Source: a virus
Reading direction: 5' to 3' (one strand)
Length of the DNA stretch: 57,004 nt
IMG/VR virus record: IMGVR_UViG_3300047497_000008
Span: 1-57,004 of that record
Shown: positions 1 to 57,004 of the stretch, one piece after another
Layout of the letters: each line of letters opens with the position of its first letter
How positions within the stretch are numbered: position 1 is the stretch's first letter
Position numbers and translations under genes: made by a program
The notes under the pieces: model-generated
Databases searched by the model: none
Told to the model about the DNA's origin: nothing
The model's input: the letters and a program-made list of their open reading frames with translations, nothing else

Positions 1-127
1 GAACTTAGTTCCGGGGTGTCATTCTCTGCCACGTTGGATTTCCTATTTGAGCGAGCGCGCGATGGATCGATAGTGTTCGGCCACTGCGGCGCAGAACTCG
101 TGCCTCGGAAGACCTGTCGAAAAGAAA
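1..127. repeat. Terminal overlap copy 1, identical to 56878-57004 (circular contig closure)
   Basis: Direct reading: gaacttagttccggggtgtcattctc...ctgtcgaaaagaaa is present at both ends. ORFs continue across the junction. Confidence 0.95.
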
Positions 128-339
128 TCCGATACACTGCCCGATCCCCAAATCGCCGGGTTATCCGCCGCGCGCGCTACTTCGAGTCGGGCTTCGTTCG
201 CGCCGAGATAGCGAACCGCGTCTCCAAAGACTAGGTGAACCAAATCCGCGCTCGGATTGTGAAGCACCGCGACGCCGTCCGCAAACCTTGCGCTCACAAA
301 AAGCTCTGTGCGCTTCCTTATGATGTTTATGTCGGTCAT
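43..339 (-). CDS. hypothetical early protein
   Basis: The track ORF 43..348 starts at TTG. ATG 339 has GGGAGA about 10 nt upstream. Its stop lies 10 nt before the start of the 56358..56909 gene across the junction. Confidence 0.6.
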   Translation of the reverse strand: MTDINIIRKRTELFVSARFADGVAVLHNPSADLVHLVFGDAVRYLGANEARLEVARAADNPAIWGSGSVSDFFSTGLPRHEFCAAVAEHYRSIARSLK

Positions 340-390
340 AGTTTCCAATTCTCCCGCGAGTTACCCGCGTGCCGTTGTTGGCGACACGCG

Positions 391-403
391 GGAACTTAGT
401 TCC
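391..403. repeat. GGAACTTAGTTCC palindrome
   Basis: Intergenic, 52 nt upstream of ATG 339. Confidence 0.95.
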
Positions 404-417
404 GACAGGCCGAGCGG

Positions 418-786
418 TTAGAGACCGCCGATGCTTTCGTCGGGCTCCTCCAGAAGCTTCGCGTTGCACGCCTCCACGAAAGCATCCCAGTTGGGCTTCT
501 TGTCGTCGGCGAGAAGCGCCTTGAGATTGCCGCCGCCGTGCTCCTGAATGAGTGCGACCGCCGCCTCGGCGCCATGCTTGTCCTTGACCGCGCGAGCGGC
601 CTCCTGAACCTGTGCCGCCGTGTGCTTCGTCACAGCCGCCTCCTTGGGAGGCTTTGACGCGGTCGACTTGCCGGACGCGGCCGGTGCGGCAGATCCGGCA
701 GATCCGGGCGTGGCGCCCTTCAGCAGTGCTTCCGTGTTCTTGTTGATCGCTGCCGTGAGCGACTTGATATCATCTTCAAGTGCCAT
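418..786 (-). CDS. hypothetical Ala/Lys-rich early protein
   Basis: 122-aa ORF with ATG at 786 and GGAGA 9 nt upstream. It is the first gene of the leftward unit, next to the divergent promoter region. Confidence 0.7.
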   Translation of the reverse strand: MALEDDIKSLTAAINKNTEALLKGATPGSAGSAAPAASGKSTASKPPKEAAVTKHTAAQVQEAARAVKDKHGAEAAVALIQEHGGGNLKALLADDKKPNWDAFVEACNAKLLEEPDESIGGL

Positions 787-835
787 AGGAACGTGTCTCC
801 GTTGTCGTTAGGGCAAAATCGCCAGTGACAGCCAG

Positions 836-864
836 ACGATAACCGCCGACCCCAAGGCTGTCAA
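836..864 (-). promoter_or_regulatory. putative sigma70-like promoter, leftward (TTGACA-N17-TATCGT)
   Basis: On the minus strand, TTGACA (864-859), a 17-nt spacer and TATCGT (841-836) lie upstream of gene 418..786. Confidence 0.4.
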
Positions 865-878
865 CAAAGAAAATTCGA

Positions 879-907
879 TTGACGTAAAGATTATTCCGCT
901 CTATGAG
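879..907 (+). promoter_or_regulatory. putative sigma70-like promoter, rightward (TTGACG-N17-TATGAG)
   Basis: TTGACG at 879-884, a 17-nt spacer and TATGAG at 902-907 lie upstream of the AAGGAG RBS (924-929) and ATG 940. Confidence 0.4.
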
Positions 908-939
908 TATTGACTTCCCGATAAAGGAGTGAAACCTAG

Positions 940-1221
940 ATGGAAGCCGAGGTTATACCATTGCCGGGCTGGTTGGCAACAATACCGCCCATCGAGCGAG
1001 AGCTTTACTATAACAAGTTCATACTGAATGTTGCCGCGTTGTACGTGAGTCCTGAAATGAGTCTCAACGCGCTTGCCGACAAGCTGGAAATCTCGCCACC
1101 AGCGCTCCACCATCAAATGTCGCGGACGGGCGGCATCTCGGAGCGGTGGGTGATGAGGATAAATCGGCTCGTGGGATCGAAGATCCTGCCGATCGCAAAG
1201 ATAAACCCGCGCTTCCGTTGA
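940..1221 (+). CDS. small HTH-type DNA-binding protein (putative regulator)
   Basis: 93-aa ORF with an AAGGAG RBS. The segment MSLNALADKLEISPPALHHQMSRTGG looks like a helix-turn-helix. Confidence 0.6.
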   Translation: MEAEVIPLPGWLATIPPIERELYYNKFILNVAALYVSPEMSLNALADKLEISPPALHHQMSRTGGISERWVMRINRLVGSKILPIAKINPRFR

Positions 1222-1251
1222 CGATGACGCGCGCATAAAGGATTACATTCC

Positions 1252-3771
1252 ATGGCAGTACCGGGGGAAAGCGCCTTCATGGCGCTCTACGCACTCGACG
1301 CCGTAGAAAACGGGTACGAAATCGTACCGATAAAGCTGGACTCCAAGGCTCCAGTGTTTGCAGAGTGGCAAAAAGTACCAAGTAATAAGAAGACGGTGCA
1401 AAACTGGATACCGCAATACGGGCGAAACGGTTTTGGCATCCGAACAAAACTCACTCCAGGCGTAGATATAGACTGTCTTGACGCCGATCTGGTCGAGCAA
1501 ATGGTCGATTTCGTGCAATGCGAAGTCGGATTCGGCCCTGTCCGCGTTGGAAAAGCGCCAAAAACCCTTCTCGTCTACCGATCGTCGGTCCCGTTCAAGA
1601 AGGTGTCGAGCAAGGTTTGGGTTGATGAGTGGTTACAGGAAAACAAGGTTGAAATTCTCGGCGACGGGCAGCAATTTGTCGCTTACGGCATTCACCCCGG
1701 CACGAAAGCGCCCTATCGATGGATCGGCCGCGACACGCCTCTAGTAACGGCGGCTGGGAAGCTCTGTGAGATCACACAAGAGCAAGCGCGAGCGATCTGC
1801 GCCGAGTTTGACCGGCTGGCCGAGCTGAAAGGCTGGGAGCCGAAGCGAAACACGTCGCCGCAGCTCACGAACGGCCACCTGCGCGATCCCGACGACGTGT
1901 TCTTGAGCGATACGCCGATCGCCGATATCTCGTCAGAACAGCTTAGGGCGAAACTGTTCTCGATCCCGAATGATCCGATGGAGGGTGAACAGGATTACGA
2001 TACTTGGACGAACATCGGTATGGCGTTGCACCACCAATTCGACGGCGCCGACGAAGGATACGATCTTTGGGTTGAGTGGTCGGAACAATCGAGCAAGCAC
2101 GAAATCGGGCAGAACGAATACAAGTGGCCGTCGTTCAAGCATGACGAGAGCCGGGCGCCGATCACGGCGCGGTACATCATAAAACTGGCCGGCGAGTTTG
2201 AAGCCGAAGAGATCCGCGAACAGAAAGCCTCGATCGAGCAACTACTGGCAAACGCGTTGAACGCGCAGCACATAAAAGAGCTATGCGCCAAAGTCAAAGA
2301 AGTGAAGTTGGACGACTTCGACAGATCCGAGCTGCAAAAGCGAATCCAAAAACGCTACAAGGATCTGACCGGCCACGTTCTCACGAGCGCCGAAGTCCGC
2401 AAGCTCACGCGATACGAACAGCCGGGCGACTTGCTCCGGGCAAGTCACAAATGGCTTGAGGATTGGGTTTTCATTTCGGGTGAAGGTAGGTTCCAGCAGC
2501 TCAACGGCGACCCGTTGGCATTGAGCCGAGAAGCGTTCAATCTCGCGTTCGCGCATAAGCTGTTGACGCCGACTGAAATCGCCGAAGGCCAGTCCGTGCC
2601 GAGCGTGGAGCCATCCACCTTCGCGATAACGAATTACGGAATCCCAGTCGTCAACGCGATGATCTATGCACCCGATCAGGACCGGGTTTTCACGCGTGAC
2701 GGCGTGCAGTACGGCAACACCTATTCGGAAGCTGGCCGGGCCGTCATACCGGAACTAAGTTCCGCACGCGACCGTGAGAACGTCAAGCTGGTCGAGAAGC
2801 ATTTCGAGCATCTTATCGAAGACGAACTAGAGCGCGAAATGTTCAAATCGTGGATTGCTTGGGTCGTTCGCAAACCCGGCAACCGCGTGAAATGGGCTGT
2901 CCTGTTGCAAGGCGCCAAGGGTATCGGCAAGACGACTCTTTTCAACTTGTTCGAGGCGATCCTTGGCGAGTCCAATTGTCAGGCCGTCAGCAACGATGAC
3001 CTGAAGGGCGTCTATAACGAATGGGCGATGAAGTCGCTGGTGTTCGTGGAGGAAGTGAAGGCGCAAGGGTCACAGTACGACGTGTTGAGCCGTCTCCAGA
3101 TATTCATTACTAATGACAAGATCCCAATCCGGCGTATGCGTATTGCCCCGTTCAATGTTCGGAATTATGCGAGCTATCTGTTGACGACAAATCGTGTGAA
3201 CGCGTTACCGTTAAGTGAGGACGAGAATCGTTACTACGTCATCTTCTCACGGTGGCAGGAATCCAACGCCGAAGAGTACGCCGCGTGGGCGGCCGAGAAT
3301 CCCAAATACTTCGATCGACTTCGCCGGGCGATCAGCGAATCTCCGGGCGCGTTGCTCAAGTGGTTCTCAAATATGAAACTGCACCCGAAGTTCAATCCGC
3401 ACGGTCGCGCGATCAAGTCGGAAGGTCGCGATACGATGGTGAGTCTGGAGACAGGCGAGAAGTCGTCGGCGCTGGCGGCATTGCTCGCGGAAGGCGAACC
3501 CGGCATGAACGCGGAGCTGATAAGTTCCACGAATCTACGCCAGCTTATCGGCGAAAACCTGCTCGAGATCCCGTTGACGGGCGGCGGCTGGCGCAACACT
3601 TTGATCGACGCGGGGCTCCGGCCACTAGGTCAAGTGCGGCTGGAGGGCCGATTTGGACCCCAAGAAACCTACTGGAGTCGCACCCCAAAACGCTTCAAAA
3701 ACCTCGATCTAAGCCCGAATTTGGACCTGATGCGAAAGACCCTCGGGATAAAGTCGCCGTCAAGTAGTTAA
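1252..3771 (+). CDS. bifunctional primase-polymerase / D5-P4-type replicative helicase
   Basis: 839 aa. AEP/prim-pol-like motifs: GVDIDCLD, VEILGDGQQFVAYGIHPGT. PriCT-like segment: YDTWTNIGMALHH...GYDLWVEWS. P-loop: LLQGAKGIGKTTLFN. Walker B-like: LVFVEEV. Confidence 0.9.
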   Translation: MAVPGESAFMALYALDAVENGYEIVPIKLDSKAPVFAEWQKVPSNKKTVQNWIPQYGRNGFGIRTKLTPGVDIDCLDADLVEQMVDFVQCEVGFGPVRVGKAPKTLLVYRSSVPFKKVSSKVWVDEWLQENKVEILGDGQQFVAYGIHPGTKAPYRWIGRDTPLVTAAGKLCEITQEQARAICAEFDRLAELKGWEPKRNTSPQLTNGHLRDPDDVFLSDTPIADISSEQLRAKLFSIPNDPMEGEQDYDTWTNIGMALHHQFDGADEGYDLWVEWSEQSSKHEIGQNEYKWPSFKHDESRAPITARYIIKLAGEFEAEEIREQKASIEQLLANALNAQHIKELCAKVKEVKLDDFDRSELQKRIQKRYKDLTGHVLTSAEVRKLTRYEQPGDLLRASHKWLEDWVFISGEGRFQQLNGDPLALSREAFNLAFAHKLLTPTEIAEGQSVPSVEPSTFAITNYGIPVVNAMIYAPDQDRVFTRDGVQYGNTYSEAGRAVIPELSSARDRENVKLVEKHFEHLIEDELEREMFKSWIAWVVRKPGNRVKWAVLLQGAKGIGKTTLFNLFEAILGESNCQAVSNDDLKGVYNEWAMKSLVFVEEVKAQGSQYDVLSRLQIFITNDKIPIRRMRIAPFNVRNYASYLLTTNRVNALPLSEDENRYYVIFSRWQESNAEEYAAWAAENPKYFDRLRRAISESPGALLKWFSNMKLHPKFNPHGRAIKSEGRDTMVSLETGEKSSALAALLAEGEPGMNAELISSTNLRQLIGENLLEIPLTGGGWRNTLIDAGLRPLGQVRLEGRFGPQETYWSRTPKRFKNLDLSPNLDLMRKTLGIKSPSSS
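2751..2763. repeat. GGAACTAAGTTCC palindrome
   Basis: Inside the primase-helicase gene, read as PELSS. Confidence 0.95.
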
Positions 3772-3813
3772 TAAAAATCAAAAAATTTTAGACAGATTGC
3801 AACACAAAACCGA

Positions 3814-4144
3814 CCTAAGTACCTAAGTACACCTAAGTACCTAAGCACGGCCGATCGAGCTGCTGGACCCGTGCTTAAGCGTGCTTACCCCCCGTGCTTA
3901 CGGTAACGCGTTGATATATAAGGCGTACTTAGCTCTTTTGCCGTACTTAGGTCCCTGGCTTCATTCTATATATGATGTAGTAACGAATCATGTATCGGCC
4001 ACCGGGTCGAAAAAGATCTCTTATATGTATATGTATTTTACCTAAGCACAGCTAAGTACCTAAGTACCATATGATAAATCGTTAGGGTTTGCCTCACTTT
4101 TTGGTGCTTGGCTCCCGTGCTTAGGTGTTCTCGGACCTAAGAAC
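3814..4144. repeat. origin-like iteron cluster (CCTAAG[T/C]AC / GT[A/G]CTTAGG) flanking an AT-rich segment
   Basis: Direct copies at 3814, 3822, 3832, 3840, 4041, 4052, 4059 and 4136. Inverted copies at 3871, 3881, 3894, 3925, 3943, 4105 and 4117. The cluster lies immediately downstream of the primase-helicase gene. Confidence 0.75.
3961..4040. other. AT-rich putative DNA-unwinding segment inside the iteron cluster
   Basis: tcattctatatatgatgtagtaacgaatcatgtat ... cttatatgtatatgtatttta stands out in an otherwise GC-rich genome. Confidence 0.55.
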
Positions 4145-4492
4145 AGCCCGGAGAACGCGTTTTCAGGAAAAAATTTTCACCGAAACGACGGCCGAAGAGC
4201 CGGATCGGTCGATCTCTGGTCCAGGATGACGCGTTTGCCACGAAAAATTGGACCTGTCTGGCCGTTTTCGCAAAATTTCCCCCACCGGGCTCAGCGCCCC
4301 TCGCCCACCGCGCCAGGACCCTAGGAGGGACCCAAACACCCTTCAACCCCTTGATTTTGCACGCTTTTCCGATGTTTTCCCGCTCTAGGGATGGGCGATC
4401 TACCGCACCTAAAATCCGCGCGTTCCCGCTCAAAACCTGAGGCAATCCCTCACTTTTCGCCGATCCAGCCGCGTTCCTGTCACCTGCATCTA

Positions 4493-4505
4493 GGAACTCA
4501 GTTCC
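4493..4505. repeat. GGAACTCAGTTCC variant palindrome (centre C)
   Basis: First unit of the 30-bp tandem repeat. Confidence 0.9.
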
Positions 4506-4522
4506 ACCGTGCGGCCGATCTC

Positions 4523-4535
4523 GGAACTCAGTTCC
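4523..4535. repeat. GGAACTCAGTTCC variant palindrome (centre C)
   Basis: Second unit of the 30-bp tandem repeat. Confidence 0.9.
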
Positions 4536-4888
4536 ACCGTGCGGCCGATCTCGGAACCACATCCGAGACGTAGCCAAACATCGCCGCTAATGCCGATTTG
4601 CCGGCCGCCTGGTGGGGGAAAAGGGATAGGCCGCTAGGGTAGTACCAGAATGGGGTCAACATCGCTGTACGGCCGTTAAAACGGCACTAGCGTCGATTTC
4701 AACCTGCGAGACGTGTTCATCCCACACTCATACAACCGATAACGCGTCTGTCCGACCAAAGTGGCCGATTTGCGACTATTGCACGTTTGTATAACATCGT
4801 GAGATATCAACGCGTTAAGGCGTAAATTAGTACACTGGCTTACTACCTTCTCACACCTGGTACGCGGTGCAGCGTCGTTTCGGACAAC

Positions 4889-4920
4889 AAAAAATCCCGA
4901 TAGATCTCTCTATCGGGATT
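4889..4920 (-). terminator. rho-independent terminator (minus strand) after gene 4953..5159
   Basis: 12-bp stem aatcccgataga / tctatcgggatt with loop tctc. On the minus-strand transcript it is followed by a U6 run (A-run 4889-4894 on plus). Confidence 0.7.
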
Positions 4921-4928
4921 GTCGAGGT

Positions 4929-4941
4929 GGAACTTAGTTCC
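4929..4941. repeat. GGAACTTAGTTCC palindrome
   Basis: Lies between the stop of 4953..5159 and its terminator. Confidence 0.95.
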
Positions 4942-4952
4942 GATGGTCGCTG

Positions 4953-5159
4953 CTATGGGCGACACTCTCGCATGATATCATCCGAACGCCAGTCACACTC
5001 GGGAAGGGCTTGATACCGAGCTACCGACGCCGCAATCGATCGCTGTTGATCGATATGGCGATGATAGCTGTCAGCGTAATCCGTACCGACGAAAAGCAGC
5101 ATGAGAACGACGGTGGCGATTCCTAGCGTTCCGATGATCGCCGCGCTTGGGCTTTCCAT
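4953..5159 (-). CDS. small membrane protein
   Basis: Hydrophobic helix AAIIGTLGIATVVLMLLFVG. ATG 5159 has GGGAGAG upstream. The track ORF starts at GTG 5168. Confidence 0.5.
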   Translation of the reverse strand: MESPSAAIIGTLGIATVVLMLLFVGTDYADSYHRHIDQQRSIAASVARYQALPECDWRSDDIMRECRP

Positions 5160-5161
5160 GA

Positions 5162-5377
5162 TCAGCACTCTCCCATGACGCGGCCGTTTTCACCCCATAC
5201 GAACCACTTGTTACCGTTGGACGTCACGATGTGGAAGCCTTCCACCCACCAGTCGCTACCGCGTTCCGCGCTTATGATTCGTGTTCCCGACAACCGCCAT
5301 CTGGCCTCCATCGCTAAGACATAATCTATAGCGGCGTCATGAGACGGGACGAACAATTCGGCGACATACTCAGACAT
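5162..5377 (-). CDS. hypothetical protein
   Basis: 71-aa ORF with AGGAG 7 nt upstream of ATG 5377. Confidence 0.6.
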   Translation of the reverse strand: MSEYVAELFVPSHDAAIDYVLAMEARWRLSGTRIISAERGSDWWVEGFHIVTSNGNKWFVWGENGRVMGEC

Positions 5378-5441
5378 TCTAGGCTCCTATCAGGTTTGAA
5401 ACGCGGTATCGGCCGCGACGTTTTCCATAAAACGTAAGAGC

Positions 5442-5470
5442 GTTTTAATTCGCCGATTCCGATCCGTCAA
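5442..5470 (-). promoter_or_regulatory. putative promoter (minus strand) TTGACG-N17-TAAAAC for gene 5162..5377
   Basis: Minus-strand reading gives TTGACG (5470-5465), a 17-nt spacer and TAAAAC (5447-5442), just downstream of the 5504-5535 terminator. Confidence 0.3.
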
Positions 5471-5503
5471 TACGTGAAAACGAGTTTTTTGCGAAATCGG
5501 CAC

Positions 5504-5535
5504 AAAAAATCCCGATAGATCGCTCTATCGGGATT
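5504..5535 (-). terminator. rho-independent terminator (minus strand) after gene 5567..6007
   Basis: Same 12-bp stem as at 4893-4920 with loop tcgc, followed by a U6 run on the minus strand. It belongs to a duplicated roughly 58-bp cassette that also contains the palindrome. Confidence 0.7.
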
Positions 5536-5542
5536 CTCACTC

Positions 5543-5555
5543 GGAACTTAGTTCC
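5543..5555. repeat. GGAACTTAGTTCC palindrome (17-bp TCGGAACTTAGTTCCGA)
   Basis: Lies between the stop of 5567..6007 and its terminator. Confidence 0.95.
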
Positions 5556-5566
5556 GAACGACGCGG

Positions 5567-6007
5567 CTAGGACGCGACTCCTGACGCTAGGCTGTTAAGC
5601 CGTAGCAGGCCCAGATCATGCTGTAACAGCGTTTTAAGGTAGCGCTGTAGAGCGCGCCGCAACACTGGTCGGCATGGTCCCGACACCTTTACCGAGATCC
5701 CGTCGAATAACGGCTTTACCGTCGCGAAATTCGACGCGTGGAATCCCGCTTTCTCGTCTCGGAAATAGAGCGCAATCGTGATCCGAGACTCGTCGGAATG
5801 CTTTAGATCGATCGTTCCGCGAATCGCTTTAGTCGTTAGATCCGGCTCGGGATAGATCACATGATTCAGATAATCCGCTTCGAGTCTGTGAATCTCAGAT
5901 CTCATGGCGTTTGCTCGTTCAGGATAATTGTTATCCCGTAGCGTACGGTACGCAATAACGAGTTTATGTATCTGCCGTATTAGCGTGATATCTTTCGACG
6001 CGTACAT
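5567..6007 (-). CDS. hypothetical protein
   Basis: 146-aa ORF with AAGGAG 9 nt upstream of ATG 6007. Confidence 0.65.
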   Translation of the reverse strand: MYASKDITLIRQIHKLVIAYRTLRDNNYPERANAMRSEIHRLEADYLNHVIYPEPDLTTKAIRGTIDLKHSDESRITIALYFRDEKAGFHASNFATVKPLFDGISVKVSGPCRPVLRRALQRYLKTLLQHDLGLLRLNSLASGVAS

Positions 6008-6026
6008 AATCAGGACTCCTTGCTTT

Positions 6027-6338
6027 CTACAGTTTCAGAACGTGACGAGCCGCATGGTGAGCGGCATGGTGAGCGGCATGGTGATAATGCGAGTGATGAC
6101 TCCCGTGCCCATGCGTCGGGAACTGGTACCGACGCATGGGCAGTTTGGCCAGGGACGTACCGATTGTCAGTGAGACCAGAGAGCCTACCGAGTGCCCTAT
6201 GACGAGCAACGCGATAGCGGAAACGACTCCCGCACCTAGCAGCATGGCTGACACGGCCAGCCTCCCGTTAGCTTCCCGTATCGCCGCATTAACGCGATCC
6301 CGTGTCGCGGCGAAATCATCTGGGCAATGCGGCGTCAT
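6027..6338 (-). CDS. membrane protein with His-rich C-terminal tail
   Basis: TM segments AVSAMLLGAGVVSAIALLVIG and LVSLTIG. Tail HGHGSHHSHYHHAAHHAAHHAARH. ATGA overlap with the upstream stop. Confidence 0.6.
   Translation of the reverse strand: MTPHCPDDFAATRDRVNAAIREANGRLAVSAMLLGAGVVSAIALLVIGHSVGSLVSLTIGTSLAKLPMRRYQFPTHGHGSHHSHYHHAAHHAAHHAARHVLKL
6049..6084. repeat. 12-bp tandem repeat x3 (gcggcatggtga) encoding the HHAA repeats
   Basis: Direct reading: gccgcatggtga gcggcatggtga gcggcatggtga. Confidence 0.85.
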
Positions 6339-6760
6339 GATTCAGCCATTGCAGCTTGGAATCCTAGCGCATCGCCAAAAAAGGCCGCGTGGTGTTGCCA
6401 GAAACGCGTGTCCTCGGGACAACTCCGCATAGCATCAAAACACATCGCGGCATGCCGAACGGCAGCAATGTCGCGTGCATCCCCATTAGGGATTCCGTAG
6501 ATGTGGAATTGATATCCCCTATGGTCACAGTGGATGGACCCCTTGCGGTACTTTCCTTTGACGTAGCAATATCCGGGCTGACTAAAGTACGTGTCAGCTT
6601 CTCCCGCGACATATACCACCCGTCGATTGCCGTCACTGCAAAGGCAATTTCGGATCGCCGCGAGCCTATTAGGGAAAAACAGGCTCCCGCGACTCACGAC
6701 TTCTATTGATCCGTTTGCACAAACGTGGCGTTCGTAATCCATTCGGTATCTTGCACCCAT
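6335..6760 (-). CDS. hypothetical Cys/His-rich protein
   Basis: 141-aa ORF with a TAATG start/stop overlap with the upstream gene. Confidence 0.6.
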   Translation of the reverse strand: MGARYRMDYERHVCANGSIEVVSRGSLFFPNRLAAIRNCLCSDGNRRVVYVAGEADTYFSQPGYCYVKGKYRKGSIHCDHRGYQFHIYGIPNGDARDIAAVRHAAMCFDAMRSCPEDTRFWQHHAAFFGDALGFQAAMAES

Positions 6761-7233
6761 TATGACACTCCCGTTGAAACAAGATCCAATACCGGAGACA
6801 CGTAAAGGAGTCCGTCGTCACCCCGATACAGATCCGACTCGCCCATGGTTCTCGCGCGTTCGGTAAGGTGATCGACAACGGCGCCTAGCTCGCGATCCCG
6901 ATATCCGACTCCATGTCCGTTGCGAGTGTACCAGAGATCCCGACCTGCGCACTCTGAGTCATATCCGCCGCGTACACGCTGGATTGTATCGCTCGAGTCC
7001 AGTTCATACGCGATATCGAGATACTTCTCATTGTTGCGTTCAAATGCCCTGCATTCATGAACGATTTGAGCCAGTGCCGACGGAGCCAGCATGTCGAAAC
7101 TGATATCCGACATTTCTTCATCCGACTCGGAAGTGAAAAACATTGCTTCGATATAGCCTCGGCAGAAATACGACAACGCGTTATAGCGTTTTGCCGCTTC
7201 CACACTTCCGAGATCCAATACGAACTCAGGCAT
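6760..7233 (-). CDS. hypothetical acidic protein
   Basis: 157-aa ORF. It has the conserved GAAGGAGTCTGAATCATG initiation cassette and shares its first 8 residues (MPEFVLDL) with the next gene. Confidence 0.65.
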   Translation of the reverse strand: MPEFVLDLGSVEAAKRYNALSYFCRGYIEAMFFTSESDEEMSDISFDMLAPSALAQIVHECRAFERNNEKYLDIAYELDSSDTIQRVRGGYDSECAGRDLWYTRNGHGVGYRDRELGAVVDHLTERARTMGESDLYRGDDGLLYVSPVLDLVSTGVS

Positions 7234-7248
7234 GATTCAGACTCCTTC
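7209..7248. repeat. 40-bp repeat copy 1 (start region of gene 6760..7233)
   Basis: cgagatccaatacgaactcaggcatgattcagactccttc differs at 2 positions from 7590-7629. Confidence 0.9.
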
Positions 7249-7614
7249 CGCTTGTTTGATTGCCGCCCCGCAATCGTTACACTGTTCATCCGCGATCGCG
7301 CGTAGAACGCGGTCTATGGCACCCTTGCGAGTGGCATGCTTTTCCTTCTCCCGTGACAAACGCGCGGAGAAATGAACGAACCACTTAGCACCTGAGCATG
7401 GGTGCGTAATGATTGCGAAGATATCGCCGTCGATTTTGACAGCGATTTCTACCGCGTCGTTACTGCGCCAATAATCGAGGACCACGGCTTTACCGGATTC
7501 CAGAAATTTTTCTTCGATACGCGTTTTCACAATCACGACTCCACTTTGAAGTTGACGCAAGTTCCGAACGGCGGATTGCTGCCACCTGTCGAGATCCAGT
7601 ACGAACTCAGGCAT
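7237..7614 (-). CDS. hypothetical protein
   Basis: 125-aa ORF with the same initiation cassette and the MPEFVLDL N-terminus. Confidence 0.65.
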   Translation of the reverse strand: MPEFVLDLDRWQQSAVRNLRQLQSGVVIVKTRIEEKFLESGKAVVLDYWRSNDAVEIAVKIDGDIFAIITHPCSGAKWFVHFSARLSREKEKHATRKGAIDRVLRAIADEQCNDCGAAIKQAEGV

Positions 7615-7629
7615 GATTTAGACTCCTTC
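7590..7629. repeat. 40-bp repeat copy 2 (start region of gene 7237..7614)
   Basis: cgagatccagtacgaactcaggcatgatttagactccttc. Confidence 0.9.
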
Positions 7630-8010
7630 TTTCGGCACTTCAGCGGTAAGGGATTCATAGAACATTTGCCCTATGTAATCCTTAATATCGTTACGATCAC
7701 GACCGGATACCGTGACATTAATTTCATGAGCAAGGGATGGACGAATGATAACATTGTGTTCCGTCCATCCATCGTAACATCCGTTCTCATCCATACGATG
7801 AAACGACGTACGGAACACCAGCTTTTCGGGAGTCGAGTTCAGCATATCGAAAGCCGTTCCAGAGTCGAATCCGGAACCGGACGGCAGGCATTCGCGACAA
7901 ATGCTGACAAGCCTATCTCTGTGGTTGTGTTCCCAGATGGTATTGCCTGATTTCTGGCAATTCTCGATTGCCGCGACAAGCGACGCGATTTCACGGTAAA
8001 CCTTAGTCAT
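7618..8010 (-). CDS. hypothetical protein
   Basis: 130-aa ORF. The initiation cassette GTAGGAGTCTGAATCATG is the minus-strand reading of 8008-8025. Confidence 0.65.
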   Translation of the reverse strand: MTKVYREIASLVAAIENCQKSGNTIWEHNHRDRLVSICRECLPSGSGFDSGTAFDMLNSTPEKLVFRTSFHRMDENGCYDGWTEHNVIIRPSLAHEINVTVSGRDRNDIKDYIGQMFYESLTAEVPKEGV

Positions 8011-8021
8011 GATTCAGACTC

Positions 8022-9263
8022 CTACTCGATATTGAAGGGAACGACGATTCCGAATGGTGCTGTATCGTCACCAGTCGAAAGCCAAAGAACGGGATAGGTC
8101 GGAACGATTGACGGAAAAGACCCGTACAGATCCGTCAAGTAAATCAGGCAATCGGGATCTTGTCCGAACCCTGATATCTCGTCAAAAACAGGCTCAAATC
8201 TTGTCCCTCCCGTTTCTGTGATTTCCAGCGTCACGGGATAATCGTTTGGCGTAAACTGGACAACGCCAGATACGCGGGAGTGACAGTAGATCACTGTCAC
8301 CAGATCCGGCTTGACGTCTTCAAGTACCGCGTTAACCATCCCTGAGAACGCGTCTAGCTGTATCCTGCCGATCGATCCGCTCGTATCAACTGCGATCACG
8401 ATATGACCGGGACGTTCCGTGACCATGGATGGCAGATAGAGATTATGCGCGATATAGCGGCGATTAGGCCGCGCTAGGCTGTAATCCGATTTGACCTGCG
8501 ACGTCACGAAATCACGCAACAGGGCAGCCGGATCAACGGGAGGATGTTTTACGCTGTTCAGGATGGCGCGTGTTAACGCGTTTCCCTGTCCGCGCTTTTC
8601 GGCCGCGTTCGCGGCTTGCTCCGCCGCGATCTTCCAATCGCCTGCATCGGGTATCGGATCGCCTTCGGAAGTCATTCCGTCCGGCGCCGGTCGCATGCCG
8701 CCGAACGAGTCAGATGGCTCATCCGATGGCGCGTCGCCATCGCCACCAGCGTCGCTAGGAGCGTCACCAGACGCGCCATCGTCCGATTGGCTATCATCGC
8801 CGCCGGCATCGTCTTCCGCCTCTGTACGCTCATCCTGTTGCGACTGAGAGGGCGCCTTGTCCTGTAGCAGCATGCGATACACGGTATCGGCTGATTTCCC
8901 GGTAAACCGCGAGTCTATCAACACATCCGAGGGTAGCGCAAAGCCGGCTTGTAGGATCATAGGGTTGATCACGTAATCGCATGCACGGTTCCATGTCTCA
9001 TGATCGCGCGTCTTGAGTCGCGAGATATGATCGAAAGCGCAATGCATGACTTCGTGGCAAACGAGTCCCTGAGTTTCGGGAAGACTCAAGGAGTCTATGA
9101 AACTCGGATTGTAACGGAGCGTGACTCCATCCACATCCGCCGTGGGGATATCCGTGCATTCTTCTAACCTAAGACGCAACGCCAAGATCCCGAAGAACAC
9201 CTGACTTTGAACCATTCCGGTTCTCGCCTTAACGAGTTTATGCAAAGCAGTGAGACGTTCCAT
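8022..9263 (-). CDS. VWA-domain protein with N-terminal HExxH metallopeptidase-like domain (DUF2201-type)
   Basis: HEVMHCAFDH in the N-terminal half, an acidic linker, and the MIDAS-like IAVDTSGSI. ATG 9263 has AGGAG 7 nt upstream. The track extension to 9326 only adds the palindrome. Confidence 0.8.
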   Translation of the reverse strand: MERLTALHKLVKARTGMVQSQVFFGILALRLRLEECTDIPTADVDGVTLRYNPSFIDSLSLPETQGLVCHEVMHCAFDHISRLKTRDHETWNRACDYVINPMILQAGFALPSDVLIDSRFTGKSADTVYRMLLQDKAPSQSQQDERTEAEDDAGGDDSQSDDGASGDAPSDAGGDGDAPSDEPSDSFGGMRPAPDGMTSEGDPIPDAGDWKIAAEQAANAAEKRGQGNALTRAILNSVKHPPVDPAALLRDFVTSQVKSDYSLARPNRRYIAHNLYLPSMVTERPGHIVIAVDTSGSIGRIQLDAFSGMVNAVLEDVKPDLVTVIYCHSRVSGVVQFTPNDYPVTLEITETGGTRFEPVFDEISGFGQDPDCLIYLTDLYGSFPSIVPTYPVLWLSTGDDTAPFGIVVPFNIE

Positions 9264-9305
9264 ACCGTGACTCCTGTAGGTTAATCGGTTCCAGAAATGC
9301 GCGTC

Positions 9306-9318
9306 GGAACTTAGTTCC
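9306..9318. repeat. GGAACTTAGTTCC palindrome
   Basis: Intergenic, 43 nt upstream of ATG 9263 (VWA gene). Confidence 0.95.
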
Positions 9319-9338
9319 GCGCGCATCTTAGCAAACGA

Positions 9339-10220
9339 CTAGTAGCAATCTTGCATCGACTCCATGATCGTTTTAGCCGACTCCAGAACTTCCATGCGTA
9401 CCGTTTCATCCTCCCGTAGTGTCTCGGGATCGTAAACACAAAGCCGATCCTGCATTTGTGAAACGAGACTTGCGATTCGCGGATCGTCGGTGAAGTTCAA
9501 ACCCGGCAGCCGTTCCACTAGATCGCGGATGTTTTCCACCAGCGTATCGGCGAACCTATTCTTACGTTTGCCTTCCGCCGTGACTTCAAACTTGGAGAGC
9601 CGTTCCACCATTGTCGAGACACAATCGACAATGCCGCCGTCACGGGTGAGCAGATCCCGTATCGCCATATCCGCCGTCGTGTTGATCCGAGACTCTATGT
9701 CCGTCCTGATTCGCTCGATTTCGTCGGATTGCAAGTTGACGCGGAAGTCAGGTGCTTGCGGCAACGGCATAACGGACGTCGAGAACGCGAATTTCCGCTC
9801 GATTCGGGAGATAGGCGGATAATCGCTCGAGTCGAATGCAGATCCGAGATTCGTCCGTGCTACACGGACGGCTTGCTGATAGTCGCCGAGAAATTCAAGA
9901 ACCGAGTTTTCATAGTCGTTCTTAAACGCGCGCATCGCCTCGATATATTTGAGATAGTTCGCCGCTGGCAAGATTCGGTATCCCGAGTCCGCCCAAGGTA
10001 AAGTCATTTTATAGTGGTAGGTTCGCGCATTGCCGCGTGCCTTTTCGACCGCTTTCAACGACTCGGAATCGACTAGGCTTTTCCAGACTCGCAGATGCCC
10101 ATCTTTCGCGCCTTTCGACGCGATGATTTCGGCCGTGGAGTCTTTGTCCAGTTTGCCGCCGGACCATGCAGAGATAGAGAGGAATATGAGCATCGTCTTA
10201 GACGCTAAATCGATTGCCAT
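9339..10220 (-). CDS. hypothetical protein (possibly DUF3150-like), middle gene of the ATPase/VWA cassette
   Basis: 293-aa ORF with the GAAGGAGCCTGAATCATG cassette. The family guess is from memory only. Confidence 0.7.
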   Translation of the reverse strand: MAIDLASKTMLIFLSISAWSGGKLDKDSTAEIIASKGAKDGHLRVWKSLVDSESLKAVEKARGNARTYHYKMTLPWADSGYRILPAANYLKYIEAMRAFKNDYENSVLEFLGDYQQAVRVARTNLGSAFDSSDYPPISRIERKFAFSTSVMPLPQAPDFRVNLQSDEIERIRTDIESRINTTADMAIRDLLTRDGGIVDCVSTMVERLSKFEVTAEGKRKNRFADTLVENIRDLVERLPGLNFTDDPRIASLVSQMQDRLCVYDPETLREDETVRMEVLESAKTIMESMQDCY

Positions 10221-10223
10221 GAT

Positions 10224-10541
10224 TCAGGCTCCTTCCGCGATTCGGAGTGCGCACATCACATCGTCACGATTCACGTATCCCTCGAGTCCGGTGGTCCTGT
10301 CGTCACGATCGATAACGCGACGAAGGAGCCTACAGGCACGCTCGTACGTGAGCTGATCCCCGTACAGCGATCGCGAGTGCGGTCCAGTGTCCAGCGACCA
10401 TTTAGCGCCGCATGCCAGACTGTGCAGGATCGGTAGCGCTTGCTGCGCACGGAGCCGCAACTCGGAATCGCTGAACACGGACTCTTGATCCGCGCGCATA
10501 TCCGCATGGAATTTAGCCCAGAAAACTACATCGTAAGACAT
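10224..10541 (-). CDS. hypothetical protein
   Basis: 105-aa ORF packed tightly between the ATPase gene and the 293-aa gene. Confidence 0.6.
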   Translation of the reverse strand: MSYDVVFWAKFHADMRADQESVFSDSELRLRAQQALPILHSLACGAKWSLDTGPHSRSLYGDQLTYERACRLLRRVIDRDDRTTGLEGYVNRDDVMCALRIAEGA

Positions 10542-10553
10542 GGTCGGTTCCTT

Positions 10554-11615
10554 TCAGATCAGAATGTCAGAATGCTTGGAACCCCAGGCGATGAACGCGG
10601 GAGTCGATGCCAGGGCGCCGTTTGCCGCCACAGCGGACGTTACTAGAAACGCCGCTATCTCCGGCGCCATCCGCTCCGCATATCGGAGCACGGTCGCAAA
10701 GTTCTCGTCTGTCGCATTCCGGGCCAGCATTCCCGCGCAAGCGAATAGGACGGAGGGATCTGTCGGGACGTCGATCCCCTCTGGATCGCGTAGGATCGAC
10801 GCTAGCCGTGGCATGCGATCCGCCACGCGCATGAAACCGAGAAACTCGATCGCGACGCTCCTACCGATGGTCCCCTCGATCAGCTCGCGTTCGATTCCCG
10901 CGCGCGGGAACGGCACGTCACGACCCTCGGTCGCATCGTACCGCGCCATGCAATCCGCCGACTCATGGAGCGTGTCAGATACCGCATGCCATGTGCGCGG
11001 AGACGGGAAAGCGTCGGCGAGGGGATCGAACGCGTAGAACACGGACTGATTCTTGTGTTCCCGGAACTGTAGGAAGGCCGGGACCATCGGGTGAATGCCA
11101 ACCGTCGCCGCCCATTCACACCATTGGGCGAGATCCGGCTCTAGGCTGACAACCTGCATACGGGATAGGACAGTTGCAGGGAGTCGCGTGCCGTTCACTC
11201 TGTCGGATAGGAGATTCGCGGCCGCAATAATCGTTACGTTGTCACCGAGTCTGTGACCGTGGCTCTGACGCGTATGGATGACATTCATTAACGCGTTTAG
11301 GACAGCCGGCGTTGCCTTGTCCAGCTCGTCGAAGAACAGGATTACGTGTTCATCGGAACTAAGTTCCGGCATGATGACCGGTCGCAGGTAAGTCAGCCGA
11401 TCCCCTACAGGATACGGAAGACCTCCCGCGTCAACGGGATCGAGGCGAGCCGCCTCATAGACATAGACCCGCGCGTTGTTCAGGATCTTGGCGGCGGCAA
11501 ACGGTACCGCGCTCTTGCCTGTCGCGGGAGATCCCCTTAGCAGGATCGGACGGCGACGCGCGACAGGGGATCTCGCCCTATCGCATACCATGTCAATAGC
11601 TTCATTCGGTTTCAT
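10554..11615 (-). CDS. AAA+ ATPase, MoxR/CbbQ (AAA_5)-like
   Basis: Walker A LLRGSPATGKS and Walker B VILFFDELDKA. 353 aa with an AAGGAG RBS. Confidence 0.85.
   Translation of the reverse strand: MKPNEAIDMVCDRARSPVARRRPILLRGSPATGKSAVPFAAAKILNNARVYVYEAARLDPVDAGGLPYPVGDRLTYLRPVIMPELSSDEHVILFFDELDKATPAVLNALMNVIHTRQSHGHRLGDNVTIIAAANLLSDRVNGTRLPATVLSRMQVVSLEPDLAQWCEWAATVGIHPMVPAFLQFREHKNQSVFYAFDPLADAFPSPRTWHAVSDTLHESADCMARYDATEGRDVPFPRAGIERELIEGTIGRSVAIEFLGFMRVADRMPRLASILRDPEGIDVPTDPSVLFACAGMLARNATDENFATVLRYAERMAPEIAAFLVTSAVAANGALASTPAFIAWGSKHSDILI
11355..11367. repeat. GGAACTAAGTTCC palindrome
   Basis: Inside the AAA+ ATPase gene, read as PELSS just before Walker B. Confidence 0.95.
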
Positions 11616-11662
11616 TCGGTTCGCTCCTTAACTCGTTATCGTATCGTTATCGGCGATACGCT

Positions 11663-11693
11663 GTAGCACCTGAGAGTCCATCTCAGGTGCTAC
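11663..11693. other. 13-bp-stem perfect hairpin / 31-bp inverted repeat
   Basis: gtagcacctgaga gtcca tctcaggtgctac. No U-run follows on either strand. Confidence 0.8.
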
Positions 11694-11702
11694 CGCATAG
11701 CG

Positions 11703-11777
11703 TCAATGCGGGAGAGTCTGGACAAGCGCGGCGAACATCGCCGCGACGCATGCCAGCAAGAGGATTCGCGCGATCAT
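11703..11777 (-). CDS. possible 24-aa hydrophobic micro-ORF
   Basis: MIARILLLACVAAMFAALVQTLPH starts 6 nt after the RHH gene stop and has GGGTGA upstream. It is too short to be confident. Confidence 0.25.
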   Translation of the reverse strand: MIARILLLACVAAMFAALVQTLPH

Positions 11778-11781
11778 TCGA

Positions 11782-11991
11782 TCACCCTTTCTTCGATTTG
11801 AGGGAAACGAGTTTACCGGTGGAAACGTCGCGGCATGGACCCGCGACAAGGTTCCGATTCGCGCGCATCAGTTCGGCGATACGCTGGAGTTCGGGCAGGC
11901 ATTCGGCCGGCACCCAGATGTTGCATTGACACAGCCCTTGCTCGACAAGCCGAGCCTTGTGATTCCGTTGACGTTCCGCGCTTGTGGCCAT
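11782..11991 (-). CDS. putative ribbon-helix-helix regulator
   Basis: MATSAERQRNHKARLVEQGLCQCNIWVPAECLPELQRIAELM follows an RHH-like pattern. ATG 11991 has GGGAG 9 nt upstream. It sits at the divergent switch region. Confidence 0.5.
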   Translation of the reverse strand: MATSAERQRNHKARLVEQGLCQCNIWVPAECLPELQRIAELMRANRNLVAGPCRDVSTGKLVSLKSKKG

Positions 11992-12087
11992 GATCCCAAA
12001 CTCCCGTCGGTCGCGGCGTATCGGGCCGCAAGGCAAGAGGTAATGCGTTATCCCAAGGTTTTCAAGCGAAAAACCGAAGAAAATTCA

Positions 12088-12109
12088 GGAAAACGTACGG
12101 AAAACGTAC
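12088..12109. repeat. 11-bp direct repeat x2 (ggaaaacgtac) in the divergent intergenic region
   Basis: Direct reading. It lies between the RHH gene and the plus-strand operon, so it is an operator candidate. Confidence 0.7.
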
Positions 12110-12427
12110 GCGAATCGCGCGCGGGATTGATAAGACGCGCGCGGTATCCTTTAATATACGCGTCCGCGCGATCGCCCACGTATATAAGGGCCAGTCTATA
12201 CTGAAATTCGGAAACCAGATCGGCACAAAACCTGGTTCTGTACTACGGTTTTACTTGACGACTATTGGGGCTGGCCGCTATTTGAAAACCCTGTCGCACT
12301 CCCCCGGCCCGATGCCAAATTTGAAAAATCGGAAAACCAATCCCCCGCCCCCACGATCGAGCTTGACTTACCGCCAAGCTGCCGTCAAGATCTCCTGTCA
12401 CCGATGGACGACAGGAGAAGCTATTCA

Positions 12428-12919
12428 ATGGACGCATTTTCGTATGGCTGCGGGATCGTCACCGTCTACGGAGTAGGTCTCGCCGCCTCAATATACTCGT
12501 TCTGGAGGGACGGGGATCGACCGCGCAAACGCAAAACCAAAGTCGATCCACCTGACGCGAACCACACCTATTTAAGCCGCAACGTCGAGGACGCTGCCGG
12601 CGTCGATCGCGCGGTTCTCGGCGTGCAGCTCGCTTATTGGCGCAACCAGTGGGGTGTGATGAGTCAGCCGCAACGGCTGTACATGGCGGCGCGACTGGCC
12701 GGACACGATCACGATTTCGCCGCGGCGCAGGCGATGCTCAACGCGCATGTGCATATCGAGGATTTCGTCAAGCGCGGAGAACCGACCAGCTCGCCAGGAG
12801 TCAACGAGCCGATCGGTTCTCTATCGACGGACGCCGCCGATACAGCGCCGTCTCGCGTCACGGGTGATGAAGCGCCCGACGAGCGAAATACTAGATGGCC
12901 GAAAGATCCCCGTCAATGA
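12428..12919 (+). CDS. hypothetical protein with N-terminal TM helix
   Basis: ATG 12428 has AGGAG 10 nt upstream. N-terminus: MDAFSYGCGIVTVYGVGLAASIYSFW. Confidence 0.6.
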   Translation: MDAFSYGCGIVTVYGVGLAASIYSFWRDGDRPRKRKTKVDPPDANHTYLSRNVEDAAGVDRAVLGVQLAYWRNQWGVMSQPQRLYMAARLAGHDHDFAAAQAMLNAHVHIEDFVKRGEPTSSPGVNEPIGSLSTDAADTAPSRVTGDEAPDERNTRWPKDPRQ

Positions 12920-13146
12920 GTTTGAACCAACAGATAGAGTTCCTGAGATACGCGTTACGGAACAACCTCTTAACTCGTTCTTATAAGCCTTGCACAAGAT
13001 GCAAAGGTGAGGCTCGCGGGCCGTGGGGCGGATTGACTCCGTGGGGAACGCTTATTGTGGTTCCGTGTCCGGCGTGCGACGGAAAAGGTTACGTCGAGAA
13101 TAATTCAACCGAAGCGAAAAATGTTCTTGACGGCAAGTCCGTTTAG
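12895..13146 (+). CDS. small DnaJ-type zinc-finger protein
   Basis: CTRCKGEARG...CPACDGKGYV, which gives CxxCxGxG motifs. Confidence 0.6.
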   Translation: MAERSPSMSLNQQIEFLRYALRNNLLTRSYKPCTRCKGEARGPWGGLTPWGTLIVVPCPACDGKGYVENNSTEAKNVLDGKSV

Positions 13147-13184
13147 ACCCTAGGGTACACAACCGGCCGATACCGGATTGGTTC

Positions 13185-13197
13185 GGAACTTAGTTCC
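13185..13197. repeat. GGAACTTAGTTCC palindrome (19-bp TTCGGAACTTAGTTCCGAA, 13182-13200)
   Basis: Intergenic, 26 nt upstream of ATG 13223. Confidence 0.95.
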
Positions 13198-13222
13198 GAA
13201 ATCGCTACAAGGAGATATCTCT

Positions 13223-13510
13223 ATGGACTCCAAGACTCTACGGGCTCTCCGCTCAAGGGAAAGCATTTGTCTCGAAAACGAGACGAACGACCCGGCCACC
13301 GTCAGCATCGTGCAAGCGAACGTGTCGGAGGGGTTGGAGCTGATCCGATCGCTATCTGATCGTGGCGTAGGCGATCCGCTGCTCGCTGCTTTGGCCTTCG
13401 CCGTGCAACACGTTTCTGACTCCGTTCGTCTTATCCCGAACGGCAGCGAGGCGTATGTCGTTCTCAAGATCAAAAGGGGTGCGCCGGAAACCCGGAGTAG
13501 CATGCGATGA
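13223..13510 (+). CDS. hypothetical protein
   Basis: ATG 13223 is preceded by AAGGAG. The track extension to 13178 only covers the palindrome. Confidence 0.55.
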   Translation: MDSKTLRALRSRESICLENETNDPATVSIVQANVSEGLELIRSLSDRGVGDPLLAALAFAVQHVSDSVRLIPNGSEAYVVLKIKRGAPETRSSMR

Positions 13511-13833
13511 TCTGCCCGGCGTGCGAAGGGGCCGGAGTCCGCTGCAAGTTCGCCGCGCAAGGTGGCAAGATGCTACGCGTATGGCGTAGCTGCCACAAGT
13601 GCGAAGGCTCCGGGCGCATCGCGGACTATCAGGATTTCTACAGTCAATCGTCACTACTGAGAGGAACATTCAAGATGAACCATCTTCGTTCGTTGTTCCG
13701 CGACGATCGTGGGATTACGGCCCTGGAGTTCGGGCTTATCCTGGCGCTAATCGCCGTGATCGTCGCGTCAACCGTCAATCTGTTAGGCACAGACGACGGC
13801 AAGATTTACAACGTCGTTAGCCGCACCCCGTAA
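13507..13833 (+). CDS. DnaJ-type zinc-finger module fused in frame to an Flp-family prepilin-like module
   Basis: ATGA overlap with the upstream stop. N-terminal half: CPACEGAG...CHKCEGSGRI. C-terminal 52 aa look like an Flp pilin. Confidence 0.65.
   Translation: MICPACEGAGVRCKFAAQGGKMLRVWRSCHKCEGSGRIADYQDFYSQSSLLRGTFKMNHLRSLFRDDRGITALEFGLILALIAVIVASTVNLLGTDDGKIYNVVSRTP
13675..13833 (+). CDS. Flp/Fap-family type IVb prepilin-like protein (internal start option)
   Basis: MNHLRSLFRDDRG|ITALEFGLILALIAVIVASTVNLLG contains the G-x4-E-[YF] prepilin motif and the hydrophobic helix. GAGAGGA lies about 10 nt upstream of ATG 13675. Confidence 0.55.
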   Translation: MNHLRSLFRDDRGITALEFGLILALIAVIVASTVNLLGTDDGKIYNVVSRTP

Positions 13834-13847
13834 CAGGAGGACGCGTT

Positions 13848-14258
13848 ATGCACTTCGATGTATTGCGGGAAGCCAACGCCGCCCGTGTCGGGCTGTTCAA
13901 GAATGCCAAAGGCGAGACGCAACACTCAGGCGTTGGTGCCGGCGACGAATGGACGCCGAACGATTGGTTTACGGCCATGGCCGGCGAGCTTGGTGAAGCT
14001 GGGAACGTCCTCAAGAAAATCAGGCGCGGCGACTTCACGATGGACGAAGCTCGTCATAAGGTCGCGCAAGAACTGGCCGACGTGGTTATCTATCTCGATA
14101 TGCTGGCCCACGCGTGCGGAATCAATCTCGGGCAAGCGGTGATGGATACATTTAACGCCAAGAGTCGGGAAAAGAGTTTGCCTATCCTCATTCGTGAACG
14201 CGGCCTCCATCACGGGCGGCATCAGTCGTATTGCGTGATAGATACGAACAAACCATGA
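13848..14258 (+). CDS. MazG-like nucleoside triphosphate pyrophosphohydrolase
   Basis: AGGAGG RBS. Motifs AMAGELGEAGNVLKKIRRGD and ELADVVIYLDMLAHACGINL. Confidence 0.8.
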   Translation: MHFDVLREANAARVGLFKNAKGETQHSGVGAGDEWTPNDWFTAMAGELGEAGNVLKKIRRGDFTMDEARHKVAQELADVVIYLDMLAHACGINLGQAVMDTFNAKSREKSLPILIRERGLHHGRHQSYCVIDTNKP

Positions 14259-14857
14259 GCTTCGATTTCCTGCTGCACGATGTTGTCGGCTACGCCGATT
14301 TCGAGGATGACGACGGAGTTCCAGCCATCAAACAGTTTCGCACCCTCCTAACTCGGCGCTGGGGTGGATCGGACGGCAGGAATTTCGTGCTTTGGGTGAT
14401 GCTCAACCCGTCAACGGCAACCGGCGTTCGGAACGACCCGACGCTGAAAGCAATCATAGAAATGACGCATAACATGGGATACAACGCGCTGCGCGTCGTC
14501 AATCTCGTGACCTACAGAACGTCAATACCGAGTCAGCTCTACGCATGGCTGGATAAGCAGAAAGAACCTCAAGGCGCGTATCTCGACAAGTGCGCGAATC
14601 TGATATGGTTCCAGATTCAACTCGCAAGCGAAGTTATCCTGGCCCACGGGCAACACGTTCTTGTGAAACGCCGCGAACCGTGGCACCGCGTACTGTTGCG
14701 AACGCAAGCCCAGCTCGTGTACAAGTTCACCGTTGACGCCGGCCACGTTCCGTTGTGCGTCGGCGTCAATCGAGACGGCTCGCCGCGTCATCCGCTGGCG
14801 CGCGGTGGGCATCGCGTACCGCGTGACGTGATCCCGCAACCGTTCACAATGAGGTAA
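14255..14857 (+). CDS. DUF1643-family protein
   Basis: ATGA overlap with the upstream stop. RRWGG...FVLWVMLNPSTATGVRNDPTLK...GYNALRVVNLVTYR matches the DUF1643 signature as I remember it. Confidence 0.7.
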   Translation: MSFDFLLHDVVGYADFEDDDGVPAIKQFRTLLTRRWGGSDGRNFVLWVMLNPSTATGVRNDPTLKAIIEMTHNMGYNALRVVNLVTYRTSIPSQLYAWLDKQKEPQGAYLDKCANLIWFQIQLASEVILAHGQHVLVKRREPWHRVLLRTQAQLVYKFTVDAGHVPLCVGVNRDGSPRHPLARGGHRVPRDVIPQPFTMR

Positions 14858-14860
14858 GGC

Positions 14861-15058
14861 ATGAGTCGGTATCTAGGAGCACGTACCAAGTTCACGTTGA
14901 GAATCCCGCTTGAGCTGCATGTTACGCTTACCAGATCCGCCACGTGGCTTGGCGTACCGCTCAACGATTACATCATAAAGCGTTTACGTGAGGTAGAAGG
15001 AACATATGTCAGTGCCGAAATCACCGAGACCCCGCAAACCGCGCGCCAAAAAATCTAA
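14861..15058 (+). CDS. Arc/MetJ-type ribbon-helix-helix DNA-binding protein
   Basis: FTLRIPLELHVTLTRSATWLGVPLNDYIIKRL reads as a beta strand plus two helices. The stop lies 3 nt before the 19-bp palindrome 15061-15079. Confidence 0.65.
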   Translation: MSRYLGARTKFTLRIPLELHVTLTRSATWLGVPLNDYIIKRLREVEGTYVSAEITETPQTARQKI

Positions 15059-15063
15059 CACTC

Positions 15064-15076
15064 GGAACTTAGTTCC
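15064..15076. repeat. GGAACTTAGTTCC palindrome (19-bp CTCGGAACTTAGTTCCGAG, 15061-15079)
   Basis: The 19-bp form starts 3 nt after the Arc-like gene stop. The core lies 8 nt upstream of ATG 15084. Confidence 0.95.
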
Positions 15077-15083
15077 GAGACAC

Positions 15084-15290
15084 ATGAGGTTCCCATTCGA
15101 GCGTGGTTTCCGGGCCGCGTTACTGCTGACGGCGAGCAAGTGTGCCGCTTCTATCCCGTGCTACAATCGCGTGACGGAGCGGTGGGCTTTCGATGGAGCG
15201 CGAGACGCGTTCGATCGGTATTTGCAACGTGAGTTCCGCGCATTCGCGGAGCGACTGAGAGGATCGCCCGATGGCAAAACCACTGCTTGA
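15084..15290 (+). CDS. hypothetical protein
   Basis: ATG 15084 lies 8 nt after the palindrome and the RBS is weak. The track ORF 15006..15290 overlaps the Arc-like gene. Confidence 0.45.
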   Translation: MRFPFERGFRAALLLTASKCAASIPCYNRVTERWAFDGARDAFDRYLQREFRAFAERLRGSPDGKTTA

Positions 15291-15681
15291 CGAGTTGTTC
15301 CCGGGAGACGCATACGACGCGGCTTTCGAGGCTCTGCGAGACGCACTACTCACCGACATGCGCGCTACGCCGAACGCGGAGGAGGCCGACGCACTGCGAA
15401 AAGAAGCGATGGCGACCATAATCGAGTGCCTGACTCAAATACAACCGGGCACCGACCACTCGCTAGTGACGTGCATCGCCCGATCATGTATAGGTCACGG
15501 CGCACCGGCAGCGCTGTTGCCGGAGGTATTCATGCTACTGGCCGGAGCCGCATGCGAAGGCGCCGGCGAGAGCAAGGCGGGCATGTACAGCACGGCTATG
15601 TACGCGCTCAACCTCGGCTATGAGCGCTCCGCCGCCAGCGTCATCAACATCGTTTCGTGCGAACGTATTAAGGGGGAGTAG
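15271..15681 (+). CDS. hypothetical protein
   Basis: 136-aa ORF with GAGAGGA 7 nt upstream. Confidence 0.6.
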   Translation: MAKPLLDELFPGDAYDAAFEALRDALLTDMRATPNAEEADALRKEAMATIIECLTQIQPGTDHSLVTCIARSCIGHGAPAALLPEVFMLLAGAACEGAGESKAGMYSTAMYALNLGYERSAASVINIVSCERIKGE

Positions 15682-15685
15682 TACC

Positions 15686-16069
15686 ATGCCGAAAGACGAT
15701 ATGAACAAGCCGACGTATCTGGTGGCGTTTCGCACGTTTCCACGCGCTCTTGCTGCCGTCGATCGTCACATGCGAGCACATGCAATCAAGCACGGCGACA
15801 ATCCGCGAGAATTTCTCAATGTTCAAGACGGATACCGTCGATACAGTGAAGCGCTGTTGCGGCACGTCGGCCGAATCGGCGAAGGCTCCGCGCTCGCTCA
15901 TGCGGTCGCGGTTGCCGCCAACGCGTTGATCGCACTTGAGATTGCCCTGGAGCATGACACGTTGGAACCAAGTTCCGAGGCGCAACAGCTCACGCTCGAT
16001 CGTGCCGCGTTCCTCAAGGATCGATACGACGGCGTGCCGGGCGGCGATCACCCGAACGGAAAAATCTGA
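15686..16069 (+). CDS. helical NTP-diphosphohydrolase-like protein (DUF5664-type, tentative)
   Basis: AGGGGGAG RBS. AIKHGDNPREFLNV..YRRYSEALLRHVGRI..ALAHAVAVAANALIALE resembles the KYG..NW..RH..H pattern. Confidence 0.5.
   Translation: MPKDDMNKPTYLVAFRTFPRALAAVDRHMRAHAIKHGDNPREFLNVQDGYRRYSEALLRHVGRIGEGSALAHAVAVAANALIALEIALEHDTLEPSSEAQQLTLDRAAFLKDRYDGVPGGDHPNGKI
15964..15976. repeat. GGAACCAAGTTCC degenerate copy
   Basis: Inside gene 15686..16069. The 5-bp arms GGAAC/GTTCC are kept. Confidence 0.5.
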
Positions 16070-16159
16070 TCCGACTTACGAATCTTTCTTGACACTCAAC
16101 CACGGCAATCGCATTGTGCGTTTGTCACTTCCCGACAACATCTTTCAGGAGGCTACCAA

Positions 16160-17296
16160 ATGCCCGACACCGCTGGCGAAGCAACCGCCGGAATCGATGT
16201 TCCGTCCATTCTCACTCACATGGGCGCCGTCAAGCGCAACTATTGGATGGCCGATCTGGACATGATCCACATCCGGCCGGATTTCAACAAGCGGGACAAG
16301 AAAGATCCCGAGTATGGCGCGCATATCGATCTGCTCACGCGCAACATGCTGGAGGAAGGCTTTCGCGAAGACCGGCCGCTGCTTGTCAAGATCGCCAACG
16401 TCTCCGGTCTCGATCGCCTCGTGCTGGTGGATGGAGAGTCCCGTATGCTCGCCGTCGCCAAGGCCAACGAGTCGCTGCCCGAGGAACGCAAGATCGTCGC
16501 CGTCCCGATCATCGTCAAAACGGACCTGACGCCCGAAGAAGAGCTGCTGACCATGGTTCGCTCGAATCAAGGGCGTCCGTTTACGCCGATCGAGCTGGGA
16601 TCGGTGATCGTGGATTACATGAACCTGCCCACGGCTACCGGTGAAAAGCGCGGCGACAACGAAGTGGCGGCGCAGTTCAACGTGACTCCGCGCTACATCA
16701 ACGATCTGCTCCTGCTCGCCAAGGCACCGAAGTACCTCAAGGATCTCGTCGCGGCTGGCACCGTTTCCAGTACGCTCGTTCGTGAAGAGCTGCGCGCCGA
16801 CCCGAAGAAGGCCACTGCCCGGTTCAAGGAAGCCGTCGCCGCCATGAAGGCGGCGGGCAAGGACAAGATCACGAAGAAGTACCTGCTGAAAGCGGGCGCG
16901 GAGACGCCGGCCGAAGGAGAGCCGCCTGTCGTCAAGTCGTACAAGCTGAACGACGCGGATTTCCCGAAGGCCGCGATCCAATACGCCCTGGATACCATGA
17001 TTCACGGCGAAGATCCGACGGCACAGCTCCTGTGGCTGGATGCCTGGAGCAGCGGCGACACGGAAGCCGTCGCCGATCTGGAGAAATACAAGGGCTGGCC
17101 GGCTGGGAGCACGAACAACCCGAAGGCTCGCACGGTCAAGCCGCCCAAGAAGGCTCGCAAGCCCAAGGCGCCGAAGGAAGGCACCAAGGCGGCCGAGAAC
17201 GTCAAGAAGGACACCGCTGCCGCCGCGAAGACGCCCGGCAGGCGGAAGCCCCAGGCGACGGCGCCCGCCGCCGACGACGGACTCGCCGGGCTCTAA
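16160..17296 (+). CDS. ParB/KorB-family protein (N-terminal ParB/Srx domain + HTH + basic tail); no ParA partner
   Basis: AGGAGG RBS. N-domain IHIRPDFNKR and LVLVDGESRMLAV (GxxR box). HTH region RSNQGRPFTPIELG...VAAQFNVTPRYINDLLLLAKAP. K/P/A-rich C-terminus. Confidence 0.85.
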   Translation: MPDTAGEATAGIDVPSILTHMGAVKRNYWMADLDMIHIRPDFNKRDKKDPEYGAHIDLLTRNMLEEGFREDRPLLVKIANVSGLDRLVLVDGESRMLAVAKANESLPEERKIVAVPIIVKTDLTPEEELLTMVRSNQGRPFTPIELGSVIVDYMNLPTATGEKRGDNEVAAQFNVTPRYINDLLLLAKAPKYLKDLVAAGTVSSTLVREELRADPKKATARFKEAVAAMKAAGKDKITKKYLLKAGAETPAEGEPPVVKSYKLNDADFPKAAIQYALDTMIHGEDPTAQLLWLDAWSSGDTEAVADLEKYKGWPAGSTNNPKARTVKPPKKARKPKAPKEGTKAAENVKKDTAAAAKTPGRRKPQATAPAADDGLAGL

Positions 17297-17365
17297 GCCC
17301 AAGGGTCGACTCTACTCCCGGCGCTGCCCGATACGCGGCGCCGGGAAGTTACAGGAGAACGAGTT

Positions 17366-17569
17366 ATGTGGCACGGAAGGCCGTTGACCCTTACGAGATC
17401 CGAGCGCAAAACCGCCGACGAGCTGAAGCCCGTCGTCATGCCGCTGGCGAAAGAGCTGTACCCGAAGTTCGACCGCTGGCCGGATTACAGTCGGGATCAA
17501 GCACTACGCCGACTTATTCGGCTCGTCTCGATCCTGCGTATGCTAGGCTGGACGCCGCCCGTATCATGA
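17366..17569 (+). CDS. hypothetical protein
   Basis: 67-aa ORF with an AGGAGA RBS. Confidence 0.6.
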   Translation: MWHGRPLTLTRSERKTADELKPVVMPLAKELYPKFDRWPDYSRDQALRRLIRLVSILRMLGWTPPVS

Positions 17570-18057
17570 CTCAGGATCTCCCGCGCCCCTGCATGATCGT
17601 GGCCGGCTCCCGGTCGATCTATAACTACAAGCTGACACTGCAAGCGGTCAAACGTGTCGTCATGATCCTGCATCACGACACCCCAAAGTCGATCATGTCC
17701 GGCATGGCGGCGCGCGGCCCTGACTCTCATGCAGGTACGATCGCAATCATGCTTGGCCTTCCCCTCATTCCACGCCCGGCAAAATGGTTCCCCAACGGCA
17801 AGAACGCGCCGATGGACCGTGGCGCCGGCTTCAAGCGAAACGCCCAAATGGCGGTCGAAGCGGATCTGCTCACAGCCATGTGGGATGGCGAGTCACGTGG
17901 CACGGCGCACATGATCTGCGCCATGCTGGATTTACGCAAACCTGTTTATGTGTTCAACGTCGGAGGGAGACAGTACGATGTGGAAGAGTTCACCGAGCAG
18001 GCTCGAGTCGTCCTGGCACGGACGGAATACCAATCCCGAGAAGCTGGTACCGATTAA
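17566..18057 (+). CDS. SLOG-superfamily protein (DUF2493 / YspA-DprA-like)
   Basis: ATGA overlap with the upstream stop. Motifs MIVAGSRSI...IMSGMAARGPDSHAG...GAGFKRNAQMAVEADLLTAMWDGESRGTAHM. Confidence 0.7.
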   Translation: MTQDLPRPCMIVAGSRSIYNYKLTLQAVKRVVMILHHDTPKSIMSGMAARGPDSHAGTIAIMLGLPLIPRPAKWFPNGKNAPMDRGAGFKRNAQMAVEADLLTAMWDGESRGTAHMICAMLDLRKPVYVFNVGGRQYDVEEFTEQARVVLARTEYQSREAGTD

Positions 18058-18229
18058 ATATCCACCGAACCGCGCCGATGCGCTATTCTGGATCATCGTT
18101 ACGCTCGTGATGATTCTGTTTTTTATTTTCATCGCGGCCACGTTCGTCTTTCTGCTTACGCCGACGTGCTCGCTGTCGCCGTATCACGCCGAGCTGAATC
18201 GGCTACCGGGCGAGTGGAGTCCACCATGA
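17978..18229 (+). CDS. small membrane protein
   Basis: GGAGGGAGA RBS. TM segment ALFWIIVTLVMILFFIFIAATFVFLL. It overlaps the SLOG gene's 3' end by 80 nt. Confidence 0.45.
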   Translation: MWKSSPSRLESSWHGRNTNPEKLVPIKYPPNRADALFWIIVTLVMILFFIFIAATFVFLLTPTCSLSPYHAELNRLPGEWSPP

Positions 18230-18447
18230 GCGGCTATCTGGTACGTTGCTACGGCAAGCAATACTCCCTCTATCATGATGAGGCGCCGACGATCAAAGAC
18301 GGTCGTACGCCGGCCGGCGAGCTGGTAGACCCCGGCTACCCGAAAAAGATACCCGATCGATATGCGCGCCTGTCGTTCAAGGCGATCGTCGGCCTCGACA
18401 TGGCGTGCCAACTTGAGGACAAGGAAAAGGCGCCGAAAGGCGCCTGA
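18226..18447 (+). CDS. hypothetical protein (last gene of the plus-strand block)
   Basis: ATGA overlap with the upstream stop. 73 aa. Confidence 0.55.
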   Translation: MSGYLVRCYGKQYSLYHDEAPTIKDGRTPAGELVDPGYPKKIPDRYARLSFKAIVGLDMACQLEDKEKAPKGA

Positions 18448-18455
18448 TCCATCCC

Positions 18456-18468
18456 GGAACTTAGTTCC
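18456..18468. repeat. GGAACTTAGTTCC palindrome (+GAGTGT flank)
   Basis: The only structured element in the 27-nt convergent gap between the plus and minus operon ends. Confidence 0.95.
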
Positions 18469-18474
18469 GAGTGT

Positions 18475-18891
18475 CTAATGTACAGATCCGTAAACGACGT
18501 TTGATGTTGCGACCTGGACCTGCACTTTCTGAAGATCCTTCACGATACCGTCGAGCCATTTCGCGGACTCGGCAGTAACGAGTTCCGGGGTTTCCGCGCT
18601 ACAGAACTTCGTCCCGTATGCGTTGAGGCTCGCGACAACCTCGGACGCCGGCACAAGCCCGGCAGCTCCGGGGATATACTTCCCGACGAGCCCGGCACCG
18701 TCCGTCAACGCGGACACGATCGGCGAGCCGTATGCCTCCCATTGGCCGCACATACCGGACTCGAACTTGGACACTTTGGCCGCTCCCGCGTCGATCGCCG
18801 CCGTGTCCGTCTCGACTTGTTCCGGCGTCAGCGCGCACCCTGCAAGGGTGAACGCCAACGCGAGAACCAGTGCGACACGAAACCCGTTCAC
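18475..18891 (-). CDS. lipoprotein (last gene of the late operon)
   Basis: GTG start overlaps the upstream stop (GTGA). Signal peptide with lipobox: MNGFRVALVLALAFTLAG|C. Confidence 0.7.
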   Translation of the reverse strand: MNGFRVALVLALAFTLAGCALTPEQVETDTAAIDAGAAKVSKFESGMCGQWEAYGSPIVSALTDGAGLVGKYIPGAAGLVPASEVVASLNAYGTKFCSAETPELVTAESAKWLDGIVKDLQKVQVQVATSNVVYGSVH

Positions 18892-19184
18892 GTTGCGGCT
18901 TTCGTGGCGAGGACGTTGCCGGTTGCATTGCCGGTGGATGGCACCTTCAACAGATCCTCGATCAGCGTTGCGCCCTCGTTCACCGCCGAATCCACCTTGG
19001 CGATCGTGACGTTGCCAGGGATCTGTGCCTTGAGGTCGTTTACCGTCTTGACAACGGCGTTGAGCACGGCCAGCTCCGTCTCCGTAGTAAAGCCCTTGGA
19101 CTTCAAGTCGATCAGCGACTTGACGAGCGCCGGCGCGTCTTCCGCCAGATCCACCACGATACCGAGATAGTCAAATGCCGACAT
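18888..19184 (-). CDS. hypothetical protein
   Basis: 98-aa ORF with an AGGAGAGGA RBS. Confidence 0.65.
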   Translation of the reverse strand: MSAFDYLGIVVDLAEDAPALVKSLIDLKSKGFTTETELAVLNAVVKTVNDLKAQIPGNVTIAKVDSAVNEGATLIEDLLKVPSTGNATGNVLATKAAT

Positions 19185-19269
19185 TGTTTGATCCTCTCCT
19201 GATTATGAACACTAAAACACGACGGCCAATGCTATGGCCGCGACGGATATTACCAGAATCCCGCGTGTC

Positions 19270-19767
19270 TCACAACGTCTCTAAGCTCGGTTGGCCCAAC
19301 AGATCCGCTGTCCATCCCGATAAACTAAACACGCGCCCTTTGATACTCGGTAACGCGTTCTCCCAACCGCGCCGGTAGTGCTGCAAAAACCCTTCCAACG
19401 ATGGCCGACCTGGATAGCAGTTCGGCGCCCCGTCGATCGGGCACCCGGCGAGAACTACTTTCGTCGCCCCTAGGTGAAACGCGACTTCGCACGCGTAGAG
19501 CGCGCTTGTGCCGTGCCAGCCATGCGTCATCGGAACCAAGTCCGTCACAGCTACGCCGTCGTCAACGTGAGAATAGATCGGCCCACCGTGGCCGCGCCAC
19601 TTGTGAGCCGCTTCCGCGTGCAGCGTGGCGCCGGCGATCCGCGGCCCGATGTACTTGAGCATCATGTCGTTTACCGGGATGACGCAGCCGGTTTCCAGTA
19701 GCGGCGGGATCTTGGCGAGATCGGCCCAAACGCATTGAGCGGACCCTACTACGACAAACGTACTCAT
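19270..19767 (-). CDS. hypothetical protein
   Basis: ATG 19767 has GAGG 6 nt upstream. The track start at GTG 19800 has no RBS. Confidence 0.55.
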   Translation of the reverse strand: MSTFVVVGSAQCVWADLAKIPPLLETGCVIPVNDMMLKYIGPRIAGATLHAEAAHKWRGHGGPIYSHVDDGVAVTDLVPMTHGWHGTSALYACEVAFHLGATKVVLAGCPIDGAPNCYPGRPSLEGFLQHYRRGWENALPSIKGRVFSLSGWTADLLGQPSLETL

Positions 19768-19857
19768 GGACGCCTCATAAGTGTAGGTTTTGCCGGGCAC
19801 TGGATAGGGGAAACGGTGTAAGGCGCTAGGGTGGTAGCCAAAATCATCTAACCCCTC

Positions 19858-20283
19858 TCAGCGCTCATCTGCGGGCGTCTTTGACGACGACGACGGTTTT
19901 CCGATCGGGTCTACGGGAGCTGCCGGGTCTTCTTCGGGCATAAGATCCTCCAGAAACGGGATCGGAGGCACCATCTCGGGATTGCGCGCGGCGTACCGTT
20001 CGTTGTTCCAGTTGTGCCGCATGGCGTGCGCGAGGCGATCGAGATGCCGGCAAGCGCGCTCCCACGCTTCGGCTTTGCGCTCCATCGCGTACAGCGCTCG
20101 CTCAAGCCGATCGTTCTGGCGCTCAAGCCGATCGGTGTACTCGCGCATTGTGGCATCGAGCTGTGTTCGGTCCAACAGCGTAGTCGTCACCGCACGCCTG
20201 GACGCGAACCACTCGCGCAATGTTACGCCGACCCCGGCAGGCAGCATCCCGATAAGCAACGCAATGATTTCGTGTATCGGCAT
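19858..20283 (-). CDS. membrane-anchored coiled-coil protein (i-spanin-like)
   Basis: N-terminal TM IIALLIGMLPAGVGV, coiled coil RLERQNDRLERALYAMERKAEAWE and a Pro-rich tail. It lies in the lysis block. Confidence 0.5.
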   Translation of the reverse strand: MPIHEIIALLIGMLPAGVGVTLREWFASRRAVTTTLLDRTQLDATMREYTDRLERQNDRLERALYAMERKAEAWERACRHLDRLAHAMRHNWNNERYAARNPEMVPPIPFLEDLMPEEDPAAPVDPIGKPSSSSKTPADER

Positions 20284-20284
20284 G

Positions 20285-20716
20285 TCATTTGCGCTCGCCC
20301 CAAAGACGACAAAAAGCCACCGTGTTAACGAAAACGGGGAGCATGTACCACGCTACGCCGCCAACCAGCCGACCCTCGTAGACGAAATTCTCCAGCGCGA
20401 TCGTCAGAATGTAGGACGCGAGTCCAGCGGTAACGAAGCGCCACGCGACATTGTTCGCGAGCACCGCGATGAGCTGGCCGGCGCTGGCGAACAAGGAGAT
20501 CACCATACACACCCATTCCGGCGCTACATGCTGGATCGCGGAAAAATGTTTTACCGCGTGAGGATCTTCCGTCGTTAGGCAGATTATGGACCAACACAAG
20601 AAGAACAGAGACGTGGCAAACTCCATCCACCATGTAGGTTGAACGAACATTTCGCGGCAGTGTTTCCACACCCGCGCTCCGGCTCCATCGTGATTGAAGA
20701 GTGCCATGTCTGTCAT
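20285..20716 (-). CDS. multi-pass membrane protein (holin-like or lysis accessory)
   Basis: About 4 hydrophobic helices, for example FATSLFFLCWSIICL and WVCMVISLFASAGQLIAVL. Confidence 0.5.
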   Translation of the reverse strand: MTDMALFNHDGAGARVWKHCREMFVQPTWWMEFATSLFFLCWSIICLTTEDPHAVKHFSAIQHVAPEWVCMVISLFASAGQLIAVLANNVAWRFVTAGLASYILTIALENFVYEGRLVGGVAWYMLPVFVNTVAFCRLWGERK

Positions 20717-20759
20717 GTCCGGCCAGCCCCGCTGTGTTTCGTGGATTGGGAGTTGATCC

Positions 20760-21251
20760 CTACGTGATGATTGCTTGCTTGTAGGTATCGTATGCTTGGA
20801 CTGCGCTCGTCATGGATTTGGTAACTTCCTCGATCGTCGCGGCGCCCAACACCGTGTTGTAAACTCGTTTGTAGTAAGCCGCGAGTGCTGGAGCGTCTCC
20901 CGCGTCGGGCAGCGGCGCCGGATCGACATAATACCTGAGTCGGCACAGCGCGCACGCAAGATACAGATTCCCCGGTAGCTGCGCCAGCGCGGACACCGAA
21001 GGCATCGCAAACGCGGCCAGCTTCTCGGCGAACCGCTCTGGCACACGCGCATAGAGATCCGCTACGGTAGCCGGCTCCAACTGCCACGGCGACACGGCTG
21101 GACCGCGTATCTGGATCAGGTACGTCCCGGCGTTTGACTCCTGAATTGCGGTTCCCAGCACGAGCTGTTCCGCTGCCGGGCTGTCGAGCATTAGATACGT
21201 CAGCGTAGGAGCGATGACCGCCTGAAGCAGTTGCGAGAGGTCGATACCCAT
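20760..21251 (-). CDS. putative endolysin (lytic transglycosylase-like)
   Basis: GTAIQESNAG resembles the SLT catalytic E-S motif. It lies between two membrane-protein genes. Confidence 0.5.
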   Translation of the reverse strand: MGIDLSQLLQAVIAPTLTYLMLDSPAAEQLVLGTAIQESNAGTYLIQIRGPAVSPWQLEPATVADLYARVPERFAEKLAAFAMPSVSALAQLPGNLYLACALCRLRYYVDPAPLPDAGDAPALAAYYKRVYNTVLGAATIEEVTKSMTSAVQAYDTYKQAIIT

Positions 21252-21252
21252 C

Positions 21253-21265
21253 GGAACTAAGTTCC
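21253..21265. repeat. GGAACTAAGTTCC palindrome
   Basis: Its centre supplies the TAG stop of 21257..21514. It ends 2 nt before ATG 21251. Confidence 0.95.
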
Positions 21266-21514
21266 TTGTGTTGGCGGCGCGGCGGGAGGGAGCTTGTCGG
21301 CAGTCGTGAGGGAGCGGCCCACGATGCCGACAATCAGGACTCCGACCGTCACGCGGATGATTAAGTGGTAAGGAAGTTCCGCCTTGATATCGTCCGGTAG
21401 AACTTCAAGCGAACTGAGAAGCGCGATGCTCGCGGCCATCGCTTGAGTGGAAACGTAAGAGAAAATCCGATGTGCGTTCGGGATAAACCGAATATCTAGC
21501 GGGTTCAAATTCAC
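21257..21514 (-). CDS. small two-TM membrane protein (holin candidate)
   Basis: GTG start with AGGAG 7 nt upstream. Its TAG stop is the centre of the palindrome at 21253-21265. Confidence 0.5.
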   Translation of the reverse strand: MNLNPLDIRFIPNAHRIFSYVSTQAMAASIALLSSLEVLPDDIKAELPYHLIIRVTVGVLIVGIVGRSLTTADKLPPAAPPTQGT

Positions 21515-21570
21515 GATCGGACTCCTGTATCACGTTGCTTATACTTAACACGTTACGGCGCTATTGTAAA

Positions 21571-24420
21571 TCAAACCCGAAGATTTACTATGACGCCTTG
21601 TACGGATTCATAGTTGCCTTCGATTGGCATATTTCGTGCCGTCGTACCAATTTCGCACGCGGCGATGTACGGCCACGTTCCGGGCGTGGCGACGAGACCG
21701 CTCCCGCTCGGATAGAGCGCGCTACCCTGCACGAGTTCATCGCCGGAGTTGGTCTGCTTGACGAACACGGCGGCTCCGCGCTTATACACGGGCGCTAGCG
21801 GATAGTAGTCCGTTCTTGTCGTTCCGTTGATCCCAGGTGCCGCCGCCACGCCGCCCGGAGGATTCGTGCCGTATTGAGCACCGAGCTGATAGGAGCCTTG
21901 GTGATAAACGACGTCGCCTCGCGCGAGCGTCGCCGACGCGGTAACGAAGATGCCGTCGCCGGACATCCCATCGAAACGCGTGTTGGCGTTCTCGCCGTTA
22001 TTGTACGGCCCCATCAGCATGATCGGAGCGACGGCTTCGTTGCAGGATAGAATCGTACTGTCGTCTCGCCACGAGCATCCGCCACCGCCGCCGATGATGA
22101 TCGCCACGATAGCGCCCGTTCTCGGAATGATACTGTAGCATGTCGTTCCTTCGGGAATCGTTTGTGCCGTGTCCATTTCATAGACGCCGGTCGATATCTC
22201 GCTCAGGATCTTGGTGCCCCACTCGACGCCGATTCCGCCCAGCCAATCGCCGACCGTGAGCGATCCAGACTCGACGGTGTAGGTCGTTCCTGTCGAGTGG
22301 CCGACTACCTTGGAACGAATTTGCGCGTAACCGCCGGTCTGCGTCCGGTCGAACTGCGTATCGAAGAGGTTGCCGCTCCTCAAGTCGAACACCGCGACCG
22401 GCTTGGGCGCACCCGAGCTTTGATCTATGTAGTCGTCGTAAGTCGCGCCGACAGTCCACGTGCCACCCATGGTGAATTTGTTGCTCCCATAAACGCCGTT
22501 GAGGAAACCGCAATTGCCCGCGCTTTCGAGCGCGATAATTCCAGACGTATTGGTTACGGCGTCGTTCACGGGATTGGTTAGATTGCCGCTGCTGTCTGGC
22601 AGCTCTTTGTGGATACCGATCGGGCCAAACCCCAGGGAAAGGCCGTTCCAGATATTCGAGTCGAACGATGCCGATGCCGCAATCGCCATCGAGGCCCAAT
22701 ACGACGACGCCAATTCGACGTTTTTCATGTTTACGCCGCCGTTCGTAATCATCCACGGCTCCGCATAACAGTTCTTGTAGTTCGCCGCCGAAGAAACATC
22801 CTCGATGTATATGTGATCGCCGTTGATGCCGAAGCCGACGCCGAAGCCCTGGAACGCAGCGCGAGCGACGGTGTTGCGACCGCCCACGCCCAACCCCGTC
22901 ATTTGGGCGCCTTGTACGCCGACCGTGTGACCGCCCGGCCCCGCCATGAAGAAGTTGGCGTAACGCGTTCTCAGGTACGCCGGCCCGCGCACAGGAGACC
23001 CGAGGCCGAACCGATCCACGCCTAGATCAGTCTGCCAGCTAAACGCCGTTCCGTAAGCGCCCAGCCCCTCGACGTCGAACATGCCATAGATCAGCCCAGA
23101 CGGAACGAGAATCGTATCGTTGAAGAAGAACGACGATCCACCGAAGACGACTTTGCGCCCGAAGCCACTGGCGATATAGCAGGCTTGCGCGATGGCTGTC
23201 TGCGCGCCGAACGTGTCGAGTGACAGGGCACCGAATTGTGCCGGCGACACGCGAAACGTGATCGTCTCGCCCGACGCGATGGGCGCGGTCAGCTCGTTTG
23301 ACAGAACGATCGAACCGTAACCGGCAGATCCGAACACACTGTTAAACGAGACGAGCGTCGTGCCGTTCGGAATGCCGGCGCCTGAAACACCCATGCCCGC
23401 CTTGAGCAGCATGTAACGCTTGAGCGGGTTCTGCCACTGCGCCACGTTGGCGCTCCATCCGCCCGTGCCCGACAAGGCGTCGAGAAAATAGAGCTGCGTG
23501 TCGCCTTCGCTCGCTGCCGCGCTTACGGTTCCGGTAAACAGGCGCCCGAACAAATAGCCGTGAGTCGGATCGGTCAGATACGCGTATGGCGTGGCGCCAT
23601 TGACGACGATCGCCGCCATGGACTCCAGCGTGTCGTATTGCGATGGATACTTGTCGGCGATCGTGTTGCCGGATTGATTGCCGGTGCCGTCGCCGAGCGC
23701 GCCGAACTCGCAAACGTCGAAGATGATCGACGCACGCGTTGAAGGCTTGCGCGGCTTGACCGCACCATCGGCGATCAACGGCGCGTTGGATTGGCTCGTA
23801 TCCGTGAAGTCGAGCGTCACAGCGCCTTCGCTGCCGCTTACGTCGGCACCTGTTATCACCATGCTCGTTACATTGGTGATCGGCGCTCCGGCGCCCGTGA
23901 TGCTCAACGTGGCGCCAGACACACCGGCTAGATCCAGCGTGGCCGCGCCGTCCGATCCTGTAAGACTTCCGCCGCCCGTCACCGTCAAATCAGTTACGGA
24001 GTCAACCGTAGTGGCTCCAACTGTGACAGTGACACCGTTATTGCTGGATGCGTCTTCCGACCAGCTCGTTCCAGTCCAAACGAGAGTCGCGTGAAGTGTT
24101 TGATCCCAGGATTTCCAGCCGACGCGCGGACGGTAGAACACCCAAGCGCCGAGCCGCCATACGGCGAGCTGCGTATCCTTGCCGGCCCACGCGCCCGTGG
24201 CGCCGGCTGCCACGATGTAGCGTTGACCGTCGATCGGATTCGACGGCGGCGCGGTCAAAACACTCGATAAAGTCGATAAGTTTATCACGGCGCCGAGTCG
24301 TTCCAGCGCACCATTCATGCCGCCAGCGTTCCCGTCTGCCACGTCGGGCGGCACCGTCGAGAACGCGTCTCCGTCCGCGTATCCTGTCGGCAATCCTAGA
24401 TTTGGTTCCTGACTCGCCAT
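21571..24420 (-). CDS. tail fibre/tailspike with DUF2793-like N-terminal anchor and beta-helix (pectate-lyase-like) domain
   Basis: 949 aa. The N-terminal roughly 120 aa are paralogous to 24466..25623. FDVCEFGALGDGTGNQSG is typical of the start of tailspike beta-helices. Confidence 0.8.
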   Translation of the reverse strand: MASQEPNLGLPTGYADGDAFSTVPPDVADGNAGGMNGALERLGAVINLSTLSSVLTAPPSNPIDGQRYIVAAGATGAWAGKDTQLAVWRLGAWVFYRPRVGWKSWDQTLHATLVWTGTSWSEDASSNNGVTVTVGATTVDSVTDLTVTGGGSLTGSDGAATLDLAGVSGATLSITGAGAPITNVTSMVITGADVSGSEGAVTLDFTDTSQSNAPLIADGAVKPRKPSTRASIIFDVCEFGALGDGTGNQSGNTIADKYPSQYDTLESMAAIVVNGATPYAYLTDPTHGYLFGRLFTGTVSAAASEGDTQLYFLDALSGTGGWSANVAQWQNPLKRYMLLKAGMGVSGAGIPNGTTLVSFNSVFGSAGYGSIVLSNELTAPIASGETITFRVSPAQFGALSLDTFGAQTAIAQACYIASGFGRKVVFGGSSFFFNDTILVPSGLIYGMFDVEGLGAYGTAFSWQTDLGVDRFGLGSPVRGPAYLRTRYANFFMAGPGGHTVGVQGAQMTGLGVGGRNTVARAAFQGFGVGFGINGDHIYIEDVSSAANYKNCYAEPWMITNGGVNMKNVELASSYWASMAIAASASFDSNIWNGLSLGFGPIGIHKELPDSSGNLTNPVNDAVTNTSGIIALESAGNCGFLNGVYGSNKFTMGGTWTVGATYDDYIDQSSGAPKPVAVFDLRSGNLFDTQFDRTQTGGYAQIRSKVVGHSTGTTYTVESGSLTVGDWLGGIGVEWGTKILSEISTGVYEMDTAQTIPEGTTCYSIIPRTGAIVAIIIGGGGGCSWRDDSTILSCNEAVAPIMLMGPYNNGENANTRFDGMSGDGIFVTASATLARGDVVYHQGSYQLGAQYGTNPPGGVAAAPGINGTTRTDYYPLAPVYKRGAAVFVKQTNSGDELVQGSALYPSGSGLVATPGTWPYIAACEIGTTARNMPIEGNYESVQGVIVNLRV

Positions 24421-24446
24421 GGTGCTGAATCCTTTCTTTGTCGTTC

Positions 24447-24459
24447 GGAACTTAGTTCC
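24447..24459. repeat. GGAACTTAGTTCC palindrome (17 bp with TC/GA flanks)
   Basis: Intergenic between the two fibre genes, 27 nt upstream of ATG 24420. Confidence 0.95.
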
Positions 24460-24465
24460 GACGCG

Positions 24466-25623
24466 TCAATGAGCCGCCGATCCGGGCGGAACGAGTTTCC
24501 GAGTGAGGCCGTTTTCATCCCACGTCCAAAGTGTGAATGTCGCTCCGGCGTCTGTTCCGCCGACCGCGATTCCGATAAGGCTCCACATGCTCAAATAACC
24601 GCTCGCTTTCGGGAAACTGTAGCACGTCGCTTGACACCCGTTCGCGCCGTTCCCGTCGCGGAAATACTCATACGTGATGTAGGTTCCATCGTCCTCGATA
24701 GCGAGAGTCGTAAGCGCGTAAGGATCGTAATACGGCTGTCCGTTCCAAGGCGATCCGCCGCCGCCGCCCGTATCCCATACGGCGCTCCAGTTCACCACGT
24801 TCAAGGCGCTGAAATTGTTCCCCTGAAACATGCTCTGGAAAGAACAGAACTTGCCGGTGCTGGTATCGAAAAACCCAATTCCGCCGAACGAGTTTGCGCC
24901 AGATCCCGACACGTTGAACTGTACGACGAGTCTGTACGGCGGCGTCGGAGCTGGCCGACTAACGAAAAACTTGTTTCCTTGAAAAACGATCCCGACCCCG
25001 GCGTTCTCCTTCAAGATCGTAGGCGATCCCGTTTGTGTCGTGAAAGTGCTCGCTGCCGGAACCGGGCCATAGGAGCTGCCGCTTCCGCCACCGCCGCCGG
25101 CGTTGGCGAGAACATAAGCACGCGTGGCCGCGTCCTGCGGGTTTACCGGGTCTGCCAAATTCGTTATGCGATTGGTACCCATATTCAGATTGGCCGTGGC
25201 GGATGCTAATTCATCCAGCGTCAAAAGACGGGCGAAAGTCTGAACCGCGGCACGATCGTCGGCCCACGTCGTTCCGTTCCAGGTCAGTCGGTAGCCCAGC
25301 GTTTCCTCGAATGCCGACCAGCCTTTCTGCGGCGTGTAGAACACCCATGCGGCGCGCCAAACAGCGACGCAATGATCTTTTCCCACCCACGCTCCGGTCG
25401 CGCTTGGTGCGACAATGTACCGATCGCCGTTGGCCGGTGAGGACGGCGGCGCGGTCAATGCGCTGTTTATGACCGCGAGCTGCGTCAGCGCATCGAGGCG
25501 TTCGGCCGCACCGTTCCAGCCGCCTTGAGTGCTATCCCGTGTGTCGGCCGGTTGTGTGGCCCACGGATCGCCGCCCGTATAGCCAAGCGGTATTCCGAGA
25601 TTCGGGCCTTGTGATGCTGCCAT
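24466..25623 (-). CDS. second tail fibre with the same DUF2793-like N-terminal anchor
   Basis: MAASQGPNLGIPLGY...APPSSPANGDRYIVAPSATGAWVGKD...WVFYTPQKGW parallels the 949-aa protein. Confidence 0.75.
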   Translation of the reverse strand: MAASQGPNLGIPLGYTGGDPWATQPADTRDSTQGGWNGAAERLDALTQLAVINSALTAPPSSPANGDRYIVAPSATGAWVGKDHCVAVWRAAWVFYTPQKGWSAFEETLGYRLTWNGTTWADDRAAVQTFARLLTLDELASATANLNMGTNRITNLADPVNPQDAATRAYVLANAGGGGGSGSSYGPVPAASTFTTQTGSPTILKENAGVGIVFQGNKFFVSRPAPTPPYRLVVQFNVSGSGANSFGGIGFFDTSTGKFCSFQSMFQGNNFSALNVVNWSAVWDTGGGGGSPWNGQPYYDPYALTTLAIEDDGTYITYEYFRDGNGANGCQATCYSFPKASGYLSMWSLIGIAVGGTDAGATFTLWTWDENGLTRKLVPPGSAAH

Positions 25624-25629
25624 GATCTA

Positions 25630-28002
25630 TTATCCCCATCCGCCGCCGTATTCGTTGCCCCAGCCGTCGCCGCCTTCGGCGTCACTGAATGATACCTGAA
25701 ATCTGTAAGTGTTCCATGAGACGAGTGTGTCTCTGACTGATTCGATGGCAATCCATATTGATCCGCCGGCTCCGTCTTCCGCTTGCATAGCCGCCGTATA
25801 GGACCACGTGTTCCCGACGATCCCGGTTGTCGTGCGCAAGAGCGTCGAATTGTCGGCTGCATAGATATCTATCGTGTAGGTCTGTCCTGTTTCGAGCGGC
25901 CCGGCATCGCCGTCGTCCTGGCCCAATAGAACATCCTGCACGAGAAGCCGGTTGCGGTTCGCCCAAGTGAGAACCATATCCGTTCCCGTGCTCGATCGCG
26001 GACCATCGGCGTAAGACGTTCCGTTTATTTTCATGAGCGCAGATATCCATGGGCGCCCAAGGCGACTCGCCATGACAACCGTATCGACCGCCGCAAGGCT
26101 CGGGTCCAAGGTTTGTGATGTAAGCCGTGGTAACGTCTTCACGTAAACGCTTTCGCCCGAGACGTACTCTTGCTGATCGCTGCCGGTCGCACCGTCGATC
26201 AGGAAGTACGGCGCTCCGGCCGCGTGCCCGGCAGGGAGCGTATCGACGCAACCGCGCTTTACGACGGCGTGACCGGTCGCGTCATTGAACGCGACAATCT
26301 CTACAATCTCGCCCTCGATATACATGGCATCGCCAGCCGCGATCTCCCCGAAGTCTGTGCCACTCAACAGGTACACGTCGCCGTCAGACAAGCCGATCGC
26401 GCTCGTTATCGTAGCCGTCGCCGACCATGCGACACCCGTATTGTATTGCGCGCCGTCCGCATCCGTAGGATCGTCGGTTGACGTCTGAAGCAGATAGTTC
26501 AAGCTGTTGCTCGTCGGCCGACCGATGAACGTTGCGATGTAGCCGGCGTCTTCGGGAAGCGTCTGCGCGTTGGCCGCACCCAAACGAATCACTACGTCCC
26601 GGTAGCTCGCTTCGACTACAAGCCTGACCGTGGCCGGGATTGCCTGAGTTGGCGGCGGCGTGTAGGTAGGTTCGGTCGAACTCGTGTAAGCCGTCGCGGG
26701 AAAATCGAAAATGTCCGTCACCGCTTGAACGGTGATCTTGCCACCTTTCAAGCCGCCGATCGTGACTTTGCCGATGCGAAGTACCATGTACTCCAAGCCG
26801 CGATCCGGCAGCTCTATCGCGACCAAGCCGCCCGGCTGAAGATTGTATCCGCGCCGATCGAAGACCAAAGTGAAACGACGAAGCCCAACCACGGCGGCGT
26901 TTAGATCGCGAAGCGCCGCGCGGTGCGCAAGATCGTCCTCCGCGATCATCGGGTAGTTTCGCGTATCCGAGAATATCTCGCCGAGCGCCTGAATGCTTGC
27001 GATGTTCTGTGATCGCACTTCCCGATCGTCATTGCGCAACGGCGTGTGATAGACGACTATGATTTCGTTGAGGCCAGTATCTTGTGCCGACGACTCGTCT
27101 TCCGTAACGTCGAGAAGCCCGTTCGAAAAGTTGAACGCTGGATAATCAGACTCGCTGTAATCTTGCCGGATCATGATGATATTGAATAGGCCCGTCTGCC
27201 GGTTCAAGAACAGGGCTGCGGCGATATGATCTATGATCTGACCGATAATGTCTTCGATCGGGTTTGTTCTATCCCAGGCGAAGCAGAGGCCGAGACCTTC
27301 GGATACGCACACGTCGGCAGCAGCTCGAAAATTCGCGTCGTCAATCAGCGACGGATCGTAGCCTTTACCCCAATCCGGGTTTGTCAGCGCTTCGTAAATC
27401 ATGTGAATAGGATTCATCGCATAGATCGGACCCTGAAACCATTGATTGAAGTGCGGGTCTGATTGGTCCTGCATGAAATCCCAGCCGAGCAAGTCTATCG
27501 CGCAAGCTGACTGGTACCAGCACATATCCGATCCGTACTGACTCGGATTGAACCAGCCGTTGATCGTGCGCGAAACCCGGAACATCCAAGTCTTCGGGTA
27601 CGGATTGTTGGAGCAAACTTGTCCCTGAAACCAGATTGCGAGAAATCCGTGCATCCCTGACATGGGCGAGCCGAGCGGCGTCTGCACGTTGGTATCGACT
27701 CCCTGGTTCGGGAGTCCTTGGTAGGCGTTCATCGTGCCTTCAACGCCGCCCTCGCCGGTATCGCCGCCGAAGATCTTGGGTTGACTCATTTTGGCTTGAA
27801 CGTTTACGTTGTCGATCCAAGAACAGCCAGGCTCGCCGGAGTATGTGATATTCGGCCCTGATCCCCAGCCACGATTGTACCAAAGATATTGACCGCCGAT
27901 TACGATCTGAATTACTTGATCGACGGGACCGCGACAGACACCCATAAGAATGTCCATGAAATACTTGTAGCCGGTTACTTGACCGCCTTTGATACTACCC
28001 AT
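25630..28002 (-). CDS. host-specificity / central tail fibre protein (lambda J-like)
   Basis: 790 aa. The start MGSIKGG resembles lambda J MGKGSSKG. It lies downstream of the tail-tip genes. Confidence 0.8.
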   Translation of the reverse strand: MGSIKGGQVTGYKYFMDILMGVCRGPVDQVIQIVIGGQYLWYNRGWGSGPNITYSGEPGCSWIDNVNVQAKMSQPKIFGGDTGEGGVEGTMNAYQGLPNQGVDTNVQTPLGSPMSGMHGFLAIWFQGQVCSNNPYPKTWMFRVSRTINGWFNPSQYGSDMCWYQSACAIDLLGWDFMQDQSDPHFNQWFQGPIYAMNPIHMIYEALTNPDWGKGYDPSLIDDANFRAAADVCVSEGLGLCFAWDRTNPIEDIIGQIIDHIAAALFLNRQTGLFNIIMIRQDYSESDYPAFNFSNGLLDVTEDESSAQDTGLNEIIVVYHTPLRNDDREVRSQNIASIQALGEIFSDTRNYPMIAEDDLAHRAALRDLNAAVVGLRRFTLVFDRRGYNLQPGGLVAIELPDRGLEYMVLRIGKVTIGGLKGGKITVQAVTDIFDFPATAYTSSTEPTYTPPPTQAIPATVRLVVEASYRDVVIRLGAANAQTLPEDAGYIATFIGRPTSNSLNYLLQTSTDDPTDADGAQYNTGVAWSATATITSAIGLSDGDVYLLSGTDFGEIAAGDAMYIEGEIVEIVAFNDATGHAVVKRGCVDTLPAGHAAGAPYFLIDGATGSDQQEYVSGESVYVKTLPRLTSQTLDPSLAAVDTVVMASRLGRPWISALMKINGTSYADGPRSSTGTDMVLTWANRNRLLVQDVLLGQDDGDAGPLETGQTYTIDIYAADNSTLLRTTTGIVGNTWSYTAAMQAEDGAGGSIWIAIESVRDTLVSWNTYRFQVSFSDAEGGDGWGNEYGGGWG

Positions 28003-28165
28003 GTGAGTCTTTCAGAGCTTCGGCCGCAAGTCTAATGGCAAACTCGTTTCCCGTCAACTGAAGTTCCGATACCGGAATCCCGGCATCGAGAAACACTTTC
28101 CAGTCAAGCCCGAGCTGCCGCGCATAGGCTCTCCCGCCAGACATGCAAACGCCCATTCGGCGCAT
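27995..28165 (-). CDS. possible small ORF between the I-like and J-like genes
   Basis: MRRMGVCMSGGRAYARQLGLDWKVFLDAGIPVSELQLTGNEFAIRLAAEALKDSHG. Its stop overlaps the J-like start (ATGGGTAG). There is no clear RBS. Confidence 0.3.
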   Translation of the reverse strand: MRRMGVCMSGGRAYARQLGLDWKVFLDAGIPVSELQLTGNEFAIRLAAEALKDSHG

Positions 28166-28189
28166 GTGAACCGGACGGGCGCGTGTTTC

Positions 28190-28202
28190 AGAACTTAGTT
28201 CC
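28190..28202. repeat. aGAACTTAGTTCC near-copy (12/13, +GAGTGA flank)
   Basis: Lies 7 nt after the stop of 28209..28436. Confidence 0.85.
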
Positions 28203-28208
28203 GAGTGA

Positions 28209-28436
28209 CTATTTTCCCTTGGCATAGATCGGCTTGTTCGTAAGGTTGCCATACCATATCACCGTCCACCCTGACAGGAACGCGTCACCCCATACTACGG
28301 GAATCGGCGTGCCGTCGATGCACTGCGGCAGTACGAAATTGTTAAGCTGTTCCGACTTCGGTTTCTGTTGCCGGTTTGCGATGGCCTGAAGAACCCCGCT
28401 CGCGACCATCAGAACAACGACCCAAATGAAAGGCAT
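28209..28436 (-). CDS. tail assembly protein, lambda gpI C-terminal-like
   Basis: AGGAG RBS. A TM helix is followed by TPIPVVWGDAFLSG (compare lambda I LPVLYGEMRVG). Confidence 0.55.
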   Translation of the reverse strand: MPFIWVVVLMVASGVLQAIANRQQKPKSEQLNNFVLPQCIDGTPIPVVWGDAFLSGWTVIWYGNLTNKPIYAKGK

Positions 28437-28447
28437 ATCGTTTGCTC

Positions 28448-29269
28448 CTAGAAAACCGGATCGCCGTCGAACGGAGAACGCCCGGACATATACGGCTCAC
28501 CGTCATAGTTTAACGTGTTGCTGTAATACGTGCTGCAATCGCTCCATGTGCGTTGGCAACCGGGGTAGGCGTTTACCACGTCCCCGACGCTCAAGCCGAA
28601 GAACAGGCCGATGACGGTTATGGCCGAGCTTGCGTGCGTCAGGATTCCGCGCGTCTCTACGGTACCGTCCGCGAGCTGCCATTCAACTGTTCCTCCGGCG
28701 AACCGGCCATTAGCGAGACTGGCGAACGCCGCGCCGACCATGCCGTTTCCGGCTACCGATATGATCGTCACTTCCACCAAGTAATCCGCCTTGACGACAC
28801 GGCAGTTGTGATCGTAAAGACAGTTGCCGCACTCTCGACCCCAGACTTTGCGTAGCCCATTCGACGTGAGATCCGATAGCAGGCTGGCGCACTTGATGAT
28901 CGCAGTTCCGATCTTCGGGATGTTAACCGACCGAACGGTTCCTTTCCAGCTCACGTAAACCTGTCGGTCTGGATCGTCGCTGTGCATTTCCGACACGGTG
29001 ATATATGTTTTGGTGCTTGGCGGCGTGGCCGAGAACAGCATCGGCATAGGCTCGGAATTGCTCATGGTGATCTCAAGCGAGTCGTCCTGCCGACTGCCTG
29101 ACTGAGTAAACCCGGAGTCGGATATCGGAGCCGATTTATAGACGATATCGCCGATCGTGATGTTCGTATCCGAACTCGTGTAATACCAACTTCCGCCGCC
29201 GCGCGTAAACGTGTAAAGCCTGATCGGCTCGCCCAGCGATAACGAAGTCTCGTAAGTCGGAAACGTCAT
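28448..29269 (-). CDS. tail-tip protein, DUF2163 / BR0599-type
   Basis: CGNCLYDHNCRV, FAGGTVEW, AYPGCQRTWSDC, NYDGEPYM. Confidence 0.8.
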   Translation of the reverse strand: MTFPTYETSLSLGEPIRLYTFTRGGGSWYYTSSDTNITIGDIVYKSAPISDSGFTQSGSRQDDSLEITMSNSEPMPMLFSATPPSTKTYITVSEMHSDDPDRQVYVSWKGTVRSVNIPKIGTAIIKCASLLSDLTSNGLRKVWGRECGNCLYDHNCRVVKADYLVEVTIISVAGNGMVGAAFASLANGRFAGGTVEWQLADGTVETRGILTHASSAITVIGLFFGLSVGDVVNAYPGCQRTWSDCSTYYSNTLNYDGEPYMSGRSPFDGDPVF

Positions 29270-30663
29270 GTTTCATCTCGCGTCGATTGGAAAGTTATCG
29301 CCACGGTGGCGCCGCCGGCCATGTCGGATCGGTGCAGGATATCTATAGAGTCTTGTGCCAGCCGCGAGTACACCATGAACGATATAAACTTGACTTGCGA
29401 AGCCGCAACCGTGGGCGGTGCCGTATCGAGAAACAGGCGCTCAAGGGCGCTACCACTCGGAACCGATACGGACGTGATGCGCGCTTGGAACTTAGTTCCG
29501 TCGCGCATCAGCATATAGATATCCTGCCGCCCTTCAAACGGCCCGAAGATGGCCATTCCGATAGGGTTCACGTCTATGTAGCCGTTAGACGATACGATAT
29601 TCTCGGCCGGCACAAGATCTTGCGCGAACGACGGCACCCATACGGGAACGCGTTGTCCGCAAAGTGTGTAGAGAAGATCCACGAGAGCCCAATACTGCGC
29701 GCGACCAAACAAAACCCAAGTGTTAATCTGCGCCGAGAACTGCGTCCCTGCCGTGTCGATCTGGATCGTGGCGCCCGTGTCGCCATCTAGTATCTCGACC
29801 ATGCGAGTAACCGCTGTCGAGATATCCTGACTCTCGTCCGGCCGCGTCTCAAGCATGATAGCGCCGCGATACGAATTGAATGTAGTCGCTGGCGTGTAGT
29901 ATTGCGTTCCCTGCACGAGATATTTCACAGTCGCCTTGAACGCGCGAGATCCTTGCCGGCTGTACGTTGGCTGTGTATCGACGCGCGCGCTCACGATGGG
30001 GTACACGCGCGCTCCGGCGCCCCAGGAGAGCCCTGTCGGGTTAGTCAGGCCCAAGGTGCCGCTGCCGACCGTTTGCACCCCTACAAGCTCACCGGCGAGC
30101 GCTGTACGCCCTCGTATGAACGCATACCCTTCGGCAAAGCGTGTGTTGACGGTTTTGACATAAAGAGTCGTGATTCCAGCCGGCGCCGCTTCTAGTAACT
30201 TGCCGCCGTCCTGCCAGTCCGGCAGATAGAACGTAGACCCGCCGTAAGCACGCATGAAAAGATCGAACGACGCCCGATCCTGATTGAACACAGTGTAGGA
30301 GATTTCCAGATAGCGGCGCGGCGAAAGTCGGAGCTGCCGGCGTTGCTCGTGGCCGAACTTGGAAACGAATACGTCGGTCATCCACTCGAACGTTTCCGTG
30401 ACGCCTTGATCCCAATCTGGCGGAACGACAACGGACGGCGGCGGCGCGATAGGCGTAGGCGGGACGTAAAGAACTTCGCCGACCATGGCGCCGATGACGG
30501 TCAGCGATGCGTGAGTCCTGATAACTTCGCCGACGAGACCGCCCGCGTGCGCGACCGAGGCCGCGAATACAGGGACTTCGCCGACGACGGAGCCGACTTT
30601 GACCGACGTCGTTCCAGCGACGTCTAGCTCCGTAACGAAAGATCCGACAACCGCCTCAGTCAT
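29266..30663 (-). CDS. distal tail / tail-tip protein
   Basis: 465 aa with ATGA coupling on both sides. It sits between the TMP-proximal gene and the DUF2163 gene. Confidence 0.65.
   Translation of the reverse strand: MTEAVVGSFVTELDVAGTTSVKVGSVVGEVPVFAASVAHAGGLVGEVIRTHASLTVIGAMVGEVLYVPPTPIAPPPSVVVPPDWDQGVTETFEWMTDVFVSKFGHEQRRQLRLSPRRYLEISYTVFNQDRASFDLFMRAYGGSTFYLPDWQDGGKLLEAAPAGITTLYVKTVNTRFAEGYAFIRGRTALAGELVGVQTVGSGTLGLTNPTGLSWGAGARVYPIVSARVDTQPTYSRQGSRAFKATVKYLVQGTQYYTPATTFNSYRGAIMLETRPDESQDISTAVTRMVEILDGDTGATIQIDTAGTQFSAQINTWVLFGRAQYWALVDLLYTLCGQRVPVWVPSFAQDLVPAENIVSSNGYIDVNPIGMAIFGPFEGRQDIYMLMRDGTKFQARITSVSVPSGSALERLFLDTAPPTVAASQVKFISFMVYSRLAQDSIDILHRSDMAGGATVAITFQSTRDET
29487..29499. 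repeat. GGAACTTAGTTCC palindrome
   Basis: Inside the tail-tip gene 29266..30663, read as GTKF. Confidence 0.95.
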
Positions 30664-30664
30664 G

Positions 30665-31696
30665 CTAAGTCGTTCTCACATATCCGGCCGTGATGCTGTT
30701 GAGCGCGGCGGGAGTCCACGCTACGCCAGTAGCCGGATTGTTCTGCCAGCTCCAACTATACCATTGCGGCGTCGTACTCAGGAAAATCTCGTCGCTGTAG
30801 TATTTTGTGCCGCCCACGTTTATGAAGAATTTGACTCCTGCGGCTCCTGAATCGCTCTTCCACATATAGTATTTGACACTGGCGCACAGGATCGTAAGGC
30901 TCGTATCGACCGAAAAAAGGCCGTACTCGTCCTCAAGCCCTGTCGTCGCTGCCGAGTTGAACGTGACCGTCTGTGTCGTCTTGTTGATGTTGGTATGATT
31001 CGCGGCACCTGTGCTCGACGTCCACTCGCTCACCGAATCTGAGACCGGGAAATACGGAACCGTGATCCGGCCTTCACCGAGAAAACCTGTCTCGCTGATC
31101 GCTAGGCTGGCAAAGCCGGCGGTCGCTGAAAAGAAACGCAGAACGTTTATGTATGCGGACTGACCCGTAGCAACATCCGACGCACTCTTGACGGAAACGC
31201 CGTTCAGTTTGACTTCAAAGGCGCCCGATCCTTCCGTAAATGGTGCAGAGCCTCCGGTCCATGGTCCTAGATCGACGTGAAATCCGATATGGATTTGACT
31301 TGTGCCGCCGAACAAACCGACTGCGGACGCCCATAGAAGAGTGTACTGAGACGCGCCAGGCAAACCGTTCGAGTAGAAATAGACCGATAGCTGCCCAACA
31401 AGCCCGTCGATCTTCAGGTAGCATTGATCAACGTGGCCGTCCGCGCTAAAGAATACAGTTTTCACGTCAGTCGATAGTTGGCACTTGAACTCGGCCGTGA
31501 TGCTCGTAAGGTTCTCGGCTATCGCGACGTTCGGGTTACTGTACCCATCCCAGGTAAGCTCGCCGAGAGAAGTTTCCCCAAACGCGTTTCCTTGCATAGA
31601 AAAATACGTGAGCTGTCCAATACGAGAGTTCGAATCGCCTTCGTTATTGTAACCCTGCATACCTTCGATTACTGGAAACGGATAAGCCATCGTCAT
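30665..31696 (-). CDS. tail protein (beta-rich, lectin-like)
   Basis: 343 aa, immediately downstream of the tape measure gene with an ATGA overlap. Confidence 0.6.
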   Translation of the reverse strand: MTMAYPFPVIEGMQGYNNEGDSNSRIGQLTYFSMQGNAFGETSLGELTWDGYSNPNVAIAENLTSITAEFKCQLSTDVKTVFFSADGHVDQCYLKIDGLVGQLSVYFYSNGLPGASQYTLLWASAVGLFGGTSQIHIGFHVDLGPWTGGSAPFTEGSGAFEVKLNGVSVKSASDVATGQSAYINVLRFFSATAGFASLAISETGFLGEGRITVPYFPVSDSVSEWTSSTGAANHTNINKTTQTVTFNSAATTGLEDEYGLFSVDTSLTILCASVKYYMWKSDSGAAGVKFFINVGGTKYYSDEIFLSTTPQWYSWSWQNNPATGVAWTPAALNSITAGYVRTT

Positions 31697-34600
31697 CCTC
31701 CACCGACAACGCTGCGCACCGTGCCAGCGTTGCGCTTTATGTGCGTCAATACGATCTTCTCGCCCTCGGAAGATGCCATGGCCGCATGAATGCCAGCCGT
31801 GTCATCGACCAGTATGTTCCTGATCGCGATTTGCGGGGTCCGCTGCGCGCCTTTGTCCGGCACGTTCTTCGCTGTAACTTTCTCGCCACGTTGCAAGATG
31901 GCCGGCACTTCATCGCTCTTGAGCCCGGCTACGCCGCCCGAGTGCATCCGGGGAGCATTGGCGAACCATGATGAATCTGCCGAGCGCCGCATACCGCCTT
32001 GACCGACGACGCCGCCCGAATGAAACGCGAAAGCGGACAAGTCTGGAAGCAGACTCGACAGACTGTCAGCCGCGCCGCTCGCTGCCGCGTCCCCAGGGAG
32101 ACCGGCACCTGCATCGGCTGCGGACAAGATACTCGACGGCCCGGACGCGAGCGGGTCTGCACCGCCACCGCCGAACAGGCCGGACAGGAATCCTCCGCCA
32201 CCGCCGAACAAGCTAGACAGAAAACCGCCGCCCGAAGCGCCGCCGCCACCGTTTAGTCGGGCGTCGGAAGACGATAGATCGCCGCCGCCGCCAAACAGGC
32301 TTGAGACAAAACCGCCCACGCCGCCTGTGCCACCACCGTTGCCTTTTTCGTCCAATCCGAACATCTGCAAAAGCTGCTGCTTCAGGATGATCTTTGCGAT
32401 ATCCTCAAGCACGCTCGCTGCCATGTCGGCAAAAGCGGACTCGATCCCGTGAATAGACTGACGCCAGCTTTCTGTATGCGTAATCAAGCCGCCGATGTTT
32501 TTGCCGATCGAGTCGAAGGCGTTAGTCGCGCCGGAGACAAGATCCTCGTTGAACGTCTTATTGATTTCGACCGCAAGGCTTTTCGTCGCGTCGGATTCAG
32601 TCGTAATCGTTTGGAGCTGCGTCGTCAGCTTGTCGTAATTCTCCTGCGTAATCGTCCCGTCTTTGAGCTGAAGATCTAGGAGCTGCTGAAGCGCGGACGC
32701 TTGCTCTTTGATTTTGGCGCTCGTCTCGGCGTAAGCGGCTTTGACTCGAGCCTGTGCCTCTTCACCCGTGATCGCGCCTTGCTCTTCAAGCGCTTTGATC
32801 TGATCGATCATCTGCTTGCGAGCATCGACTTCAGATGTAACGTTCGTAAGGCCGCTCGTGTCGTCCGTAAGCGCCTGCTTTACGAGAACGGACGAGTTAC
32901 CGCCCGTGCCGGCACCGGATTCGATCACGGCCTTGTTCGCATTCGCGACAAACTCAGCGTTCTCTTGCGACGGGTTCACCTTGTAGAGCGCCGCCGCGTA
33001 GTCTTTCGCCCGCTGCGCCGCGACCTGAAGTCTGGCGTTGACTTCGTCAAGCGCCAGAACTTGCTGATCGTAGGCTTGCTGCGCCGTGATCTGGCCGGCT
33101 TTAAGCTGCTCGTCTATGGTGCTCAAGCGCGCTGCACGTTCGCCCTGAAGACCGCTTATGTCGGCCTCCATCGCTTTGCGTCTCGCGTCGGTTTCCATCA
33201 GCTCTTTGGTCGCGGTTATCTCTTTCTCAAGCGCGGCCGTGGAAACTTGTTTGCCGTCGATCGTGACGGACGATCCGCCCAGCTTGGACTTGAAAACCTC
33301 CAGTCGGTTGAACAGCGCGACGTACTTATCCTCAATAGACTTGACCTGATCGTCAACGCTCGTCTTTTGCGCCGCCTCATATACCGAGTGCATTTCGGCC
33401 AGTTCGTCGGCGAGCGCCCGAGCCGCGTTGTCCCGCTGCTCCGCGAGCGGATCTTTGGCGTCGGCGAGTGCCGGATTGCTCAAGCCTTTGACGCCGCCCT
33501 CGACTTGACTGTTGAACTCGCTACGGGATGCCGTGCTCGCGTTGGCGAACGCAAACGGGTTCGCGGCCTTAATCCGATCGGCTTCGGCTTGCGCCGCTTT
33601 CGGTTGCGTGGCGTAGAGTTTCGCCATGGCCGCCGCCATCTTCGCGGCGTCCCCTTCGGCGTCGGCAACGGCTTTCTTGCGGACGGCTTCTTGCTGATCT
33701 ATGAACTTCTTGAACGACGCAATCGCCGCCTCGATATCCTTGTCCGCTCGAATGGACTCCGGCGTGACGAGATCCGGCTTTTCAGGATGATCGCCGGCCT
33801 TGATAGCCGCGTCGTATTGGTCCTGCACGCGTTTGTTGTGCGCGTCGGCCGCATCTTTGTCGGCTTGCTGTGCAGCGGTAAGCCCGGTCCCTAGATCGAC
33901 GCCGGTTCCGATACGAGACTTCATGTCGCTGGCGACGCCGTTGACGGCAGCAATCCCGTCTTTGAACCTTTGCACGAAACCTGTTAAGGAGAAATCGTTG
34001 AACGTCTTTTGCAGGTTATCTATAATCAGGGCAATGTTCAAGCCCATGACCGTGAACGCGGTATCGAGAACGCCGGCTGCCGTAGACCCTTCGTCGGCCT
34101 GTTTGTGAATCCAATCACCGACCGCGTAAGCCCCGATCACGGCAATACCGGCGATCATTACGGCGTTCAAGCCCGACAGCGCCGTAGCAAGCAGCGCGCC
34201 GCTCGCAGCCGCACCCTTGAGCGCAGTTCCCGCTGCTGCCGCCCGGCTGGCCGCCACGACAGTAAGCCCGTTGTACTCGGCCCACGACGCATTGAGCCGC
34301 CACATGGCTGCGGTCTGTTCCGTCTCAGCCGCCGTCACCGTTTGCGCGGACGCCGCCATAGCCGCCGCCGCCTCGACTGCTGCAAGCCGGAGCTGCACCA
34401 TTTGAGCGACAGTGCCGAGAACCCATTTGGCAAACTTCACGCCGAACAGTAAAGTCATCGCCGCTGATATCGCGTCTATGTTCTTGACGAACAGCTCAAG
34501 TACGTTCGTCACTGCTACAAACGCGTTCGTGATAATGCCGCGCCACCGCTCACCATCGGGCGAATTGAAAAACGCGGTCATGGTTTGGAGCAATTCCGTC

Positions 34601-37011
34601 CACGCTTGGGCGAAACCGCCTTCGGCGATACGCTTATTGAAGTCGAAAAGACTCGTCTCGAAACGGCCCTCTTCCGCCTGGAGCGATCGGATGGCCGACG
34701 GGATCTGCTTTTCGTATTGCTCGCGGATGACCGTAGCTGCCGCTGTGACGGCCACTTGCGAGCTAATCGCGCCCTTCTTCATCTCGGCGTACATCTGCGC
34801 CATGGACATGCCGATGCCCGACGCCATGGCCGCTTCGATACCCGGAACATTCGCTGCCAAGCGATTAAGGTCCATCATCTCGACCTTATTGCGCGACAGC
34901 ATGTGCTCTAACTCAAGATACGAGTTGGCGACTTGATCCGAGGACGCGTGATTGACGCGCATCGCTTCGGTAAGCCGCTCGAAAATGAAATTTGTCCCGT
35001 CGAGTGTCAGGCCGGCGTTCTTCGCGGCGATTGCGAAACTGGAGTAGGACGCCGACAAATCCTTGAAGCCGATGCCCAGGCGCACGGATTGATCGTGAAC
35101 ATAGTTGTAAAGTTCGGCGGCTTGCTTGGCATCGCCGACCGTGACAACCATTAACTTGTTCTCGACAGCTTGGGCCGTGACATACGCCTCAAGCGCCTTG
35201 TGCGCGCCTTCGATCGCCGCCATCAGCCCGACGAAAGCGGCGATCTGCTCCAGCACTTCGCCGCGCCACCGTTGCGTGAGCGACAGACTTTCACGCTGGC
35301 CGGCGCCGAACAGGCTTACTTTCTTGCCGGACTCTTCGACCGCATCGCCGTATTTGCGGTGCTGTTCCGTAAGCGCGTTCTGCGCCGTCGTCGCGGCGCG
35401 GGACACCGCGAGAAGTCTTTCCTGATCGGCGGCGAGATTTGTTGACGATATCCCGGCACTCTTGAGCGCCGCGTCTAGTTGCACGAGCGCTTCGGTTTCA
35501 GTCTCGACGCTTCGCGCTGCTGCCAGTAATTCACGATCAGCGCGTGCAAGACTCTCAGCAAGCTCTTCGTCGGGCGCGATGGCCGACTGAACGGCTAGAC
35601 GGTACTTGTCGGCCGATGCTGCGGCTGCGTCATAACGAGTTTTCGCAGTCGCCAGAACTGCCGCTTGATCGCGGTAAGCGTCGATCGCTCCGGCTTGCGC
35701 CAGCGCCGCCTTATTGATATCTGAGAACTTCTTAAACGACTCTGAAAAATTCTTAACCGGCTCATTGGCGAACACGAACGCCGCTGCCAGTTGCTTCGTT
35801 TGGTCTTCGAGTCCGGCCAGTGTCGTCCGCGCCGCCGCTGCCGGGCTGGCGATCGACTGGATCTGCCCTGACACGTTGGAACTAAGTTCCGGCGCACGCG
35901 GAGCGCCCGGCGCCGAACGGGACGCGGCGGCTTGCGACCGTGCCGCGAGCTGCTGAAAGTTGGCGAGCTGCTGCCGCGCTTTCTGTTGCGCTTCATACGA
36001 CTCCCGCGCCTCGGCATCGCGGTCCAACGCGCGAAGCCGGGACTGTTCCGCCTTCAGGAGAAGTATGCGCTCTTCTTCGGCCGCTTGCTCTTGCTTCAGC
36101 CGTAGCACTTCGGCATCGGCGGCGGCCTGTTTTTCCGTCTCCACCGTGGCGGCTTTCTGTGCCTCTAACGCCTTCTCTTGAGCGAACTCCTGATCGAGGA
36201 TAGCTGCGCGGAAATCGCGCGCTGCATCTTCGGCGCTTCGGCTCGAGCCGTACTGCGGCAGTGCAGTGTTCGTAGTGCGCGCCTCGTTACGCTGCACAAC
36301 CGGAGAGAAATTCCGGTTCTCGGCAATCCACTTTTCGTTAGCCGCGACCGCCGCCTGCTCAAGCGCGATCTTCTCGGCCTTGAGCATTTCGACGTTCGCC
36401 GCCGTCGCTTCGGCCGCGTCCCGCTGCTCCTGCTTGAAGACTTGAAGGTTGCGGTTGTACGCGTTTAATGCTTCGCCGCTTTCGCCGATCGCCAGAGATA
36501 CTTGCGTGATAGTGGCCGTCAACGCATCGTTCGCATCGCCGAGCTGCGCTACGTCGATCCCGACGGCTTTGAGCGCGGCAGCTTGTTTGTCGAGCGCGTC
36601 TGTTTGTTTTTTCAGGGCGGTTTGAGCGAGCGTGATTTTACCCGTCAAACCATCGTAAGCGTTCTGCTCTGCGCGCTTTAATGTGACACCTGCTTGAACC
36701 TTCTTGTTAAGCTCATCGTAACGAGCCTGAAGGGCTTTTACTTTCTCGGCTTGTTCGGCCGCTTTTGCCGTCTGCGCCGTGTAGCCGGATACGTCGTTCT
36801 GCTGCTTGACAAGCGCTTTTTGCGCGCGCTCAAGATCCCGTTGGCTTTCCGACAGTTCGGCGTAGGTGATCTCGCCGTGCTTCGCGGCTTCGACGTTGCC
36901 AGCGAGCGCAGCCGTGAACGAGTCAACGGCTTTCGCAATATCCTGAAACGGCTTGCTCGCAAGATCTCTTGCCCTAAGTATCAGCTCCGCATCGCGTGAA
37001 CTACTCGGCAT
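31693..37011 (-). CDS. tape measure protein
   Basis: 1772 aa. Long A/Q/E/K coiled coils, central hydrophobic segments and C-terminal GGGFLSSLFGGGG repeats. Confidence 0.9.
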   Translation of the reverse strand: MPSSSRDAELILRARDLASKPFQDIAKAVDSFTAALAGNVEAAKHGEITYAELSESQRDLERAQKALVKQQNDVSGYTAQTAKAAEQAEKVKALQARYDELNKKVQAGVTLKRAEQNAYDGLTGKITLAQTALKKQTDALDKQAAALKAVGIDVAQLGDANDALTATITQVSLAIGESGEALNAYNRNLQVFKQEQRDAAEATAANVEMLKAEKIALEQAAVAANEKWIAENRNFSPVVQRNEARTTNTALPQYGSSRSAEDAARDFRAAILDQEFAQEKALEAQKAATVETEKQAAADAEVLRLKQEQAAEEERILLLKAEQSRLRALDRDAEARESYEAQQKARQQLANFQQLAARSQAAASRSAPGAPRAPELSSNVSGQIQSIASPAAAARTTLAGLEDQTKQLAAAFVFANEPVKNFSESFKKFSDINKAALAQAGAIDAYRDQAAVLATAKTRYDAAAASADKYRLAVQSAIAPDEELAESLARADRELLAAARSVETETEALVQLDAALKSAGISSTNLAADQERLLAVSRAATTAQNALTEQHRKYGDAVEESGKKVSLFGAGQRESLSLTQRWRGEVLEQIAAFVGLMAAIEGAHKALEAYVTAQAVENKLMVVTVGDAKQAAELYNYVHDQSVRLGIGFKDLSASYSSFAIAAKNAGLTLDGTNFIFERLTEAMRVNHASSDQVANSYLELEHMLSRNKVEMMDLNRLAANVPGIEAAMASGIGMSMAQMYAEMKKGAISSQVAVTAAATVIREQYEKQIPSAIRSLQAEEGRFETSLFDFNKRIAEGGFAQAWTELLQTMTAFFNSPDGERWRGIITNAFVAVTNVLELFVKNIDAISAAMTLLFGVKFAKWVLGTVAQMVQLRLAAVEAAAAMAASAQTVTAAETEQTAAMWRLNASWAEYNGLTVVAASRAAAAGTALKGAAASGALLATALSGLNAVMIAGIAVIGAYAVGDWIHKQADEGSTAAGVLDTAFTVMGLNIALIIDNLQKTFNDFSLTGFVQRFKDGIAAVNGVASDMKSRIGTGVDLGTGLTAAQQADKDAADAHNKRVQDQYDAAIKAGDHPEKPDLVTPESIRADKDIEAAIASFKKFIDQQEAVRKKAVADAEGDAAKMAAAMAKLYATQPKAAQAEADRIKAANPFAFANASTASRSEFNSQVEGGVKGLSNPALADAKDPLAEQRDNAARALADELAEMHSVYEAAQKTSVDDQVKSIEDKYVALFNRLEVFKSKLGGSSVTIDGKQVSTAALEKEITATKELMETDARRKAMEADISGLQGERAARLSTIDEQLKAGQITAQQAYDQQVLALDEVNARLQVAAQRAKDYAAALYKVNPSQENAEFVANANKAVIESGAGTGGNSSVLVKQALTDDTSGLTNVTSEVDARKQMIDQIKALEEQGAITGEEAQARVKAAYAETSAKIKEQASALQQLLDLQLKDGTITQENYDKLTTQLQTITTESDATKSLAVEINKTFNEDLVSGATNAFDSIGKNIGGLITHTESWRQSIHGIESAFADMAASVLEDIAKIILKQQLLQMFGLDEKGNGGGTGGVGGFVSSLFGGGGDLSSSDARLNGGGGASGGGFLSSLFGGGGGFLSGLFGGGGADPLASGPSSILSAADAGAGLPGDAAASGAADSLSSLLPDLSAFAFHSGGVVGQGGMRRSADSSWFANAPRMHSGGVAGLKSDEVPAILQRGEKVTAKNVPDKGAQRTPQIAIRNILVDDTAGIHAAMASSEGEKIVLTHIKRNAGTVRSVVGGG
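35878..35890. repeat. GGAACTAAGTTCC palindrome
   Basis: Inside the tape measure gene, read as PELSS. Confidence 0.95.
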
Positions 37012-37686
37012 GAGACAAATCTTTCACAAGATCTTGGAAATGCTTTGCGGCCTGTTTTCCTGCTAGGGCGCTGCATATAGCAGATTGCACCAAAATAGCT
37101 TGAGTTGCAAGCCATCTGTCAACCCGCTGTTGTGCAAAATGGTATTCGCTCCATAAGTATCCGATCGGATATCTATGGACTTCGGATCTCGTATGGCCTT
37201 CGGATACGAGGAAGCTCGTTTGCGCTCTAGTAACCGAGAAGATTTCTACTAGACGGCTTTCAGGTTCGGCGATGCCGCGGCCTTTGGCGCCACGCTTTGA
37301 GCGAGATTTCGCAGCATCGCCAGAAAGTTTTTTGGGCCTCCTACGTCAACGAACGTGAGTTCGCCGATCTCCTGAATCGCCTTGATCTGCGTGGGCGCCG
37401 GCAACGTGGCCGCAATGCCGATCAGGTCTGGAGCGTCACACGCGTAAGCGATGATCGCCGCCGCCAGCGCCGGAGTCTCCACCATCATCTTCGCGGCCAT
37501 CGGGCCGATAGCCGAGAGTCCAGCTTCCCCGTACAGTTTGAACATCTTGTCCATGTCAGGAAAGTGGTCGTGCAACAATGTAGCAAAATCCGTCATGTTG
37601 AGGCCGCGCACGCTCAATGGACTTCCGCCCGCGATCGGCACGTTTCGGCGCATCGGCTTGTAGTCGGCTAGGCCGGTCATAGGCAA
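37001..37686 (-). CDS. putative -1 frameshift product of the chaperone gene (gpGT-like)
   Basis: My hand translation shows the -1 frame open for about 80 codons (SRLVEIFSVTRAQ...KHFQDLVKDLSHAE), from the end of the G ORF to a TAG at 37001-37003 that overlaps the TMP start. I did not identify a slippery heptamer. Confidence 0.4.
37249..37686 (-). CDS. tail assembly chaperone (gpG-like)
   Basis: 145 aa, located between the major tail gene and the TMP gene. Confidence 0.65.
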   Translation of the reverse strand: MPMTGLADYKPMRRNVPIAGGSPLSVRGLNMTDFATLLHDHFPDMDKMFKLYGEAGLSAIGPMAAKMMVETPALAAAIIAYACDAPDLIGIAATLPAPTQIKAIQEIGELTFVDVGGPKNFLAMLRNLAQSVAPKAAASPNLKAV

Positions 37687-37705
37687 CGATCTCCGCGCAA
37701 GGTAA

Positions 37706-37732
37706 GTCGCGCTGATTTACTGTCAGCGCGAC
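37706..37732 (-). terminator. stem-loop after the major tail gene (attenuator/terminator candidate)
   Basis: 10-bp stem gtcgcgctga / tcagcgcgac with a 7-nt loop. It is followed by UUACCUU on the minus-strand RNA. Confidence 0.45.
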
Positions 37733-37757
37733 CTTGTTTCTAGTAACCGAACGTCGG

Positions 37758-38546
37758 TCAGGGAACGCCGACGATATCCGAAATGATGCGCGGCGAACCA
37801 TCTTGAGGAAGCAGAACCTCCACCTTGAAGCTCATGGTCTGCCACGTATCGCCTTTCAGCGAATACGTTCCATCCGAACTGATCTGCGAATACGGGCAGT
37901 AGAAATACCGATCCGGGCCGTAGCCTTGCTGACTGACGTAGCGCAGCGCGCCATAGATCTGCGCGCCCTGGCCGATGACCTGAGTGCGCGTGCCGGCGAG
38001 TTGATGATAGGTAAGATGCACCGCGATCGGCGTGCTCGTGAAAACGGTACTGCCGGGCAACGTCTGGACGCGGCCGTTGAGCGCGTCCACCGCGTAATCA
38101 GTGTTGAGCACGATTGCCGGAGTGCCTGACGGAACGGTCAGCGTGATCGTGGCGAGATTGCGAAGACCGGCCGGATTCGTCGGCGACACGCCGAGCTGGT
38201 AGAACCGATTGCCGATCATTTCGATGGTTTCGGTGAGGCCGGTAGCCGCGACGACGGTTTCGTTTTCGCGAGCGCCCAGGAACCAGACTGCCAGATTGTC
38301 GGCGTCGATCGCATCCGTGTCGAAAGTGACGGTGATTTCCGACTCCAGAATGATCGAAGCGTCCTTGAGCTTCAGCCCTTCGTCGGAATCGTAATGCTCC
38401 AGCATCGTATTTGCTATCGCGAAGTCGACTTTCGGCGTATTGCCGAAATACCGCTCGCCGGTTTTGAGCCCGGTGACGGGATCGAGCATATCGAAGTAGA
38501 GCCGGCCACGGCCCACTGTCAAGTATTCGGTATTCGATGTTGCCAT
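37758..38546 (-). CDS. major tail protein (gpV position)
   Basis: ATG 38546 has a GAGGAG RBS. 262 aa, beta-rich, upstream of the G/GT chaperone. Confidence 0.7.
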   Translation of the reverse strand: MATSNTEYLTVGRGRLYFDMLDPVTGLKTGERYFGNTPKVDFAIANTMLEHYDSDEGLKLKDASIILESEITVTFDTDAIDADNLAVWFLGARENETVVAATGLTETIEMIGNRFYQLGVSPTNPAGLRNLATITLTVPSGTPAIVLNTDYAVDALNGRVQTLPGSTVFTSTPIAVHLTYHQLAGTRTQVIGQGAQIYGALRYVSQQGYGPDRYFYCPYSQISSDGTYSLKGDTWQTMSFKVEVLLPQDGSPRIISDIVGVP

Positions 38547-38559
38547 GGTGACGACTCCT

Positions 38560-39120
38560 CTACGGCGTGAAGATATTGTAGGCGAACTTGAGGACGAGAG
38601 GCAAGTAGAACATACAGTAATCCGTCGTCGTGTCAACTGGCGGGCGAACTATCCCGGGCGAAAACTTCATGTCGGATATTAGACCGCCCAGCATAAACCA
38701 TGGCGCAATGCCGTTCCCCATAGTATCGACCGCAATAATCCGAGAACACGCTTTCGCAACATCGGCGGCAAGATAGTACGCGGGAACACTTGGGTTCACG
38801 GGATCATCTATTGCCCAGCCTTGGACAAGAAGAATCCAGTCGAACTCGCCGCCCTGCTTGAACTCGCCGGCAAAGATCGTTTCCGGTGGCCGGTCGTTTT
38901 CGACAACCGACAAGAATGGCCGTGGTGTGTCGTCACCGAATAAGCCGCGTCCGAAAAAGACGTTCTCGCCCACGTCGTTATTGTAGCCGTTGGCCGTCGT
39001 GATCGTCATGAACAACTGTTGAAGCTGCTTCATGATCTGTAGCTGACGCGGCATCACAACGCCGGTCGTGCTCCACTGGCGACCCCAATTAAGGCCGTAT
39101 GTTCCGCCCTCACCAAGCAT
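38560..39120 (-). CDS. tail terminator-like protein (gpU position)
   Basis: 186-aa ORF in lambda gene order. The start is uncertain (ATG 39120 or 39054). Confidence 0.5.
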   Translation of the reverse strand: MLGEGGTYGLNWGRQWSTTGVVMPRQLQIMKQLQQLFMTITTANGYNNDVGENVFFGRGLFGDDTPRPFLSVVENDRPPETIFAGEFKQGGEFDWILLVQGWAIDDPVNPSVPAYYLAADVAKACSRIIAVDTMGNGIAPWFMLGGLISDMKFSPGIVRPPVDTTTDYCMFYLPLVLKFAYNIFTP

Positions 39121-39748
39121 TTAGAAGCCTATCAAGCTGACGGAAGAACTCGGCGGAACTAAGTTCCAAAAGCATCGGCATGAAGCCGCCGGCACCCTCC
39201 CGCAACACTTGGCCCACCGAAGGCCCGTAAAGCAGAAACACGTTTGGGAATATCTCTTGCGTGTTCCCCTTGTAACGATTCTCGATCCGCTCGCCCGGCT
39301 TCAGCCTGATCGCCAAGCCCACGTTGTTTACCGTCTCGGTAAGCTGACTCCCGGCGCGAAGCCGAACGAAGAACGCGTGAGGGATGATCTTGATCGTGCC
39401 CGGCTTCACGCGCACGTCAACCGTCGTGCCTTTCGGCTGCGGTCCGAACCGGATCGGGCTGACCGCAAACCGGGCAAGCGACGTTGGGCGCTCACGGCCG
39501 ATGATCGACGCCTCTAGTCTCGTCGGAGAGGCCGTTTTGCCGGGCACCAGACGGCCTGACTCCAGATACCCTTTAGGGAAGGCTACCTGTTGATAGACCG
39601 CCTTCCTTGCCCCTTGTAGCCCGGCGCGCTGCATGGTCTGATTCAACGCCATACTGGCAGCTTTGGGCGCCAGCGTCGGGAATGACTGCACAAGCGGAAT
39701 GAGCTTGTCGTTCGCCGTGAAATCGAATCTCAGTTCAATTCCCGCCAT
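39110..39748 (-). CDS. minor tail / tail completion protein (gpZ-like)
   Basis: 212 aa. KAASMALNQTMQRAG parallels lambda Z AAMAINRVASSA. Position is as in lambda. Confidence 0.55.
   Translation of the reverse strand: MAGIELRFDFTANDKLIPLVQSFPTLAPKAASMALNQTMQRAGLQGARKAVYQQVAFPKGYLESGRLVPGKTASPTRLEASIIGRERPTSLARFAVSPIRFGPQPKGTTVDVRVKPGTIKIIPHAFFVRLRAGSQLTETVNNVGLAIRLKPGERIENRYKGNTQEIFPNVFLLYGPSVGQVLREGAGGFMPMLLELSSAEFFRQLDRLLNAW
39155..39167. repeat. GGAACTAAGTTCC palindrome
   Basis: Near the 3' end of 39110..39748 (LELSS), 35 nt upstream of ATG 39120. Confidence 0.95.
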
Positions 39749-40130
39749 GGCTCGCCACGTTCCAGGCTACGTTTATCGGCCCATCGGCCGGAACCTTCGT
39801 ATCGAGCTTGTACGTCAACGTCGCGTTATACTGCGGTATGGTCACGATCCCCAGCCGTACCGGCGTCACGCCGCCCCAGGTGACGCCATTCTCATCGGTG
39901 TATGGCGTCGCGATCTCGTCGGCGCTAAAGAGTATCCGGTCAACGCCCTCAAGCACAACCGCGTACGCTTTAGAGTCTCCGTCCGTAAACTGACCTTGTT
40001 TGTTGTTCCAGCGAACATGGAAATTCGTTACCACGCCAGTTATGGGCGCAGTGTAAGTCGCGGCCACGCCGAACGTGCTATGCACGATCCGGCGTGTCGC
40101 GATCTTGAGTGCGGCAAAATCGAAAGGCAT
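39735..40130 (-). CDS. head-tail joining protein (gpFII-like)
   Basis: MPFDFAALKIATRRIVHSTFGVAATYT parallels lambda FII MADFDNLFDAAIARADETIRGYMGTSATIT. Confidence 0.6.
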   Translation of the reverse strand: MPFDFAALKIATRRIVHSTFGVAATYTAPITGVVTNFHVRWNNKQGQFTDGDSKAYAVVLEGVDRILFSADEIATPYTDENGVTWGGVTPVRLGIVTIPQYNATLTYKLDTKVPADGPINVAWNVASHGGN

Positions 40131-40459
40131 CAGAGCCCGTCGAGCGGATCTTTCGCCTTCGCGGGCGCCGATCGAGGCTGTGCGATTGCTTCGATCGGCG
40201 CATTCTTGCCCGGTCCCGTCGAATTGGGATCGGGATTGAGCGTCGTCGCCGTGTCCACCGTTGGGCCGTCCGGTTGTGCTACGAAGCCGGGCTGATTGGC
40301 CTCGTTCCGCACTTCGCGGATCGCGTTCGGATTGACGGCGAGAATATCCTTGATCTCGTCGTCCGTCAGCTCCGGCGTATCGCCGGGCTTGAACCGGAGC
40401 CGTTCGGTGCCGCGGCCGAGGGTAACGGACGTGACCATGACCATTTTGCGTTTTGCCAT
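40130..40459 (-). CDS. hypothetical head-associated protein (gpFI position)
   Basis: 109-aa ORF downstream of the capsid gene terminator. Confidence 0.5.
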   Translation of the reverse strand: MAKRKMVMVTSVTLGRGTERLRFKPGDTPELTDDEIKDILAVNPNAIREVRNEANQPGFVAQPDGPTVDTATTLNPDPNSTGPGKNAPIEAIAQPRSAPAKAKDPLDGL

Positions 40460-40494
40460 TTTGGCGTTCTCCGTTGTAACGTGTTTGCAGGGAA

Positions 40495-40516
40495 ACGGCG
40501 CGCCGAAGCGCGCCGT
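40495..40516 (-). terminator. rho-independent terminator after the major capsid gene
   Basis: Minus-strand RNA reads ACGGCGCGC-UUCG-GCGCGCCGU followed by UUUCCCU, starting 2 nt after the TAG stop. Confidence 0.6.
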
Positions 40517-40517
40517 C

Positions 40518-41567
40518 CTAACTTGTGCAGGTGATACGCGCCGAGCCGTTCGGCCACGCGGGGAGCGGTAGAGGCGCCGATTGCGTCATGGTGTAGGTAA
40601 CGCTCGGATCTTCCACATCCCAAAGTTTCGGGAACCATTTCGTCGGGACGAAGTTCGCCCGGCGATCCTTGATCGCGCCGTAGAGCTGGAATCCCTCGAT
40701 ACCGGGTCCGGTGAAAATGACCTCGTTCGGCTGCACATAATATTGCAGATTCCCTTGGTCGTCCTGATACCAGGAATTGTTTACCCATAGCTGGAGGCCG
40801 TTCACGTCGCTGCCGGAGCCGGCGAGCACGCCCTTATACTCGACTTCAAGCCCGGCCGATACCAGGGAGAAATCCGTCGTGCTGCCGCGATAGAACGCGG
40901 ACAAGAGCTGATAGACTTGCTGATTGCTCGAAAACAGCTCCCACGCATTCTCGCCGAACGTGATCCGGTTGATCGACGTGCGGCCAATCAGCCGAACGAG
41001 ACGCCGGATGTTGGCGATATCGGCGAGCGGATCGGCGGCGCTGCCATCCCATTTCGCCGTGCCGGCCAGCGTCACGTCGAGCTGCGTCGCTCGCCCGAAG
41101 CCGACGGTGACGGACGGGTAGTCGTCCCCGGCGACCGTGATCTGCCCCGCCGCCAGTCCGCGAGCCGCCATCCACTCCATGCGCCGGAGGATCTGATTGC
41201 GTTCCGCTTCAAGATTCATGCCGATACGCGCCTCGAATTTCTGCGCGAAGCTCATGGGTGCGTTGATCGGCGTTCCGGCCATGCGCGGGAGCGGCTTGGA
41301 CGGGTCCACCACATGCTTCGGCTTGACGTAGGCCGGCTTGAACGACTTGGTGCTGTAACCCTTCTCCGTCATCACGCGGCCCTGCACGTTCGGCGCGACG
41401 AATGGCGCCATTTCGCGCGTGACGTACACCGAGTCGAACAGGATCACGTCGGTATCGAACGTCAGTTCCTTGTTGAAAACGAGATCCAGAAAGTAGGAGC
41501 CGGGCGGGTCCGGCTGGCCGTTCAAGACCATCTGCAAGACCGCTTGATCGTAAATTCCCCAAACCAT
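40518..41567 (-). CDS. major capsid protein, lambda gpE-like
   Basis: PAYVKPKHVVDP parallels lambda E PGYVKPKHEVNP, and MAPFVAP parallels ALYVSPIV. 349 aa. Confidence 0.85.
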   Translation of the reverse strand: MVWGIYDQAVLQMVLNGQPDPPGSYFLDLVFNKELTFDTDVILFDSVYVTREMAPFVAPNVQGRVMTEKGYSTKSFKPAYVKPKHVVDPSKPLPRMAGTPINAPMSFAQKFEARIGMNLEAERNQILRRMEWMAARGLAAGQITVAGDDYPSVTVGFGRATQLDVTLAGTAKWDGSAADPLADIANIRRLVRLIGRTSINRITFGENAWELFSSNQQVYQLLSAFYRGSTTDFSLVSAGLEVEYKGVLAGSGSDVNGLQLWVNNSWYQDDQGNLQYYVQPNEVIFTGPGIEGFQLYGAIKDRRANFVPTKWFPKLWDVEDPSVTYTMTQSAPLPLPAWPNGSARITCTS

Positions 41568-41610
41568 TTGTCACTCTCCGTAGTTATGAGCTTCGCGTTA
41601 CCGTGCGCCC

Positions 41611-41623
41611 GGAACTTAGTTCC
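41611..41623. repeat. GGAACTTAGTTCC palindrome (17-bp CCGGAACTTAGTTCCGG)
   Basis: Intergenic, 44 nt upstream of the major capsid ATG 41567. Confidence 0.95.
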
Positions 41624-41629
41624 GGCGCG

Positions 41630-42067
41630 TCAGGAGTACGTCGGCGGCTGGCCGGTCGTATCGAGTGTGCCGACCGCGAGCGTACCGCGATCCCAGAGAA
41701 CCTGTAGCTCCAGCATGGTCGCGCCGGAGGGGACGACGAGTGCCGCGAAGTTGAAGAAACCGCCCGTGTAGAATGGCGCGCTGGTATCGGCGTTCGTGCC
41801 GGTTCCGCTGGTATCGCACGGTTGCGCCAGAACGCCGATCGCGACACCCGCGCCGCCGCTGCCGCCCGGAACCCAGGGAACGAGTTTCCCGGTCGCGGCC
41901 GTACGCGCGAGAACCGTATAACGCTTGTAGACCGTGCCGGCCGTCAACAGCCCGTAGTCCGTGGTGACGGGCTTCTCGCCCGCGAAGAGCTGAAACGGAG
42001 TGTAGGAATCGAAATTCGGATCACCGCCGGCTAGGTCGCGGGCGGGATCGTTGTAAAGGCTCGTCAT
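41630..42067 (-). CDS. head decoration protein, lambda gpD-like
   Basis: 145 aa between the protease and capsid genes. GKLVPW...AIGVLA follows the pattern of lambda D RKLVAW...AVGILA. Confidence 0.65.
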   Translation of the reverse strand: MTSLYNDPARDLAGGDPNFDSYTPFQLFAGEKPVTTDYGLLTAGTVYKRYTVLARTAATGKLVPWVPGGSGGAGVAIGVLAQPCDTSGTGTNADTSAPFYTGGFFNFAALVVPSGATMLELQVLWDRGTLAVGTLDTTGQPPTYS

Positions 42068-42109
42068 GGTTATGGTCTCCCTGTCCTGCCGACTGCCGGC
42101 GAAACGTGA

Positions 42110-43537
42110 TTACGCGGCGACGAGCTTGACCTTGCCGCCGCCTGCCACTTGCTGATTGCGGAGCATCCGCGCCGCAACGGCCTCCGGCGTGTCGCCCTTG
42201 ACGCCGCCATGCGGATCGGCCGTAATGTTGGGGTGCTCGGATCGGTCCATGGCGCGCTGAAAGCGATCGGGATCGAGTCCGGCGTCGGTGATGACCGGCG
42301 CGGTGACGACGGGCGCGGCTTCCGAAGCGGCGGCTCCCAGGATGACCTTGGCGGCATCGATCGACATATCCTGCTCCGCGAGAACGGCGGCGAGGCGCGG
42401 CTTGTCCTTGGCTTCGGCGCACGTCAGGATGCCGTTGCGACGGGCGCGATCTTCGGCGAGCGCGTTGCGGGCGGCTTCCGCCGAAATCCGGGCAACGTCG
42501 GCGGCGGTAAGAGTCGACTCCGGCGCGGTGGCCGTCGTGGTATTCGTCGTCTTCTCGGTCTTGTCCATGGCGGGCTCGTCCTCTTCGTTTGAATCATCGT
42601 CGGGGCCAATGTCGGCGTCGTCGTCACTCAGGAAACTCGACAATGCTTGCGGCGGCGAATAGGTCGCATTGATGAAACCGACTTTCAACGCGTCGTCAGC
42701 CGCGTAAATTTGTGCTTCCGTTCCGCGAACTGTCGAAGCATCCATGTTACGGTTGCGGGCGACAAGACTGACGAACGAATCGTAAATCTTGTCAATCTCT
42801 GCTTGCATATCAGCTTTTACGGCATCTGACAATACGTTATAGGGATTTCTATCCGCCTTATGCGCGCCGGCAAAGACAAACGTAACCTTGATCCCCACGT
42901 CCGCAAGCATTTCCGAGTAGTCGGCGTGCATGGAAACCACGCCGACTGATCCGATCCATGAACTCGGGGTCGCATAGATCTTGTCACACGCGCTCATGAG
43001 CGCGAACGCTGCCGAGCAGCACGCGGAGTCCACTATTGCGGCCATCGGCTTGACGCCGCGCTGCGAATAGATGTAGTCGGCCAGCTCGAAACAACCGGAA
43101 ACCTGACCGCCGTAGCTGTTGCAGTCGAAAATAACGCTTGTCACTTCGGGATCGGCCATCGCGGCGGCGAGCTGCTGCTGAATGAAATTGTACCCGGTGA
43201 CATACGTCCCGTAACTATACGAAAACCTGTTTATGAGAGTCCCTTGAACCGGGATGATCGCCACGCCGTCTATGAACAGAAACGGCTTCTCTCCGGCTAC
43301 GGTGTAATTCGGGTATCCGTAAGCCGCCGCGACTTCCGCCCGGCGTGCCAGCTCCCGCGAAATCTCTTGCTCGTGATCGGCCGAGCAAAACGCCCGAAGA
43401 TCCGCCATGAAATCCAGATCCACCTTGGCTGGCGTCGGCTCGATCGTGACCGGCGCTCCGGCGTGAACTGGCAACAGCAACATCGCCCGGCCGGCGACAC
43501 GCGCGAGAACGCTTCGGAAGTTTCGCTGAAACGTCAT
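42110..43537 (-). CDS. S49-family head maturation protease with C-terminal scaffold-like region (gpC/Nu3-like)
   Basis: VIFDCNSYGGQVSG and DSACCSAAFAL, with an acidic then Ala-rich C-terminal third. Confidence 0.85.
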   Translation of the reverse strand: MTFQRNFRSVLARVAGRAMLLLPVHAGAPVTIEPTPAKVDLDFMADLRAFCSADHEQEISRELARRAEVAAAYGYPNYTVAGEKPFLFIDGVAIIPVQGTLINRFSYSYGTYVTGYNFIQQQLAAAMADPEVTSVIFDCNSYGGQVSGCFELADYIYSQRGVKPMAAIVDSACCSAAFALMSACDKIYATPSSWIGSVGVVSMHADYSEMLADVGIKVTFVFAGAHKADRNPYNVLSDAVKADMQAEIDKIYDSFVSLVARNRNMDASTVRGTEAQIYAADDALKVGFINATYSPPQALSSFLSDDDADIGPDDDSNEEDEPAMDKTEKTTNTTTATAPESTLTAADVARISAEAARNALAEDRARRNGILTCAEAKDKPRLAAVLAEQDMSIDAAKVILGAAASEAAPVVTAPVITDAGLDPDRFQRAMDRSEHPNITADPHGGVKGDTPEAVAARMLRNQQVAGGGKVKLVAA

Positions 43538-45252
43538 GGGCTGTTGTCTCCGCTTCCGTCGTCCGTCTTATCGCCCGCCGTCTCGTCCTTCGGATCGCCA
43601 GCGTTAATCGGATCAGTGGGCGCCTGCGTCGAGCCGCCGGGCCGTTTCGTGGAGAGGTCAAAGTTGAGCCCTTTCGCCGCAATGATACCTTCCTCGCGCG
43701 CCCGCTGCGCGAACACCTTGCGCCAGTCAGCACCGTTGTACCGGCCGATTTCTTGTTCGTAAGTTGAAAGCCCGGCCTGTATGCGAAGCACGGCAGCTTG
43801 CGTCTCCTTCAGCTCGTCAATCTGACCGCGTCCAGCGCCGATCCACTCACACGACGTAAGCGCATCCTTTATGAGCGACTGGTAGAACCAGTCTTTCGAT
43901 TTGCCGGGAGGGCGCGGCAGATTGCCAGCATTCCAGTCTTCCTCAAACCAAAGACGGTAAACCTCGGTGGCAAATTTATCGGCAACGATTTTCTTGCGCG
44001 ACTGCATGAAGCGCCATGTCGCAAGCATACTCGCGCGCGCGCTGCTGTAACTCGTTTGGGAGTAGTCCCGCGAAAACTCTTCGTAGGAGATCCCGAGGCT
44101 GGCGCAAATGTGGCGCAGCAAACTCTTCTCGAAATCCTGCCCGACGCCGCCGGGCGTACCCATAGGCTGCATGTGCAGCTTTGTACCAGGGAACAAGTGC
44201 GGGATCTTGGCGCCGTCCATGGAGATATTCGACGTACCGCTTAGGTACGCTTGAAGCGCCTGCATGAACTGGCCGGAAGGCTGCATCCAATTGAACGGCC
44301 CGGCGCCTTCGACCATGCTGCCGGGACCACCGAGCTGCTGATAGACGATATCAGGCGGCAGTTCCGACTCGATAGCGGCGGCGAAACTGGCGTTGATGAC
44401 CGCGTTCTGTAGAGTGACATCCTGAAACGCGGAAGTCATACGCATCTGTTTGAGTGAAGCTGCCATCTCGGATATGCCGCGATTCTGGCCCGGCTCTTGC
44501 TGCTCGACAATGTGAATAATCTGCCGGCGTCCCCAAGCCATTGTCGCGGGAACACGTTTCCAGATATACGAATTAGCGTCGAAATACTCTGTCGGGAACG
44601 ACTGCCGGATGTAATACGCAACGGGACGCCCGTACGTGTCGATCTCGACACCGCGCTTCATCGTCGGCGTGTCCATCGCCGTCATGGCCGAGTCTGGATT
44701 GCTCAACCGATCCGGGCTTATCATTTGCAAGCAGGTTGACATGGGCCGGTTCTTGTTCTTGAGCCACTCGACGGACGCGAGCACTTCGCCCGTCTTCAAG
44801 AACATCCCGACCGCAAGGCGCACCATCCCCGTCAGGGTCATGCGACCTTGTACGTCAAGCCAACAGTCCGGCGAGTCGGCAATCAGATTGAACCGCGCTT
44901 CCACCGCGTCTTGCAGCTCTTCGCAATAGTCGTCGGAAACGCCGAGCACCTTAGCGTTCGGCTGTGCGTTGAGGATGTACTGTGCGCCGACAATGCTATC
45001 ACGGTGAATCGCAACCGCGCCGGAAACATAACCATCGTTCTGAGCCCGATCGCGCGCCCGCGCGTCGGCCATCGGCTTAACCCAATTAATCGCCTGATCC
45101 GGCGATCGGAAGTCGGGCGCCCACTTGGCCGTCTCGCGCGACGTGCTTTCGGCACCCTCCCAACCACCGCCGATCGCCAGAAAGTCGCGCTTAGTCGCGC
45201 CGGAACTTAGTTCCGAAACGCTTGGCCCGGTCGGAACTGGCACGTCGGCCAC
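43534..45252 (-). CDS. portal protein, lambda gpB-like
   Basis: GGGWEG...DRAQNDGYVSGAVAIHRDSIVG aligns with the lambda B N-terminus. GTG 45252 overlaps the gpW-like stop (TAGTG). Confidence 0.85.
   Translation of the reverse strand: MADVPVPTGPSVSELSSGATKRDFLAIGGGWEGAESTSRETAKWAPDFRSPDQAINWVKPMADARARDRAQNDGYVSGAVAIHRDSIVGAQYILNAQPNAKVLGVSDDYCEELQDAVEARFNLIADSPDCWLDVQGRMTLTGMVRLAVGMFLKTGEVLASVEWLKNKNRPMSTCLQMISPDRLSNPDSAMTAMDTPTMKRGVEIDTYGRPVAYYIRQSFPTEYFDANSYIWKRVPATMAWGRRQIIHIVEQQEPGQNRGISEMAASLKQMRMTSAFQDVTLQNAVINASFAAAIESELPPDIVYQQLGGPGSMVEGAGPFNWMQPSGQFMQALQAYLSGTSNISMDGAKIPHLFPGTKLHMQPMGTPGGVGQDFEKSLLRHICASLGISYEEFSRDYSQTSYSSARASMLATWRFMQSRKKIVADKFATEVYRLWFEEDWNAGNLPRPPGKSKDWFYQSLIKDALTSCEWIGAGRGQIDELKETQAAVLRIQAGLSTYEQEIGRYNGADWRKVFAQRAREEGIIAAKGLNFDLSTKRPGGSTQAPTDPINAGDPKDETAGDKTDDGSGDNSP
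45202..45214. repeat. GGAACTTAGTTCC palindrome
   Basis: Codons about 14-17 of the portal gene (SELSS). Confidence 0.95.
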
Positions 45253-45542
45253 TAGAAGAAGTACCCGTATGGGGCTTTCGGCCCGGCGAAGCCTCTGCCA
45301 CGCTGCTGGATTGCCGCGTTGAGCGTGCGAATCCACACCATCAGCTTGTCGGAATTGCCGGTGTTGAAGCGCACGGTTTCACCGTTCTGATCGCGCACTT
45401 CGACGGGATTTGTCCCCATCTGAATGTTGGTGTACGCATTGATCGCGTTCGTCAGCCACGTTTGAAGAGTCGGCACGGGGATCAGCGCCAGAAAATCCTG
45501 CGGCGTCGGCCCACTGCAATACCCAAAAGCGCCATAGCTCAT
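45252..45542 (-). CDS. head-tail joining protein gpW-like
   Basis: 96 aa between TerL and the portal gene. The C-terminal RGRGFAGP resembles lambda W RRRGPAGF. Confidence 0.7.
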   Translation of the reverse strand: MSYGAFGYCSGPTPQDFLALIPVPTLQTWLTNAINAYTNIQMGTNPVEVRDQNGETVRFNTGNSDKLMVWIRTLNAAIQQRGRGFAGPKAPYGYFF

Positions 45543-47617
45543 TATGCGAGTGCTTTTCCGAAAGCGGTGAAATCGAATTGCTGCGCGGGCTTACTGTATA
45601 ACTCTTTTTCAGGAGATACAACTAGAGAATTTTTATCCCAAGTTGCGGCCCAGCCGGGCGGATTTTCCCAATTGATCTGATCTGCTCGAATCAATTCTGA
45701 GAGACAAATGCCGATAGTATAGTAGCCGAGATCCCAGGCTTCGTTTCGAGTATGACTCGGGTTTTCCCAACCTTTCTCTGTGCGCGTCTCGGCGCACAAC
45801 TCGCGGAACACTTCATCTGGCACCCAAGCCGGAACGCGGAACATGCCTTTACCCGGCTCGGTACAATCCAAGCGGCCGGCAAGCGTATCCTTCAAAAGAT
45901 TCGAATTTATCAGCATGACCGGCACATCGCCGCGAGCGGGCGCCATGCGATCGCGCTGATTGGAATCAGGGTAGACGATCCGCGTGCGAGGCGCGCGATC
46001 GGAAGGCTCACCCTTCACGAGCATGAATCTCCCGTGCTTGTTCTCGCGGCGCAGCTTGCGCCAGTAGTCATAGGCGTTTGTCGTGACGCCGTGCCGACCG
46101 CCCGAGTCACAGACGGTAAGTTTGATCTTCATGCGGCGCCCGCTGTTATCGGCGAGCGGATACGTTTTGTTGATAACTTGTTCCTCTATGAGATCCCAAT
46201 CGTCCAAATATGTGTGAGGTTTCACCCAAAGCCGCTCGCCGTCTTCGTCGGTGCGCTTGGATTTGCGTATATCAAACCGATCTATCAGCACCGTGTCGAA
46301 CTGTATCCCAGGCAGGATTCCCGTGATCTGTACGACAAACTGATTTGCTTGAACGTCGATCGCCGCGACAAGCATTCTAACGTCGTCCGGTACGACGTGC
46401 TCCGGCAAGTCTTCCGCACGGTTCTTGAGCGCTTCCGGCACGCGCACAGAGTCGTTTCGCTTTGGTTTGTACGGCTCGCCTAGATCGTTATTGTAGAACT
46501 TCTTTAGGGAGTCCTCGCTGCCGGTGCGCTCGTAATCCGTCATAGCGTCGAGATAGAGCGAAACGAGATTAGCCCACGACACAAAACTCGCCGCAACCCC
46601 ATTCAACCAGTAGCTCAATATCCGCGTACGCGGACCCTCACCGACAACTCGCCCTTTCTCGATACGCTGGCCGTCCGCGAGCCATCTGCCGAAAATGTTC
46701 ATCTCGCGCCGATCCGAATACTCGATACGGCACCCGTTTATGGGACACTCCATGTAGACAGATTGCCCGATACTCAAGTTACCGTGCAGCTTTTCGTTAA
46801 AACGCAAATGCGAAAAGTCGCCCATGAAATACTGGCCGCAATGCGGGCACGGCCAATACCATCGACGCCGATCGCCGCGATTGTACAAACCGATTATACC
46901 ATCGCACGGGGGCGCCTCGTGCGGCGTTTTCTTGATCCATTTCTGCGGATCTTTGATCGGCCGCGACGGCGACGACTCCGCAACGCACATGGCGAACGAT
47001 CCGAACGTCGTAGTTCGCTTGGACGCTAAATCGTATGGCGCACCTTCGCCGTCGATATCGTCGGGCATCCGATCGTAATCCGTCATGAAAACATGCGGCA
47101 CCGGCCGACCGGCAAGCTGACTGATTGCCGGCCAACTCAACGTGAGAATGTTTCCCGAGCTGTAGTGCTTGTCAAACTTGTTATCGGCATCCTTGGACTT
47201 CTTGAGCCGGTTTCCGACTTCCGTGGAATCGCGATGCAGTCGATCGACGCGACGATTGGAGAAGTCGCGAGCCGTCGTGTTCGTCGGGCAAAACAGGAGA
47301 ATGTCGAGCGGATCGACAATGATGCTATGTAGTAACCCGTTTACGATAAGGCTGTCCGTCTTGCCGACCTGAGCGCCGCCCACGAATATCAAACCATTGT
47401 GATGCGGAGATATGCACCCATCCATGGGTTCTACCATGTACGGCGTTTCGTCATTCGACCACGGCCCGATAAAACCGCCGGGATTGTTCACCTTACGGTA
47501 TTTCGTAGCGGCTTCGCTTACCGACAACCGTTCTGGCGGCGTCAGTATTTCGGCAAGATCGAGAACGATTTCTTTGAGTGTATTATAAATCCGCGTATCC
47601 GTCTTCTTCGTCAGCAT
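45542..47617 (-). CDS. terL: terminase large subunit, lambda gpA-type
   Basis: Walker A LIFVGGAQVGKTD and CPHCGQYF. The track ORF extends to 47791. ATG 47617 has AAGG upstream and gives a plausible 35-nt overlap with the TerS candidate. Confidence 0.9.
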   Translation of the reverse strand: MLTKKTDTRIYNTLKEIVLDLAEILTPPERLSVSEAATKYRKVNNPGGFIGPWSNDETPYMVEPMDGCISPHHNGLIFVGGAQVGKTDSLIVNGLLHSIIVDPLDILLFCPTNTTARDFSNRRVDRLHRDSTEVGNRLKKSKDADNKFDKHYSSGNILTLSWPAISQLAGRPVPHVFMTDYDRMPDDIDGEGAPYDLASKRTTTFGSFAMCVAESSPSRPIKDPQKWIKKTPHEAPPCDGIIGLYNRGDRRRWYWPCPHCGQYFMGDFSHLRFNEKLHGNLSIGQSVYMECPINGCRIEYSDRREMNIFGRWLADGQRIEKGRVVGEGPRTRILSYWLNGVAASFVSWANLVSLYLDAMTDYERTGSEDSLKKFYNNDLGEPYKPKRNDSVRVPEALKNRAEDLPEHVVPDDVRMLVAAIDVQANQFVVQITGILPGIQFDTVLIDRFDIRKSKRTDEDGERLWVKPHTYLDDWDLIEEQVINKTYPLADNSGRRMKIKLTVCDSGGRHGVTTNAYDYWRKLRRENKHGRFMLVKGEPSDRAPRTRIVYPDSNQRDRMAPARGDVPVMLINSNLLKDTLAGRLDCTEPGKGMFRVPAWVPDEVFRELCAETRTEKGWENPSHTRNEAWDLGYYTIGICLSELIRADQINWENPPGWAATWDKNSLVVSPEKELYSKPAQQFDFTAFGKALA

Positions 47618-48389
47618 CCGCCGCGCCTTTACCTTGGCGGCGCTGGCGGAACGTTGCGCCATCCGCGGAGTCGGCGCTGTCGTCAAAGTTTTCTGGACGA
47701 TCTTCGGAAGATTCTTTCCCCGCGTCCGAACCGGCTCGATCGGCGGCGTTGACTTTTGCGATTTCTGTGAGGTCCGTTGCAAGGCTTTCACGAATCACCT
47801 TCATGGTATTGTCGATCAAACGCTTGATGAGATTCCGTTGCTCGTCCGTAAGCCCTATCTCGCGCTCAACCTGATCGCCGAGAAGCAGGAGACTCAGACG
47901 CAGCGTTTTGAAGACTTCACCGATCATAATCTGCACGTCGGCCGTGCGCCACAAATCACCGGCCAGTTCTTCATACCGAAGTTGAGCGTGCATCCCGTTC
48001 CAGTATTCCTTGAGCATATACGGGTTGAGATCTTGGGGCGACATCTTTTTGATGTACTCGCCAATATCGACTTTCGGCTGCACGAGATATTCGGCCACGT
48101 CTCGAATGGCGTACAGGTGCGTATTCATGTGAACGCCGGTAGGCGTGCAATGGGATATCGCTTCCTTGACTCGGTTGCTCGCCACCTTGAATATATCGCG
48201 CAGCTCTGTAAGTGACGCGCCGACGTACATCACGCGTCTTTCCGATTGCATTTCTTGTCGCGTCACGGGCGCCGTCGTCTTCGACACCGCCGGAACTAAG
48301 TTCCGAGTGTCTTTCGGCTTCGGAGCCGGCGTTGTTTTCTTGCTGGGTGGCCGGCCGACCGGACGTTTCGGCAGTATTGGTGCCATCAT
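47583..48389 (-). CDS. terminase small subunit candidate
   Basis: 268 aa directly upstream of TerL. Basic N-terminus RPVGRPPSKK and acidic C-terminus. Confidence 0.5.
   Translation of the reverse strand: MMAPILPKRPVGRPPSKKTTPAPKPKDTRNLVPAVSKTTAPVTRQEMQSERRVMYVGASLTELRDIFKVASNRVKEAISHCTPTGVHMNTHLYAIRDVAEYLVQPKVDIGEYIKKMSPQDLNPYMLKEYWNGMHAQLRYEELAGDLWRTADVQIMIGEVFKTLRLSLLLLGDQVEREIGLTDEQRNLIKRLIDNTMKVIRESLATDLTEIAKVNAADRAGSDAGKESSEDRPENFDDSADSADGATFRQRRQGKGAADADEEDGYADL
48292..48304. repeat. GGAACTAAGTTCC palindrome (+GAGTGT flank)
   Basis: N-terminal region of the TerS candidate, read as RNLVP. Confidence 0.95.
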
Positions 48390-49945
48390 AGAATCCCTTT
48401 CAAGTCTTCCGATACGCTGTTCTCCCGCATAAGTCGTTTGCGTAAAGCGCGCAGTTTGTTGAACAGCATATTTTGCGCGCCTTCTTTCCGGCGCAACTTG
48501 TCAACTACATGCACGTCCAACGTACCGACCGCCATAAGCAAATGCACAAACACTTGTCGGGCTTGCCCTTGCCGTGCCACGCGACCTATAAGTTGCAAGA
48601 ACAGCTCTAGGGACCAGCATATATCAAAAAACACAATACGGCGACCAGGGCCAAGCTGAAGATTAAGACCGTGGCCGGCACTTGCCGGGTGAACCAATAG
48701 CATCGGGATTCTACCGGCGTTCCAGGCGTCTTTTTGCGATCCCGTTTTGTCGAGAACGACCGCTTGCGGAAATGCCTTTTGAAGTCGCGCCAAGTTTGGT
48801 TTGTACCAGTATGCGACAAGTAAGGGCTCGCCGTCCGTCTCTTCAACAATTTCACGTAGCTCTTCGATTTTCGCATCATGGAAAAACCGGGCCTTTCCGT
48901 CATTATCATAGACGCATCCCGACGCGAGCTGTAAGAGCTTACCGGCAAGCGCGCCGCCGTTCACGGCTTCTATGAACTCGTCATCGGGAAGACGAAGGAC
49001 AAACTCACGCTCGAATTTCCTGTACTGCTTGAGCTGATCCGTTTCCAGAACTACCGGACGCCGGAGAATTTGAGGGATCAACCGATCTGGCAAATGATCT
49101 TCGGCTTTCATCACCAAACATATGTCGGATATCTTGCGGATAATCTCAGTATCGGCGCCCGGCAACAGCGTGTAGGAGTGCGAGAACCTGTTATGCGCGA
49201 AATACTTGTTACGAAAGTGAGTGATAAAAGTCCCGAAGCGTTCGCCACGATCAAGAAGATAGATCTGCGCGAACAAATTCATGTAGCTTTCAGTGCATGG
49301 CGTCGCCGTAAGCTCCACAAGTCTTCTCACAAAAGGTAGCACCTTGCACAGCGCCTTGAAGCGTTTTGTCGAATGATCTTTGAACGCCGAGGCTTCATCT
49401 ATGATGACCGTGTTATACGGCCACTTGCTGCCCCAATGCTGCACGAGCCATTCGACGCCTTCGCGGTTGATGATATGAATGAACGTGTTTTCTTTCGCGA
49501 GCCTGACTTTTATCTCGTGCCGCTTCGCTGTCGTCGCCTTCGTCGCCGCTTTCCCCGCTTCGGCCTGATCGTCGCCATTCGACAGCGCGTTACGCCGCGC
49601 CCAATTGCCAGCTTCGCAGATCTCGTCTTCGTGTCCCTCGTGCCGTAGAATTGTGTAAGTGAGATCTGAGCTAAAATCCCAACCTTGGATCTCGTCGGGC
49701 CAAGTCTGGATCGCGACCTTCATGGGTGCGATAATCAGAACACGTGTATCGGGTAGCCACTCGCGGAGCATCTTCAAGAGCATGAGGATGATTACAGTTT
49801 TGCCGAGTCCCATATCGGCATACAGCCCGGCAAACGCGTTATCCCATAAGAACTCCAACGCCATGTGTTGATACGCGTGCATGTCCGGCGCGTAGTGCCG
49901 TATAAGCAATTCGCGATCGAACTTGTCAACGTCAAACGAAGTCAC
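48386..49945 (-). CDS. SNF2/DEAD-like helicase
   Basis: DMGLGKT (motif I), IIDEAS (motif II), HPASAGHGLNLQ. GTG 49945 overlaps the methyltransferase stop (GTGA). The track extension to 50185 overlaps the methyltransferase gene. Confidence 0.85.
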   Translation of the reverse strand: MTSFDVDKFDRELLIRHYAPDMHAYQHMALEFLWDNAFAGLYADMGLGKTVIILMLLKMLREWLPDTRVLIIAPMKVAIQTWPDEIQGWDFSSDLTYTILRHEGHEDEICEAGNWARRNALSNGDDQAEAGKAATKATTAKRHEIKVRLAKENTFIHIINREGVEWLVQHWGSKWPYNTVIIDEASAFKDHSTKRFKALCKVLPFVRRLVELTATPCTESYMNLFAQIYLLDRGERFGTFITHFRNKYFAHNRFSHSYTLLPGADTEIIRKISDICLVMKAEDHLPDRLIPQILRRPVVLETDQLKQYRKFEREFVLRLPDDEFIEAVNGGALAGKLLQLASGCVYDNDGKARFFHDAKIEELREIVEETDGEPLLVAYWYKPNLARLQKAFPQAVVLDKTGSQKDAWNAGRIPMLLVHPASAGHGLNLQLGPGRRIVFFDICWSLELFLQLIGRVARQGQARQVFVHLLMAVGTLDVHVVDKLRRKEGAQNMLFNKLRALRKRLMRENSVSEDLKGIL

Positions 49946-50664
49946 GGAACTAAGTTCCGACGTGCATCCGCGTTCGCGGACAAAGCTGTTTGCAGCCGCG
50001 CCTTGAGCACCGCAAACGGCGGCTCCGGCACCGGGCCGCGCGGTCGCGGAAGCGGCTTGAAGAGCGGCAACGGATGCTCGTAATCTTGCTCCATCTGCAT
50101 CCGCATACCGCGATGCCACACGTTCCATTGCACGTCCATCAGCGGTGAGACGCCGCGCTCTTCCGCGAGGAACGCCGGACGCCACATGAGCGGCAGCACA
50201 AGCTGCGGCGGATTCTCGTCAAAATACCTCGCGTTCTCCGCGACGTTCCAGAAATTGCACTTCGTTAGCATCGCATAAACAGAAACAGATTTGTACCACT
50301 CTGCGCGCCGAATAAAATCGAGCGCAAGTGCGAAAGGCGGATTGGTGATGATCGAATCCGTTCCCATAATCTGATACATCGGTTCCGACCAAAGAAAATC
50401 GGACAGCTCGCCGTATCCCGTATTGCGGATATCCGTCGAGACGACTTCGACGCCATAACTTTCGATAACATAGCTCATGCTGCCATCGCCGCACGCCGGC
50501 TCCCAAACGCGGCGGATCGGCGTCTCGTCAAGATTCATGAGCACGTTCATAAGCGCCATCGTAACGTCAGGCGGCGTCGGGTAGAAATCCGAGGGCTTGC
50601 GATCGTAGGTCTTACTCGACTCGATCCAGGCCGATGACACTTTGCTTACTTCACGTACCGGCAT
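49942..50664 (-). CDS. N6-adenine DNA methyltransferase
   Basis: SDFYPTPPDV, EPACGDG (SAM motif I), ITNPPF (motif IV). Confidence 0.8.
   Translation of the reverse strand: MPVREVSKVSSAWIESSKTYDRKPSDFYPTPPDVTMALMNVLMNLDETPIRRVWEPACGDGSMSYVIESYGVEVVSTDIRNTGYGELSDFLWSEPMYQIMGTDSIITNPPFALALDFIRRAEWYKSVSVYAMLTKCNFWNVAENARYFDENPPQLVLPLMWRPAFLAEERGVSPLMDVQWNVWHRGMRMQMEQDYEHPLPLFKPLPRPRGPVPEPPFAVLKARLQTALSANADARRNLVP
49946..49958. repeat. GGAACTAAGTTCC palindrome
   Basis: Encodes the last residues (RNLVP) of the methyltransferase. It ends 1 nt before the SNF2 GTG start. Confidence 0.95.
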
Positions 50665-51029
50665 TGCGCCCTCAAACTCGTTTGTGCGAAGTTTTCCATA
50701 TCGTCATATTTATACAAACTCGGATCACGAAGTCTCGTCGGCGAGTAGAACGTGATCGGCGCCGCAAGAACGCGCCTGAAATAGTCCACGTTCGCGACAA
50801 AGTACACTTCAAACCCCGATTGCGCGATATCACAAGCTCGCAAGATCTGTTGGGGCTTCGCCGGCTCATTCCGCCGCTTGAACTCGAAATATACGCATCG
50901 CCCGCGGCGCATGAAGCATCGATCCGGCCAGCCGTTCGTTGACGACAGAGCAATCTTGTAGCCTTTCCAGCCGGCCCATTCCGCGATATCGACGCACTCG
51001 CCCTCGATCTTGGATTCAAGTTCCTCCAT
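50646..51029 (-). CDS. VRR-NUC nuclease
   Basis: GWPDRCF...VYFEFKRRN gives a PD-(D/E)xK signature. 127 aa. Confidence 0.75.
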   Translation of the reverse strand: MEELESKIEGECVDIAEWAGWKGYKIALSSTNGWPDRCFMRRGRCVYFEFKRRNEPAKPQQILRACDIAQSGFEVYFVANVDYFRRVLAAPITFYSPTRLRDPSLYKYDDMENFAQTSLRAQCRYVK

Positions 51030-51381
51030 TGCGACCTCCTGTCGGCGCTCGGCTCAACTGATTGACGCAGCCTGTCTCGTCCAACGCCCGGAACCGTTCC
51101 CAGGAGCCGCCGCGCAACGACTCATTGATCTGCACCGCACGATGCAGCGCGTGTAACAGCTCCGCCAACCCCGGATTCCCGGCCGTGTAGCCCTGTTTCT
51201 GCCGGTCCCGTAGTATCGCCTCGAAACCCGTCATCTGCGCCGTGGCGAGCTTTATGGCGCCCTCAAGCGTCTCGTGCGAAGCGTGACCGCTGAAAGGGTA
51301 CGTCGAAAGCGAAACGTCGTATCGCCAGACGTGCGCCCGGTAGCCGCCGATCACTTCCCAGGTTCTAATCTGCATCTGCAC
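51016..51381 (-). CDS. hypothetical protein
   Basis: 121-aa ORF in the replication operon. Confidence 0.6.
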   Translation of the reverse strand: MQMQIRTWEVIGGYRAHVWRYDVSLSTYPFSGHASHETLEGAIKLATAQMTGFEAILRDRQKQGYTAGNPGLAELLHALHRAVQINESLRGGSWERFRALDETGCVNQLSRAPTGGRNGGT

Positions 51382-51721
51382 GGCGGCGCTCCCGTGCCGC
51401 GCGGTTCATGACGATCGCGTTGCGTAATTCGGTAATCACGCGCATCTGATCGGGAGTGACGTTGTGCCAACCAAACGGAACGCCTACGTCGGTGTAGATT
51501 GTCTCGCGCACGATGCGATGCTTGCGCCCGTCAAGATCGAACACCGCCTGTCGGATAGCTTCCTCCGGCGAGCTGCCTGATCCGAAGCCTTGGGCGTCCC
51601 GATCATCGCCGCGGCCGACGCGCCAACGTACTGCTGCGCAAAATCCCGCATTTATCTCCCGAAGATCCGTGAGACAAGCGTCCGGGCCGGTGATATCTCC
51701 TATGATAGATCTAATACCCAT
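51365..51721 (-). CDS. hypothetical protein
   Basis: 118-aa ORF in the replication operon. Confidence 0.6.
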   Translation of the reverse strand: MGIRSIIGDITGPDACLTDLREINAGFCAAVRWRVGRGDDRDAQGFGSGSSPEEAIRQAVFDLDGRKHRIVRETIYTDVGVPFGWHNVTPDQMRVITELRNAIVMNRAARERRRADAD

Positions 51722-51751
51722 AAACCGGTTCTCCTGTAGCCGTGTCGGCGG

Positions 51752-53854
51752 CTATCCCTTACGGTAGAAATCGGCGGCGTATCCGTCCGCTCCAAGTACG
51801 AGTCCACCGTGACCGGGCGGTACAATAGACATCAGCTCGCATAACGTGTCAACGTCATAGTAGTTATCTCCGCGCCGCTCCAGGCACCAAAGCTCATCAT
51901 GAATGTCGCCGATAAGATGAAACCCATAATCGTAGACCTTACGCATCCCGTGCGCGAGCACGTCCCGCGCGATAGCCTGTACGGCGTTCTCGAATAGCTT
52001 GGCGCCTCGTGTGTAAATACGCGTCCATTTGTTACCTTTCTGACTGTCCAAACCCATGTAGCTGACAATCAGTTTCTCGTAAGTGTTGCCGGTACGCGGA
52101 GACACGCGCAGCTCGCGCGTCACACGCGGCTGAAAGTAATAGATGCGCCGATCGCTTGGCAACGTCATCACGAGATAGGGCTTTTCGTAGCTGAATGTGA
52201 TGAGTCCATTTACCGTGATCGGCCGATGCGACACGACAGCGGTAACGGCTCCTTCCTCCATCGCATACCACGTTTGGGGAATCTCTAGGTAAACTTGGCG
52301 GAACGTCCTAACCGAGTGGTGACTTTCTTCTCGTGTAAGTTTGATCCCCATGCCGTCGGCGTGACCCCACAAGCCCGTCTTCTTGCCGTCCTCCATGTCG
52401 CCGCCGCCGAGTCCATAAATCGCACCAAGGACTCCCGGCTTCGCACCTTGGCGTTGATGGGAATCAACTTCTTCGTACGCGACTTTATACATGAACGTGG
52501 CGAAATCTTTGTATGGGTCCAAGTCGTTCGCAAACACGTTCATAAGACGAATGCACTTGGCTACCCAAGCGGCAACGCGTGTCTCGATCGACTTCAAATC
52601 CGAAAACAGTAAAACCATTCCTTCGGGCGCCTGAATAGCCGATCGGATTGAACCTATGATGACATCCATCGGATCATCGATCCAGGCCATGTCGGCGAAA
52701 CTGGAGTCTCGTATCGCTTGCATGACACACCGAAGCATCTTGTCGCCGGATACCTTATTCGGGGACAGGATCGGCGGCGTGCGAACGAGATTCTGCGGCT
52801 GAAACCCGCGTCCCGACCATCGGCCAGTTCTGGCGGCGCCGGCGAACTGAAACCCGAACCGATACCTACCGTCAGCTCCGGTGCGATCGACCAGGGCTTT
52901 GAGTTTCGCGTGACTCTGGCGCGCGGCTTTCTGGCGTAACTTGAGAACGTGTCTGGCGTGCTCATCTATCCGATAGCCGAACAGAAAATATGTCCCGCTT
53001 GGACCATGTTCCGCGTCTTCGTTTACAACCTTCGTGATCGAGTCTTTCTGCAAATCGTCAAGCGGGTAGCCGTGCGCCTTGAGCCAGGGCAGGAGCTGAT
53101 CGGTAGAATTGGCGTTCTTGACTTCGATCTCAGGATTGATCTCGTTCGCGTATTCTACCATTTCCGCAAGGAGCTGCCGTTTGCGCTCGTTCGCCATTTC
53201 CAGCGCTCGCGCGGCAAACTCAAGATCAACCGGGAAACCGTTCAGATTGATCTCCAAATCTATCTCGAATAATTCCCATTCGTGCTCGGGGATGTAATAC
53301 TTGATGAGCCGGCGCTTGATAGCCTTTTCGGCCACGTTGTCCTGAATGTTATACTGTCGGAATCTCTCCCATTTGTCGGGATCGGTGAACTCGTCGCGCC
53401 AGACGAATGAGTTTGACTTGGTGATTTTCTGCGGCACGCAAAACAGCCGAATGAGCTTCTTTCCGTCGGCCATCTTCTTGCGGTCCATCGGCATTTCTAC
53501 CTGATCGCCGATCTCGCCCAAGCCGCCGGAGAACCCCTGCATGTTGGCGAGCGCCATGGAGCACCGCCAGCCTTTGAACGGCGTGTTGATGTTCAAAACC
53601 CGCCGCGTAATCATGAACTCGAACGAAGAGTTAAAGCCCCACTTGAGCACGTTCGGATCTAGCAGCGCTTTCCTAAACTCGTTCGGGAGTTTGTCTCCGC
53701 GCGCAAGATCGAAATGCTTATCGGGACCGCCGTTGATCGAGTAAGCGCCCATGAGGACAGCCGTCTCAGGGTGCGCGGAATAACGGTCTATCCCGTGCGC
53801 CCTGATATCGACGGGACTCCTGGTTTCGTAATCCAGGTGAATTTCGTCCGGCAT
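51752..53854 (-). CDS. family A DNA polymerase with 3'-5' exonuclease domain
   Basis: Exo I LDYETRS, motif B QRQGAKPGVLGAIYGLG, motif C IGDIHDELW. Confidence 0.9.
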   Translation of the reverse strand: MPDEIHLDYETRSPVDIRAHGIDRYSAHPETAVLMGAYSINGGPDKHFDLARGDKLPNEFRKALLDPNVLKWGFNSSFEFMITRRVLNINTPFKGWRCSMALANMQGFSGGLGEIGDQVEMPMDRKKMADGKKLIRLFCVPQKITKSNSFVWRDEFTDPDKWERFRQYNIQDNVAEKAIKRRLIKYYIPEHEWELFEIDLEINLNGFPVDLEFAARALEMANERKRQLLAEMVEYANEINPEIEVKNANSTDQLLPWLKAHGYPLDDLQKDSITKVVNEDAEHGPSGTYFLFGYRIDEHARHVLKLRQKAARQSHAKLKALVDRTGADGRYRFGFQFAGAARTGRWSGRGFQPQNLVRTPPILSPNKVSGDKMLRCVMQAIRDSSFADMAWIDDPMDVIIGSIRSAIQAPEGMVLLFSDLKSIETRVAAWVAKCIRLMNVFANDLDPYKDFATFMYKVAYEEVDSHQRQGAKPGVLGAIYGLGGGDMEDGKKTGLWGHADGMGIKLTREESHHSVRTFRQVYLEIPQTWYAMEEGAVTAVVSHRPITVNGLITFSYEKPYLVMTLPSDRRIYYFQPRVTRELRVSPRTGNTYEKLIVSYMGLDSQKGNKWTRIYTRGAKLFENAVQAIARDVLAHGMRKVYDYGFHLIGDIHDELWCLERRGDNYYDVDTLCELMSIVPPGHGGLVLGADGYAADFYRKG

Positions 53855-53857
53855 CGT

Positions 53858-54265
53858 TCACGAACCCTCGAAAGTGTTTCGCGCAATGAATTTATCGAAC
53901 TCCAGCGCGTCCGCAATACTGATATGGAGAATGGGCTTTCCGGCTTCTCGGAAATACCGCTCTTCGGCACGGATGCCTGCGGATTCCGCCCAGCCGTCCA
54001 TCTTGACGATGATAAGCAATGTCGCCGCGTCCATGAACGGCGCGTTGACTTTCTGCCAGTACGCGCCCGTCTTCGCGTCAACATCGCTCACGATCGAGTG
54101 GTAGTGCGCGATCGGGCAGTAGACGGCTTCGCCGACTTTCAGGATGCCTTCCGCTGCCGTGCAGGCGTCCTTGTAAGCCTTCTCACGCCCTAGCTGATAA
54201 TTCGTGTACGGAGTCGCGACATAAAACAGCGGCCTTAGCGCCTCGTTCAATTTTCGCATCACCAT
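53858..54265 (-). CDS. DUF1937 / nucleoside 2-deoxyribosyltransferase-like protein
   Basis: FYVATPYTNY, YCPIAHYH, VKMDGWAESAGIRAEERYF. Confidence 0.6.
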   Translation of the reverse strand: MVMRKLNEALRPLFYVATPYTNYQLGREKAYKDACTAAEGILKVGEAVYCPIAHYHSIVSDVDAKTGAYWQKVNAPFMDAATLLIIVKMDGWAESAGIRAEERYFREAGKPILHISIADALEFDKFIARNTFEGS

Positions 54266-54284
54266 GATGTTCTCCCAAGCGTTC

Positions 54285-54297
54285 GGAACTTAGTTCC
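54285..54297. repeat. GGAACTTAGTTCC palindrome (17 bp, +GAGTGA flank)
   Basis: Intergenic, 20 nt upstream of ATG 54265. Confidence 0.95.
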
Positions 54298-54306
54298 GAG
54301 TGACGA

Positions 54307-54330
54307 CGGACGCCGGTTTCCCGGCGTCCG
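54307..54330. other. GC-rich 10-bp stem-loop next to the palindrome in the 54266-54338 spacer
   Basis: cggacgccgg tttc ccggcgtccg. No U-run follows. Confidence 0.6.
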
Positions 54331-54338
54331 CGTGACGA

Positions 54339-54989
54339 CTAGAGACCGTCGAAATCGTCCTCATCGAAGGACGAGTCTTCGCCTTCGTCATCGAACGTTG
54401 CGTCAATCGCCTCTTCCGAGATCCGGCCGACGCCGAACGGCTCGTCGGGGCGCCCGTTACTAGGAATGCGCTGCACGGCGATAAGATTGGCGTTGACTCG
54501 CGTTCCGTACTTGCCGGGCAGCTGGAACCACGGGCGCAACAGGATGTTCACCCAACAGCCGGCGTAGAATACTTCCGCCGCCTTCTCGGGCGGTACGACG
54601 CGCTTTTTCGCATCGCGAAGAGCCGGCGCGCGCTTGGGCTCGCGGACGGAGAAGTACCACGAGTCTACCAGCTCTTCCTTGCCGGCGTTGTCGCCGTCGC
54701 GGCAGAACTTGCGATCGGCGGGAAACCCCTTGCCGGTTTTCTGATTGTTGGCCTTGAGTTCCTTGTCGATCTCTTCGACAATCAGCGCAAGTGCCTTTGC
54801 GTGAGTCGCCTTCGGCATGATGCCGACACAGCCGTAGGCCGCTTTCTGCGGCTGGCCGTTGTCGTCCAAGCCGCCGCTCCAAGGTGCGTCAAGATGTGGA
54901 TAGGACAGGCGAACACCTTTCACGAGAATAGTGCCGTCAGAAAACAGCGTTGCGTTCTCGACGGTTTTGACAACCTTACGATCGGTCAT
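54339..54989 (-). CDS. DUF2815 ssDNA-binding-like protein
   Basis: The VKGVRLSYPHLDAP start is typical of DUF2815. Acidic C-terminal tail DEDDFDGL. Confidence 0.7.
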   Translation of the reverse strand: MTDRKVVKTVENATLFSDGTILVKGVRLSYPHLDAPWSGGLDDNGQPQKAAYGCVGIMPKATHAKALALIVEEIDKELKANNQKTGKGFPADRKFCRDGDNAGKEELVDSWYFSVREPKRAPALRDAKKRVVPPEKAAEVFYAGCWVNILLRPWFQLPGKYGTRVNANLIAVQRIPSNGRPDEPFGVGRISEEAIDATFDDEGEDSSFDEDDFDGL

Positions 54990-55032
54990 GATTTATCCTT
55001 CGGATTATGCGTTACGGATTCACGGATTATCC

Positions 55033-56361
55033 CTAGCCTTCGATATCGAAACTATCGTCGGCTAGGTTTGTCACTGACTCCCGATCGTCGCTTTCAGGTG
55101 CCAGCGTTGGTTTGCCGGGCGTCCGCTCGACAAGCGAGCCGACGAGAGCCAGGGCGTCTTTACGTTTGTATCCAAGTTTCTCGATAAGCAATTCCTCCAT
55201 CTCTGCCGGTGAAATCGTAGTGACCTTGCGCGTATCAGCCGGATTGAGACCAACAAACTTGGCCTCTTCGGTTAGATCCGCGCCGAGTTTGAAGCTGCGG
55301 GAGGCGCGGCCATCGACCAGTTTATAGCCGGGGATCTTCTCATTCAAGCTGAAAGCGCGTCGAAACATTTCAGCTTCGACGGCAGCGAAAAACTTCTCGA
55401 ATACTTTTCGGTATCCGTACATTCTCGCCAACGCGTTTACGTGAAGATTGGGTAAACGCTTCTTCCCTGACTCCAGCCTTTGCGAAACGATGATTTCGGG
55501 CTCCGGCATAAACGCCGTGACGGCCTGTACATCAACAGCCTGATACTCGCCCTCGATCTCGAATGCGTCGTCCGCAAACGACTCGGTTAAGAGCTGCATA
55601 GCCGGGCACGTCGCAATGACTTTGCAGTACCGGCACGCCTCTTCCGAGGCGACTCGCGGCGCGTCGAGTGACCACGCTTCCCGCGCTTTGTCCCGAAAGA
55701 ACGCTTCCGCTAGCATCAAGTCGTCAATATCGAGGCTCCACGTTTCCCAGCGATCATGAACCGGCTGGCCGATCGCCAGCGTGACTTTTTTGATGCACCA
55801 CAAACCATTGAAGCGAACATACGCGCCGATCGCGTAAATGAGAAGCTGGTAGTTCTCTTTCGCGTGAACCGGAATATAACCCGTCTTGAAGTCCGCGATA
55901 ATCAAATGACCGGGCAACAGCAACACGTCGTCAGCCGTGCCGCCTTGGCCGGCGATCGGCGCCCAATCCGACTCGAGCCGTAGCTCGTGATGATGCTCGT
56001 GCGCCTGAAATCCGCCGATCCAGGCGACGTATTGCCGGCAGAAATCGATCATCTGCGCGGTTACGGTGATCGTGAATCCGTCAACTACCTCCGTGCGCCC
56101 TATGAGCGCGTCAACTTCATCGCCGTACGGCGGCGGGTCTCCGAAAATCGCGGCGCGTTCGTCCGTGTTGAACCAGTCGTCAACGATCCGATGCGCGACC
56201 GTTCCCCATGCCGCCTCTTCGCCGGCTTTGTCCGGCTCAAGCAAGTTCGGCACGAGCGACCCGGTGCAGCGCGCCCAGCGGCTCGCCGACGACGGCGAAA
56301 AGATCGAGTGCGCCTGAGTGCGGTAGTGCGCCTCCAGGTCGCGCAGAACGTCGTCGCTCAC
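55033..56361 (-). CDS. DUF2800-type PD-(D/E)xK (Cas4-like) nuclease
   Basis: SPSSASRWARCTGS, IIADFKTGY, CRYCKVIATCP. GTG 56361 overlaps the upstream stop (GTGA). The track start is 56445. Confidence 0.8.
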   Translation of the reverse strand: MSDDVLRDLEAHYRTQAHSIFSPSSASRWARCTGSLVPNLLEPDKAGEEAAWGTVAHRIVDDWFNTDERAAIFGDPPPYGDEVDALIGRTEVVDGFTITVTAQMIDFCRQYVAWIGGFQAHEHHHELRLESDWAPIAGQGGTADDVLLLPGHLIIADFKTGYIPVHAKENYQLLIYAIGAYVRFNGLWCIKKVTLAIGQPVHDRWETWSLDIDDLMLAEAFFRDKAREAWSLDAPRVASEEACRYCKVIATCPAMQLLTESFADDAFEIEGEYQAVDVQAVTAFMPEPEIIVSQRLESGKKRLPNLHVNALARMYGYRKVFEKFFAAVEAEMFRRAFSLNEKIPGYKLVDGRASRSFKLGADLTEEAKFVGLNPADTRKVTTISPAEMEELLIEKLGYKRKDALALVGSLVERTPGKPTLAPESDDRESVTNLADDSFDIEG

Positions 56362-56909
56362 GGCTTCGACAGCTCTCTGGCGACTTCCCGAAGAAAAGTG
56401 CGCCAAGACGACGCCGATCCGCCAGGAGGCGAGTTGAGGAGACACTTCAAGTTGTGCGGTTCAGAGAAACCACAAGAAGCGCACACGTCCGCGATTAGTT
56501 TACGGGCGCACTCTTCACCTTTCATCGCTTTAAGCTCCACGGCGGCAGACATAACTTGCTGCGCCGTGGGGGAGGGAGGGCCATCGGCGATCTTAGCCCG
56601 CTGGCGCCTAGCGCGCTTTATGTTCTTGGCGAGTGCCGCGTCAAAAACCGTGTTCTCGGCGAGTGCCGCGTCAAAAACCGTGCGTTGTGAGTTTTGCATC
56701 AGAACGCGCATCGCGTGAATGTCCGTAAAAAACCCATAAACGGGTTTCAGCGCGTGGTGGATTAGCGGGAGCGCGTTGCACGGAAGCGGTTCGCCGTGCG
56801 TATCCGCTGCGAACTCATCCGCGAGACGGATCAAACCACCAAACCATTGCTCGAAAGCAAATTCTTCGGCGTCTTTGGAACTTAGTTCCGGGGTGTCATT
56901 CTCTGCCAC
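56358..56909 (-). CDS. hypothetical early protein with an internal 10-aa duplication
   Basis: 183-aa ORF. TVFDAALAEN/TVFDAALAKN is encoded by a 30-bp tandem repeat. Codons 7-11 (PELSS) are the palindrome. Confidence 0.6.
   Translation of the reverse strand: MAENDTPELSSKDAEEFAFEQWFGGLIRLADEFAADTHGEPLPCNALPLIHHALKPVYGFFTDIHAMRVLMQNSQRTVFDAALAENTVFDAALAKNIKRARRQRAKIADGPPSPTAQQVMSAAVELKAMKGEECARKLIADVCASCGFSEPHNLKCLLNSPPGGSASSWRTFLREVARELSKP
56628..56684. repeat. 30-bp tandem repeat (1.9 units) inside gene 56358..56909
   Basis: ggcgagtgccgcgtcaaaaaccgtgttctc is followed by ggcgagtgccgcgtcaaaaaccgtgcg. Confidence 0.9.
56877..56889. repeat. GGAACTTAGTTCC palindrome (also at the window start, bases 1-12)
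   Basis: Codons 7-11 (PELSS) of gene 56358..56909. Confidence 0.95.
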
Positions 56910-57004
56910 GTTGGATTTCCTATTTGAGCGAGCGCGCGATGGATCGATAGTGTTCGGCCACTGCGGCGCAGAACTCGTGCCTCGGAAGACCTGTCGAAAA
57001 GAAA
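56878..57004. repeat. Terminal overlap copy 2, identical to 1-127
   Basis: Same 127 nt as the window start. The unique genome length is therefore 56,877 bp. Confidence 0.95.

Follow-up and report, generated by a model that had tools for sequence, protein, structure and literature searches.

ParB, KorB, Noc and BisD all spread or slide from the sites to which they bind. A sequence-only reading of the stretch of viral DNA analysed here (IMG/VR record IMGVR_UViG_3300047497_000008, 57,004 nucleotides, referred to as the window) had named KorB and the OB palindromes of plasmid RK2 as a conceptual precedent for a palindrome, GGAACTWAGTTCC, that is scattered over the whole phage genome. This comparison has gained substance: the window encodes a ParB/KorB-like protein, and the top PDB match of its AF2 model is RK2 KorB (8qa9, E = 3e-9, TM 0.66), followed by ParB and Noc. 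A sequence search of the whole window recovered all 20 perfect copies and four near-copies at the coordinates previously reported; the sites, which are given without strand, and the gene are the following:

391-403: perfect site GGAACTTAGTTCC, intergenic, flanked by two ORFs on the minus strand (418-786 and 43-339)
2751-2763: perfect site within the primase gene (1252-3771), reads P-E-L-S-S-A
4493-4505: near-copy, centre C, in unit 1 of a 30-bp tandem repeat (4488-4557), non-coding, after the primase gene
4523-4535: near-copy, centre C, in unit 2 of the same tandem repeat
4929-4941: perfect site with the stop of minus-strand ORF 4953-5159 on one side and, 8 bp away on the other, the hairpin of a strong intrinsic terminator on the minus strand (4920-4893)
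5543-5555: perfect site between the stop of minus-strand ORF 5567-6007 and terminator 5535-5508, 7 bp off
9306-9318: perfect site, intergenic between minus-strand ORFs 9339-10220 and 8022-9263
11355-11367: perfect site within the MoxR-like AAA gene (10554-11615), reads P-E-L-S-S-D
13185-13197: perfect site, part of 19-bp palindrome 13182-13200; intergenic, with plus-strand ORF 13223-13510 beginning 26 bp downstream
15064-15076: perfect site (19-bp palindrome 15061-15079), begins 6 bp past the stop of HicB-like ORF 14861-15058
15964-15976: near-copy GGAACCAAGTTCC in ORF 15686-16069; the ParB-like gene follows 196 bp downstream
16160-17296, plus strand: gene of the ParB/KorB-like protein, 378 aa, proposed palindrome reader
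18456-18468: perfect site in the gap where the plus- and minus-strand gene blocks converge
21253-21265: perfect site at the junction of minus-strand ORFs 21257-21514 and 20760-21251, overlaps the stop codon
24447-24459: perfect site, intergenic between minus-strand tail-fibre ORFs 24466-25623 and 21571-24420
28190-28202: near-copy AGAACTTAGTTCC between small tail-assembly ORFs
29487-29499: perfect site within tail gene 29266-30663, reads G-T-K-F
35878-35890: perfect site within the tape-measure gene, reads P-E-L-S-S-N
39155-39167: perfect site within ORF 39110-39748, reads L-E-L-S-S-A
41611-41623: perfect site in the intergenic stretch that separates the genes of the decoration protein and the major capsid protein (start of the latter at 41567)
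45202-45214: perfect site at the 5' end of the portal ORF, reads S-E-L-S-S-G; may be intergenic if the portal start lies further downstream
48292-48304: perfect site within the small-terminase ORF (47583-48389), in its 5' part
49946-49958: perfect site in the overlap between a putative N6-adenine methyltransferase ORF (49942-50664, 3' end) and a helicase ORF (5' end)
54285-54297: perfect site, intergenic, with the SSB-like gene (54339-54989) on one side and ORF 53858-54265 on the other
56877-56889: perfect site, reappearing truncated at 1-12

Bases 1-127 duplicate 56878-57004, indicating an assembly overlap in a circular or permuted genome of ~56,877 bp; the last site and its truncated reappearance are thus one site, not two. 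The two 19-bp palindromes and the GAGTG/CACTC flank at six sites are as previously described, whereas the largest gap, formerly placed inside the tape-measure gene, runs from 29487 to 35878 and also spans two tail genes besides part of the tape-measure gene. The chance expectation had been put far below the observed number, and shuffling agrees: across 100 dinucleotide-preserving shuffles the mean was 0.00 perfect copies, versus 20 observed, and 0.75 sequences with at most two mismatches (largest 4). In the codon-preserving check that had been suggested, run as 300 synonymous-codon shuffles of the coding regions, a mean of 0.05 intragenic 13-mers was obtained, versus eight observed. Thirteen of the 24 sites are longer in both directions and read CGGAACTNAGTTCCG, the half-site consensus with both halves folded together is t-C-G-G-A-A-C-T, and no flanking repeat unit is found around the sites past ~15 bp.

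The protein encoded at 16160-17296 comprises an N-terminal ParB/Srx domain that contains a G-E-S-R box, a ParB-type helix-turn-helix with the recognition helix T-P-R-Y-I-N-D-L, a Lys/Ala/Pro-rich tail and the acidic C-terminus DDGLAGL. Residues 30-240 are modelled with a pLDDT of about 85-92. The protein itself has no Pfam or NCBIfam match above threshold; Pfam HTH_ParB is found in its homologues, and the family profile matches ParB/Spo0J, Noc and KorB over the N-terminal domain and the helix-turn-helix (E = 6e-10 to 4e-7). Of the canonical GERRxR CTP box, only G-x-x-R is left (G-E-S-R in the window protein). No ParA or KorA partner came up when the early-gene ORFs and the other ORFs outside the virion genes were scanned against Pfam; most virion genes, nearly all of which match virion genes of AH2 or BcepNazgul, lay outside these scans. 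The ParB-like system is not a partition system.

The same architecture recurs in relatives, in which the half-site differs from that of the window by one base: BcepNazgul carries 18 copies of GAAGTWACTTC, Erythrobacter phage R16L 25 palindrome sites, Sphingomonas phage Carli 30 copies of GGAAA-N3-TTTCC, and about 30 IMG/VR contigs have arrays of up to one site per kb. The search of related phages that the sequence-only reading had proposed, with absence from close relatives as a point against function, yielded covarying variants. All site-bearing relatives whose sequence coverage suffices encode a homologue of the 16160-17296 protein. Of the tail-gene loci in which the relevant flank is 9 kb or longer, 11 have both protein and sites, two the protein only, none the sites only and six neither (Fisher p = 0.001), although this co-occurrence is not phylogenetically independent, since the site-bearing phages are related.

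Helix and half-site also covary. The helix reads R-H-[ILV]-x-N in all seven GAAAT phages, which belong to two separate ParB lineages, and R-[YF]-x-x-D in every GAAGT phage (10 from the first set plus seven further metagenome loci). The window combines a GAACT half-site with R-Y-I-N-D and differs from the GAAGT phages at one helix position (N versus D/S/Y), GAACT being represented by one genome. For P0002, GAAAT sites were predicted from its helix RHIDN alone and then found on its contig. A homologue with helix RYIDD in an unrelated context that is not phage-like has a single GAAGTAACTTC ~0.8 kb from its gene, which matches the classic parB-parS arrangement. The helix Arg is present in every site-bearing homologue examined and is replaced by Lys in two of the three site-less carriers examined, AH2 and contig L067. 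The temperate phage AH2 and an AH2-like contig (L182) keep the homologue and have no sites; distant homologues in contigs of 40-50 kb are likewise mostly without dispersed sites, so an array is not predictable from the presence of the protein by itself. The earlier argument that such enrichment implies a dedicated reader has thereby acquired a candidate, a phage-encoded ParB/KorB-type protein whose helix covaries with the half-site, and we are largely confident that this protein is the reader. Its physical binding to the palindromes is what we infer from evidence that is correlative throughout.

Palindromic sites of 13-15 bp fit many HTH or RHH dimers, and the palindromes might instead be operators of a different dimeric protein, the ParB correlation being a clade-level coincidence; shared ancestry confounds the co-occurrence. 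The candidates would be the Cro-like HTH protein 940-1221, the HicB/RHH-like protein 14861-15058, directly after whose gene site 15064 lies, a small protein that lacks annotation, or a protein of the host. We regard this as improbable: in two lineages, ParB helix and motif change together. The Arc-like/RHH and Cro-like readers are unsupported: the Cro-like protein shows no covariation, occurs in 12 site-free relatives and has a completely different HTH between phages with the same motif, and neither the HicB-like nor the other early proteins have detectable homologues in the site-bearing Nazgul, R16L and Carli. A host reader is unlikely, GAAGT being common to Burkholderia and Erythrobacter phages while phages of related hosts use other variants.

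The positions of the sites are far from random. In the window, the gap CV is 0.43 versus about 0.93-0.94 for random placement (P = 1e-4; counted on 19 perfect sites instead of 20, because trimming had cut the junction site), and Carli (0.50) and R16L (0.60) are likewise more even than random (about 0.94; P <= 0.004). Fifteen of the 24 window sites are intergenic, versus 7.6% expected (p = 1e-11), and six of the nine intragenic ones use the frame E-L-S-S (Glu-Leu-Ser-Ser). Between contigs that are only ~70% identical, aligned sites are kept in 7 of 9, 8 of 8 and 6 of 9 cases, versus 4-7% for background 11-mers. Kept positions, the E-L-S-S frame, even spacing and intergenic enrichment mean that selection acts on the site DNA itself. 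A passive or selfish repeat, host-derived and REP-like or a miniature mobile element, without any phage function, would not be expected to be evenly spaced and positionally conserved under purifying selection, and the absence of a flanking repeat unit past ~15 bp also speaks against it. The same 15-mer does cluster in some Cytophagales and Bacteroidota MAGs; however, among the bacterial matches listed, those outside these unrelated low-GC taxa are scattered singletons, and of 2.9 million viral contigs 56 contain the 15-mer, essentially as a single copy (one contig has two sites), which leaves this reading with a negligible probability.

The intergenic bias and the placement upstream of terminators make a transcriptional role possible instead of coating. 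All three strong intrinsic terminators in the window have a site 7-10 bp upstream; that at 5535-5508 is a second copy of that at 4920-4893, and site 18456 lies 10 bp upstream, in the minus-strand sense, of the third (18445-18428). The same protein might thus control transcription at gene boundaries, as a site-specific factor or a roadblock comparable to KorB or to stoperators, timing early, middle and late expression rather than coating or organising the genome. The best structural match, KorB, is a global repressor (PMC11790492), and the sites have been lost from AH2, a phage with an integrase and CI/Cro-type regulators. We nevertheless consider this rather unlikely: the sites are mostly intragenic in Nazgul (13/18), Carli (22/30) and R16L (16/25), sigma-70-like promoters show no enrichment and do not coincide with the sites, even spacing is unexpected for promoter-linked operators, and the intergenic bias is explainable by the cheaper placement of a 13-mer outside codons.

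Of the four options that the sequence-only reading had left open, namely an operator or roadblock, a ParB-type loading site, a modification or nick site and an RNA hairpin, the ParB-type site is favoured and the RNA hairpin disfavoured. The methylation target and, outside these four, the host repeat are disfavoured too. A hairpin for processing, stability or termination would suit the many sites between ORFs, including those just before terminators, and the 19-nt versions fold at -10.3 kcal/mol; the 13-mer reaches only -3.4 kcal/mol, however, and the conserved cores of the relatives barely fold (GAAGUAACUUC 0 kcal/mol, GGAAAUAAUUUCC -1.6 kcal/mol). The sites have no U-tract, their centre base has no consistent orientation relative to transcription, and they occur on both transcription polarities and in coding frames chosen for protein neutrality. 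An RNA role, which would leave the covariation with a DNA-binding helix unexplained, therefore appears remote. The motif could also be the target of the N6-adenine methyltransferase or of another modification or nicking enzyme, forming an epigenetic or structural mark. ORF 49942-50664 has the gamma-class motifs FYPTPP, EPACGDG and TNPPF, its homologues occur at 20 of 30 site-bearing versus 2 of 48 site-free polymerase loci, a weak support at the level of the clade, and some further genes of the window phage belong to nucleotide metabolism (MazG-like, a dGTP diphosphohydrolase N-terminal domain, DUF1937). Yet BcepNazgul and Carli have full arrays and no detectable homologue of this enzyme, the 13-15 specified bases far exceed usual methyltransferase targets, there is no rationale for enriching a protective methylation target, a palindromic nick site would lead to double-strand breaks, and the Pfam scans of early-gene and other non-virion ORFs detected no TET/JBP or other DNA-modifying enzyme. 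Such a mark is highly improbable.

The palindromes are thus probably parS/OB-like sites that form a whole-genome loading array for the 16160-17296 protein, an arrangement of protein and sites across a clade of related phages that is apparently undescribed. A dimer would read each 13-15 bp site (c-GGAACT-W-AGTTCC-g) via its ParB-type helix-turn-helix; about 24 sites every 2-3 kb would then serve as loading points rather than as gene-specific operators. From each site, the protein would be expected to spread or slide over a kilobase or two, possibly gated by nucleotide, and its Lys/Ala/Pro-rich tail would add non-specific DNA contact. Spreading or coating as the mode of action of the array is a tentative proposal, which we judge just short of evenly balanced. 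In this manner the entire phage chromosome would be marked and coated, which may serve its compaction or compartmentalisation, self-marking, or a KorB-like long-range silencing.

All 20 perfect copies of the palindrome GGAACTWAGTTCC and the four near-copies described in the sequence-only reading are present where that reading had placed them, and its estimate that chance would supply practically none holds as well: dinucleotide-preserving shuffles yield 0.00 perfect copies, and synonymous-codon shuffles of the coding regions predict 0.05 intragenic copies versus 8 observed. Superposition of both halves gives the half-site t-C-G-G-A-A-C-T; information ends ~8 bp from the centre, and the element is thus a 13-15-bp palindrome with a W centre (CGGAACTTAGTTCCG as duplex sequence, half-site GAACT). 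The gaps between sites are more even than random (gap CV 0.43, P = 1e-4), and 15 of the 24 sites are intergenic, as compared to 7.6% expected (p = 1e-11). Six of the nine intragenic sites are read in the frame x-Glu-Leu-Ser-Ser-x, where T and A at the centre yield the same amino acid (CTT/CTA), as though the proteins had accommodated a DNA motif at minimal cost. The sole clustered occurrence of the motif is a 30-bp tandem repeat at 4488-4557 (2.3 copies), which bears the centre-C variant GGAACTCAGTTCC and a degenerate third copy; it might serve for nucleation or be what is left of a duplication. Positions 1-127 and 56878-57004 are identical (127 bp) because the assembly of a circular or permuted genome overlaps itself here; the true length is ~56,877 bp, and positions 1-12 repeat the site at 56877 in truncated form.

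Many copies of a 13-17-bp protein-binding site across a phage genome are also found for the stoperators of Cluster A mycobacteriophages, the CIR sites of phiC31 and sopC of N15, all named as precedents by the sequence-only reading. Stoperators lack symmetry, follow the direction of transcription and are targets of the prophage repressor; the CIR sites are bound by the phiC31 repressor; N15, a plasmid prophage, has four sopC sites and the SopA/SopB partition pair. The window sites, in contrast, are perfectly symmetric with a centre base that is independent of transcription direction, and the ORFs checked include no gene for a ParA, a repressor or an integrase. Given this symmetry, the indifferent centre base and the fact that all integrase-sized ORFs are accounted for, an operator array of the stoperator or prophage-repressor type was rejected.

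No near-identical phage turned up in GenBank when 20 kb were compared by megablast with 50,697 phage records, and the closest relatives share only 30-60% amino-acid identity. By its capsid and portal proteins, which are closest to those of the Burkholderia phages AH2 and BcepNazgul (43-60% identity), the genome is assigned to the Casjensviridae. The gene order is common to these three genomes and reads in the window as follows:

940-3771, plus strand, Cro-like gene and primase
3771-4950, non-coding iteron-rich region, counterpart of the cos region of AH2 and Nazgul
4953-18447, early genes
minus strand, lysis, tail, head and terminase genes, then helicase, polymerase, SSB and exonuclease

After the primase gene, the AT-rich, non-coding stretch 3800-4150 holds ~10 iterons, ACCTAAGTAC/GTACTTAGG and variants (CGTGCTTA..), which are probably terminase (cosB) or origin binding sites and have ACTTAG in common with the palindrome centre. 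A different iteron, AGGTCCGAAT, occupies the equivalent cos-proximal region of AH2.

Dispersed palindromes with varied half-sites were obtained from related phages by de novo palindrome scans:

BcepNazgul, GAAGTWACTTC, 18 copies
Erythrobacter phage R16L, GAAGTNACTTC, 25 copies
Sphingomonas phage Carli, GGAAA-N3-TTTCC, 30 copies, 13 of them GGAAATNATTTCC

Including its flanks, the Nazgul site, tCG-GAAGTWACTTC-CGa, is the window 17-mer with one symmetric G/C exchange. When 80 IMG/VR loci around DNA-polymerase homologues were surveyed, GAAGT- or GAAAT-type arrays were seen on ~30 contigs, the densest with 19 sites in 18 kb; Enterobacterial Chi-like relatives had no arrays in this survey. The search of related phages thus reveals the array to be a property of the clade. 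For the GAACT variant, neither the IMG/VR 15-mer search nor the metagenome scan returned a sibling of the window. Positions are conserved: between ~70%-identical contigs, 7/9, 8/8 and 6/9 of the alignable sites are kept, as opposed to 4-7% of background 11-mers. Selection acts on the site DNA itself. Spacing is even in Carli (gap CV 0.50, P = 1e-4) and R16L (0.60, P = 0.004) and not significantly so in Nazgul (0.70); the majority of sites is intragenic in all three (intergenic: R16L 8/25, Carli 6/30, Nazgul 4/18).

The exact 15-mer of the window occurs on 56 IMG/VR contigs, essentially always as a single chance match, and among the matches listed in bacterial genomes it is essentially single-copy, save for unrelated Cytophagales repeats; on these matches, a host-derived or selfish repeat is disfavoured. 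These clusters of the same 15-mer, CGGAACTWAGTTCCG, lie in Cytophagales/Bacteroidota MAGs (L286, L262, L269, L290 and L332) with up to 6 copies in 2 kb and apparently represent an unrelated bacterial repeat family.

The candidate reader of the palindrome is the 378-aa product of gene 16160-17296 (plus strand), which matches PHROG 1033 'ParB-like partition protein' (E = 1e-39). Its AF2 model, confident over residues 30-240, displays an N-terminal ParB/Srx (ParB-CTPase) fold that matches KorB, ParB, Noc, PadC and sulfiredoxin structures; the best PDB match is RK2 KorB (8qa9, E = 3e-9; also 8qa8), followed by ParB, Spo0J and Noc (7nfu and 7ol9 among the top matches). The window protein itself stays below Pfam thresholds; the family profile aligns with the ParB N-terminal domain and HTH of Spo0J, Noc and KorB, and Pfam HTH_ParB (PF17762) is recognised in the homologues P0002, P0003, P0005, P0007, P0008 and AH2 gp28. 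A profile search yielded 7 homologues; a word-based search with the full protein retrieved itself alone, probably owing to the low-complexity tail, and the metagenome scan returned no closer relatives. The canonical CTP box, GERRxR, aligns to G-E-S-R in the window and to G-H-x-R in relatives; G92 and R95 are invariant in the family, so that GxxR is kept. In BisD, a GxxR motif is enough for NTP binding (PMC12409273), and CTP-independent ParB-like proteins exist (PMC12260392). The C-terminal third of the window protein is a Lys/Ala/Pro-rich tail with the acidic end DDGLAGL. A histone-H1-like tail of this composition (17000-17296 in the window) is also seen in the homologues, followed in most of them by a short acidic motif (DDGLAGL, DDGMGGL, EDLSGL or EEVDI) that, to judge from its sequence, looks like a partner-docking peptide. 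Immediately upstream of the ParB-like gene, several relatives have a gene for a GapR-type (DUF2312) nucleoid-associated protein (L260:363-671, L061:11670-11969); none was recognised in the window.

Wherever the flank of a site-bearing locus is long enough, a homologue of the ParB-like protein is encoded there. Of the tail-gene loci flanked by 9 kb or more, 11 have protein and sites, 2 the protein only, none sites only and 6 neither. The recognition helix, moreover, tracks the variable base of the half-site across relatives.

Half-sites and recognition helices of the ParB-like proteins
GAAAT half-site, helix R-H-[ILV]-x-N, all GAAAT phages
GAAGT half-site, helix R-[YF]-x-x-D, all GAAGT phages
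GAACT half-site, helix R-Y-I-N-D, window
no sites, helix K-Y-V-x-D, AH2 and the contig L067

The GAAAT/R-H..N pairing occurs in two separate ParB lineages of a tree built without the helix, and the contig of P0002 carries GAAAT sites, as had been predicted from its helix, RHIDN, alone. Of the options that the sequence-only reading had left open, this covariation favours a ParB-type loading site, with binding of the palindrome by the ParB-like protein being predicted from sequence. In a non-phage-like context, the gene of a homologue with the helix RYIDD lies 0.8 kb from a lone GAAGTAACTTC, an ordinary parB-parS arrangement; the phage arrays plausibly expanded from such a single arrangement. 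On contig L076 (IMGVR_UViG_3300046530_000117), hybrid sites CGGAAATAACTTCCG with one GAAAT and one GAAGT half lie beside pure GAAGT sites; together with the ParB helix of this contig, R-F-V-D-D, they point to a loosened specificity for the variable base. The 41-kb contig L082 (IMGVR_UViG_2974591139_000001), encoding a distant ParB homologue, bears another palindrome, AACAATNATTGTT, four times in a stretch of 10 kb, and GGGAACTAAGTTCCC once. AH2 was rejected as an array carrier: the homologue is present, no dispersed palindrome occurs, and its repeated AGGTCCGAAT is a cos-proximal iteron cluster.

Other proteins and an action at the RNA level had also been considered in the sequence-only reading. 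The Cro-like HTH protein (940-1221) was rejected as reader: site-free phages have it just as well, and its helix shows no covariation with the motif. The RHH candidate (HicB-like) has no homologue in other site-bearing phages. The other early proteins were rejected because they lack homologues in site-bearing relatives. An RNA hairpin is improbable: the 13-mer folds at -3.4 kcal/mol, the cores of the relatives reach 0 and -1.6 kcal/mol, and a U-tract is absent.

A transcriptional role of the sites is kept alive by the intergenic bias in the window and by the presence of a site 7-10 bp upstream of all three strong intrinsic terminators:

4920-4893, minus strand, intrinsic terminator
5535-5508, minus strand, intrinsic terminator
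18445-18428, minus strand, intrinsic terminator

Promoter-like hexamers are neither enriched nor coincident with sites in a scan for the sigma-70 consensus, and no KorA-like protein was recognised in the window. The motif itself was rejected as promoter or terminator, the terminators being adjacent, separate hairpins. Those at 4893-4920 and 5508-5535 are near-identical, with a 12-bp stem (AATCCCGATAGAG.GATCTATCGGGATT) followed by a T-run.

DNA modification offers a further reading, centred on one gene:

49942-50664, minus strand, putative gamma-class N6-adenine DNA methyltransferase, 240 aa, motifs FYPTPP, EPACGDG and TNPPF

Its homologues occur at 20 of 30 site-bearing versus 2 of 48 site-free polymerase loci, and the enzyme might act on or near sites; it is missing from Nazgul and Carli and therefore cannot be the general reader. 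Nucleotide-metabolism genes at 13848-16069 and 53858-54265 hint at nucleotide-pool manipulation or DNA modification; a cluster beside the ParB-like gene encodes MazG-like, DUF1643 and PF18909 (dATP/dGTP diphosphohydrolase N-terminal domain) proteins, DUF1937 sits apart from this cluster, and neither PurZ nor TET/JBP was found in the window. In 5mYOX thymidine dioxygenase systems, a TET/JBP dioxygenase is encoded beside a ParB without DNA-binding domain (PMC13229309). A ParB-dependent system of this kind was rejected, since TET/JBP is absent from all scanned ORFs and the ParB-like protein here has an HTH.

Pfam scans of the early genes and other non-virion ORFs detected no ParA/CbiA-type ATPase (most virion genes, nearly all of which match virion genes of AH2 or BcepNazgul, fall outside these scans), and the only ATPase found in the scanned ORFs in the search for ParB partners is a MoxR-like AAA protein. 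The N-terminus of the ParB-like protein has no LG[KR]GL-like peptide. With no ParA detected, the array is not a partition system. The MoxR-like ATPase forms a trio with DUF3150 and a DUF2201 metallopeptidase/VWA protein in the early region (8022-11615, minus strand), a trio that neither AH2 nor Nazgul shares.

The closest known system is KorB of plasmid RK2 with its 12 OB operators, TTTAGCSGCTAAA (PMC11790492), so that the KorB/OB precedent invoked by the sequence-only reading is borne out, KorB also being the best structural match. Both systems combine a ParB-family protein and a 13-bp palindrome with an odd centre base, and both have 10-30 dispersed sites, near and far from promoters, on a replicon of ~57-60 kb. 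Unlike RK2, the window replicon is a phage; its sites are twice as many, evenly spaced, mostly away from promoters and unrelated in sequence to OB; no IncC/ParA or KorA/TrbA partner was detected in the window; and in the window protein GERRxR is reduced to GxxR and a long Lys/Ala/Pro tail is present. Noc binds ~70 NBS sites on the Bacillus subtilis chromosome. It is likewise a ParA-less ParB paralogue with many dispersed palindromes, from which it spreads, but it is cellular, acts in nucleoid occlusion, tethers DNA to the membrane by an N-terminal helix and shows the canonical CTP motifs. BisD/bisS of ICEclc and VirB/virS are ParB-like regulators of mobile elements (PMC12409273, PMC10770331); they load at palindromic sites, spread and control genes at a distance, and share family likeness and, for BisD, GxxR with the window protein. 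They use two or few sites as opposed to 20-30 here, and BisD works with a partner, BisC, and possesses an activator domain, with no equivalent seen in the window.

Cluster O mycobacteriophages contain >30 dispersed, as yet unexplained dyad-symmetric 17-bp repeats, TGTTCGGNNNCCGAACA; about a third lie in coding regions and most away from promoters (PMC4351075). Like the window phage, they are not obviously temperate and encode a ParB-domain protein; their lineage and repeat sequence are unrelated to those of the window, and no reader is assigned to the repeats. The outer bases of the repeat are parS-like. By analogy, these repeats and the protein with the ParB N-terminal domain may parallel the window array; Corndog gp90 (L401:925-2433) has only this domain and no ParB HTH in Pfam, and the parallel therefore stays a lead.

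The palindromes are most probably sites of the ParB/KorB-like protein, and we propose a mechanism in which binding, nucleotide dependence and function are all inferred. A dimer would dock on each palindrome, and the array, evenly spaced at 1-3 kb, would load the protein along the full length of the chromosome. Like ParB, KorB, Noc and BisD (PMC11790492, PMC12409273), it may spread or slide away from its sites until coverage is continuous, possibly NTP-gated via the retained GxxR, and its basic tail would promote compaction. Candidate roles are compaction or compartmentalisation, self-marking or protection, and long-range silencing in the manner of KorB. A more far-reaching, tentative and rather doubtful reading is that an apparently virulent Casjensviridae-like clade uses a ParA-less ParB/KorB protein and a 'whole-genome centromere', i.e., 20-30 loading sites kept at even distances by selection (~1 per kb over sequenced stretches of some contigs), to coat and condense all of the phage DNA in the infected cell.

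The ParB family is known for centromere binders (ParABS), plasmid and ICE regulators (KorB, BisD, VirB) and a nucleoid-occlusion factor (Noc); to our knowledge, the ParB proteins of lytic phages have no established coating role of this sort, and the literature searched holds no description of these phage repeats. The window case stands apart from the known systems in that neither integrase or repressor nor ParA or KorA was found and the nucleotide box is diverged; its array is the densest and most evenly spaced of those compared. A lytic-phage ParB with a genome-wide, evenly spaced array would be a new use of this molecular switch. The pairs GAAGT/R-Y..D, GAAAT/R-H..N and GAACT/R-Y.ND form a natural specificity series for dissecting DNA recognition by ParB and could provide orthogonal ParB/site pairs for DNA labelling, and BcepNazgul, Carli and R16L are cultured phage-host systems amenable to ChIP-seq and knockouts. 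'ParB-like' genes abound in phages, for the most part without an explanation; if the proposed coating is true, some of them would acquire a testable role, and the same logic may account for the Cluster O 17-bp repeats. The protein would then define a phage-DNA compartment or self-mark, which could part phage from host DNA, shield it from nucleases or defence systems of the host, or silence it globally.

Follow-up and report, generated by a model that had tools for sequence, protein, structure and literature searches.

Genomic context of the repeat region

The region 3772-4144 lies immediately downstream of a primase-helicase gene and between converging genes, with the primase unit on one side and leftward transcription units on the other. 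The window, that is the whole stretch of 57,004 bp analysed here, carries its first 127 bases again at its end, which marks it as a complete genome, assembled as a circle of 56,877 bp. Its gene content and gene order are of the Casjensviridae-like cos siphovirus type, with DNA polymerase I, an exonuclease, a SNF2-type helicase, a DUF1441 small terminase subunit (TerS), a lambda-like TerL, portal, protease and tail genes on the minus strand; a small gene followed by that of the 839-residue primase is divergent from this DNA polymerase/head/tail block. Judged from its sequence, this is a Casjensviridae-like cos phage, present in the window in full, and it has AH2, BcepNazgul, Salvo and Chi as relatives. 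Burkholderia phage AH2 has a primase with 38% identity to that of the window, and the primases of BcepNazgul, Salvo/Sano and SS2019XI reach 33-36% (38-41% across the AH2 and metagenomic primases); since the closest metagenomic homologue is just 41% identical, the lineage of the window is poorly sampled. A related-locus search of IMG/VR with the primase returned one weak locus and nothing else. The features of the locus are collected in Table 1.

Table 1. Genes, repeats and other features at and around the candidate origin.
Feature	Position	Strand	Basis or remark
Small Cro-like protein gene, just upstream of the primase gene	940-1221		
Primase-helicase gene, 839 aa, putative initiator	1252-3771	+	Pfam, PHROG phrog_1156
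C-terminal 145 aa of the primase-helicase, candidate iteron reader	3334-3768	+	AlphaFold2 model
AT-rich spacer, 27% GC, directly 3' of the stop codon	3772-3812	.	Composition
Four forward iterons, CCTAAGTAC three times and CCTAAGCAC	3814-3848	+	Start-to-start spacing 8, 10 and 8 bp
Three degenerate reverse iterons, GTGCTTAAG, GTGCTTACC and GTGCTTACG	3871-3902	-	
Two reverse iterons, GTACTTAGC and GTACTTAGG	3925-3951	-	Directed away from the AT-rich centre
Central AT-rich segment, candidate DNA-unwinding element	3961-4040	.	Lowest-GC 120-bp window; block TCTCTTATATGTATATGTATTTTA kept in the nearest relative (L005)
Three forward iterons, CCTAAGCAC, GCTAAGTAC and CCTAAGTAC	4041-4067	+	Spacing 10 and 8 bp; opposite to the 3925-3951 pair
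Two reverse iterons, GTGCTTGGC and GTGCTTAGG	4104-4125	-	
Last iteron, degenerate, CCTAAGAAC	4136-4144	+	
cos-like site GCTCAGCGCCCC	4289-4300	+	Single occurrence in the window; outside the iteron array
TerS gene, DUF1441-type	about 47583-48389	-	

An Rfam search over 3500-6000 gave no match and a sigma-70 promoter scan of the region found no site. A 54-residue open reading frame at 3881-4045 has no family match and lies inside the repeats, and it was taken as non-coding. GC skew was considered as an origin marker and set aside, as it peaks near 4 kb, where the genes change strand, and is confounded by gene orientation.

The primase-helicase and its C-terminal domain

The gene ending at 3771 had been described from the sequence as a prim-pol/helicase gene directly before the repeats, and the domain assignments agree with this description. 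Pfam places a Prim-Pol domain at residues 14-163, PriCT_2 at 246-313 and a DUF5906/D5-like SF3 helicase at 552-658, all in the same protein, with an E-value of 1.5e-17 for DUF5906 and an additional weak VapE-like match. A family profile matched the NrS-1 primase-helicase (6k9c) over the helicase part with an E-value of 1e-21, and the pRN1 ORF904 structures (3m1m/1ro0) in the N-terminal region only, with an E-value of about 3e-5. PDB sequence searches with the primase-helicase returned no SaPI Rep chain.

The C-terminal 145 residues were modelled by AlphaFold2 with a pLDDT of 87 as helix, strand, helix, helix and beta-hairpin, an arrangement that is winged-helix-like. Foldseek matches of this domain in the PDB are weak, with best E-values of 0.03-0.1, but nearly all of the non-ribosomal matches are winged-helix DNA-binding domains, including Zur/Fur (Zur with a probability of 0.93), GntR, Cdt1, PadR and RTP; neither P4 alpha nor SaPI Rep was among the top 50 PDB fold matches. 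In BFVD the domain matched only the C-termini of homologous phage primases. The putative recognition helix differs with the iteron group, in an apparent correlation, and reads GGGWRNTLID in the window, GRAWSNMMHD in its nearest relative (L005) and T[KR]x[LI][NHQ]xxL[ST][DE] in the relatives whose iteron is AGGTCCGAA. The C-terminal domain is the candidate reader of the iterons.

The iteron array and the AT-rich centre

The region is a real, strongly non-random element that is conserved in the family. The octamer CTAAGYAC has ten exact matches in the 57-kb window and all ten fall within 3815-4124, against an expectation of 1.1 from shuffling, and a count of ten was reached in none of 100 shuffles. 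When up to one mismatch is allowed, CCTAAGYAC matches 19 times genome-wide, 13 of these inside 3814-4144 (331 bp), and at up to two mismatches the array comprises 15 distinct copies in both orientations, eight of them exact, five with one mismatch and two with two. The earlier count of at least 15 copies of CCTAAG[T/C]AC therefore holds for the loose consensus, in both orientations, but not as a strict count. The array is the top 7-mer and 8-mer cluster of the genome, the strongest cluster of short repeats, and its first iteron begins 43 bp past the primase-helicase stop codon. No second, crr-like iteron cluster was found anywhere in the genome by scans for CTAAGYAC, for CCTAAGYAC and for clustered k-mers.

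The 80-bp AT-rich stretch between the repeats was likewise confirmed. It contains 32.5% GC compared with 57.2% for the genome, and falls within the genome minimum, as the lowest-GC 120-bp window genome-wide is 3960-4079. It is flanked by minus-strand iterons starting at 3925 and 3943 and by plus-strand iterons starting at 4041, 4051 and 4059, and it is split by a GC island of 14 bp (3996-4009, 86% GC). The two lowest-GC 40-bp and 80-bp windows of the genome begin at 3763/3765 and 4010. The first forward block together with the reverse pair nearest the centre (3814-3848 and 3925-3951) makes an imperfect long inverted repeat or hairpin, and the blocks at 4041-4067 and 4104-4125 make a second inverted block able to form one, so that the inverted iteron blocks can be folded as two long imperfect hairpins flanking the AT-rich centre (z = -2.7 and -3.55). 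The sequence is thus compatible with both an iteron view and a stem-loop view of the region.

The same layout in relatives and beyond the family

An iteron array between the 3' end of the primase gene and cos, with a repeat unit of its own in each lineage, was found in seven of the eight relatives checked, namely AH2, BcepNazgul, a metagenomic relative of AH2 (L002), Salvo, SS2019XI, a Chi-like phage and L005. The iteron of AH2, L002 and BcepNazgul is AGGTCCGAA, of which 9-15 copies stand right after the primase stop codon, in both orientations and in inverted blocks around AT-rich stretches. The corresponding unit is AGGAGCCGAATA in L004, GGTACTGTCAC in Xylella phage Salvo, AGGTAACAG in the Chi-like phage FSL SP-030 and GTCCCGGAWA in Pseudomonas phage SS2019XI. 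In L005 an alignable AT-rich block (…TCTCTTATGTGTATATTGTTTTA) is followed by tandem CCTAGTAAC at 8-bp spacing, a slightly different repeat that sits where the window has CCTAAGYAC, in the counterpart of 4041-4067. The element is thus homologous across the family, with a repeat unit that varies by lineage, as would be expected of sites evolving in step with a specificity domain. The eighth relative, Sphingomonas phage Carli, has a weaker iteron/AT-rich region beside cos, 3.6 kb from the primase gene, with a minus-strand gene block in between.

Scans of IMG/VR and metagenomes for CTAAGTACCTAAGTAC gave chance or unrelated matches, none of them with a primase homologue among the matches listed. 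One contig (L116), considered as a relative with the same iteron, was discarded as its repeats are an unrelated AT-rich GTACTNNAGTAC array.

The layout also occurs outside the family. In the Vibrio phages LP.1 and 1.017.O, whose primase is 28% identical and whose downstream gene order is unlike that of the family of the window, iterons of the TATCCG / GTATCCGAA type surround AT-rich DNA directly 3' of the primase-helicase gene. Two small plasmids, V. vulnificus pMP1 and the 8.9-kb E. coli plasmid pRHB04-C06_4, encode helicase domains that are 26-32% identical and carry iteron arrays directly 3' of the gene; neither has an annotated terminase. The reading of the repeat region as origin-like, put forward in the preliminary description, draws its support from this comparison, in which the layout recurs in the family, in Vibrio phages and in small plasmids.

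The neighbouring cos site

The cos-like site, GCTCAGCGCCCC, lies 145 bp beyond the last iteron and about 475 bp from the farthest one. It agrees at 11 of 12 bases with the cohesive end of AH2, GCTCAGCGCCCT, with which the AH2 genome record starts and which was determined experimentally (PMC3483164). Genera share the flanks of cos over about 40 bp, and the conserved parts include an A-rich tract upstream, CCCGCC and GGAGGGACCC at about +38. This conservation of the cos surroundings, where the iterons are not conserved, fits a conserved terminase signal and a separate, fast-evolving initiator signal.

The closeness of cos gives rise to the main alternative to a replication origin, namely that the iterons are cosB-like sites for the small terminase subunit and position terminase at cos, alone or besides an origin role. 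A lambda-type cosB was taken to be a few TerS sites about 50-200 bp from cosN, on whichever side is packaged first. In every family member examined, cos has the array on its primase side, about 20-520 bp away, and in Carli the weak array stays with cos and not with the primase gene, so the link could be to cos rather than to the primase. AH2, L002 and BcepNazgul moreover carry two extra iterons about 190-370 bp beyond cos. In the genome of Chi the replication genes lie between cos and the terminase genes (PMC4342425); with the terminase genes displaced from cos in this way, a lambda-style cosB would be expected on the array side of cos. The 12-nt cohesive-end site next to the array, the short repeated sites on one side of it and the lambda-like head and terminase genes are further points of likeness to lambda cos. 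Covariation does not separate the two candidate readers, as the TerS proteins of AH2 and BcepNazgul are 49% identical and the C-terminal domains of the primase 38-41%, a similar degree of divergence.

The cosB of lambda has three R sites in about 120 bp. The 13-15 sites of the window are far more numerous, spread over 330 bp (400-500 bp in relatives) and placed around the most AT-rich DNA of the genome, which is unlike lambda cosB. In addition, the conserved cos flanks are the better candidate for a terminase signal, whereas the iterons differ by genus. The layout is also present in the two plasmids, for which no terminase is annotated, and in the Vibrio phages, whose downstream genes are different. 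In view of these differences, we consider a cosB function of the iterons unlikely. The same holds for a dual function, with the array as both origin and terminase recognition site, which would couple initiation to cos packaging across the Casjensviridae.

Other proteins and transcription termination

The position of the region between the converging primase and leftward units, and the capacity of the inverted iteron blocks to fold as long hairpins, could also be reconciled with another role, in which the repeats are sites for a different DNA-binding protein, either the Cro-like product of the small upstream gene or a partition/centromere-binding protein, and the inverted blocks serve chiefly to stop transcription from both directions. 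The primase gene always has a small gene before it, annotated as Cro in AH2 and, in Vibrio phage 1.017.O, as a protein with a DNA-binding domain; AH2 also encodes a ParB-like protein. No ParB-like domain was found among the subset of window ORFs screened, and two strong terminators of canonical form, at 4893-4920 and 5508-5535, are already available to the minus-strand transcripts. Transcription termination would furthermore leave the 15 phased copies, the extreme AT content and the small-plasmid layout unexplained, and we regard this alternative as improbable, more so than the terminase-binding one.

A candidate replication origin and its likeness to known replicons

The most likely reading of 3772-4144, which we hold to be probable, is that it is the replication origin of this Casjensviridae-like cos siphovirus, of the SaPI/P4/pRN1 type, and that it is read by the predicted winged-helix C-terminal domain of the initiator. 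The 839-residue Prim-Pol/PriCT_2/SF3-helicase protein encoded immediately upstream would be a self-loading initiator, whose winged-helix-like C-terminal domain would bind the 9-bp CCTAAGYAC iterons in their oppositely oriented blocks beside the most AT-rich segment. Helicase rings could then assemble on either side and melt the AT-rich centre, the Prim-Pol domain would prime, and the phage DNA polymerase I, a ssDNA-binding protein and a second helicase would take over. We infer that the C-terminal domain would read the iterons, that melting would take place in the AT-rich centre and that replication would start here.

Among known replicons, the origins of SaPIs have 6-12 iterons immediately downstream of rep, opposed to each other across an AT-rich centre, and the protein that reads them, through its C-terminal winged helix, is a self-loading SF3 helicase; in the PriRep protein of SaPI5, pri and rep are fused (PMC9371898). 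The window likewise has an SF3 helicase as putative initiator, fused to a primase as in SaPI5, with a predicted C-terminal winged helix and with iterons directly 3' of its ORF. The array flanks the lowest-GC DNA and has at least two opposed iterons on each side, thus matching the published description of a SaPI origin. The two differ in that neither sequence nor fold searches linked the primase-helicase to SaPI Rep, and in that the iterons of the window are 9 bp long and present in 13-15 copies, those of SaPIs 5-6 bp long and present in 6-12. The window is also not a satellite but a 57-kb cos phage of lytic type that encodes a DNA polymerase of its own, and its candidate origin adjoins cos. 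By this comparison the region would resemble a SaPI origin in its operation, but it is not assigned to the SaPI type, as homology between the initiators was not found.

A second likeness is to pRN1, where the only essential non-coding DNA besides the promoter is found just downstream of orf904, within 166 bp, and to the phages BIP-1/BPP-1, which have an ORF904-like protein layout with PriCT_2, plus a 3' stem-loop (PMC4234260). ORF904 shares with the primase-helicase of the window an AEP Prim-Pol, a helical/PriCT_2 domain, an SF3 helicase and, at the C-terminus, a winged helix, which in the window is a predicted one (PMC4234260, PMC2777425). Both loci have a small regulator gene upstream and a cis element, in the window a candidate one, just 3' of the gene, and the inverted blocks of the window can be folded as stem-loops. 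pRN1 and BIP-1 reportedly have one large stem-loop, with neither iterons nor an AT-rich origin, whereas the window has short iterons around an AT-rich centre, and its hairpins, made of inverted iterons, are in this respect unlike the published description of pRN1.

In phage P4, too, a single polypeptide, the alpha protein, joins a primase to an SF3 helicase and to a domain for origin binding, a winged helix at the C-terminus (PMC4234260, PMC2777425). This domain binds short repeats that stand in both orientations, as those of the window do. The primase domain of P4 alpha is of the DnaG/Toprim type (PMC2777425), whereas that of the window is an AEP Prim-Pol, and the C-terminal domain of the window has no fold match to the origin-binding domain of P4. 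The window has a single compact iteron cluster and no crr-like second one. P4, on the other hand, requires two separated cis elements, ori and crr. The "P4 alpha/ori-crr logic" invoked in the preliminary description is consequently apt in a loose sense, and the SaPI ori and pRN1 ORF904 are the closer parallels.

The layout is most likely an ordinary one, belonging to a kind of origin already known, in which a self-loading primase-helicase is served by an iteron origin adjacent to its 3' end, and no new mechanism is revealed by it. It does provide a concrete, testable origin for Chi/Nazgul-like phages (Casjensviridae), a family for which no description of an origin or of iterons was found in the literature searched. 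The comparison also yields a simple rule, namely that lineage-specific iterons come after the primase-helicase gene and before cos. With this rule, origins could be annotated in hundreds of related genomes, and the joint evolution of initiator and iteron could be followed.

A dispersed palindrome with a hexamer in common with the iteron

A second repeated element, dispersed over the genome, is a 13-15-bp palindrome of the form C-GGAACT-N-AGTTCC-G (CGGAACTNAGTTCCG), with 22 perfect 13-mers in the window against 0.06 expected at up to one mismatch and with A, T or C as the centre base, depending on the copy. CTAAGTTC, given earlier as the palindrome half-site, crosses the dyad centre of CGGAACTNAGTTCCG, and the half-site is in fact GGAACT. 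The hexamer CTAAGT is indeed common to iteron and palindrome, as had been noted. In simulation, a random 9-mer shares at least six contiguous bases, or 7 of 9 positions, with the palindrome in about 1.0-1.2% of cases, a comparison that was made post hoc.

The hexamer had led to the suggestion that the palindromes are related to origin recognition, the iterons and the CGGAACTNAGTTCCG palindromes being read by the same or a related protein and the palindromes acting as secondary loading or priming sites or as competitors of the origin. In its most definite form, a single winged-helix reader, the C-terminal domain of the primase-helicase or a relative of it, would recognize both the iterons and the 22 evenly spaced palindromes, hence their common quasi-palindromic core CTWAG; this would make the palindromes secondary sites of helicase loading or priming in a distributed, multi-site system of replication or priming. 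The spacing of the palindromes is more even than random (CV 0.59 compared with 0.94, P = 0.006), and two variant palindromes (GGAACTCAGTTCC) stand some 200 bp past cos, at about the position of the two extra iterons of AH2-type phages, although in Salvo, SS2019XI and the Chi-like phage the DNA beyond cos is free of iterons. The shared hexamer, or the agreement at 7 of 9 positions, is itself expected by chance at the level of about 1%, and it lies over the dyad centre, whose base varies, while the true half-site does not occur in the iteron. There are no palindromes in the iteron array and no iterons beside any palindrome, and AH2 has iterons but no over-represented or dispersed palindrome. Conversely, three IMG/VR contigs of 44-52% GC carry the palindrome (five copies in L064, three in L046 and two in L056) with neither an iteron cluster nor a protein detectably shared with the window. 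The terminase and portal of L064 are different ones, the only matches of L064 and L046 are to an unrelated tail-protein family, and no palindrome-reading protein common to the window and the three contigs was found in the parts of the contigs fetched. The proposed relationship between iterons and palindromes is thus unsupported, and a common reader, whether in the general or in the definite form, is in our view very improbable.

The palindromes are enriched at gene boundaries, which also speaks against a role in origin recognition and suggests one at the level of transcripts or as operators. Two of them stand directly before the twin minus-strand terminators.

Genome ends and the cos region

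The first 127 bp of the window are identical to the last 127 bp (56878-57004); the window is therefore a complete, circularly assembled genome of 56,877 bp, whose end-to-end junction falls within one copy of the dispersed palindrome. Inspection of the DNA around the cos-like site (see the table) revealed an A-rich tract 5' of cos that is kept in the different genera of the alignment. A second element, ~38 bp 3' of this site, is a GGAGGGACCC box, which is also found in SS2019XI and Carli. In the Sphingomonas phage Carli (L068/L071), nine small minus-strand genes lie between the stop codon of the primase gene and the repeat/AT-rich/cos region; this block places the origin-like region 3.6 kb from the primase gene, yet it still adjoins cos.

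Table. Features mapped beyond the candidate origin of the window.
Feature	Sequence	Position	Strand	Remarks
cos-like site	GCTCAGCGCCCC	4289-4300		flanks ~4260-4340; single occurrence; 11 of 12 bases as in the experimentally determined AH2 cohesive end
30-bp tandem repeat	GGAACTCAGTTCCACCGTGCGGCCGATCTC	4493-4552		two copies and a partial third; ~200 bp beyond cos
Two strong, near-identical intrinsic terminators	AATCCCGATAGA-N4-TCTATCGGGATT, then T run	4893-4920, 5508-5535	minus	

The Chi-like Salmonella phage FSL SP-030 (L070) contains an internal GGTCAGCGCCC motif, at ~190-204 of its record, that resembles the cos of Salvo and AH2, together with a Chi-type end, GCTCTGCGCACC (record positions 1-13), ~190 bp away. 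The iteron scan also matched a very AT-rich element dense in GTACTNNAGTAC-type repeats in L116 (OKRZ01001934.1, 2780-3680); this element is unrelated, and a primase homologue is absent nearby.

The dispersed palindrome

The palindrome CGGAACTNAGTTCCG occurs at 22 sites genome-wide in the window (391, 2751, 4493, 4523, 4929, 5543, 9306 and onwards to 56877), with a spacing that is evener than chance (CV of 0.59 vs 0.94, P ~0.006), and its copies are over-represented between genes and at gene boundaries. Some of them (9306, 29487) are embedded in longer palindromes of the form ATGCGCG...CGCGCAT, and the tandem repeat beyond cos contains a variant with C at the centre. Reading along the minus strand, a copy (4929, 5543) directly precedes each of the two terminators, which enclose a pair of small ORFs on that strand (4953-5168 and 5162-5377). 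The dispersed palindrome could possibly act in the manner of an operator or as an RNA hairpin.

The palindrome, as GGAACTWAGTTCC, is also present in the phage contigs L064 (IMGVR_UViG_3300032046_001821), L046 and L056, of 44-52% GC, in 5, 3 and 2 copies, respectively, that lie within 13-15 kb and are mostly intergenic; the terminase and portal of L064 differ from those of the window. Its presence in these three contigs suggests that the reader of the palindrome is widely shared or host-encoded. In the nearest relative, the 3.8-kb contig L005, a palindrome with one mismatch, GGAAGTTAGTTCC, is found at 3726-3738, ~40 bp 5' of the cos-like end.

A possible nucleotide-metabolism gene cluster

Elsewhere in the window, a plus-strand gene cluster (13848-16069) encodes MazG-like, DUF1643 and dATP/dGTP diphosphohydrolase N-terminal (PF18909) domains, and may serve to manipulate nucleotide pools or have a connection with base modification.

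Follow-up and report, generated by a model that had tools for sequence, protein, structure and literature searches.

The window, by which we mean the whole 57,004-nt stretch of viral DNA analysed here, is a circular assembly of a Chi-like (Casjensviridae) phage, and its 127-bp terminal overlap gives a true genome length of 56,877 bp. A MoxR-type AAA+ ATPase gene, 10554..11615(-), contains at 11355..11367 the palindrome GGAACTWAGTTCC, of which the phage genome holds 20 exact copies, against an expectation of 0 from dinucleotide-preserving shuffles. The copies lie at precisely the 20 positions given in a preliminary description of this DNA, and at no others; a truncated copy in the first 12 bases of the window is the 56877 site in the duplicated end. 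All 12 outer bases of the 13-mer are the same at every exact site, and the conserved site widens to the 17-bp TCGGAACTWAGTTCCGA with weaker flanks, position ±7 being G in 83% and position ±8 being A in 58% of half-sites. There are four variant copies besides. Two with a central C (GGAACTCAGTTCC; 4493-4505 and 4523-4535) lie in a non-coding 30-bp tandem repeat, 4488-4557, in the ori/cos-proximal region, and two have one mismatch: GGAACCAAGTTCC at 15964..15976, with the ParB-like gene discussed below 185 bp downstream, and AGAACTTAGTTCC at 28190..28202, in the upstream extension of ORF 27995..28252.

Non-coding DNA makes up 6.3% of the genome, yet it fully contains 10 of the 20 exact sites (binomial P = 1e-7). 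The site GGAACTTAGTTCC at 391..403 comes after the stop of 418..786(-) and ahead of the start of 43..339(-). Those at 4929..4941 and 5543..5555 each sit between the stop of a minus-strand gene (4953..5168(-) and 5567..6007(-), respectively) and an intrinsic terminator, at 4893-4920 in the first case and near-identical to it in the second. The site at 9306..9318, whose flanks prolong the palindrome (GATGCGCG..CGCGCAT), falls between 9339..10220(-) and the true start of a VWA/metallopeptidase gene (8022..~9263). Further sites occupy the gaps between 12895..13146(+) and 13223..13510(+) (13185..13197), between 14861..15058(+) and 15084..15290(+) (15064..15076), and between 24466..25623(-) and 21571..24420(-) (24447..24459), while 18456..18468 marks the convergent junction of 18226..18447(+) and 18475..18891(-). 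Among the structural and replication genes, 41611..41623 separates the decoration gene 41630..42067(-) from the major capsid gene 40518..41567(-), and 54285..54297 separates the ssDNA-binding gene 54339..54989(-) from 53858..54265(-). Sites are absent from both divergent promoter regions, 787-939 and 11616-11686. The sites are spaced far more evenly than chance, with a coefficient of variation (CV) of the gaps of 0.48 versus 0.94 under random placement (P = 0.0004). The central W is T on the + strand at all ten intergenic sites and 12 T : 4 A over all unconstrained sites, and it is independent of gene direction.

Copies within genes

The preliminary description held that the palindrome, where it lies in genes, is imposed on coding sequence and recurs as a few short peptides in unrelated proteins. 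The reading frames bear this out, in one case only under a particular gene call. (P/S/L)ELSS is read in frame at six sites: as PELSS at codons 500-504 of the prim-pol primase/helicase gene 1252..3771(+) (2751..2763), in the ATPase gene directly before the Walker B stretch VILFFDELD (11355), in the tape measure gene 31693..37011(-) (35878..35890) and at codons 8-11 of gene 56358..56909(-) (56877..56889), as LELSS in the Z-like tail gene 39110..39748(-) (39155..39167), and as SELSS at codons 13-17 of the portal gene 43534..45252(-) (45202..45214). The tail protein gene 29266..30663(-) reads its copy as DGTKF (29487..29499; palindrome prolonged by the flanks GATGCGCG..CGCGCATC), and at 49946..49958 the methyltransferase C-terminus reads RNLVP and then stops, the site directly adjoining the GTG with which the SNF2 helicase gene 48386..49945(-) starts. 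The second RNLVP, at 48292..48304, stands only under the 268-aa call for TerS, 47583..48389(-), which puts the site in an N-terminal basic extension; otherwise this site is not coding. A recruited stop codon had also been claimed, and the central TAG (21257-21259, - strand) of the site at 21253..21265 does terminate 21257..21514, with the ATG of the next gene, 20760..21251, 1 nt past the site. The label of 21257..21514 as holin-like is without confirmation, its sole family match being Pfam DUF7940.

The choice of codons points to the DNA rather than the protein as the object of selection. The proteome contains seven ELSS tetrapeptides, every one of them written GAA-CTW-AGT-TC(C/T), where 0.33 ELSS would be expected from amino-acid composition and the motif codon choice has a chance of 0.0028 per occurrence; both RNLVP peptides are encoded CGGAACTTAGTTCCG. 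When the proteins are aligned with their homologues, ELSS and RNLVP fall in variable segments, such as the portal N-terminus and the part of the Z-like protein that precedes its conserved EF.R.F, where the residues of the motif-free phages Chi, XAP3 and AH2 are unrelated, and the RNLVP of TerS lies in an N-terminal extension specific to the window phage. The GTKF site overlies a pre-existing DGT(K/R)(I/F). Conservation of ELSS in unrelated homologues for structural reasons, which would have refuted the claim, is not found. There are no indels or gaps at the coding sites in these alignments, which indicates that the sites arose by substitution and not by insertion. The inference that the nucleic acid, and not the protein, is under selection is backed by codon choice and homologue alignment, and also by the orthologous positions and the conservation relative to flanks described below; DNA-level selection maintains the sites.

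Read in the ELSS frame, the motif is free of stop codons on both strands, so that gene calls acquire false N-terminal extensions, with sites where ribosome-binding sites are expected. Five such extensions had been pointed out (8022..9326, 48386..50185, 27995..28252, and those beginning at 13178 and 15006), and each does traverse a site or variant site; both our own calls and independent gene calls on the same phage contig start the five genes downstream of the sites.

The motif in related phages

No closer relative of the window phage was found in IMG/VR, metagenomes or GenBank phages, the best TerL identity being 60%. Scans of viral contigs for the exact motif returned only chance singletons and one locus, L109, and the window primase as a single query had no match in viral contigs. 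Related motifs are present in other phages: GAAGTWACTTC in BcepNazgul and in Erythrobacter phage R16L, and GGAAAYSRTTTCC in Sphingomonas phage Carli. Of 160 TerL-related metagenomic loci, 26 have such sites, among them Ga0193731_1000011 and L045, which is IMGVR_UViG_3300048915_000028. Chi, XAP3 and AH2 have none. Because GAAGTWACTTC is common to a Burkholderia phage (BcepNazgul) and an Erythrobacter phage (R16L), the motif follows the phage and not the host.

Some sites occupy the same place in different phages. The Carli primase has Carli's own motif at the same codons as the window primase, there read as PEIIS (GGAAATCATTTCC), and the BcepNazgul portal has its own version at the same codons as the window portal, read as SEVTS (GGAAGTTACTTCC). 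In the Z-like gene, EVTS sites of relatives lie within ~9 nt of the window site. At orthologous sites in diverged relatives 12 of 13 bases are invariant, the central base alone varying, while just 4-54% of flanking positions are invariant. Gap CVs in relatives range from 0.27 to 0.6. The half-sites across relatives are GGAACT, GGAAGT, GGAAAY or mixed; at locus L045, GGAAGT, GGAACT and GGAAAT are combined within single sites, 9 of 13 being non-complementary, and L211 and L216 likewise mix half-sites within sites. Mixed, non-complementary half-sites fit recognition by a protein dimer, and not a hairpin. The motif is a family-wide feature, and its half-site is co-evolving.

The ParB/KorB-like protein

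The gene at 16160..17296 (+) encodes an orphan protein of 378 aa, our proposed binder of the sites, in which a ParB N-terminal domain (FNKR, DGESR) is followed by a helix-turn-helix (HTH; NEVAAQFNVTPRYINDLLLLAKAP) and a disordered, Lys/Ala/Pro-rich tail with an acidic C-terminus (..ADDGLAGL). Its PHROG match is 'ParB-like partition protein' (E = 1e-39). By itself the protein is below Pfam thresholds, with the KorB domain at just E = 0.14, and neither it nor R16L's ParB matched anything in viral contigs as a single query. A family profile compared with solved structures matches Spo0J (E = 5e-9; 1vz0, spanning both domains), Noc (2e-7) and KorB (2e-4), and among 29 family members 21 match Pfam HTH_ParB and 17 the KorB domain. 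An AlphaFold (AF2) model has pLDDT above 90 over residues 10-245. Its best Foldseek match is the KorB-KorA-DNA complex 8qa9 (E = 3e-10, TM 0.69), ParB, Spo0J and Noc come next, the four ranging from E = 3e-10 to 1e-6, and the KorB DNA-binding domain 1r71 is matched also. As judged from the model, the protein has a ParB/KorB fold with RK2 KorB as its closest structural relative, and profile and predicted fold together make it a true relative of ParB, KorB and Noc. Where the GERR arginine motif would stand, the window protein has DGESR and its family DGHxR, G92 and R95 alone being invariant, so that the CTP-clamp chemistry is uncertain, nucleotide binding being inferred. No ParA-type gene adjoins 16160-17296 or is present elsewhere in the window, where the sole AAA+ protein is MoxR-like. 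The neighbours are nucleotide-metabolism genes: MazG-like, dGTP_diPhyd_N, DUF1643 and deoxyribosyltransferase-like. We considered the MazG-like gene (13848-14258) as a marker and rejected it, as it is shared only with loci L041, L071 and L044.

Does the protein accompany the sites? Alone of ~75 window proteins, it has homologues in Nazgul, as gp29, in R16L, as ORF_23, and in Carli, which are every motif-bearing complete genome compared, and none in the motif-free Chi and XAP3; among 50,697 phage records no homologue was found in any Chi-like phage. All 14 viral loci with a ParB at least 43% identical to R16L's bear 4-12 sites, and where the recognition helix could be read, 18 of 20 loci with (T/S)xR(Y/H)(I/L) are motif-positive. 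The 26 motif-positive TerL loci were left out of this scoring, their ParB genes not having been retrieved. There are exceptions: AH2 has a homologue (33% identity, PKYV helix) yet no sites, and the RYL-type loci L212 and L217 have one site apiece. In L223, which belongs to a clade sister to this one within the phage ParB family, a 31-copy tandem array lies right beside the ParB gene, which we read, without binding data, as a sign that the ParB family binds repeated DNA sites. The link between protein and sites is a correlation within one phage family, so that shared descent inflates the counts. With that caveat, and as a statement about sequences and not about binding, the window protein tracks the motif phyletically.

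Discussion

What reads these sites, and to what end? We propose that the palindromes are parS/OB-like loading sites for the orphan, ParB-family, clamp-type protein encoded at 16160-17296, which from them would cover the whole phage genome. This is an inference made without binding data, to which we assign a probability of about 0.6. A dimer of the protein would read the two GGAACT half-sites through its helix-turn-helix domains and, provided that its N-terminal domain is a nucleotide switch like that of ParB, KorB and Noc, would close into a clamp able to slide or spread about a kilobase from each site. Sites at intervals of 1-3 kb would allow the entire phage chromosome to be loaded, and no other DNA, and the need to load all of it would explain the even spacing. 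Sites would be fitted between genes wherever there is room, even at the cost of overlap with start and stop codons, and in long genes they would fall in segments where the protein tolerates change, usually in the ELSS frame, which puts the central W at a silent third codon position. Candidate outcomes are KorB-like genome-wide silencing or timing, compaction by the basic tail, and self-marking for other enzymes; a classical operator role is a poor fit, since sites are missing from the divergent promoter regions. The long GC-rich palindromic extensions at three sites and the terminators after two leave room for an RNA-level or DNA-structure component.

Might another sequence-specific factor, a phage regulator or a conserved host protein, bind the palindromes as operators or roadblocks, with the ParB-like gene merely travelling along? 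The model here would be the gp71 stoperators of mycobacteriophage L5, ~20-30 copies of a 13-bp site, most of which reportedly sit in small gaps between genes and overlap stop and start codons, and the window sites crowd short gaps and overlap such codons in the same way. AH2 is a case of the gene without the sites, and most small early window proteins are ORFans without a family match, so that an unrecognised binder is possible. No other window gene, however, has the matching phyletic pattern, and the presence of the same motif in phages of alpha- and beta-proteobacteria speaks against a host-specific factor. The L5 stoperators are asymmetric, oriented with transcription and serve a temperate phage as binding sites for its lysogenic repressor, whereas the window sites are palindromic, unoriented relative to transcription and also in coding sequence, and neither integrase nor repressor nor other lysogeny genes were found in the window. 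We regard a different binder as unlikely, though it deserves to be kept in mind. A promoter reading, in which GGAACTT would be an ECF-sigma -35, was rejected, there being no consistent -10 element and no relation of orientation to genes.

A second alternative, which we judge a little less probable again, is chemical marking: the sites would be targets of a methyltransferase, a base-hypermodification enzyme or a site-specific nickase, with the ParB-like protein perhaps a specificity or activator subunit. Conserved nick sites, typically ~10-20 per genome, are known from phages T5, tf and phiKMV, a number that would suit the sites as well. The location of the ParB-like gene amid nucleotide-metabolism genes and the presence of a methyltransferase gene in the window are in keeping with marking. 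So is the 5mYOX precedent, in which orphan proteins with a ParB fold, encoded by phages, work on the phage's DNA, ParB-like activators of thymine dioxygenase on double-stranded DNA having been documented (PMC13229309); but the known activators lack a DNA-binding domain (PMC13229309), while the window protein has an HTH. No long dispersed motif is known for those activators, and the window yielded no TET/JBP-type dioxygenase. The methyltransferase was rejected as the cognate enzyme, as those of the window and L041 differ in PHROG family and motif-positive Nazgul and Carli have no homologue. A one-strand nick would predict strand bias of the central base, and the T excess of the window is reversed in BcepNazgul, in the same genome orientation (3 T : 8 A at unconstrained sites), with W flipping at orthologous sites; lacking a consistent bias, we dropped the one-strand nick and replication-direction model. 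A link to the replication origin was also set aside: the window iterons (CCTAAGTAC) have CTAAGT in common with the motif, which we treat as coincidence, and the iterons of BcepNazgul and AH2 (AGGTCCGAAT) are unrelated to Nazgul's GAAGTWACTTC.

It is improbable, in our view, that the element is an RNA or single-strand DNA hairpin serving as a processing, stability or termination signal, with the in-gene copies as tolerated by-products. Half of the sites are intergenic, two adjoin terminators, and the 17-mer does fold (-7.7 kcal/mol), the flanks at 9306, 29487 and 41611 lengthening the stem to -20 to -24 kcal/mol. A structural signal would nonetheless keep its pairing, and what is conserved here is the sequence, the pairs being broken by the mixed half-sites of L045 and L211/L216; moreover most sites have no U-tract, the element has no Rfam match, and coding-region sites persist at orthologous positions. 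That the palindrome is a selfish, mutationally spreading REP/MITE-like element without phage function is scarcely credible, for though it is short and dispersed, and 9306 and 29487 have ~33 bp of palindromic context in common, there are no insertions at coding sites, spacing is regular and not clustered, and orthologous positions are kept across lineages while half-sites change.

How does the proposed clamp system compare with known ones? The KorB operator of plasmid RK2, TTTAGCSGCTAAA, is a palindrome with an odd centre, present in 12 copies around a ~60-kb replicon. The phage resembles this in its HTH-containing ParB-family protein, for which KorB is the best structural match, and in its multi-copy palindromic site (20 exact and 4 variant copies). 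KorB acts from its 16-bp OB operator as a CTP-dependent sliding clamp over >1 kb (PMC11790492). The replicon here, unlike RK2, is a lytic-type phage genome; RK2 sites relate to promoters, whereas the phage sites avoid divergent promoter regions, are even, and are written into coding sequence, with a density 2-5 times higher in the phage relatives. KorB works with KorA and IncC, and in the phage no ParA or KorA partner was found, KorA having been sought only by Pfam and PHROG scans of small proteins. The phage arginine motif also departs from GERR, and its C-terminus is a disordered basic tail. Noc of Bacillus is a chromosomal regulator of cell division and carries a helix that targets the membrane; it too is an orphan ParB paralogue that spreads from dozens of dispersed palindromic sites and is matched by profile and fold, but the phage gives no hint of membrane tethering and its site density per kb is far higher. 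The ParABS systems, including those of phages P1 and N15, have the same protein fold and a 13-17-bp palindromic recognition site; the phage differs in having no ParA and in having its sites dispersed genome-wide where those systems gather theirs at a centromere, a contrast that the centromere-like array of the L223 sister clade brings out.

In the literature searched we found no description of a genome-wide arrangement of ParB-type sites; the motif strings are in no paper, and there is no word of repeats or of ParB in the comparative paper on AH2/KL1 or in the paper on the Chi genome. If the pairing is true, it would to our knowledge be the first case of ParB/KorB-type loading sites spread over an entire lytic-type phage genome with a regular kilobase spacing. 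Selection on the sites has been strong enough to fix tetrapeptides and stop codons in unrelated proteins. Two points are practical: the motif makes false N-terminal extensions in gene calls, and recoding such phages may destroy sites unnoticed. A recent ParB-fold survey leaves the role of orphan phage ParBs open (PMC12704722). Here the co-evolved site variants, together with the cultured phages BcepNazgul, R16L and Carli, provide a handle on that role, on the evolution of ParB specificity and on the spreading range of clamps. More tentatively, as a possibility to which we would give rather less than even odds, a clade of the Chi-like (Casjensviridae) phages may possess a kind of viral chromatin, in which an orphan KorB-like clamp, loaded at dozens of evenly spaced, co-evolving palindromes, coats the phage genome only. 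Such a coat, if real, would be a label of self versus host DNA, one that might serve in the global timing of transcription, in compaction, as a shield against host nucleases or in the targeting of DNA-modifying enzymes.

Selection on the palindrome

Exact copies of the 13-bp palindrome GGAACTWAGTTCC number 20 in the window and 0 in shuffles; additional copies include two with a central C, within a 30-bp tandem repeat, and two with one mismatch. When the 40 half-sites are pooled, the site extends more weakly to TCGGAACTWAGTTCCGA, with no conservation further out. The preliminary description proposed that this DNA motif is imposed on genes as recurring peptides, and on re-checking, each of its coordinates, frames and peptides was correct: ELSS is read at six sites, RNLVP at two and GTKF at one, and the central TAG of site 21253 is a true stop codon, the ATG of the following gene lying one base past the site. 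The long ORFs that it suspected of spurious N-terminal extension do pass through sites, since the ELSS frame contains a stop on neither strand, and independent gene calls put those starts downstream.

The further claim, that selection acts on the nucleic acid and not on the protein, is upheld by codon choice, homologue alignments, orthologous sites in relatives and decaying flanks. ELSS occurs seven times in the proteome, versus 0.33 expected from amino-acid composition, and all seven are encoded GAA-CTW-AGT-TC(C/T), a codon choice with P = 0.0028 for each; both occurrences of RNLVP use the codons CGGAACTTAGTTCCG. In alignments to homologues, the motif peptides occupy variable segments or coincide with compatible residues, without indels. 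The primase codons that hold a site in the window also hold one in Sphingomonas phage Carli, in the form of that phage's own palindrome (GGAAATCATTTCC, read PEIIS), and at the same portal codons BcepNazgul likewise has its own (GGAAGTTACTTCC, read SEVTS). Four orthologous sites among diverged metagenomic relatives keep 12 of 13 bases, the central base alone varying; in their flanks only 4-54% of positions are invariant.

Placement and spacing

Of the 20 sites, ten are confined to the 6.3% of the window genome that is non-coding (P = 1e-7), and an eleventh provides a stop codon. The intergenic sites sit 3' of stop codons and ahead of the next ribosome-binding site. One is at a convergent gene junction, and two directly precede near-identical strong intrinsic terminators at 4893-4920 and ~5507-5535 (AATCCCGATAG..CTATCGGGATT plus a T-run); the two divergent promoter regions of the window have no sites. 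Gaps between sites are far more even than random (CV 0.48 versus 0.94, P = 0.0004), sites in relatives are likewise evenly spaced (CV 0.27-0.6), and the densest loci (L041, L071 and L044) have about one site per 1.0-1.3 kb. Long genes have sites within them. The arrangement is what one would see if coverage were required and were achieved at least cost to the proteins.

Several other features were observed. A longer palindrome of ~33 bp, GATGCGCG-nn-site-nn-CGCGCATC, is common to 9290-9335 and 29470-29516, one copy being intergenic and the other within a tail gene, where it covers 11 codons; hairpins of -21 to -24 kcal/mol are predicted for both. The 30-bp tandem repeat that bears the central-C variant (2.3 copies, 4488-4557) is within a ~1.2-kb non-coding stretch, the place where the BcepNazgul cos ends are found, and an independent Logan assembly of the phage breaks exactly at this repeat. 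Directly 3' of the prim-pol primase gene is an origin-like region, 3790-4130, with iteron arrays of the ACCTAAGTAC and GTGCTTAGG types on both strands, flanking an AT-rich core; the equivalent place in BcepNazgul and AH2 is occupied by another iteron, AGGTCCGAAT.

Kinship and the motif in related phages

The window represents a phage genome that assembled as a circle. The 127 bases at its two ends (1-127 and 56878-57004) are the same, an overlap left by circular assembly rather than a biological terminal repeat, so the true length is 56,877 bp. A second assembly of this phage, from run ERR9963793, gave a contig of 56,872 bp. Since the large terminase shares 58% identity with its counterparts in Salmonella phage Chi, Klebsiella Chi-like phages and Xanthomonas phage XAP3, and the gene order agrees with that of Burkholderia phage BcepNazgul, the phage is, by sequence, a Chi-like siphovirus (Casjensviridae). 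No nearer relative was found among GenBank phages, IMG/VR and a metagenome collection, the top TerL identity being 60%. The TerS has a basic N-terminal extension (48230-48389) with an AT-hook-like KRPVGRPPSKK, which is window-specific and missing from all aligned homologues. An operon at 8022-11615 encodes a MoxR-type AAA+ ATPase, a 105-aa protein without a family match (10224-10541), a DUF3150 protein and a VWA/metallopeptidase (DUF2201); BLAST found no homologues of these proteins in the six related phage genomes compared.

Scans of k-mers found palindromes of the same architecture in BcepNazgul (GAAGTWACTTC, 18 copies), Erythrobacter phage R16L (GAAGTNACTTC, 25 copies), Carli (GGAAAYSRTTTCC, ~30 copies) and many uncultured relatives (GGAAGTWACTTCC, GGAAGTSACTTCC, GGAAATSATTTCC), and no sites in Chi, XAP3 or AH2. 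With thresholds of 4 or more sites and a density of 0.2 per kb or higher, 26 of 160 TerL-related loci are motif-positive; the remainder have 0.010 sites per kb, the chance level. Differing half-site types are joined in single sites in viral loci L045 and L211/L216, so self-complementarity is not required. L045 (IMGVR_UViG_3300048915_000028) freely combines GGAAGT, GGAACT and GGAAAT half-sites; the system there may be in transition or have relaxed specificity. The exact 13-mer also occurs twice, at 222-234 and 3321-3333 with similar flanks (TTTTAGGAACTAAGTTCCGCTTA), in L109, an AT-rich 4.3-kb viral contig that is probably an unrelated element.

A ParB-like protein that tracks the sites

The same motif occurs in BcepNazgul and R16L, whose hosts belong to different classes of proteobacteria; judging from these genomes, therefore, whatever reads the site should be encoded by the phage. 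When every window protein was compared with six complete genomes, the product of gene 16160-17296 (+) was the one with a homologue in each genome that bears the motif but in neither Chi nor XAP3; AH2 also has a homologue, with a PKYV helix, yet lacks sites. Among further viral loci gathered via ParB alignments, all 14 whose ParB is at least 43% identical to that of R16L carry 4-12 sites, and 18 of 20 loci with a (T/S)xR(Y/H)(I/L) helix are motif-positive, counting only loci with a readable recognition helix. Sites are sparse and relaxed in the KKYV-helix group. In place of dispersed sites, the QYV-helix group has 31 tandem 15-bp repeats directly beside the gene; in L223 of this group, a sister clade within the same ParB-like family (also L222, L224 and L226), the unit is AAGGTYCGCGCYGYR, and the array, at 11122-11572, ~300 bp downstream of the ParB-like gene, looks like a classical centromere-like array.

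There is evidence, from sequence profiles and a predicted structure, that the protein belongs to the ParB family. It matches the PHROG 'ParB-like partition protein' (E = 1e-39) and has 1,305 homologues in a library of 1.84 billion proteins. The family profile matches Spo0J (5e-9), Noc (2e-7), several ParBs and KorB (2e-4) across both the N-terminal and HTH domains, and 21 of 29 family members match Pfam HTH_ParB. The AlphaFold model, confident over residues 10-245, has the RK2 KorB-KorA-DNA complex as its top structural match, followed by CTP-bound ParBs and Noc. A ParA partner is absent, which makes the protein an orphan ParB. Its clamp chemistry is uncertain because the GERR motif is altered to DGESR. 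A disordered tail, rich in Lys, Ala and Pro, makes up the C-terminal third, and its basic character suggests that it makes further, non-specific contacts with DNA. The tail ends in an acidic motif, ..ADD.L.GL, which is shared throughout the family (window residues 368-378 in alignment A1) and resembles a short peptide for docking to an unknown partner.

The gene is enclosed by a nucleotide-metabolism cluster (13848-18057) that includes a MazG-like gene (13848-14258), a DUF1643 gene (14255-14857), a dGTP_diPhyd_N domain gene (15686-16069) and a deoxyribosyltransferase/SLOG-like gene (17566-18057). The cluster hints that virion DNA may carry a modified base.

Proposed role of the sites

We propose that the palindromes are parS/OB-like sites of this KorB-like protein, the binding being inferred. 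A clamp of kilobase-scale range, its nucleotide dependence likewise inferred, would with evenly spaced sites cover the whole genome; the biological outcome of such coverage is inferred as well. There are published precedents: KorB acts as a sliding silencer with a reach above 1 kb (PMC11790492), and many phages encode orphan ParB-fold proteins (PMC12704722), some of which activate DNA-modifying enzymes (PMC13229309).

Do the sites instead serve as a modification or nick target? That remains open, though there is no strand bias and no partner enzyme common to the motif-bearing genomes. An RNA hairpin might be suspected from long stem extensions at three sites; against it, sequence and not pairing is conserved, mixed half-sites break pairs, and there is no Rfam match. 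Binding by another protein or a host factor is argued against by the phyletic pattern and by the motif being common to phages of different hosts. A selfish palindrome is countered by the absence of indels, the regular spacing and the retention of orthologous sites.

The literature searched, AH2 and Chi papers included, makes no mention of the motif strings or of these repeats. Systems in which a protein of the ParB family has dispersed palindromes as its sites are already known from KorB and Noc; the pairing of protein with site in the window phage is inferred. What appears to be new is the lytic-type phage setting, how densely and regularly the sites are spaced, their imprint on coding sequence, and the series of co-evolved variants.

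Follow-up and report, generated by a model that had tools for sequence, protein, structure and literature searches.

The window, by which we mean the whole stretch of 57,004 nucleotides analysed here (IMG/VR record IMGVR_UViG_3300047497_000008), is a circular assembly in which bases 1–127 are identical to 56878–57004, giving a phage genome of 56.9 kb. No near-identical DNA was found in the phage collection. At the centre of this study is a parB-like gene, and its features are the following:

16160..17296, plus strand: orphan parB-like gene, an ATG-started ORF of 378 amino acids (coordinates include the stop codon), identified through PHROG 1033, PDB profile and Foldseek matches
16247..16564, plus strand: ParB/Srx-type nucleotide-binding-fold N-domain, approximately residues 30–135 (profile alignment to Spo0J boxes I–III, pLDDT >90)
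16586..16852, plus strand: ParB/KorB-type HTH DNA-binding domain, approximately residues 143–231 (Pfam matches in the family, helices in the model)
16688..16720, plus strand: predicted recognition helix PRYINDLLLLA, residues 177–187, in which Arg178, Tyr179 and Asp182 covary with the palindrome type
16769..16798, plus strand: second helix, DNA-facing in ParB-family structures, residues 204–213, containing Arg208
17111..17254, plus strand: disordered basic K/P/A-rich tail, approximately residues 318–365 (from sequence and pLDDT <60)
17255..17293, plus strand: acidic/hydrophobic C-terminal peptide ending in PAADDGLAGL, a character kept across the ParB family

The segment LVLVDGESRMLAV, quoted in an earlier sequence-only reading of this DNA, lies within this ORF, the GC3 of which (0.81) is the highest among the ORFs scored. 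Within the family the first 30 residues are conserved, and in the model a short helix spans positions 14–20.

By fold, the product is a member of the ParB/KorB/Noc family in which both the N-domain and the HTH are present. A word-indexed protein search returned only the window ParB, that of phage BcepNazgul (hereafter Nazgul) and one other; the family was revealed by an exhaustive HMMER search. The window ORF is matched by PHROG 1033 (“ParB-like partition protein”; E=1e-39), and the family profile matched Spo0J in the PDB (1vz0, E=2e-11) over both the N-domain and the HTH, with an alignment spanning NxR, G-x-x-R and N..R..L.P.E; Noc and KorB were also matched. The AF2 model has pLDDT >90 for approximately residues 30–245, including the helices at 143–231, and its best Foldseek match was KorB (8qa9, TM 0.69 on target), followed by ParB and Noc, the alignments covering about 220 residues. 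Pfam HTH_ParB was detected in 58 and Pfam KorB in 42 of the 76 family members. On its own, the window protein gave only a sub-threshold match to Pfam KorB-HTH (E=0.14), and none of the 76 members reached E≤0.01 against Pfam ParBc for the N-domain.

The invariant columns of the family are N43, R45, G92, R95, N136 and E145. Conservation extends to the nucleotide-pocket positions (N43, R45, G92, R95, N136 and R139), that is to the pocket Arg, Asn and Gly, while the hydrolysis residues are variable. Box I comprises N43..R45. Box II reads G92-E-S-R95 in the window and DGHTR or DGEHR in its relatives, as against the canonical GERR of ParB. In box III, which starts with N136..R139, the Glu is replaced by Ser, with the Asn and Arg retained. 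Given the non-GERR box II and the Ser in box III, nucleotide binding, and that of CTP in particular, is unproven; ATP or GTP can also be bound by the ParB fold (PMC12704722).

The sequence-only reading had proposed a ParB/KorB-family protein with a deviating GxxR box, a ParB-type HTH and a basic K/P/A tail, without a ParA and without signs of lysogeny. The family assignment is upheld by the PHROG, Spo0J and KorB matches, the box by GESR, the HTH by its confidently modelled helices and the tail by its predicted disorder. Both absences also stand within the scope of our scans. The deviant Walker A motif KGGxGK[ST] is missing from all frames of the window, and P-loop proteins are limited to the primase/helicase, a MoxR-type AAA+ protein and TerL. 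The MoxR-type protein (10554..11615) was considered as a cryptic ParA and rejected, since it belongs with its DUF3150 and DUF2201/VWA neighbours. No integrase-like or repressor-like protein occurs among the window ORFs scanned. The N-terminal ParA-interaction motif (L/F/I)G(K/R)G(L/F/I), as defined in PMC12704722, was absent from the window ParB in a regular-expression search ([LFI]G[KR]G[LFI]).

Around the genome lie approximately 23 palindrome sites, about 2.5 kb apart, with a core/extended form of 13–15 bp, (C)GGAACTWAGTTCC(G), and a predicted cognate sequence CGGAACTTAGTTCCG. The motif CGGAACTWAGTTCCG, allowing at most one mismatch, occurs 21 times in the window against 0.01 expected; two centre-C variants and one weak variant complete the set of about 24 dispersed palindromes reported by the sequence-only reading. 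The spacing is more even than random placement would give (CV 0.55 versus 0.94, P=0.002). The sites, none of which is assigned a strand, are as follows:

390..404: palindrome GGGAACTTAGTTCCG, intergenic, 14 nt beyond the stop of 418..786 (minus strand)
2750..2764: palindrome within the primase gene
4492..4506: centre-C variant AGGAACTCAGTTCCA, non-coding region, in the first 30-bp tandem repeat
4522..4536: centre-C variant CGGAACTCAGTTCCA, non-coding region, in the second 30-bp tandem repeat
4928..4942: palindrome, 7 nt off a terminator-like hairpin at 4893–4920
5542..5556: palindrome, intergenic, with a hairpin at 5508–5535 on one side and the stop of 5567..6007 (minus strand) on the other
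9305..9319: palindrome between two minus-strand genes, the stem lengthened by a GC-rich flanking dyad (RNA -21.9 kcal/mol)
11354..11368: palindrome within the MoxR-type AAA+ gene
13184..13198: palindrome, intergenic, with an ATG preceded by a Shine-Dalgarno sequence 24 nt downstream
15063..15077: palindrome, intergenic, 4 nt past the HicB-like stop codon, with parB 1.1 kb downstream
15963..15977: weak variant TGGAACCAAGTTCCG, about 190 bp ahead of the parB start and within the preceding gene
18455..18469: palindrome separating two convergent genes, 1.2 kb beyond parB
21252..21266: palindrome abutting the start codon of 20760..21251 (minus strand)
24446..24460: palindrome in the 45-bp gap separating two tail-fibre genes
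28189..28203: palindrome CAGAACTTAGTTCCG in a small-ORF region upstream of the large tail-protein gene
29486..29500: palindrome within a tail gene, with an extended flanking dyad
35877..35891: palindrome within the tape-measure gene
39154..39168: palindrome in the 3' end of 39110..39748 (minus strand), the next start codon 34 nt downstream
41610..41624: palindrome, intergenic, with the major capsid gene 43 nt downstream
45201..45215: palindrome at the head-tail adaptor/portal gene boundary
48291..48305: palindrome upstream of the probable TerS start (the TerS profile match begins at ORF residue 47)
49945..49959: palindrome at the methyltransferase-like/helicase gene boundary
54284..54298: palindrome, intergenic, next start codon 19 nt downstream
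56876..56890: palindrome TGGAACTTAGTTCCG, partly repeated at bases 1–13 through the assembly overlap

In Nazgul, the homologues of the small ORFs near 28189..28203 carry the annotation of tail assembly chaperones. Neither of the window's two main divergent promoter regions (787–939 and 12227–12403) contains a palindrome, and a simple operator model is therefore not favoured. A scan of positions 1–20 kb for sigma-70 promoters and terminators found promoters to be rarer than in shuffled sequence, and no association with the sites other than at a single one, with a weak terminator score. A tRNA scan was without hits.

An exact-motif scan of IMG/VR located no close relatives of the window phage, only chance single matches and two unrelated contigs that are discussed below. 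Its relatives, namely Nazgul, Erythrobacter phage R16L, Sphingomonas phage Carli and about 60 metagenomic loci, carry 18–39 palindromes of the family GAA-N-T-n-A-N-TTC (25–31 in R16L, 18–21 in Nazgul and 30–39 in Carli). Carli (P<1e-4) and R16L (P=0.005) likewise have sites spaced more evenly than by chance. Between 64 and 73% of the sites in Carli, R16L and Nazgul are intragenic, which argues for a function on DNA that is independent of gene boundaries. Only an 11-bp core is conserved among the relatives, with stems of 4–5 bp and variable flanks; it is the sequence that is kept, not the pairing. A parB gene is present in 13 of the 13 tail-protein-anchored palindrome loci for which the syntenic region is available, and its product is longer at site-dense loci (375–430 amino acids) than at site-poor ones (288–330 amino acids), as judged from ORF lengths. 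Two loci (L156 and L189) were rejected as cases of palindromes without ParB because their contigs stop at the gene that adjoins the parB position in Carli.

Across about 70 loci, the recognition helix of ParB covaries with the variable base of the half-site. The helix xRYxxD is paired with half-site GAAGT at about 45 loci, from hosts as distant as Erythrobacter and Burkholderia, and xRHxxN with GAAAT at six; the window ParB, with half-site GAACT, combines RYIND with an Arg208 found in no other member, all the relatives having Ile, Leu or Val at this position. From structures of ParB and Noc on DNA, we infer that the helix at 204–213, which holds this residue, contacts DNA. Between type A and type C ParBs, only three of about 240 columns show fixed differences, and two of these (Y179H and D182N) are on the recognition helix. 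ParBs without Arg178 are accompanied by few or no sites: with duplicates and loci shorter than 8 kb left out, Arg178 occurs at 19 dense and four sparse loci, and its absence at no dense and six sparse loci (Fisher P=4e-4, uncorrected for phylogeny). Several genomes and loci were examined after this rule had been fixed, among them AH2 and three bacterial-genome loci without Arg178, which conform to it. Phage AH2, which has the Nazgul backbone, has no sites in 58 kb; none were found in RG-2014, L204 or L205; and L203, with the helix RYIDD, has four sites in 5.6 kb. The sparse loci with a type-A helix (L010 and L011) still possess one or two sites of the GAAGT type. The independent evolutionary switches are few, approximately three or four (type A to C, type A to B, and dense to sparse).

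Since its helix covaries with a palindrome distributed over the whole genome, ParB very probably binds the palindromes. The reading that we consider likely is that of a partner-less ParB/KorB/Noc protein whose predicted HTH most likely binds the approximately 23 sites as a dimer. What the sequence-only reading had offered as pure inference has thus gained the support of helix covariation, co-presence and the Arg178 rule. With neither a binding experiment nor protein-DNA docking, the link remains correlational.

Another factor may read the palindromes while ParB binds elsewhere, and we regard this as rather unlikely. Candidates are a small HTH protein of the phage (940..1221, 93 amino acids), the HicB-like RHH protein (14861..15058) and a host protein. 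The small HTH gene, beside the primase gene, has been kept by Nazgul, Carli, R16L and AH2, yet AH2 has no site in its 58 kb, and Nazgul and R16L, despite their common GAAGTWACTTC, have different putative recognition helices in this protein; no link between this protein and the sites was seen. The RHH gene has a palindrome just past its stop codon, but BLAST detects no homologue of it in any of the three complete relatives, all of which have sites. Of the Arc-like, RHH and HTH proteins that the sequence-only reading left open as readers of the motif, the latter two now appear to be weaker candidates than ParB. A host reader is also unlikely, as Erythrobacter and Burkholderia phages have one motif whereas phages of Erythrobacter and Sphingomonas, which belong to the same order, differ. 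Any such reader would make the covariation with the ParB helix a coincidence.

An argument for another reader comes from an unrelated phage lineage with a GC content of 44–47%, represented by two contigs (L083 and L065; IMG/VR 3300032046_001821 and 3300032053_003064), in which the identical CGGAACTWAGTTCCG occurs at five and three sites, all intergenic except for one per contig. No ParB homologue is encoded in the 13–15 kb available, and comparison of this sequence with the window proteins (HMM, phmmer and low-stringency BLAST) disclosed only low-complexity tape-measure similarity. We have found no explanation for an identical motif in these apparently ParB-less phages.

The palindromes might alternatively act chiefly as nucleic-acid structures, such as RNA hairpins, weak terminators, processing or stability elements or cruciforms, with no dedicated reader, which we hold to be very unlikely. 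About 15 of the 23 window sites are intergenic, often 4–14 nt past a stop codon and 19–45 nt ahead of the next start; as RNA, the core folds with -5.8 kcal/mol and the extended stems at some sites with -18 to -22 kcal/mol, and two sites adjoin terminator-like hairpins. The intragenic majority of sites in the relatives and their short stems stand against this, as do the scarcity of downstream U-tracts (lacking at most sites) and the absence of an Rfam match. Nor are even spacing and covariation with a DNA-binding helix expected of RNA elements. Given how many window sites are intergenic and near stop codons, an additional RNA-level role is not excluded.

It is equally improbable, in our estimation, that we are dealing with a ParB-fold enzyme or activator (for example a nuclease, NTPase or partner of a DNA-modifying enzyme) whose co-occurrence with palindromes is merely lineage history. 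Phage ParB-fold proteins do have varied roles outside segregation (PMC12704722, PMC13229309), the DGHxR box of the relatives recalls ParB-like nucleases and DndB, and a “cysteine dioxygenase” gene is annotated in the same early region of Nazgul and AH2. The ParB activators of phage thymine dioxygenases have no DNA-binding domain (PMC13229309), unlike the window protein with its confident ParB/KorB HTH; no dioxygenase match was obtained among the window ORFs scanned, and the fixed differences between motif types are on the recognition helix. Two further candidates were discarded: an ECF sigma -35 (GGAAC) or -10-like element, by inference from the GAAGT and GAAAT of the relatives and the lack of a consistent downstream element, and a host-specific Chi-like or LexA-like site, because the motif is not distributed along host taxonomy.

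Among characterized systems, KorB of the IncP plasmid RK2, also the closest structure, shares with the window ParB an N-terminal CTPase-fold domain and an HTH of the ParB family, and it likewise has a short palindrome (OB, 13 bp) at many dispersed sites on a replicon of roughly 60 kb, some of them intragenic or far from promoters. KorB also has the ParA homologue IncC as a partner and carries a C-terminal dimerisation domain; in the window there is neither a ParA nor an identified KorA-like partner, and the C-terminal region is helical followed by the basic tail, with no KorB-type dimerisation domain. The site density is about twice as high, with approximately 23 sites per 57 kb in the window and up to 39 in Carli as against 12 on RK2. 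Other differences are the GESR box in place of GERR, the site-free main divergent promoter regions and the nature of the replicon, a phage in which lysogeny genes were not detected. The KorB clamp slides in a CTP-dependent manner, acts on promoters as much as 1.5 kb distant and, on RK2, is locked by KorA (PMC11790492).

Noc of Bacillus, matched by both the profile and Foldseek, is like the window ParB an orphan ParB paralogue without ParA, and the window meets the Noc-type feature of an orphan ParB with many dispersed palindromes over the whole replicon. Noc binds dozens of dispersed 14-bp palindromes, spreads in a CTP-dependent manner and marks the chromosome without segregating it, acting via an N-terminal membrane-targeting helix. 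On the bacterial chromosome its sites recur roughly every 60 kb, whereas the palindromes in the window, where the ParB is phage-encoded, are separated by about 2.5 kb; a membrane-targeting function has not been shown for the window protein.

Spo0J, P1 ParB and the SopB proteins of F and N15 have the same fold and box I–III layout and bind palindromic sites, which in N15 include several centromere palindromes scattered over the phage genome. These systems depend on ParA or SopA, and their sites form one or a few clusters, while the window has no such partner and its sites are genome-wide. The stoperators of Cluster A mycobacteriophages and the conserved inverted repeats of phiC31 are tens of scattered short sites with a single phage-encoded reader, resembling the window in the number of copies of a short conserved site across a phage genome. 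Unlike the window ParB, their readers are immunity repressors of temperate phages and not ParB-fold proteins, and stoperators are asymmetric and orientation-dependent whereas the window sites are palindromic.

ParB, KorB and Noc suggest by analogy that the palindromes may be loading sites for nucleotide-bound (probably CTP-bound) ParB clamps, which once loaded would slide or spread over approximately 1–2 kb. With sites about 2.5 kb apart, spreading on this scale would cover the entire chromosome. The basic tail, which is histone-H1-like, could provide additional non-specific DNA contacts or condensation. Which of the roles put forward by the sequence-only reading (silencing, coating or self-marking) is the output is unresolved; we prefer genome-wide coating, compaction or self-marking over KorB-like long-range transcriptional control. 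Perhaps Nazgul-like siphoviruses possess a viral “chromatin”, in which a partner-less ParB clamp with a histone-H1-like tail, loaded at cognate palindromes every 1.5–3 kb and even within structural genes, coats the whole chromosome, either to distinguish, compact or shield phage DNA (with respect to host DNA, nucleases and defence) or to time expression genome-wide; this proposal is tentative and may well prove wrong. A low-copy parS-like arrangement, which persists in short-tailed relatives (0–3 sites), appears to be the origin of the system, and at least two shifts in its specificity seem to have occurred through one to three residues of the DNA-reading helices.

Orphan ParB-fold proteins are common in phages and mobile elements, and a DNA target or role has been assigned to almost none (PMC12704722). 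In the literature searched, no description was found of a KorB/Noc-like phage ParB with genome-wide palindromes. The predicted cognate site and its natural variants (GAAGT with Y179/D182, GAAAT with H179/N182 and GAACT with R208) amount to a ready-made specificity code, in a clade where the number of sites ranges from 0 to 39 per genome and which has cultured members in BcepNazgul, AH2, Carli and the Erythrobacter phages. To our knowledge, the density of ParB-type sites is the highest recorded, and it occurs in a phage for which no lysogeny genes were found. If clamp-coating proves true, CTP-switch clamps would extend beyond segregation and plasmid silencing to the organisation of the chromosome of a lytic virus.

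ORF 16160–17296 (plus strand) starts with ATG and encodes the 378 amino acid ParB/KorB-type protein proposed in the sequence-only reading, including the LVLVDGESRMLAV quoted there; its GC3 (0.81) is the highest among the ORFs scored. Pfam alone gave just a sub-threshold KorB HTH match (E=0.14), while PHROG 1033 "ParB-like partition protein" matched at 1e-39. For this protein, here called ParB, an exhaustive HMMER search at E<=1e-3 yielded 2,627 clusters (representatives). Among 76 aligned family members, 58 match HTH_ParB and 42 KorB, and none matches ParBc. The family profile matches Thermus thermophilus Spo0J (1vz0; E=2e-11), in a single alignment across the N-domain boxes and the HTH, and also Myxococcus xanthus ParB, Noc and KorB. 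The AlphaFold2 model (mean pLDDT 80.7; >90 over residues ~30–245) was placed by Foldseek nearest to the KorB-KorA-DNA complex 8qa9 (TM 0.69 on the target), followed by ParB and Noc. Family and fold are those of ParB.

Since pocket positions are kept in box I (N43, R45), box II (G92, R95; here G-E-S-R) and box III (N136, R139), as well as E145, but the hydrolysis glutamates of canonical ParB vary within this family, nucleotide binding is plausible but unproven. The ParB fold can also bind ATP or GTP (PMC12704722). Past residue 250 the model contains three helices of lower confidence (268–309), then a disordered, basic K/P/A-rich tail ending in an acidic/hydrophobic peptide. An acidic stretch with a terminal hydrophobic residue is common to the family's C-termini (window 17255–17293; collected loci L001–L029 and L199), the variants being ...DDGLAGL, ...AEGL, ...EDLSGL, ...DEEVDI and ...DPADDL. 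It resembles a partner-docking peptide, e.g. the SSB C-terminal tail.

The parB operon (12404–18447, plus strand) includes many nucleotide-pool genes:
13848–14258, plus strand, MazG-like pyrophosphatase
14231–14857, plus strand, DUF1643 gene
15686–16069, plus strand, dGTP diphosphohydrolase-like gene
~17566–18057, plus strand, match to PHROG 289 "GTP-binding domain", directly after parB

The window assembles as a circle, with bases 1–127 recurring at 56878–57004, and its unit of ~56.88 kb matches in size a Logan contig of 56,872 bp.

Every frame of the window lacks a deviant Walker A motif, and the ParB N-terminus lacks a ParA-contact motif. P-loops occur only in the primase/helicase, TerL and a MoxR-type AAA+ protein adjoining DUF3150 and DUF2201/VWA genes. 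All ORFs of at least 300 amino acids were assigned by family or homology (replication, MoxR/DUF2201 operon, ParB, tail, head, packaging), except 30665–31696 inside the tail module, and no integrase occurs among those assigned. The earlier statements that the phage lacks ParA and any sign of lysogeny therefore stand within this scope. The MoxR/DUF2201 operon (8022–11615, minus strand) has no BLAST homolog in the phages Nazgul, R16L and Carli:
10554–11615, minus strand, MoxR-type AAA+ ATPase
9339–10220, minus strand, DUF3150 protein
8022–9326, minus strand, DUF2201 metallopeptidase/VWA protein (PHROG label "HNH endonuclease")

Allowing up to one mismatch, the palindrome CGGAACTWAGTTCCG is present at 21 places in the window, where shuffled sequence predicts 0.01; adding two variants with a central C and a weak one gives the roughly 24 dispersed copies first counted. 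ParB and the proteins for tail, head and replication show the phage to be distantly related (30–53% identity) to Burkholderia phages BcepNazgul and AH2 (Casjensviridae), Erythrobacter phages R16L and R22L, and Sphingomonas phage Carli, with gene order kept. The sites are real and conserved, as each palindrome-bearing complete relative has its own dispersed member of the family GAA-N-T-n-A-N-TTC: GAAGTnACTTC in R16L (25–31 copies), GAAGTAACTTC in Nazgul (18–21) and GGAAAYSRTTTCC in Carli (30–39). They are also spaced more evenly than random, with CVs of 0.55 in the window (P=0.002), 0.50 in Carli (P<1e-4) and 0.60 in R16L (P=0.005); the value for Nazgul is 0.70 (P=0.09).

About 15 of 23 window sites are intergenic, usually lying shortly past a stop codon and 19–45 nt ahead of the next start codon, which we read as the cheapest room for a strict 15-bp palindrome. 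Function is not tied to gene boundaries, because in R16L, Nazgul and Carli 64–73% of the sites are intragenic, with genes for tape measure, polymerase and terminase among the carriers. Even so, intergenic and edge sites exceed their expected share there (27–36% vs ~6% non-coding DNA).

Directly after the primase gene lies a ~1.1-kb non-coding region (3771–4900) that from its layout looks like a replication origin: 10 or more iterons (ACCTAAGTAC/ACCTAAGCAC), oriented either way, surround AT-rich stretches. Two 30-bp tandem repeats in this region (4488–4547) each contain a centre-C palindrome variant. Two near-identical terminator-like hairpins (AAAAAATCCCGATAGA...TCTATCGGGATT; 4887–4923 and 5502–5538) are each followed after 7 nt by a palindrome, the 27-bp context of which is also repeated. 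The related contig L013, the same as L121 (IMG/VR 3300044998_000155), has ParB and no palindromes, and carries ~10 tandem copies of a unit with ATATACGCAT.

The motif does not track host taxonomy: GAAGT is common to Erythrobacter and Burkholderia phages, and Erythrobacter and Sphingomonas phages differ. Sequence comparison thus argues for a phage-encoded reader. The only candidate sequence-specific DNA binders common to the window and its complete relatives are ParB, a 93 amino acid HTH protein encoded immediately upstream of the primase, and TerS. The alternative readers first listed fared poorly: a HicB-like RHH protein has no BLAST-detectable homolog in the three complete relatives, and the small HTH protein shows no covariation with the motif, its helix differing between Nazgul and R16L despite their common half-site and the protein itself persisting in site-free AH2.

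ParB-bearing loci were collected from IMG/VR (21), metagenomes (33) and bacterial genomes (3), and a further 80 loci were gathered with the conserved large, lambda J-like tail protein as anchor. ParB is present in 13/13 tail-anchored loci having palindromes and the syntenic region, and tail-protein phages without palindromes lack it; two seeming exceptions are contigs which stop one gene before the parB position. The recognition helix (window residues 176–186) follows the variable base of the half-site without exception.

Recognition helix and half-site
xRY[LIV]xD; GAAGT; ~45 loci
xRH[LIV][DN]N; GAAAT; Carli, L153, L122, L163, L170, L172
PRYIND, with a unique Arg208 in the next DNA-facing helix; GAACT; one locus (the window)

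In ~240 aligned columns the GAAGT and GAAAT groups show three fixed differences (P143M, Y179H and D182N), the latter two both on the recognition helix and separated by one helical turn; we estimate the chance of two of three falling there at P ~0.006. With duplicates removed and loci shorter than 8 kb excluded, Arg178 is found in 19 site-dense and 4 sparse loci, and its absence in 0 dense and 6 sparse ones (Fisher P=4e-4, uncorrected for phylogeny). ParB proteins without it (QKY, SGY, KTY, KGY, PKY and others) come from loci with zero or few sites. L010 and L011, with a type-A (GAAGT-group) helix and short ParB, have just 1–2 sites, of the predicted GAAGT type.

Genomes examined after the rule was formed all agree with it: AH2, which has the Nazgul backbone, the small HTH protein and the ParB helix TPKYVSD, has 0 sites in 58 kb; Delftia phage RG-2014 has none; a Rhizobium MAG contig (TERYIDD) has 4 in 5.6 kb; and two prophage-like loci whose ParB lacks Arg178 have none. 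The ST79 and PY223 genomes, scanned before these, also have 0 sites. Hybrid half-sites within one site, e.g. GAACTnACTTC and GAAGTnATTTC, occur in L026, L103/L104 and L136/L135, and the L026 ParB has KKYVDN, a helix of intermediate type; such cases resemble naturally occurring intermediates of a putative specificity switch. The covariation, the co-occurrence and the Arg178 rule support the earlier inference, and ParB is probably the reader, in the absence of binding data.

One lineage lowers our confidence in this assignment. The identical CGGAACTWAGTTCCG occurs in two unrelated phage contigs, L083 (IMG/VR 3300032046_001821; 5 sites) and L065 (IMG/VR 3300032053_003064; 3 sites), with GC contents of 44–47% and tail proteins 75% identical to each other. 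All sites except one per contig are intergenic, 7–45 nt ahead of start codons; one lies directly past a TATAAT box. No ParB homolog or window-shared protein was detected in the 13–15 kb examined, comprising the entire non-structural module. The shared motif might reflect convergence on one of ~4,096 possible half-sites, in view of a search of 2.9 million contigs for exactly this motif; a small shared reader could also have escaped detection, or the reader could be encoded elsewhere in those genomes.

With ParB as reader, a mechanism may be inferred solely by analogy to ParB, KorB and Noc (PMC11790492, PMC7333895). Dimers would bind the palindrome, nucleotide binding would shut the N-terminal gate, and the clamps would slide ~1–2 kb; at a site spacing of 1.5–3 kb they would cover the entire chromosome. 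A simple operator model is disfavoured, because the two main divergent promoter regions of the window lack sites. The output might be a KorB-like long-range mechanism, or coating, compaction or self-marking, between which we cannot discriminate.

Orphan phage ParB-fold proteins are common (PMC12704722), and an activator of phage thymine dioxygenases described earlier is ParB-like without a DNA-binding domain (PMC13229309). For AH2 gp28 the annotation went no further than "regulator" (PMC3483164), and the domain receives just a passing mention in the Erythrobacter phage paper (PMC12185513). The words "repeat" and "palindrom" are absent from the AH2/BcepNazgul genome paper and have no relevant use in the Erythrobacter one, and broader literature searches found no description of the system seen here. 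We classify it as a variant of the KorB/Noc kind, undescribed in the literature searched.

ParB is 375–430 amino acids long in site-dense phages vs 288–330 at site-poor or site-free loci, and most of the former have a K/A/P-rich tail. The post-HTH region, in those sequences where it could be measured, spans 128–203 residues in dense loci (55 in Nazgul) vs 58–113 in sparse ones. These differences in length and tail suggest that a low-copy, parS-like arrangement gave way to genome-wide dispersal and a basic tail, the path itself being inferred.
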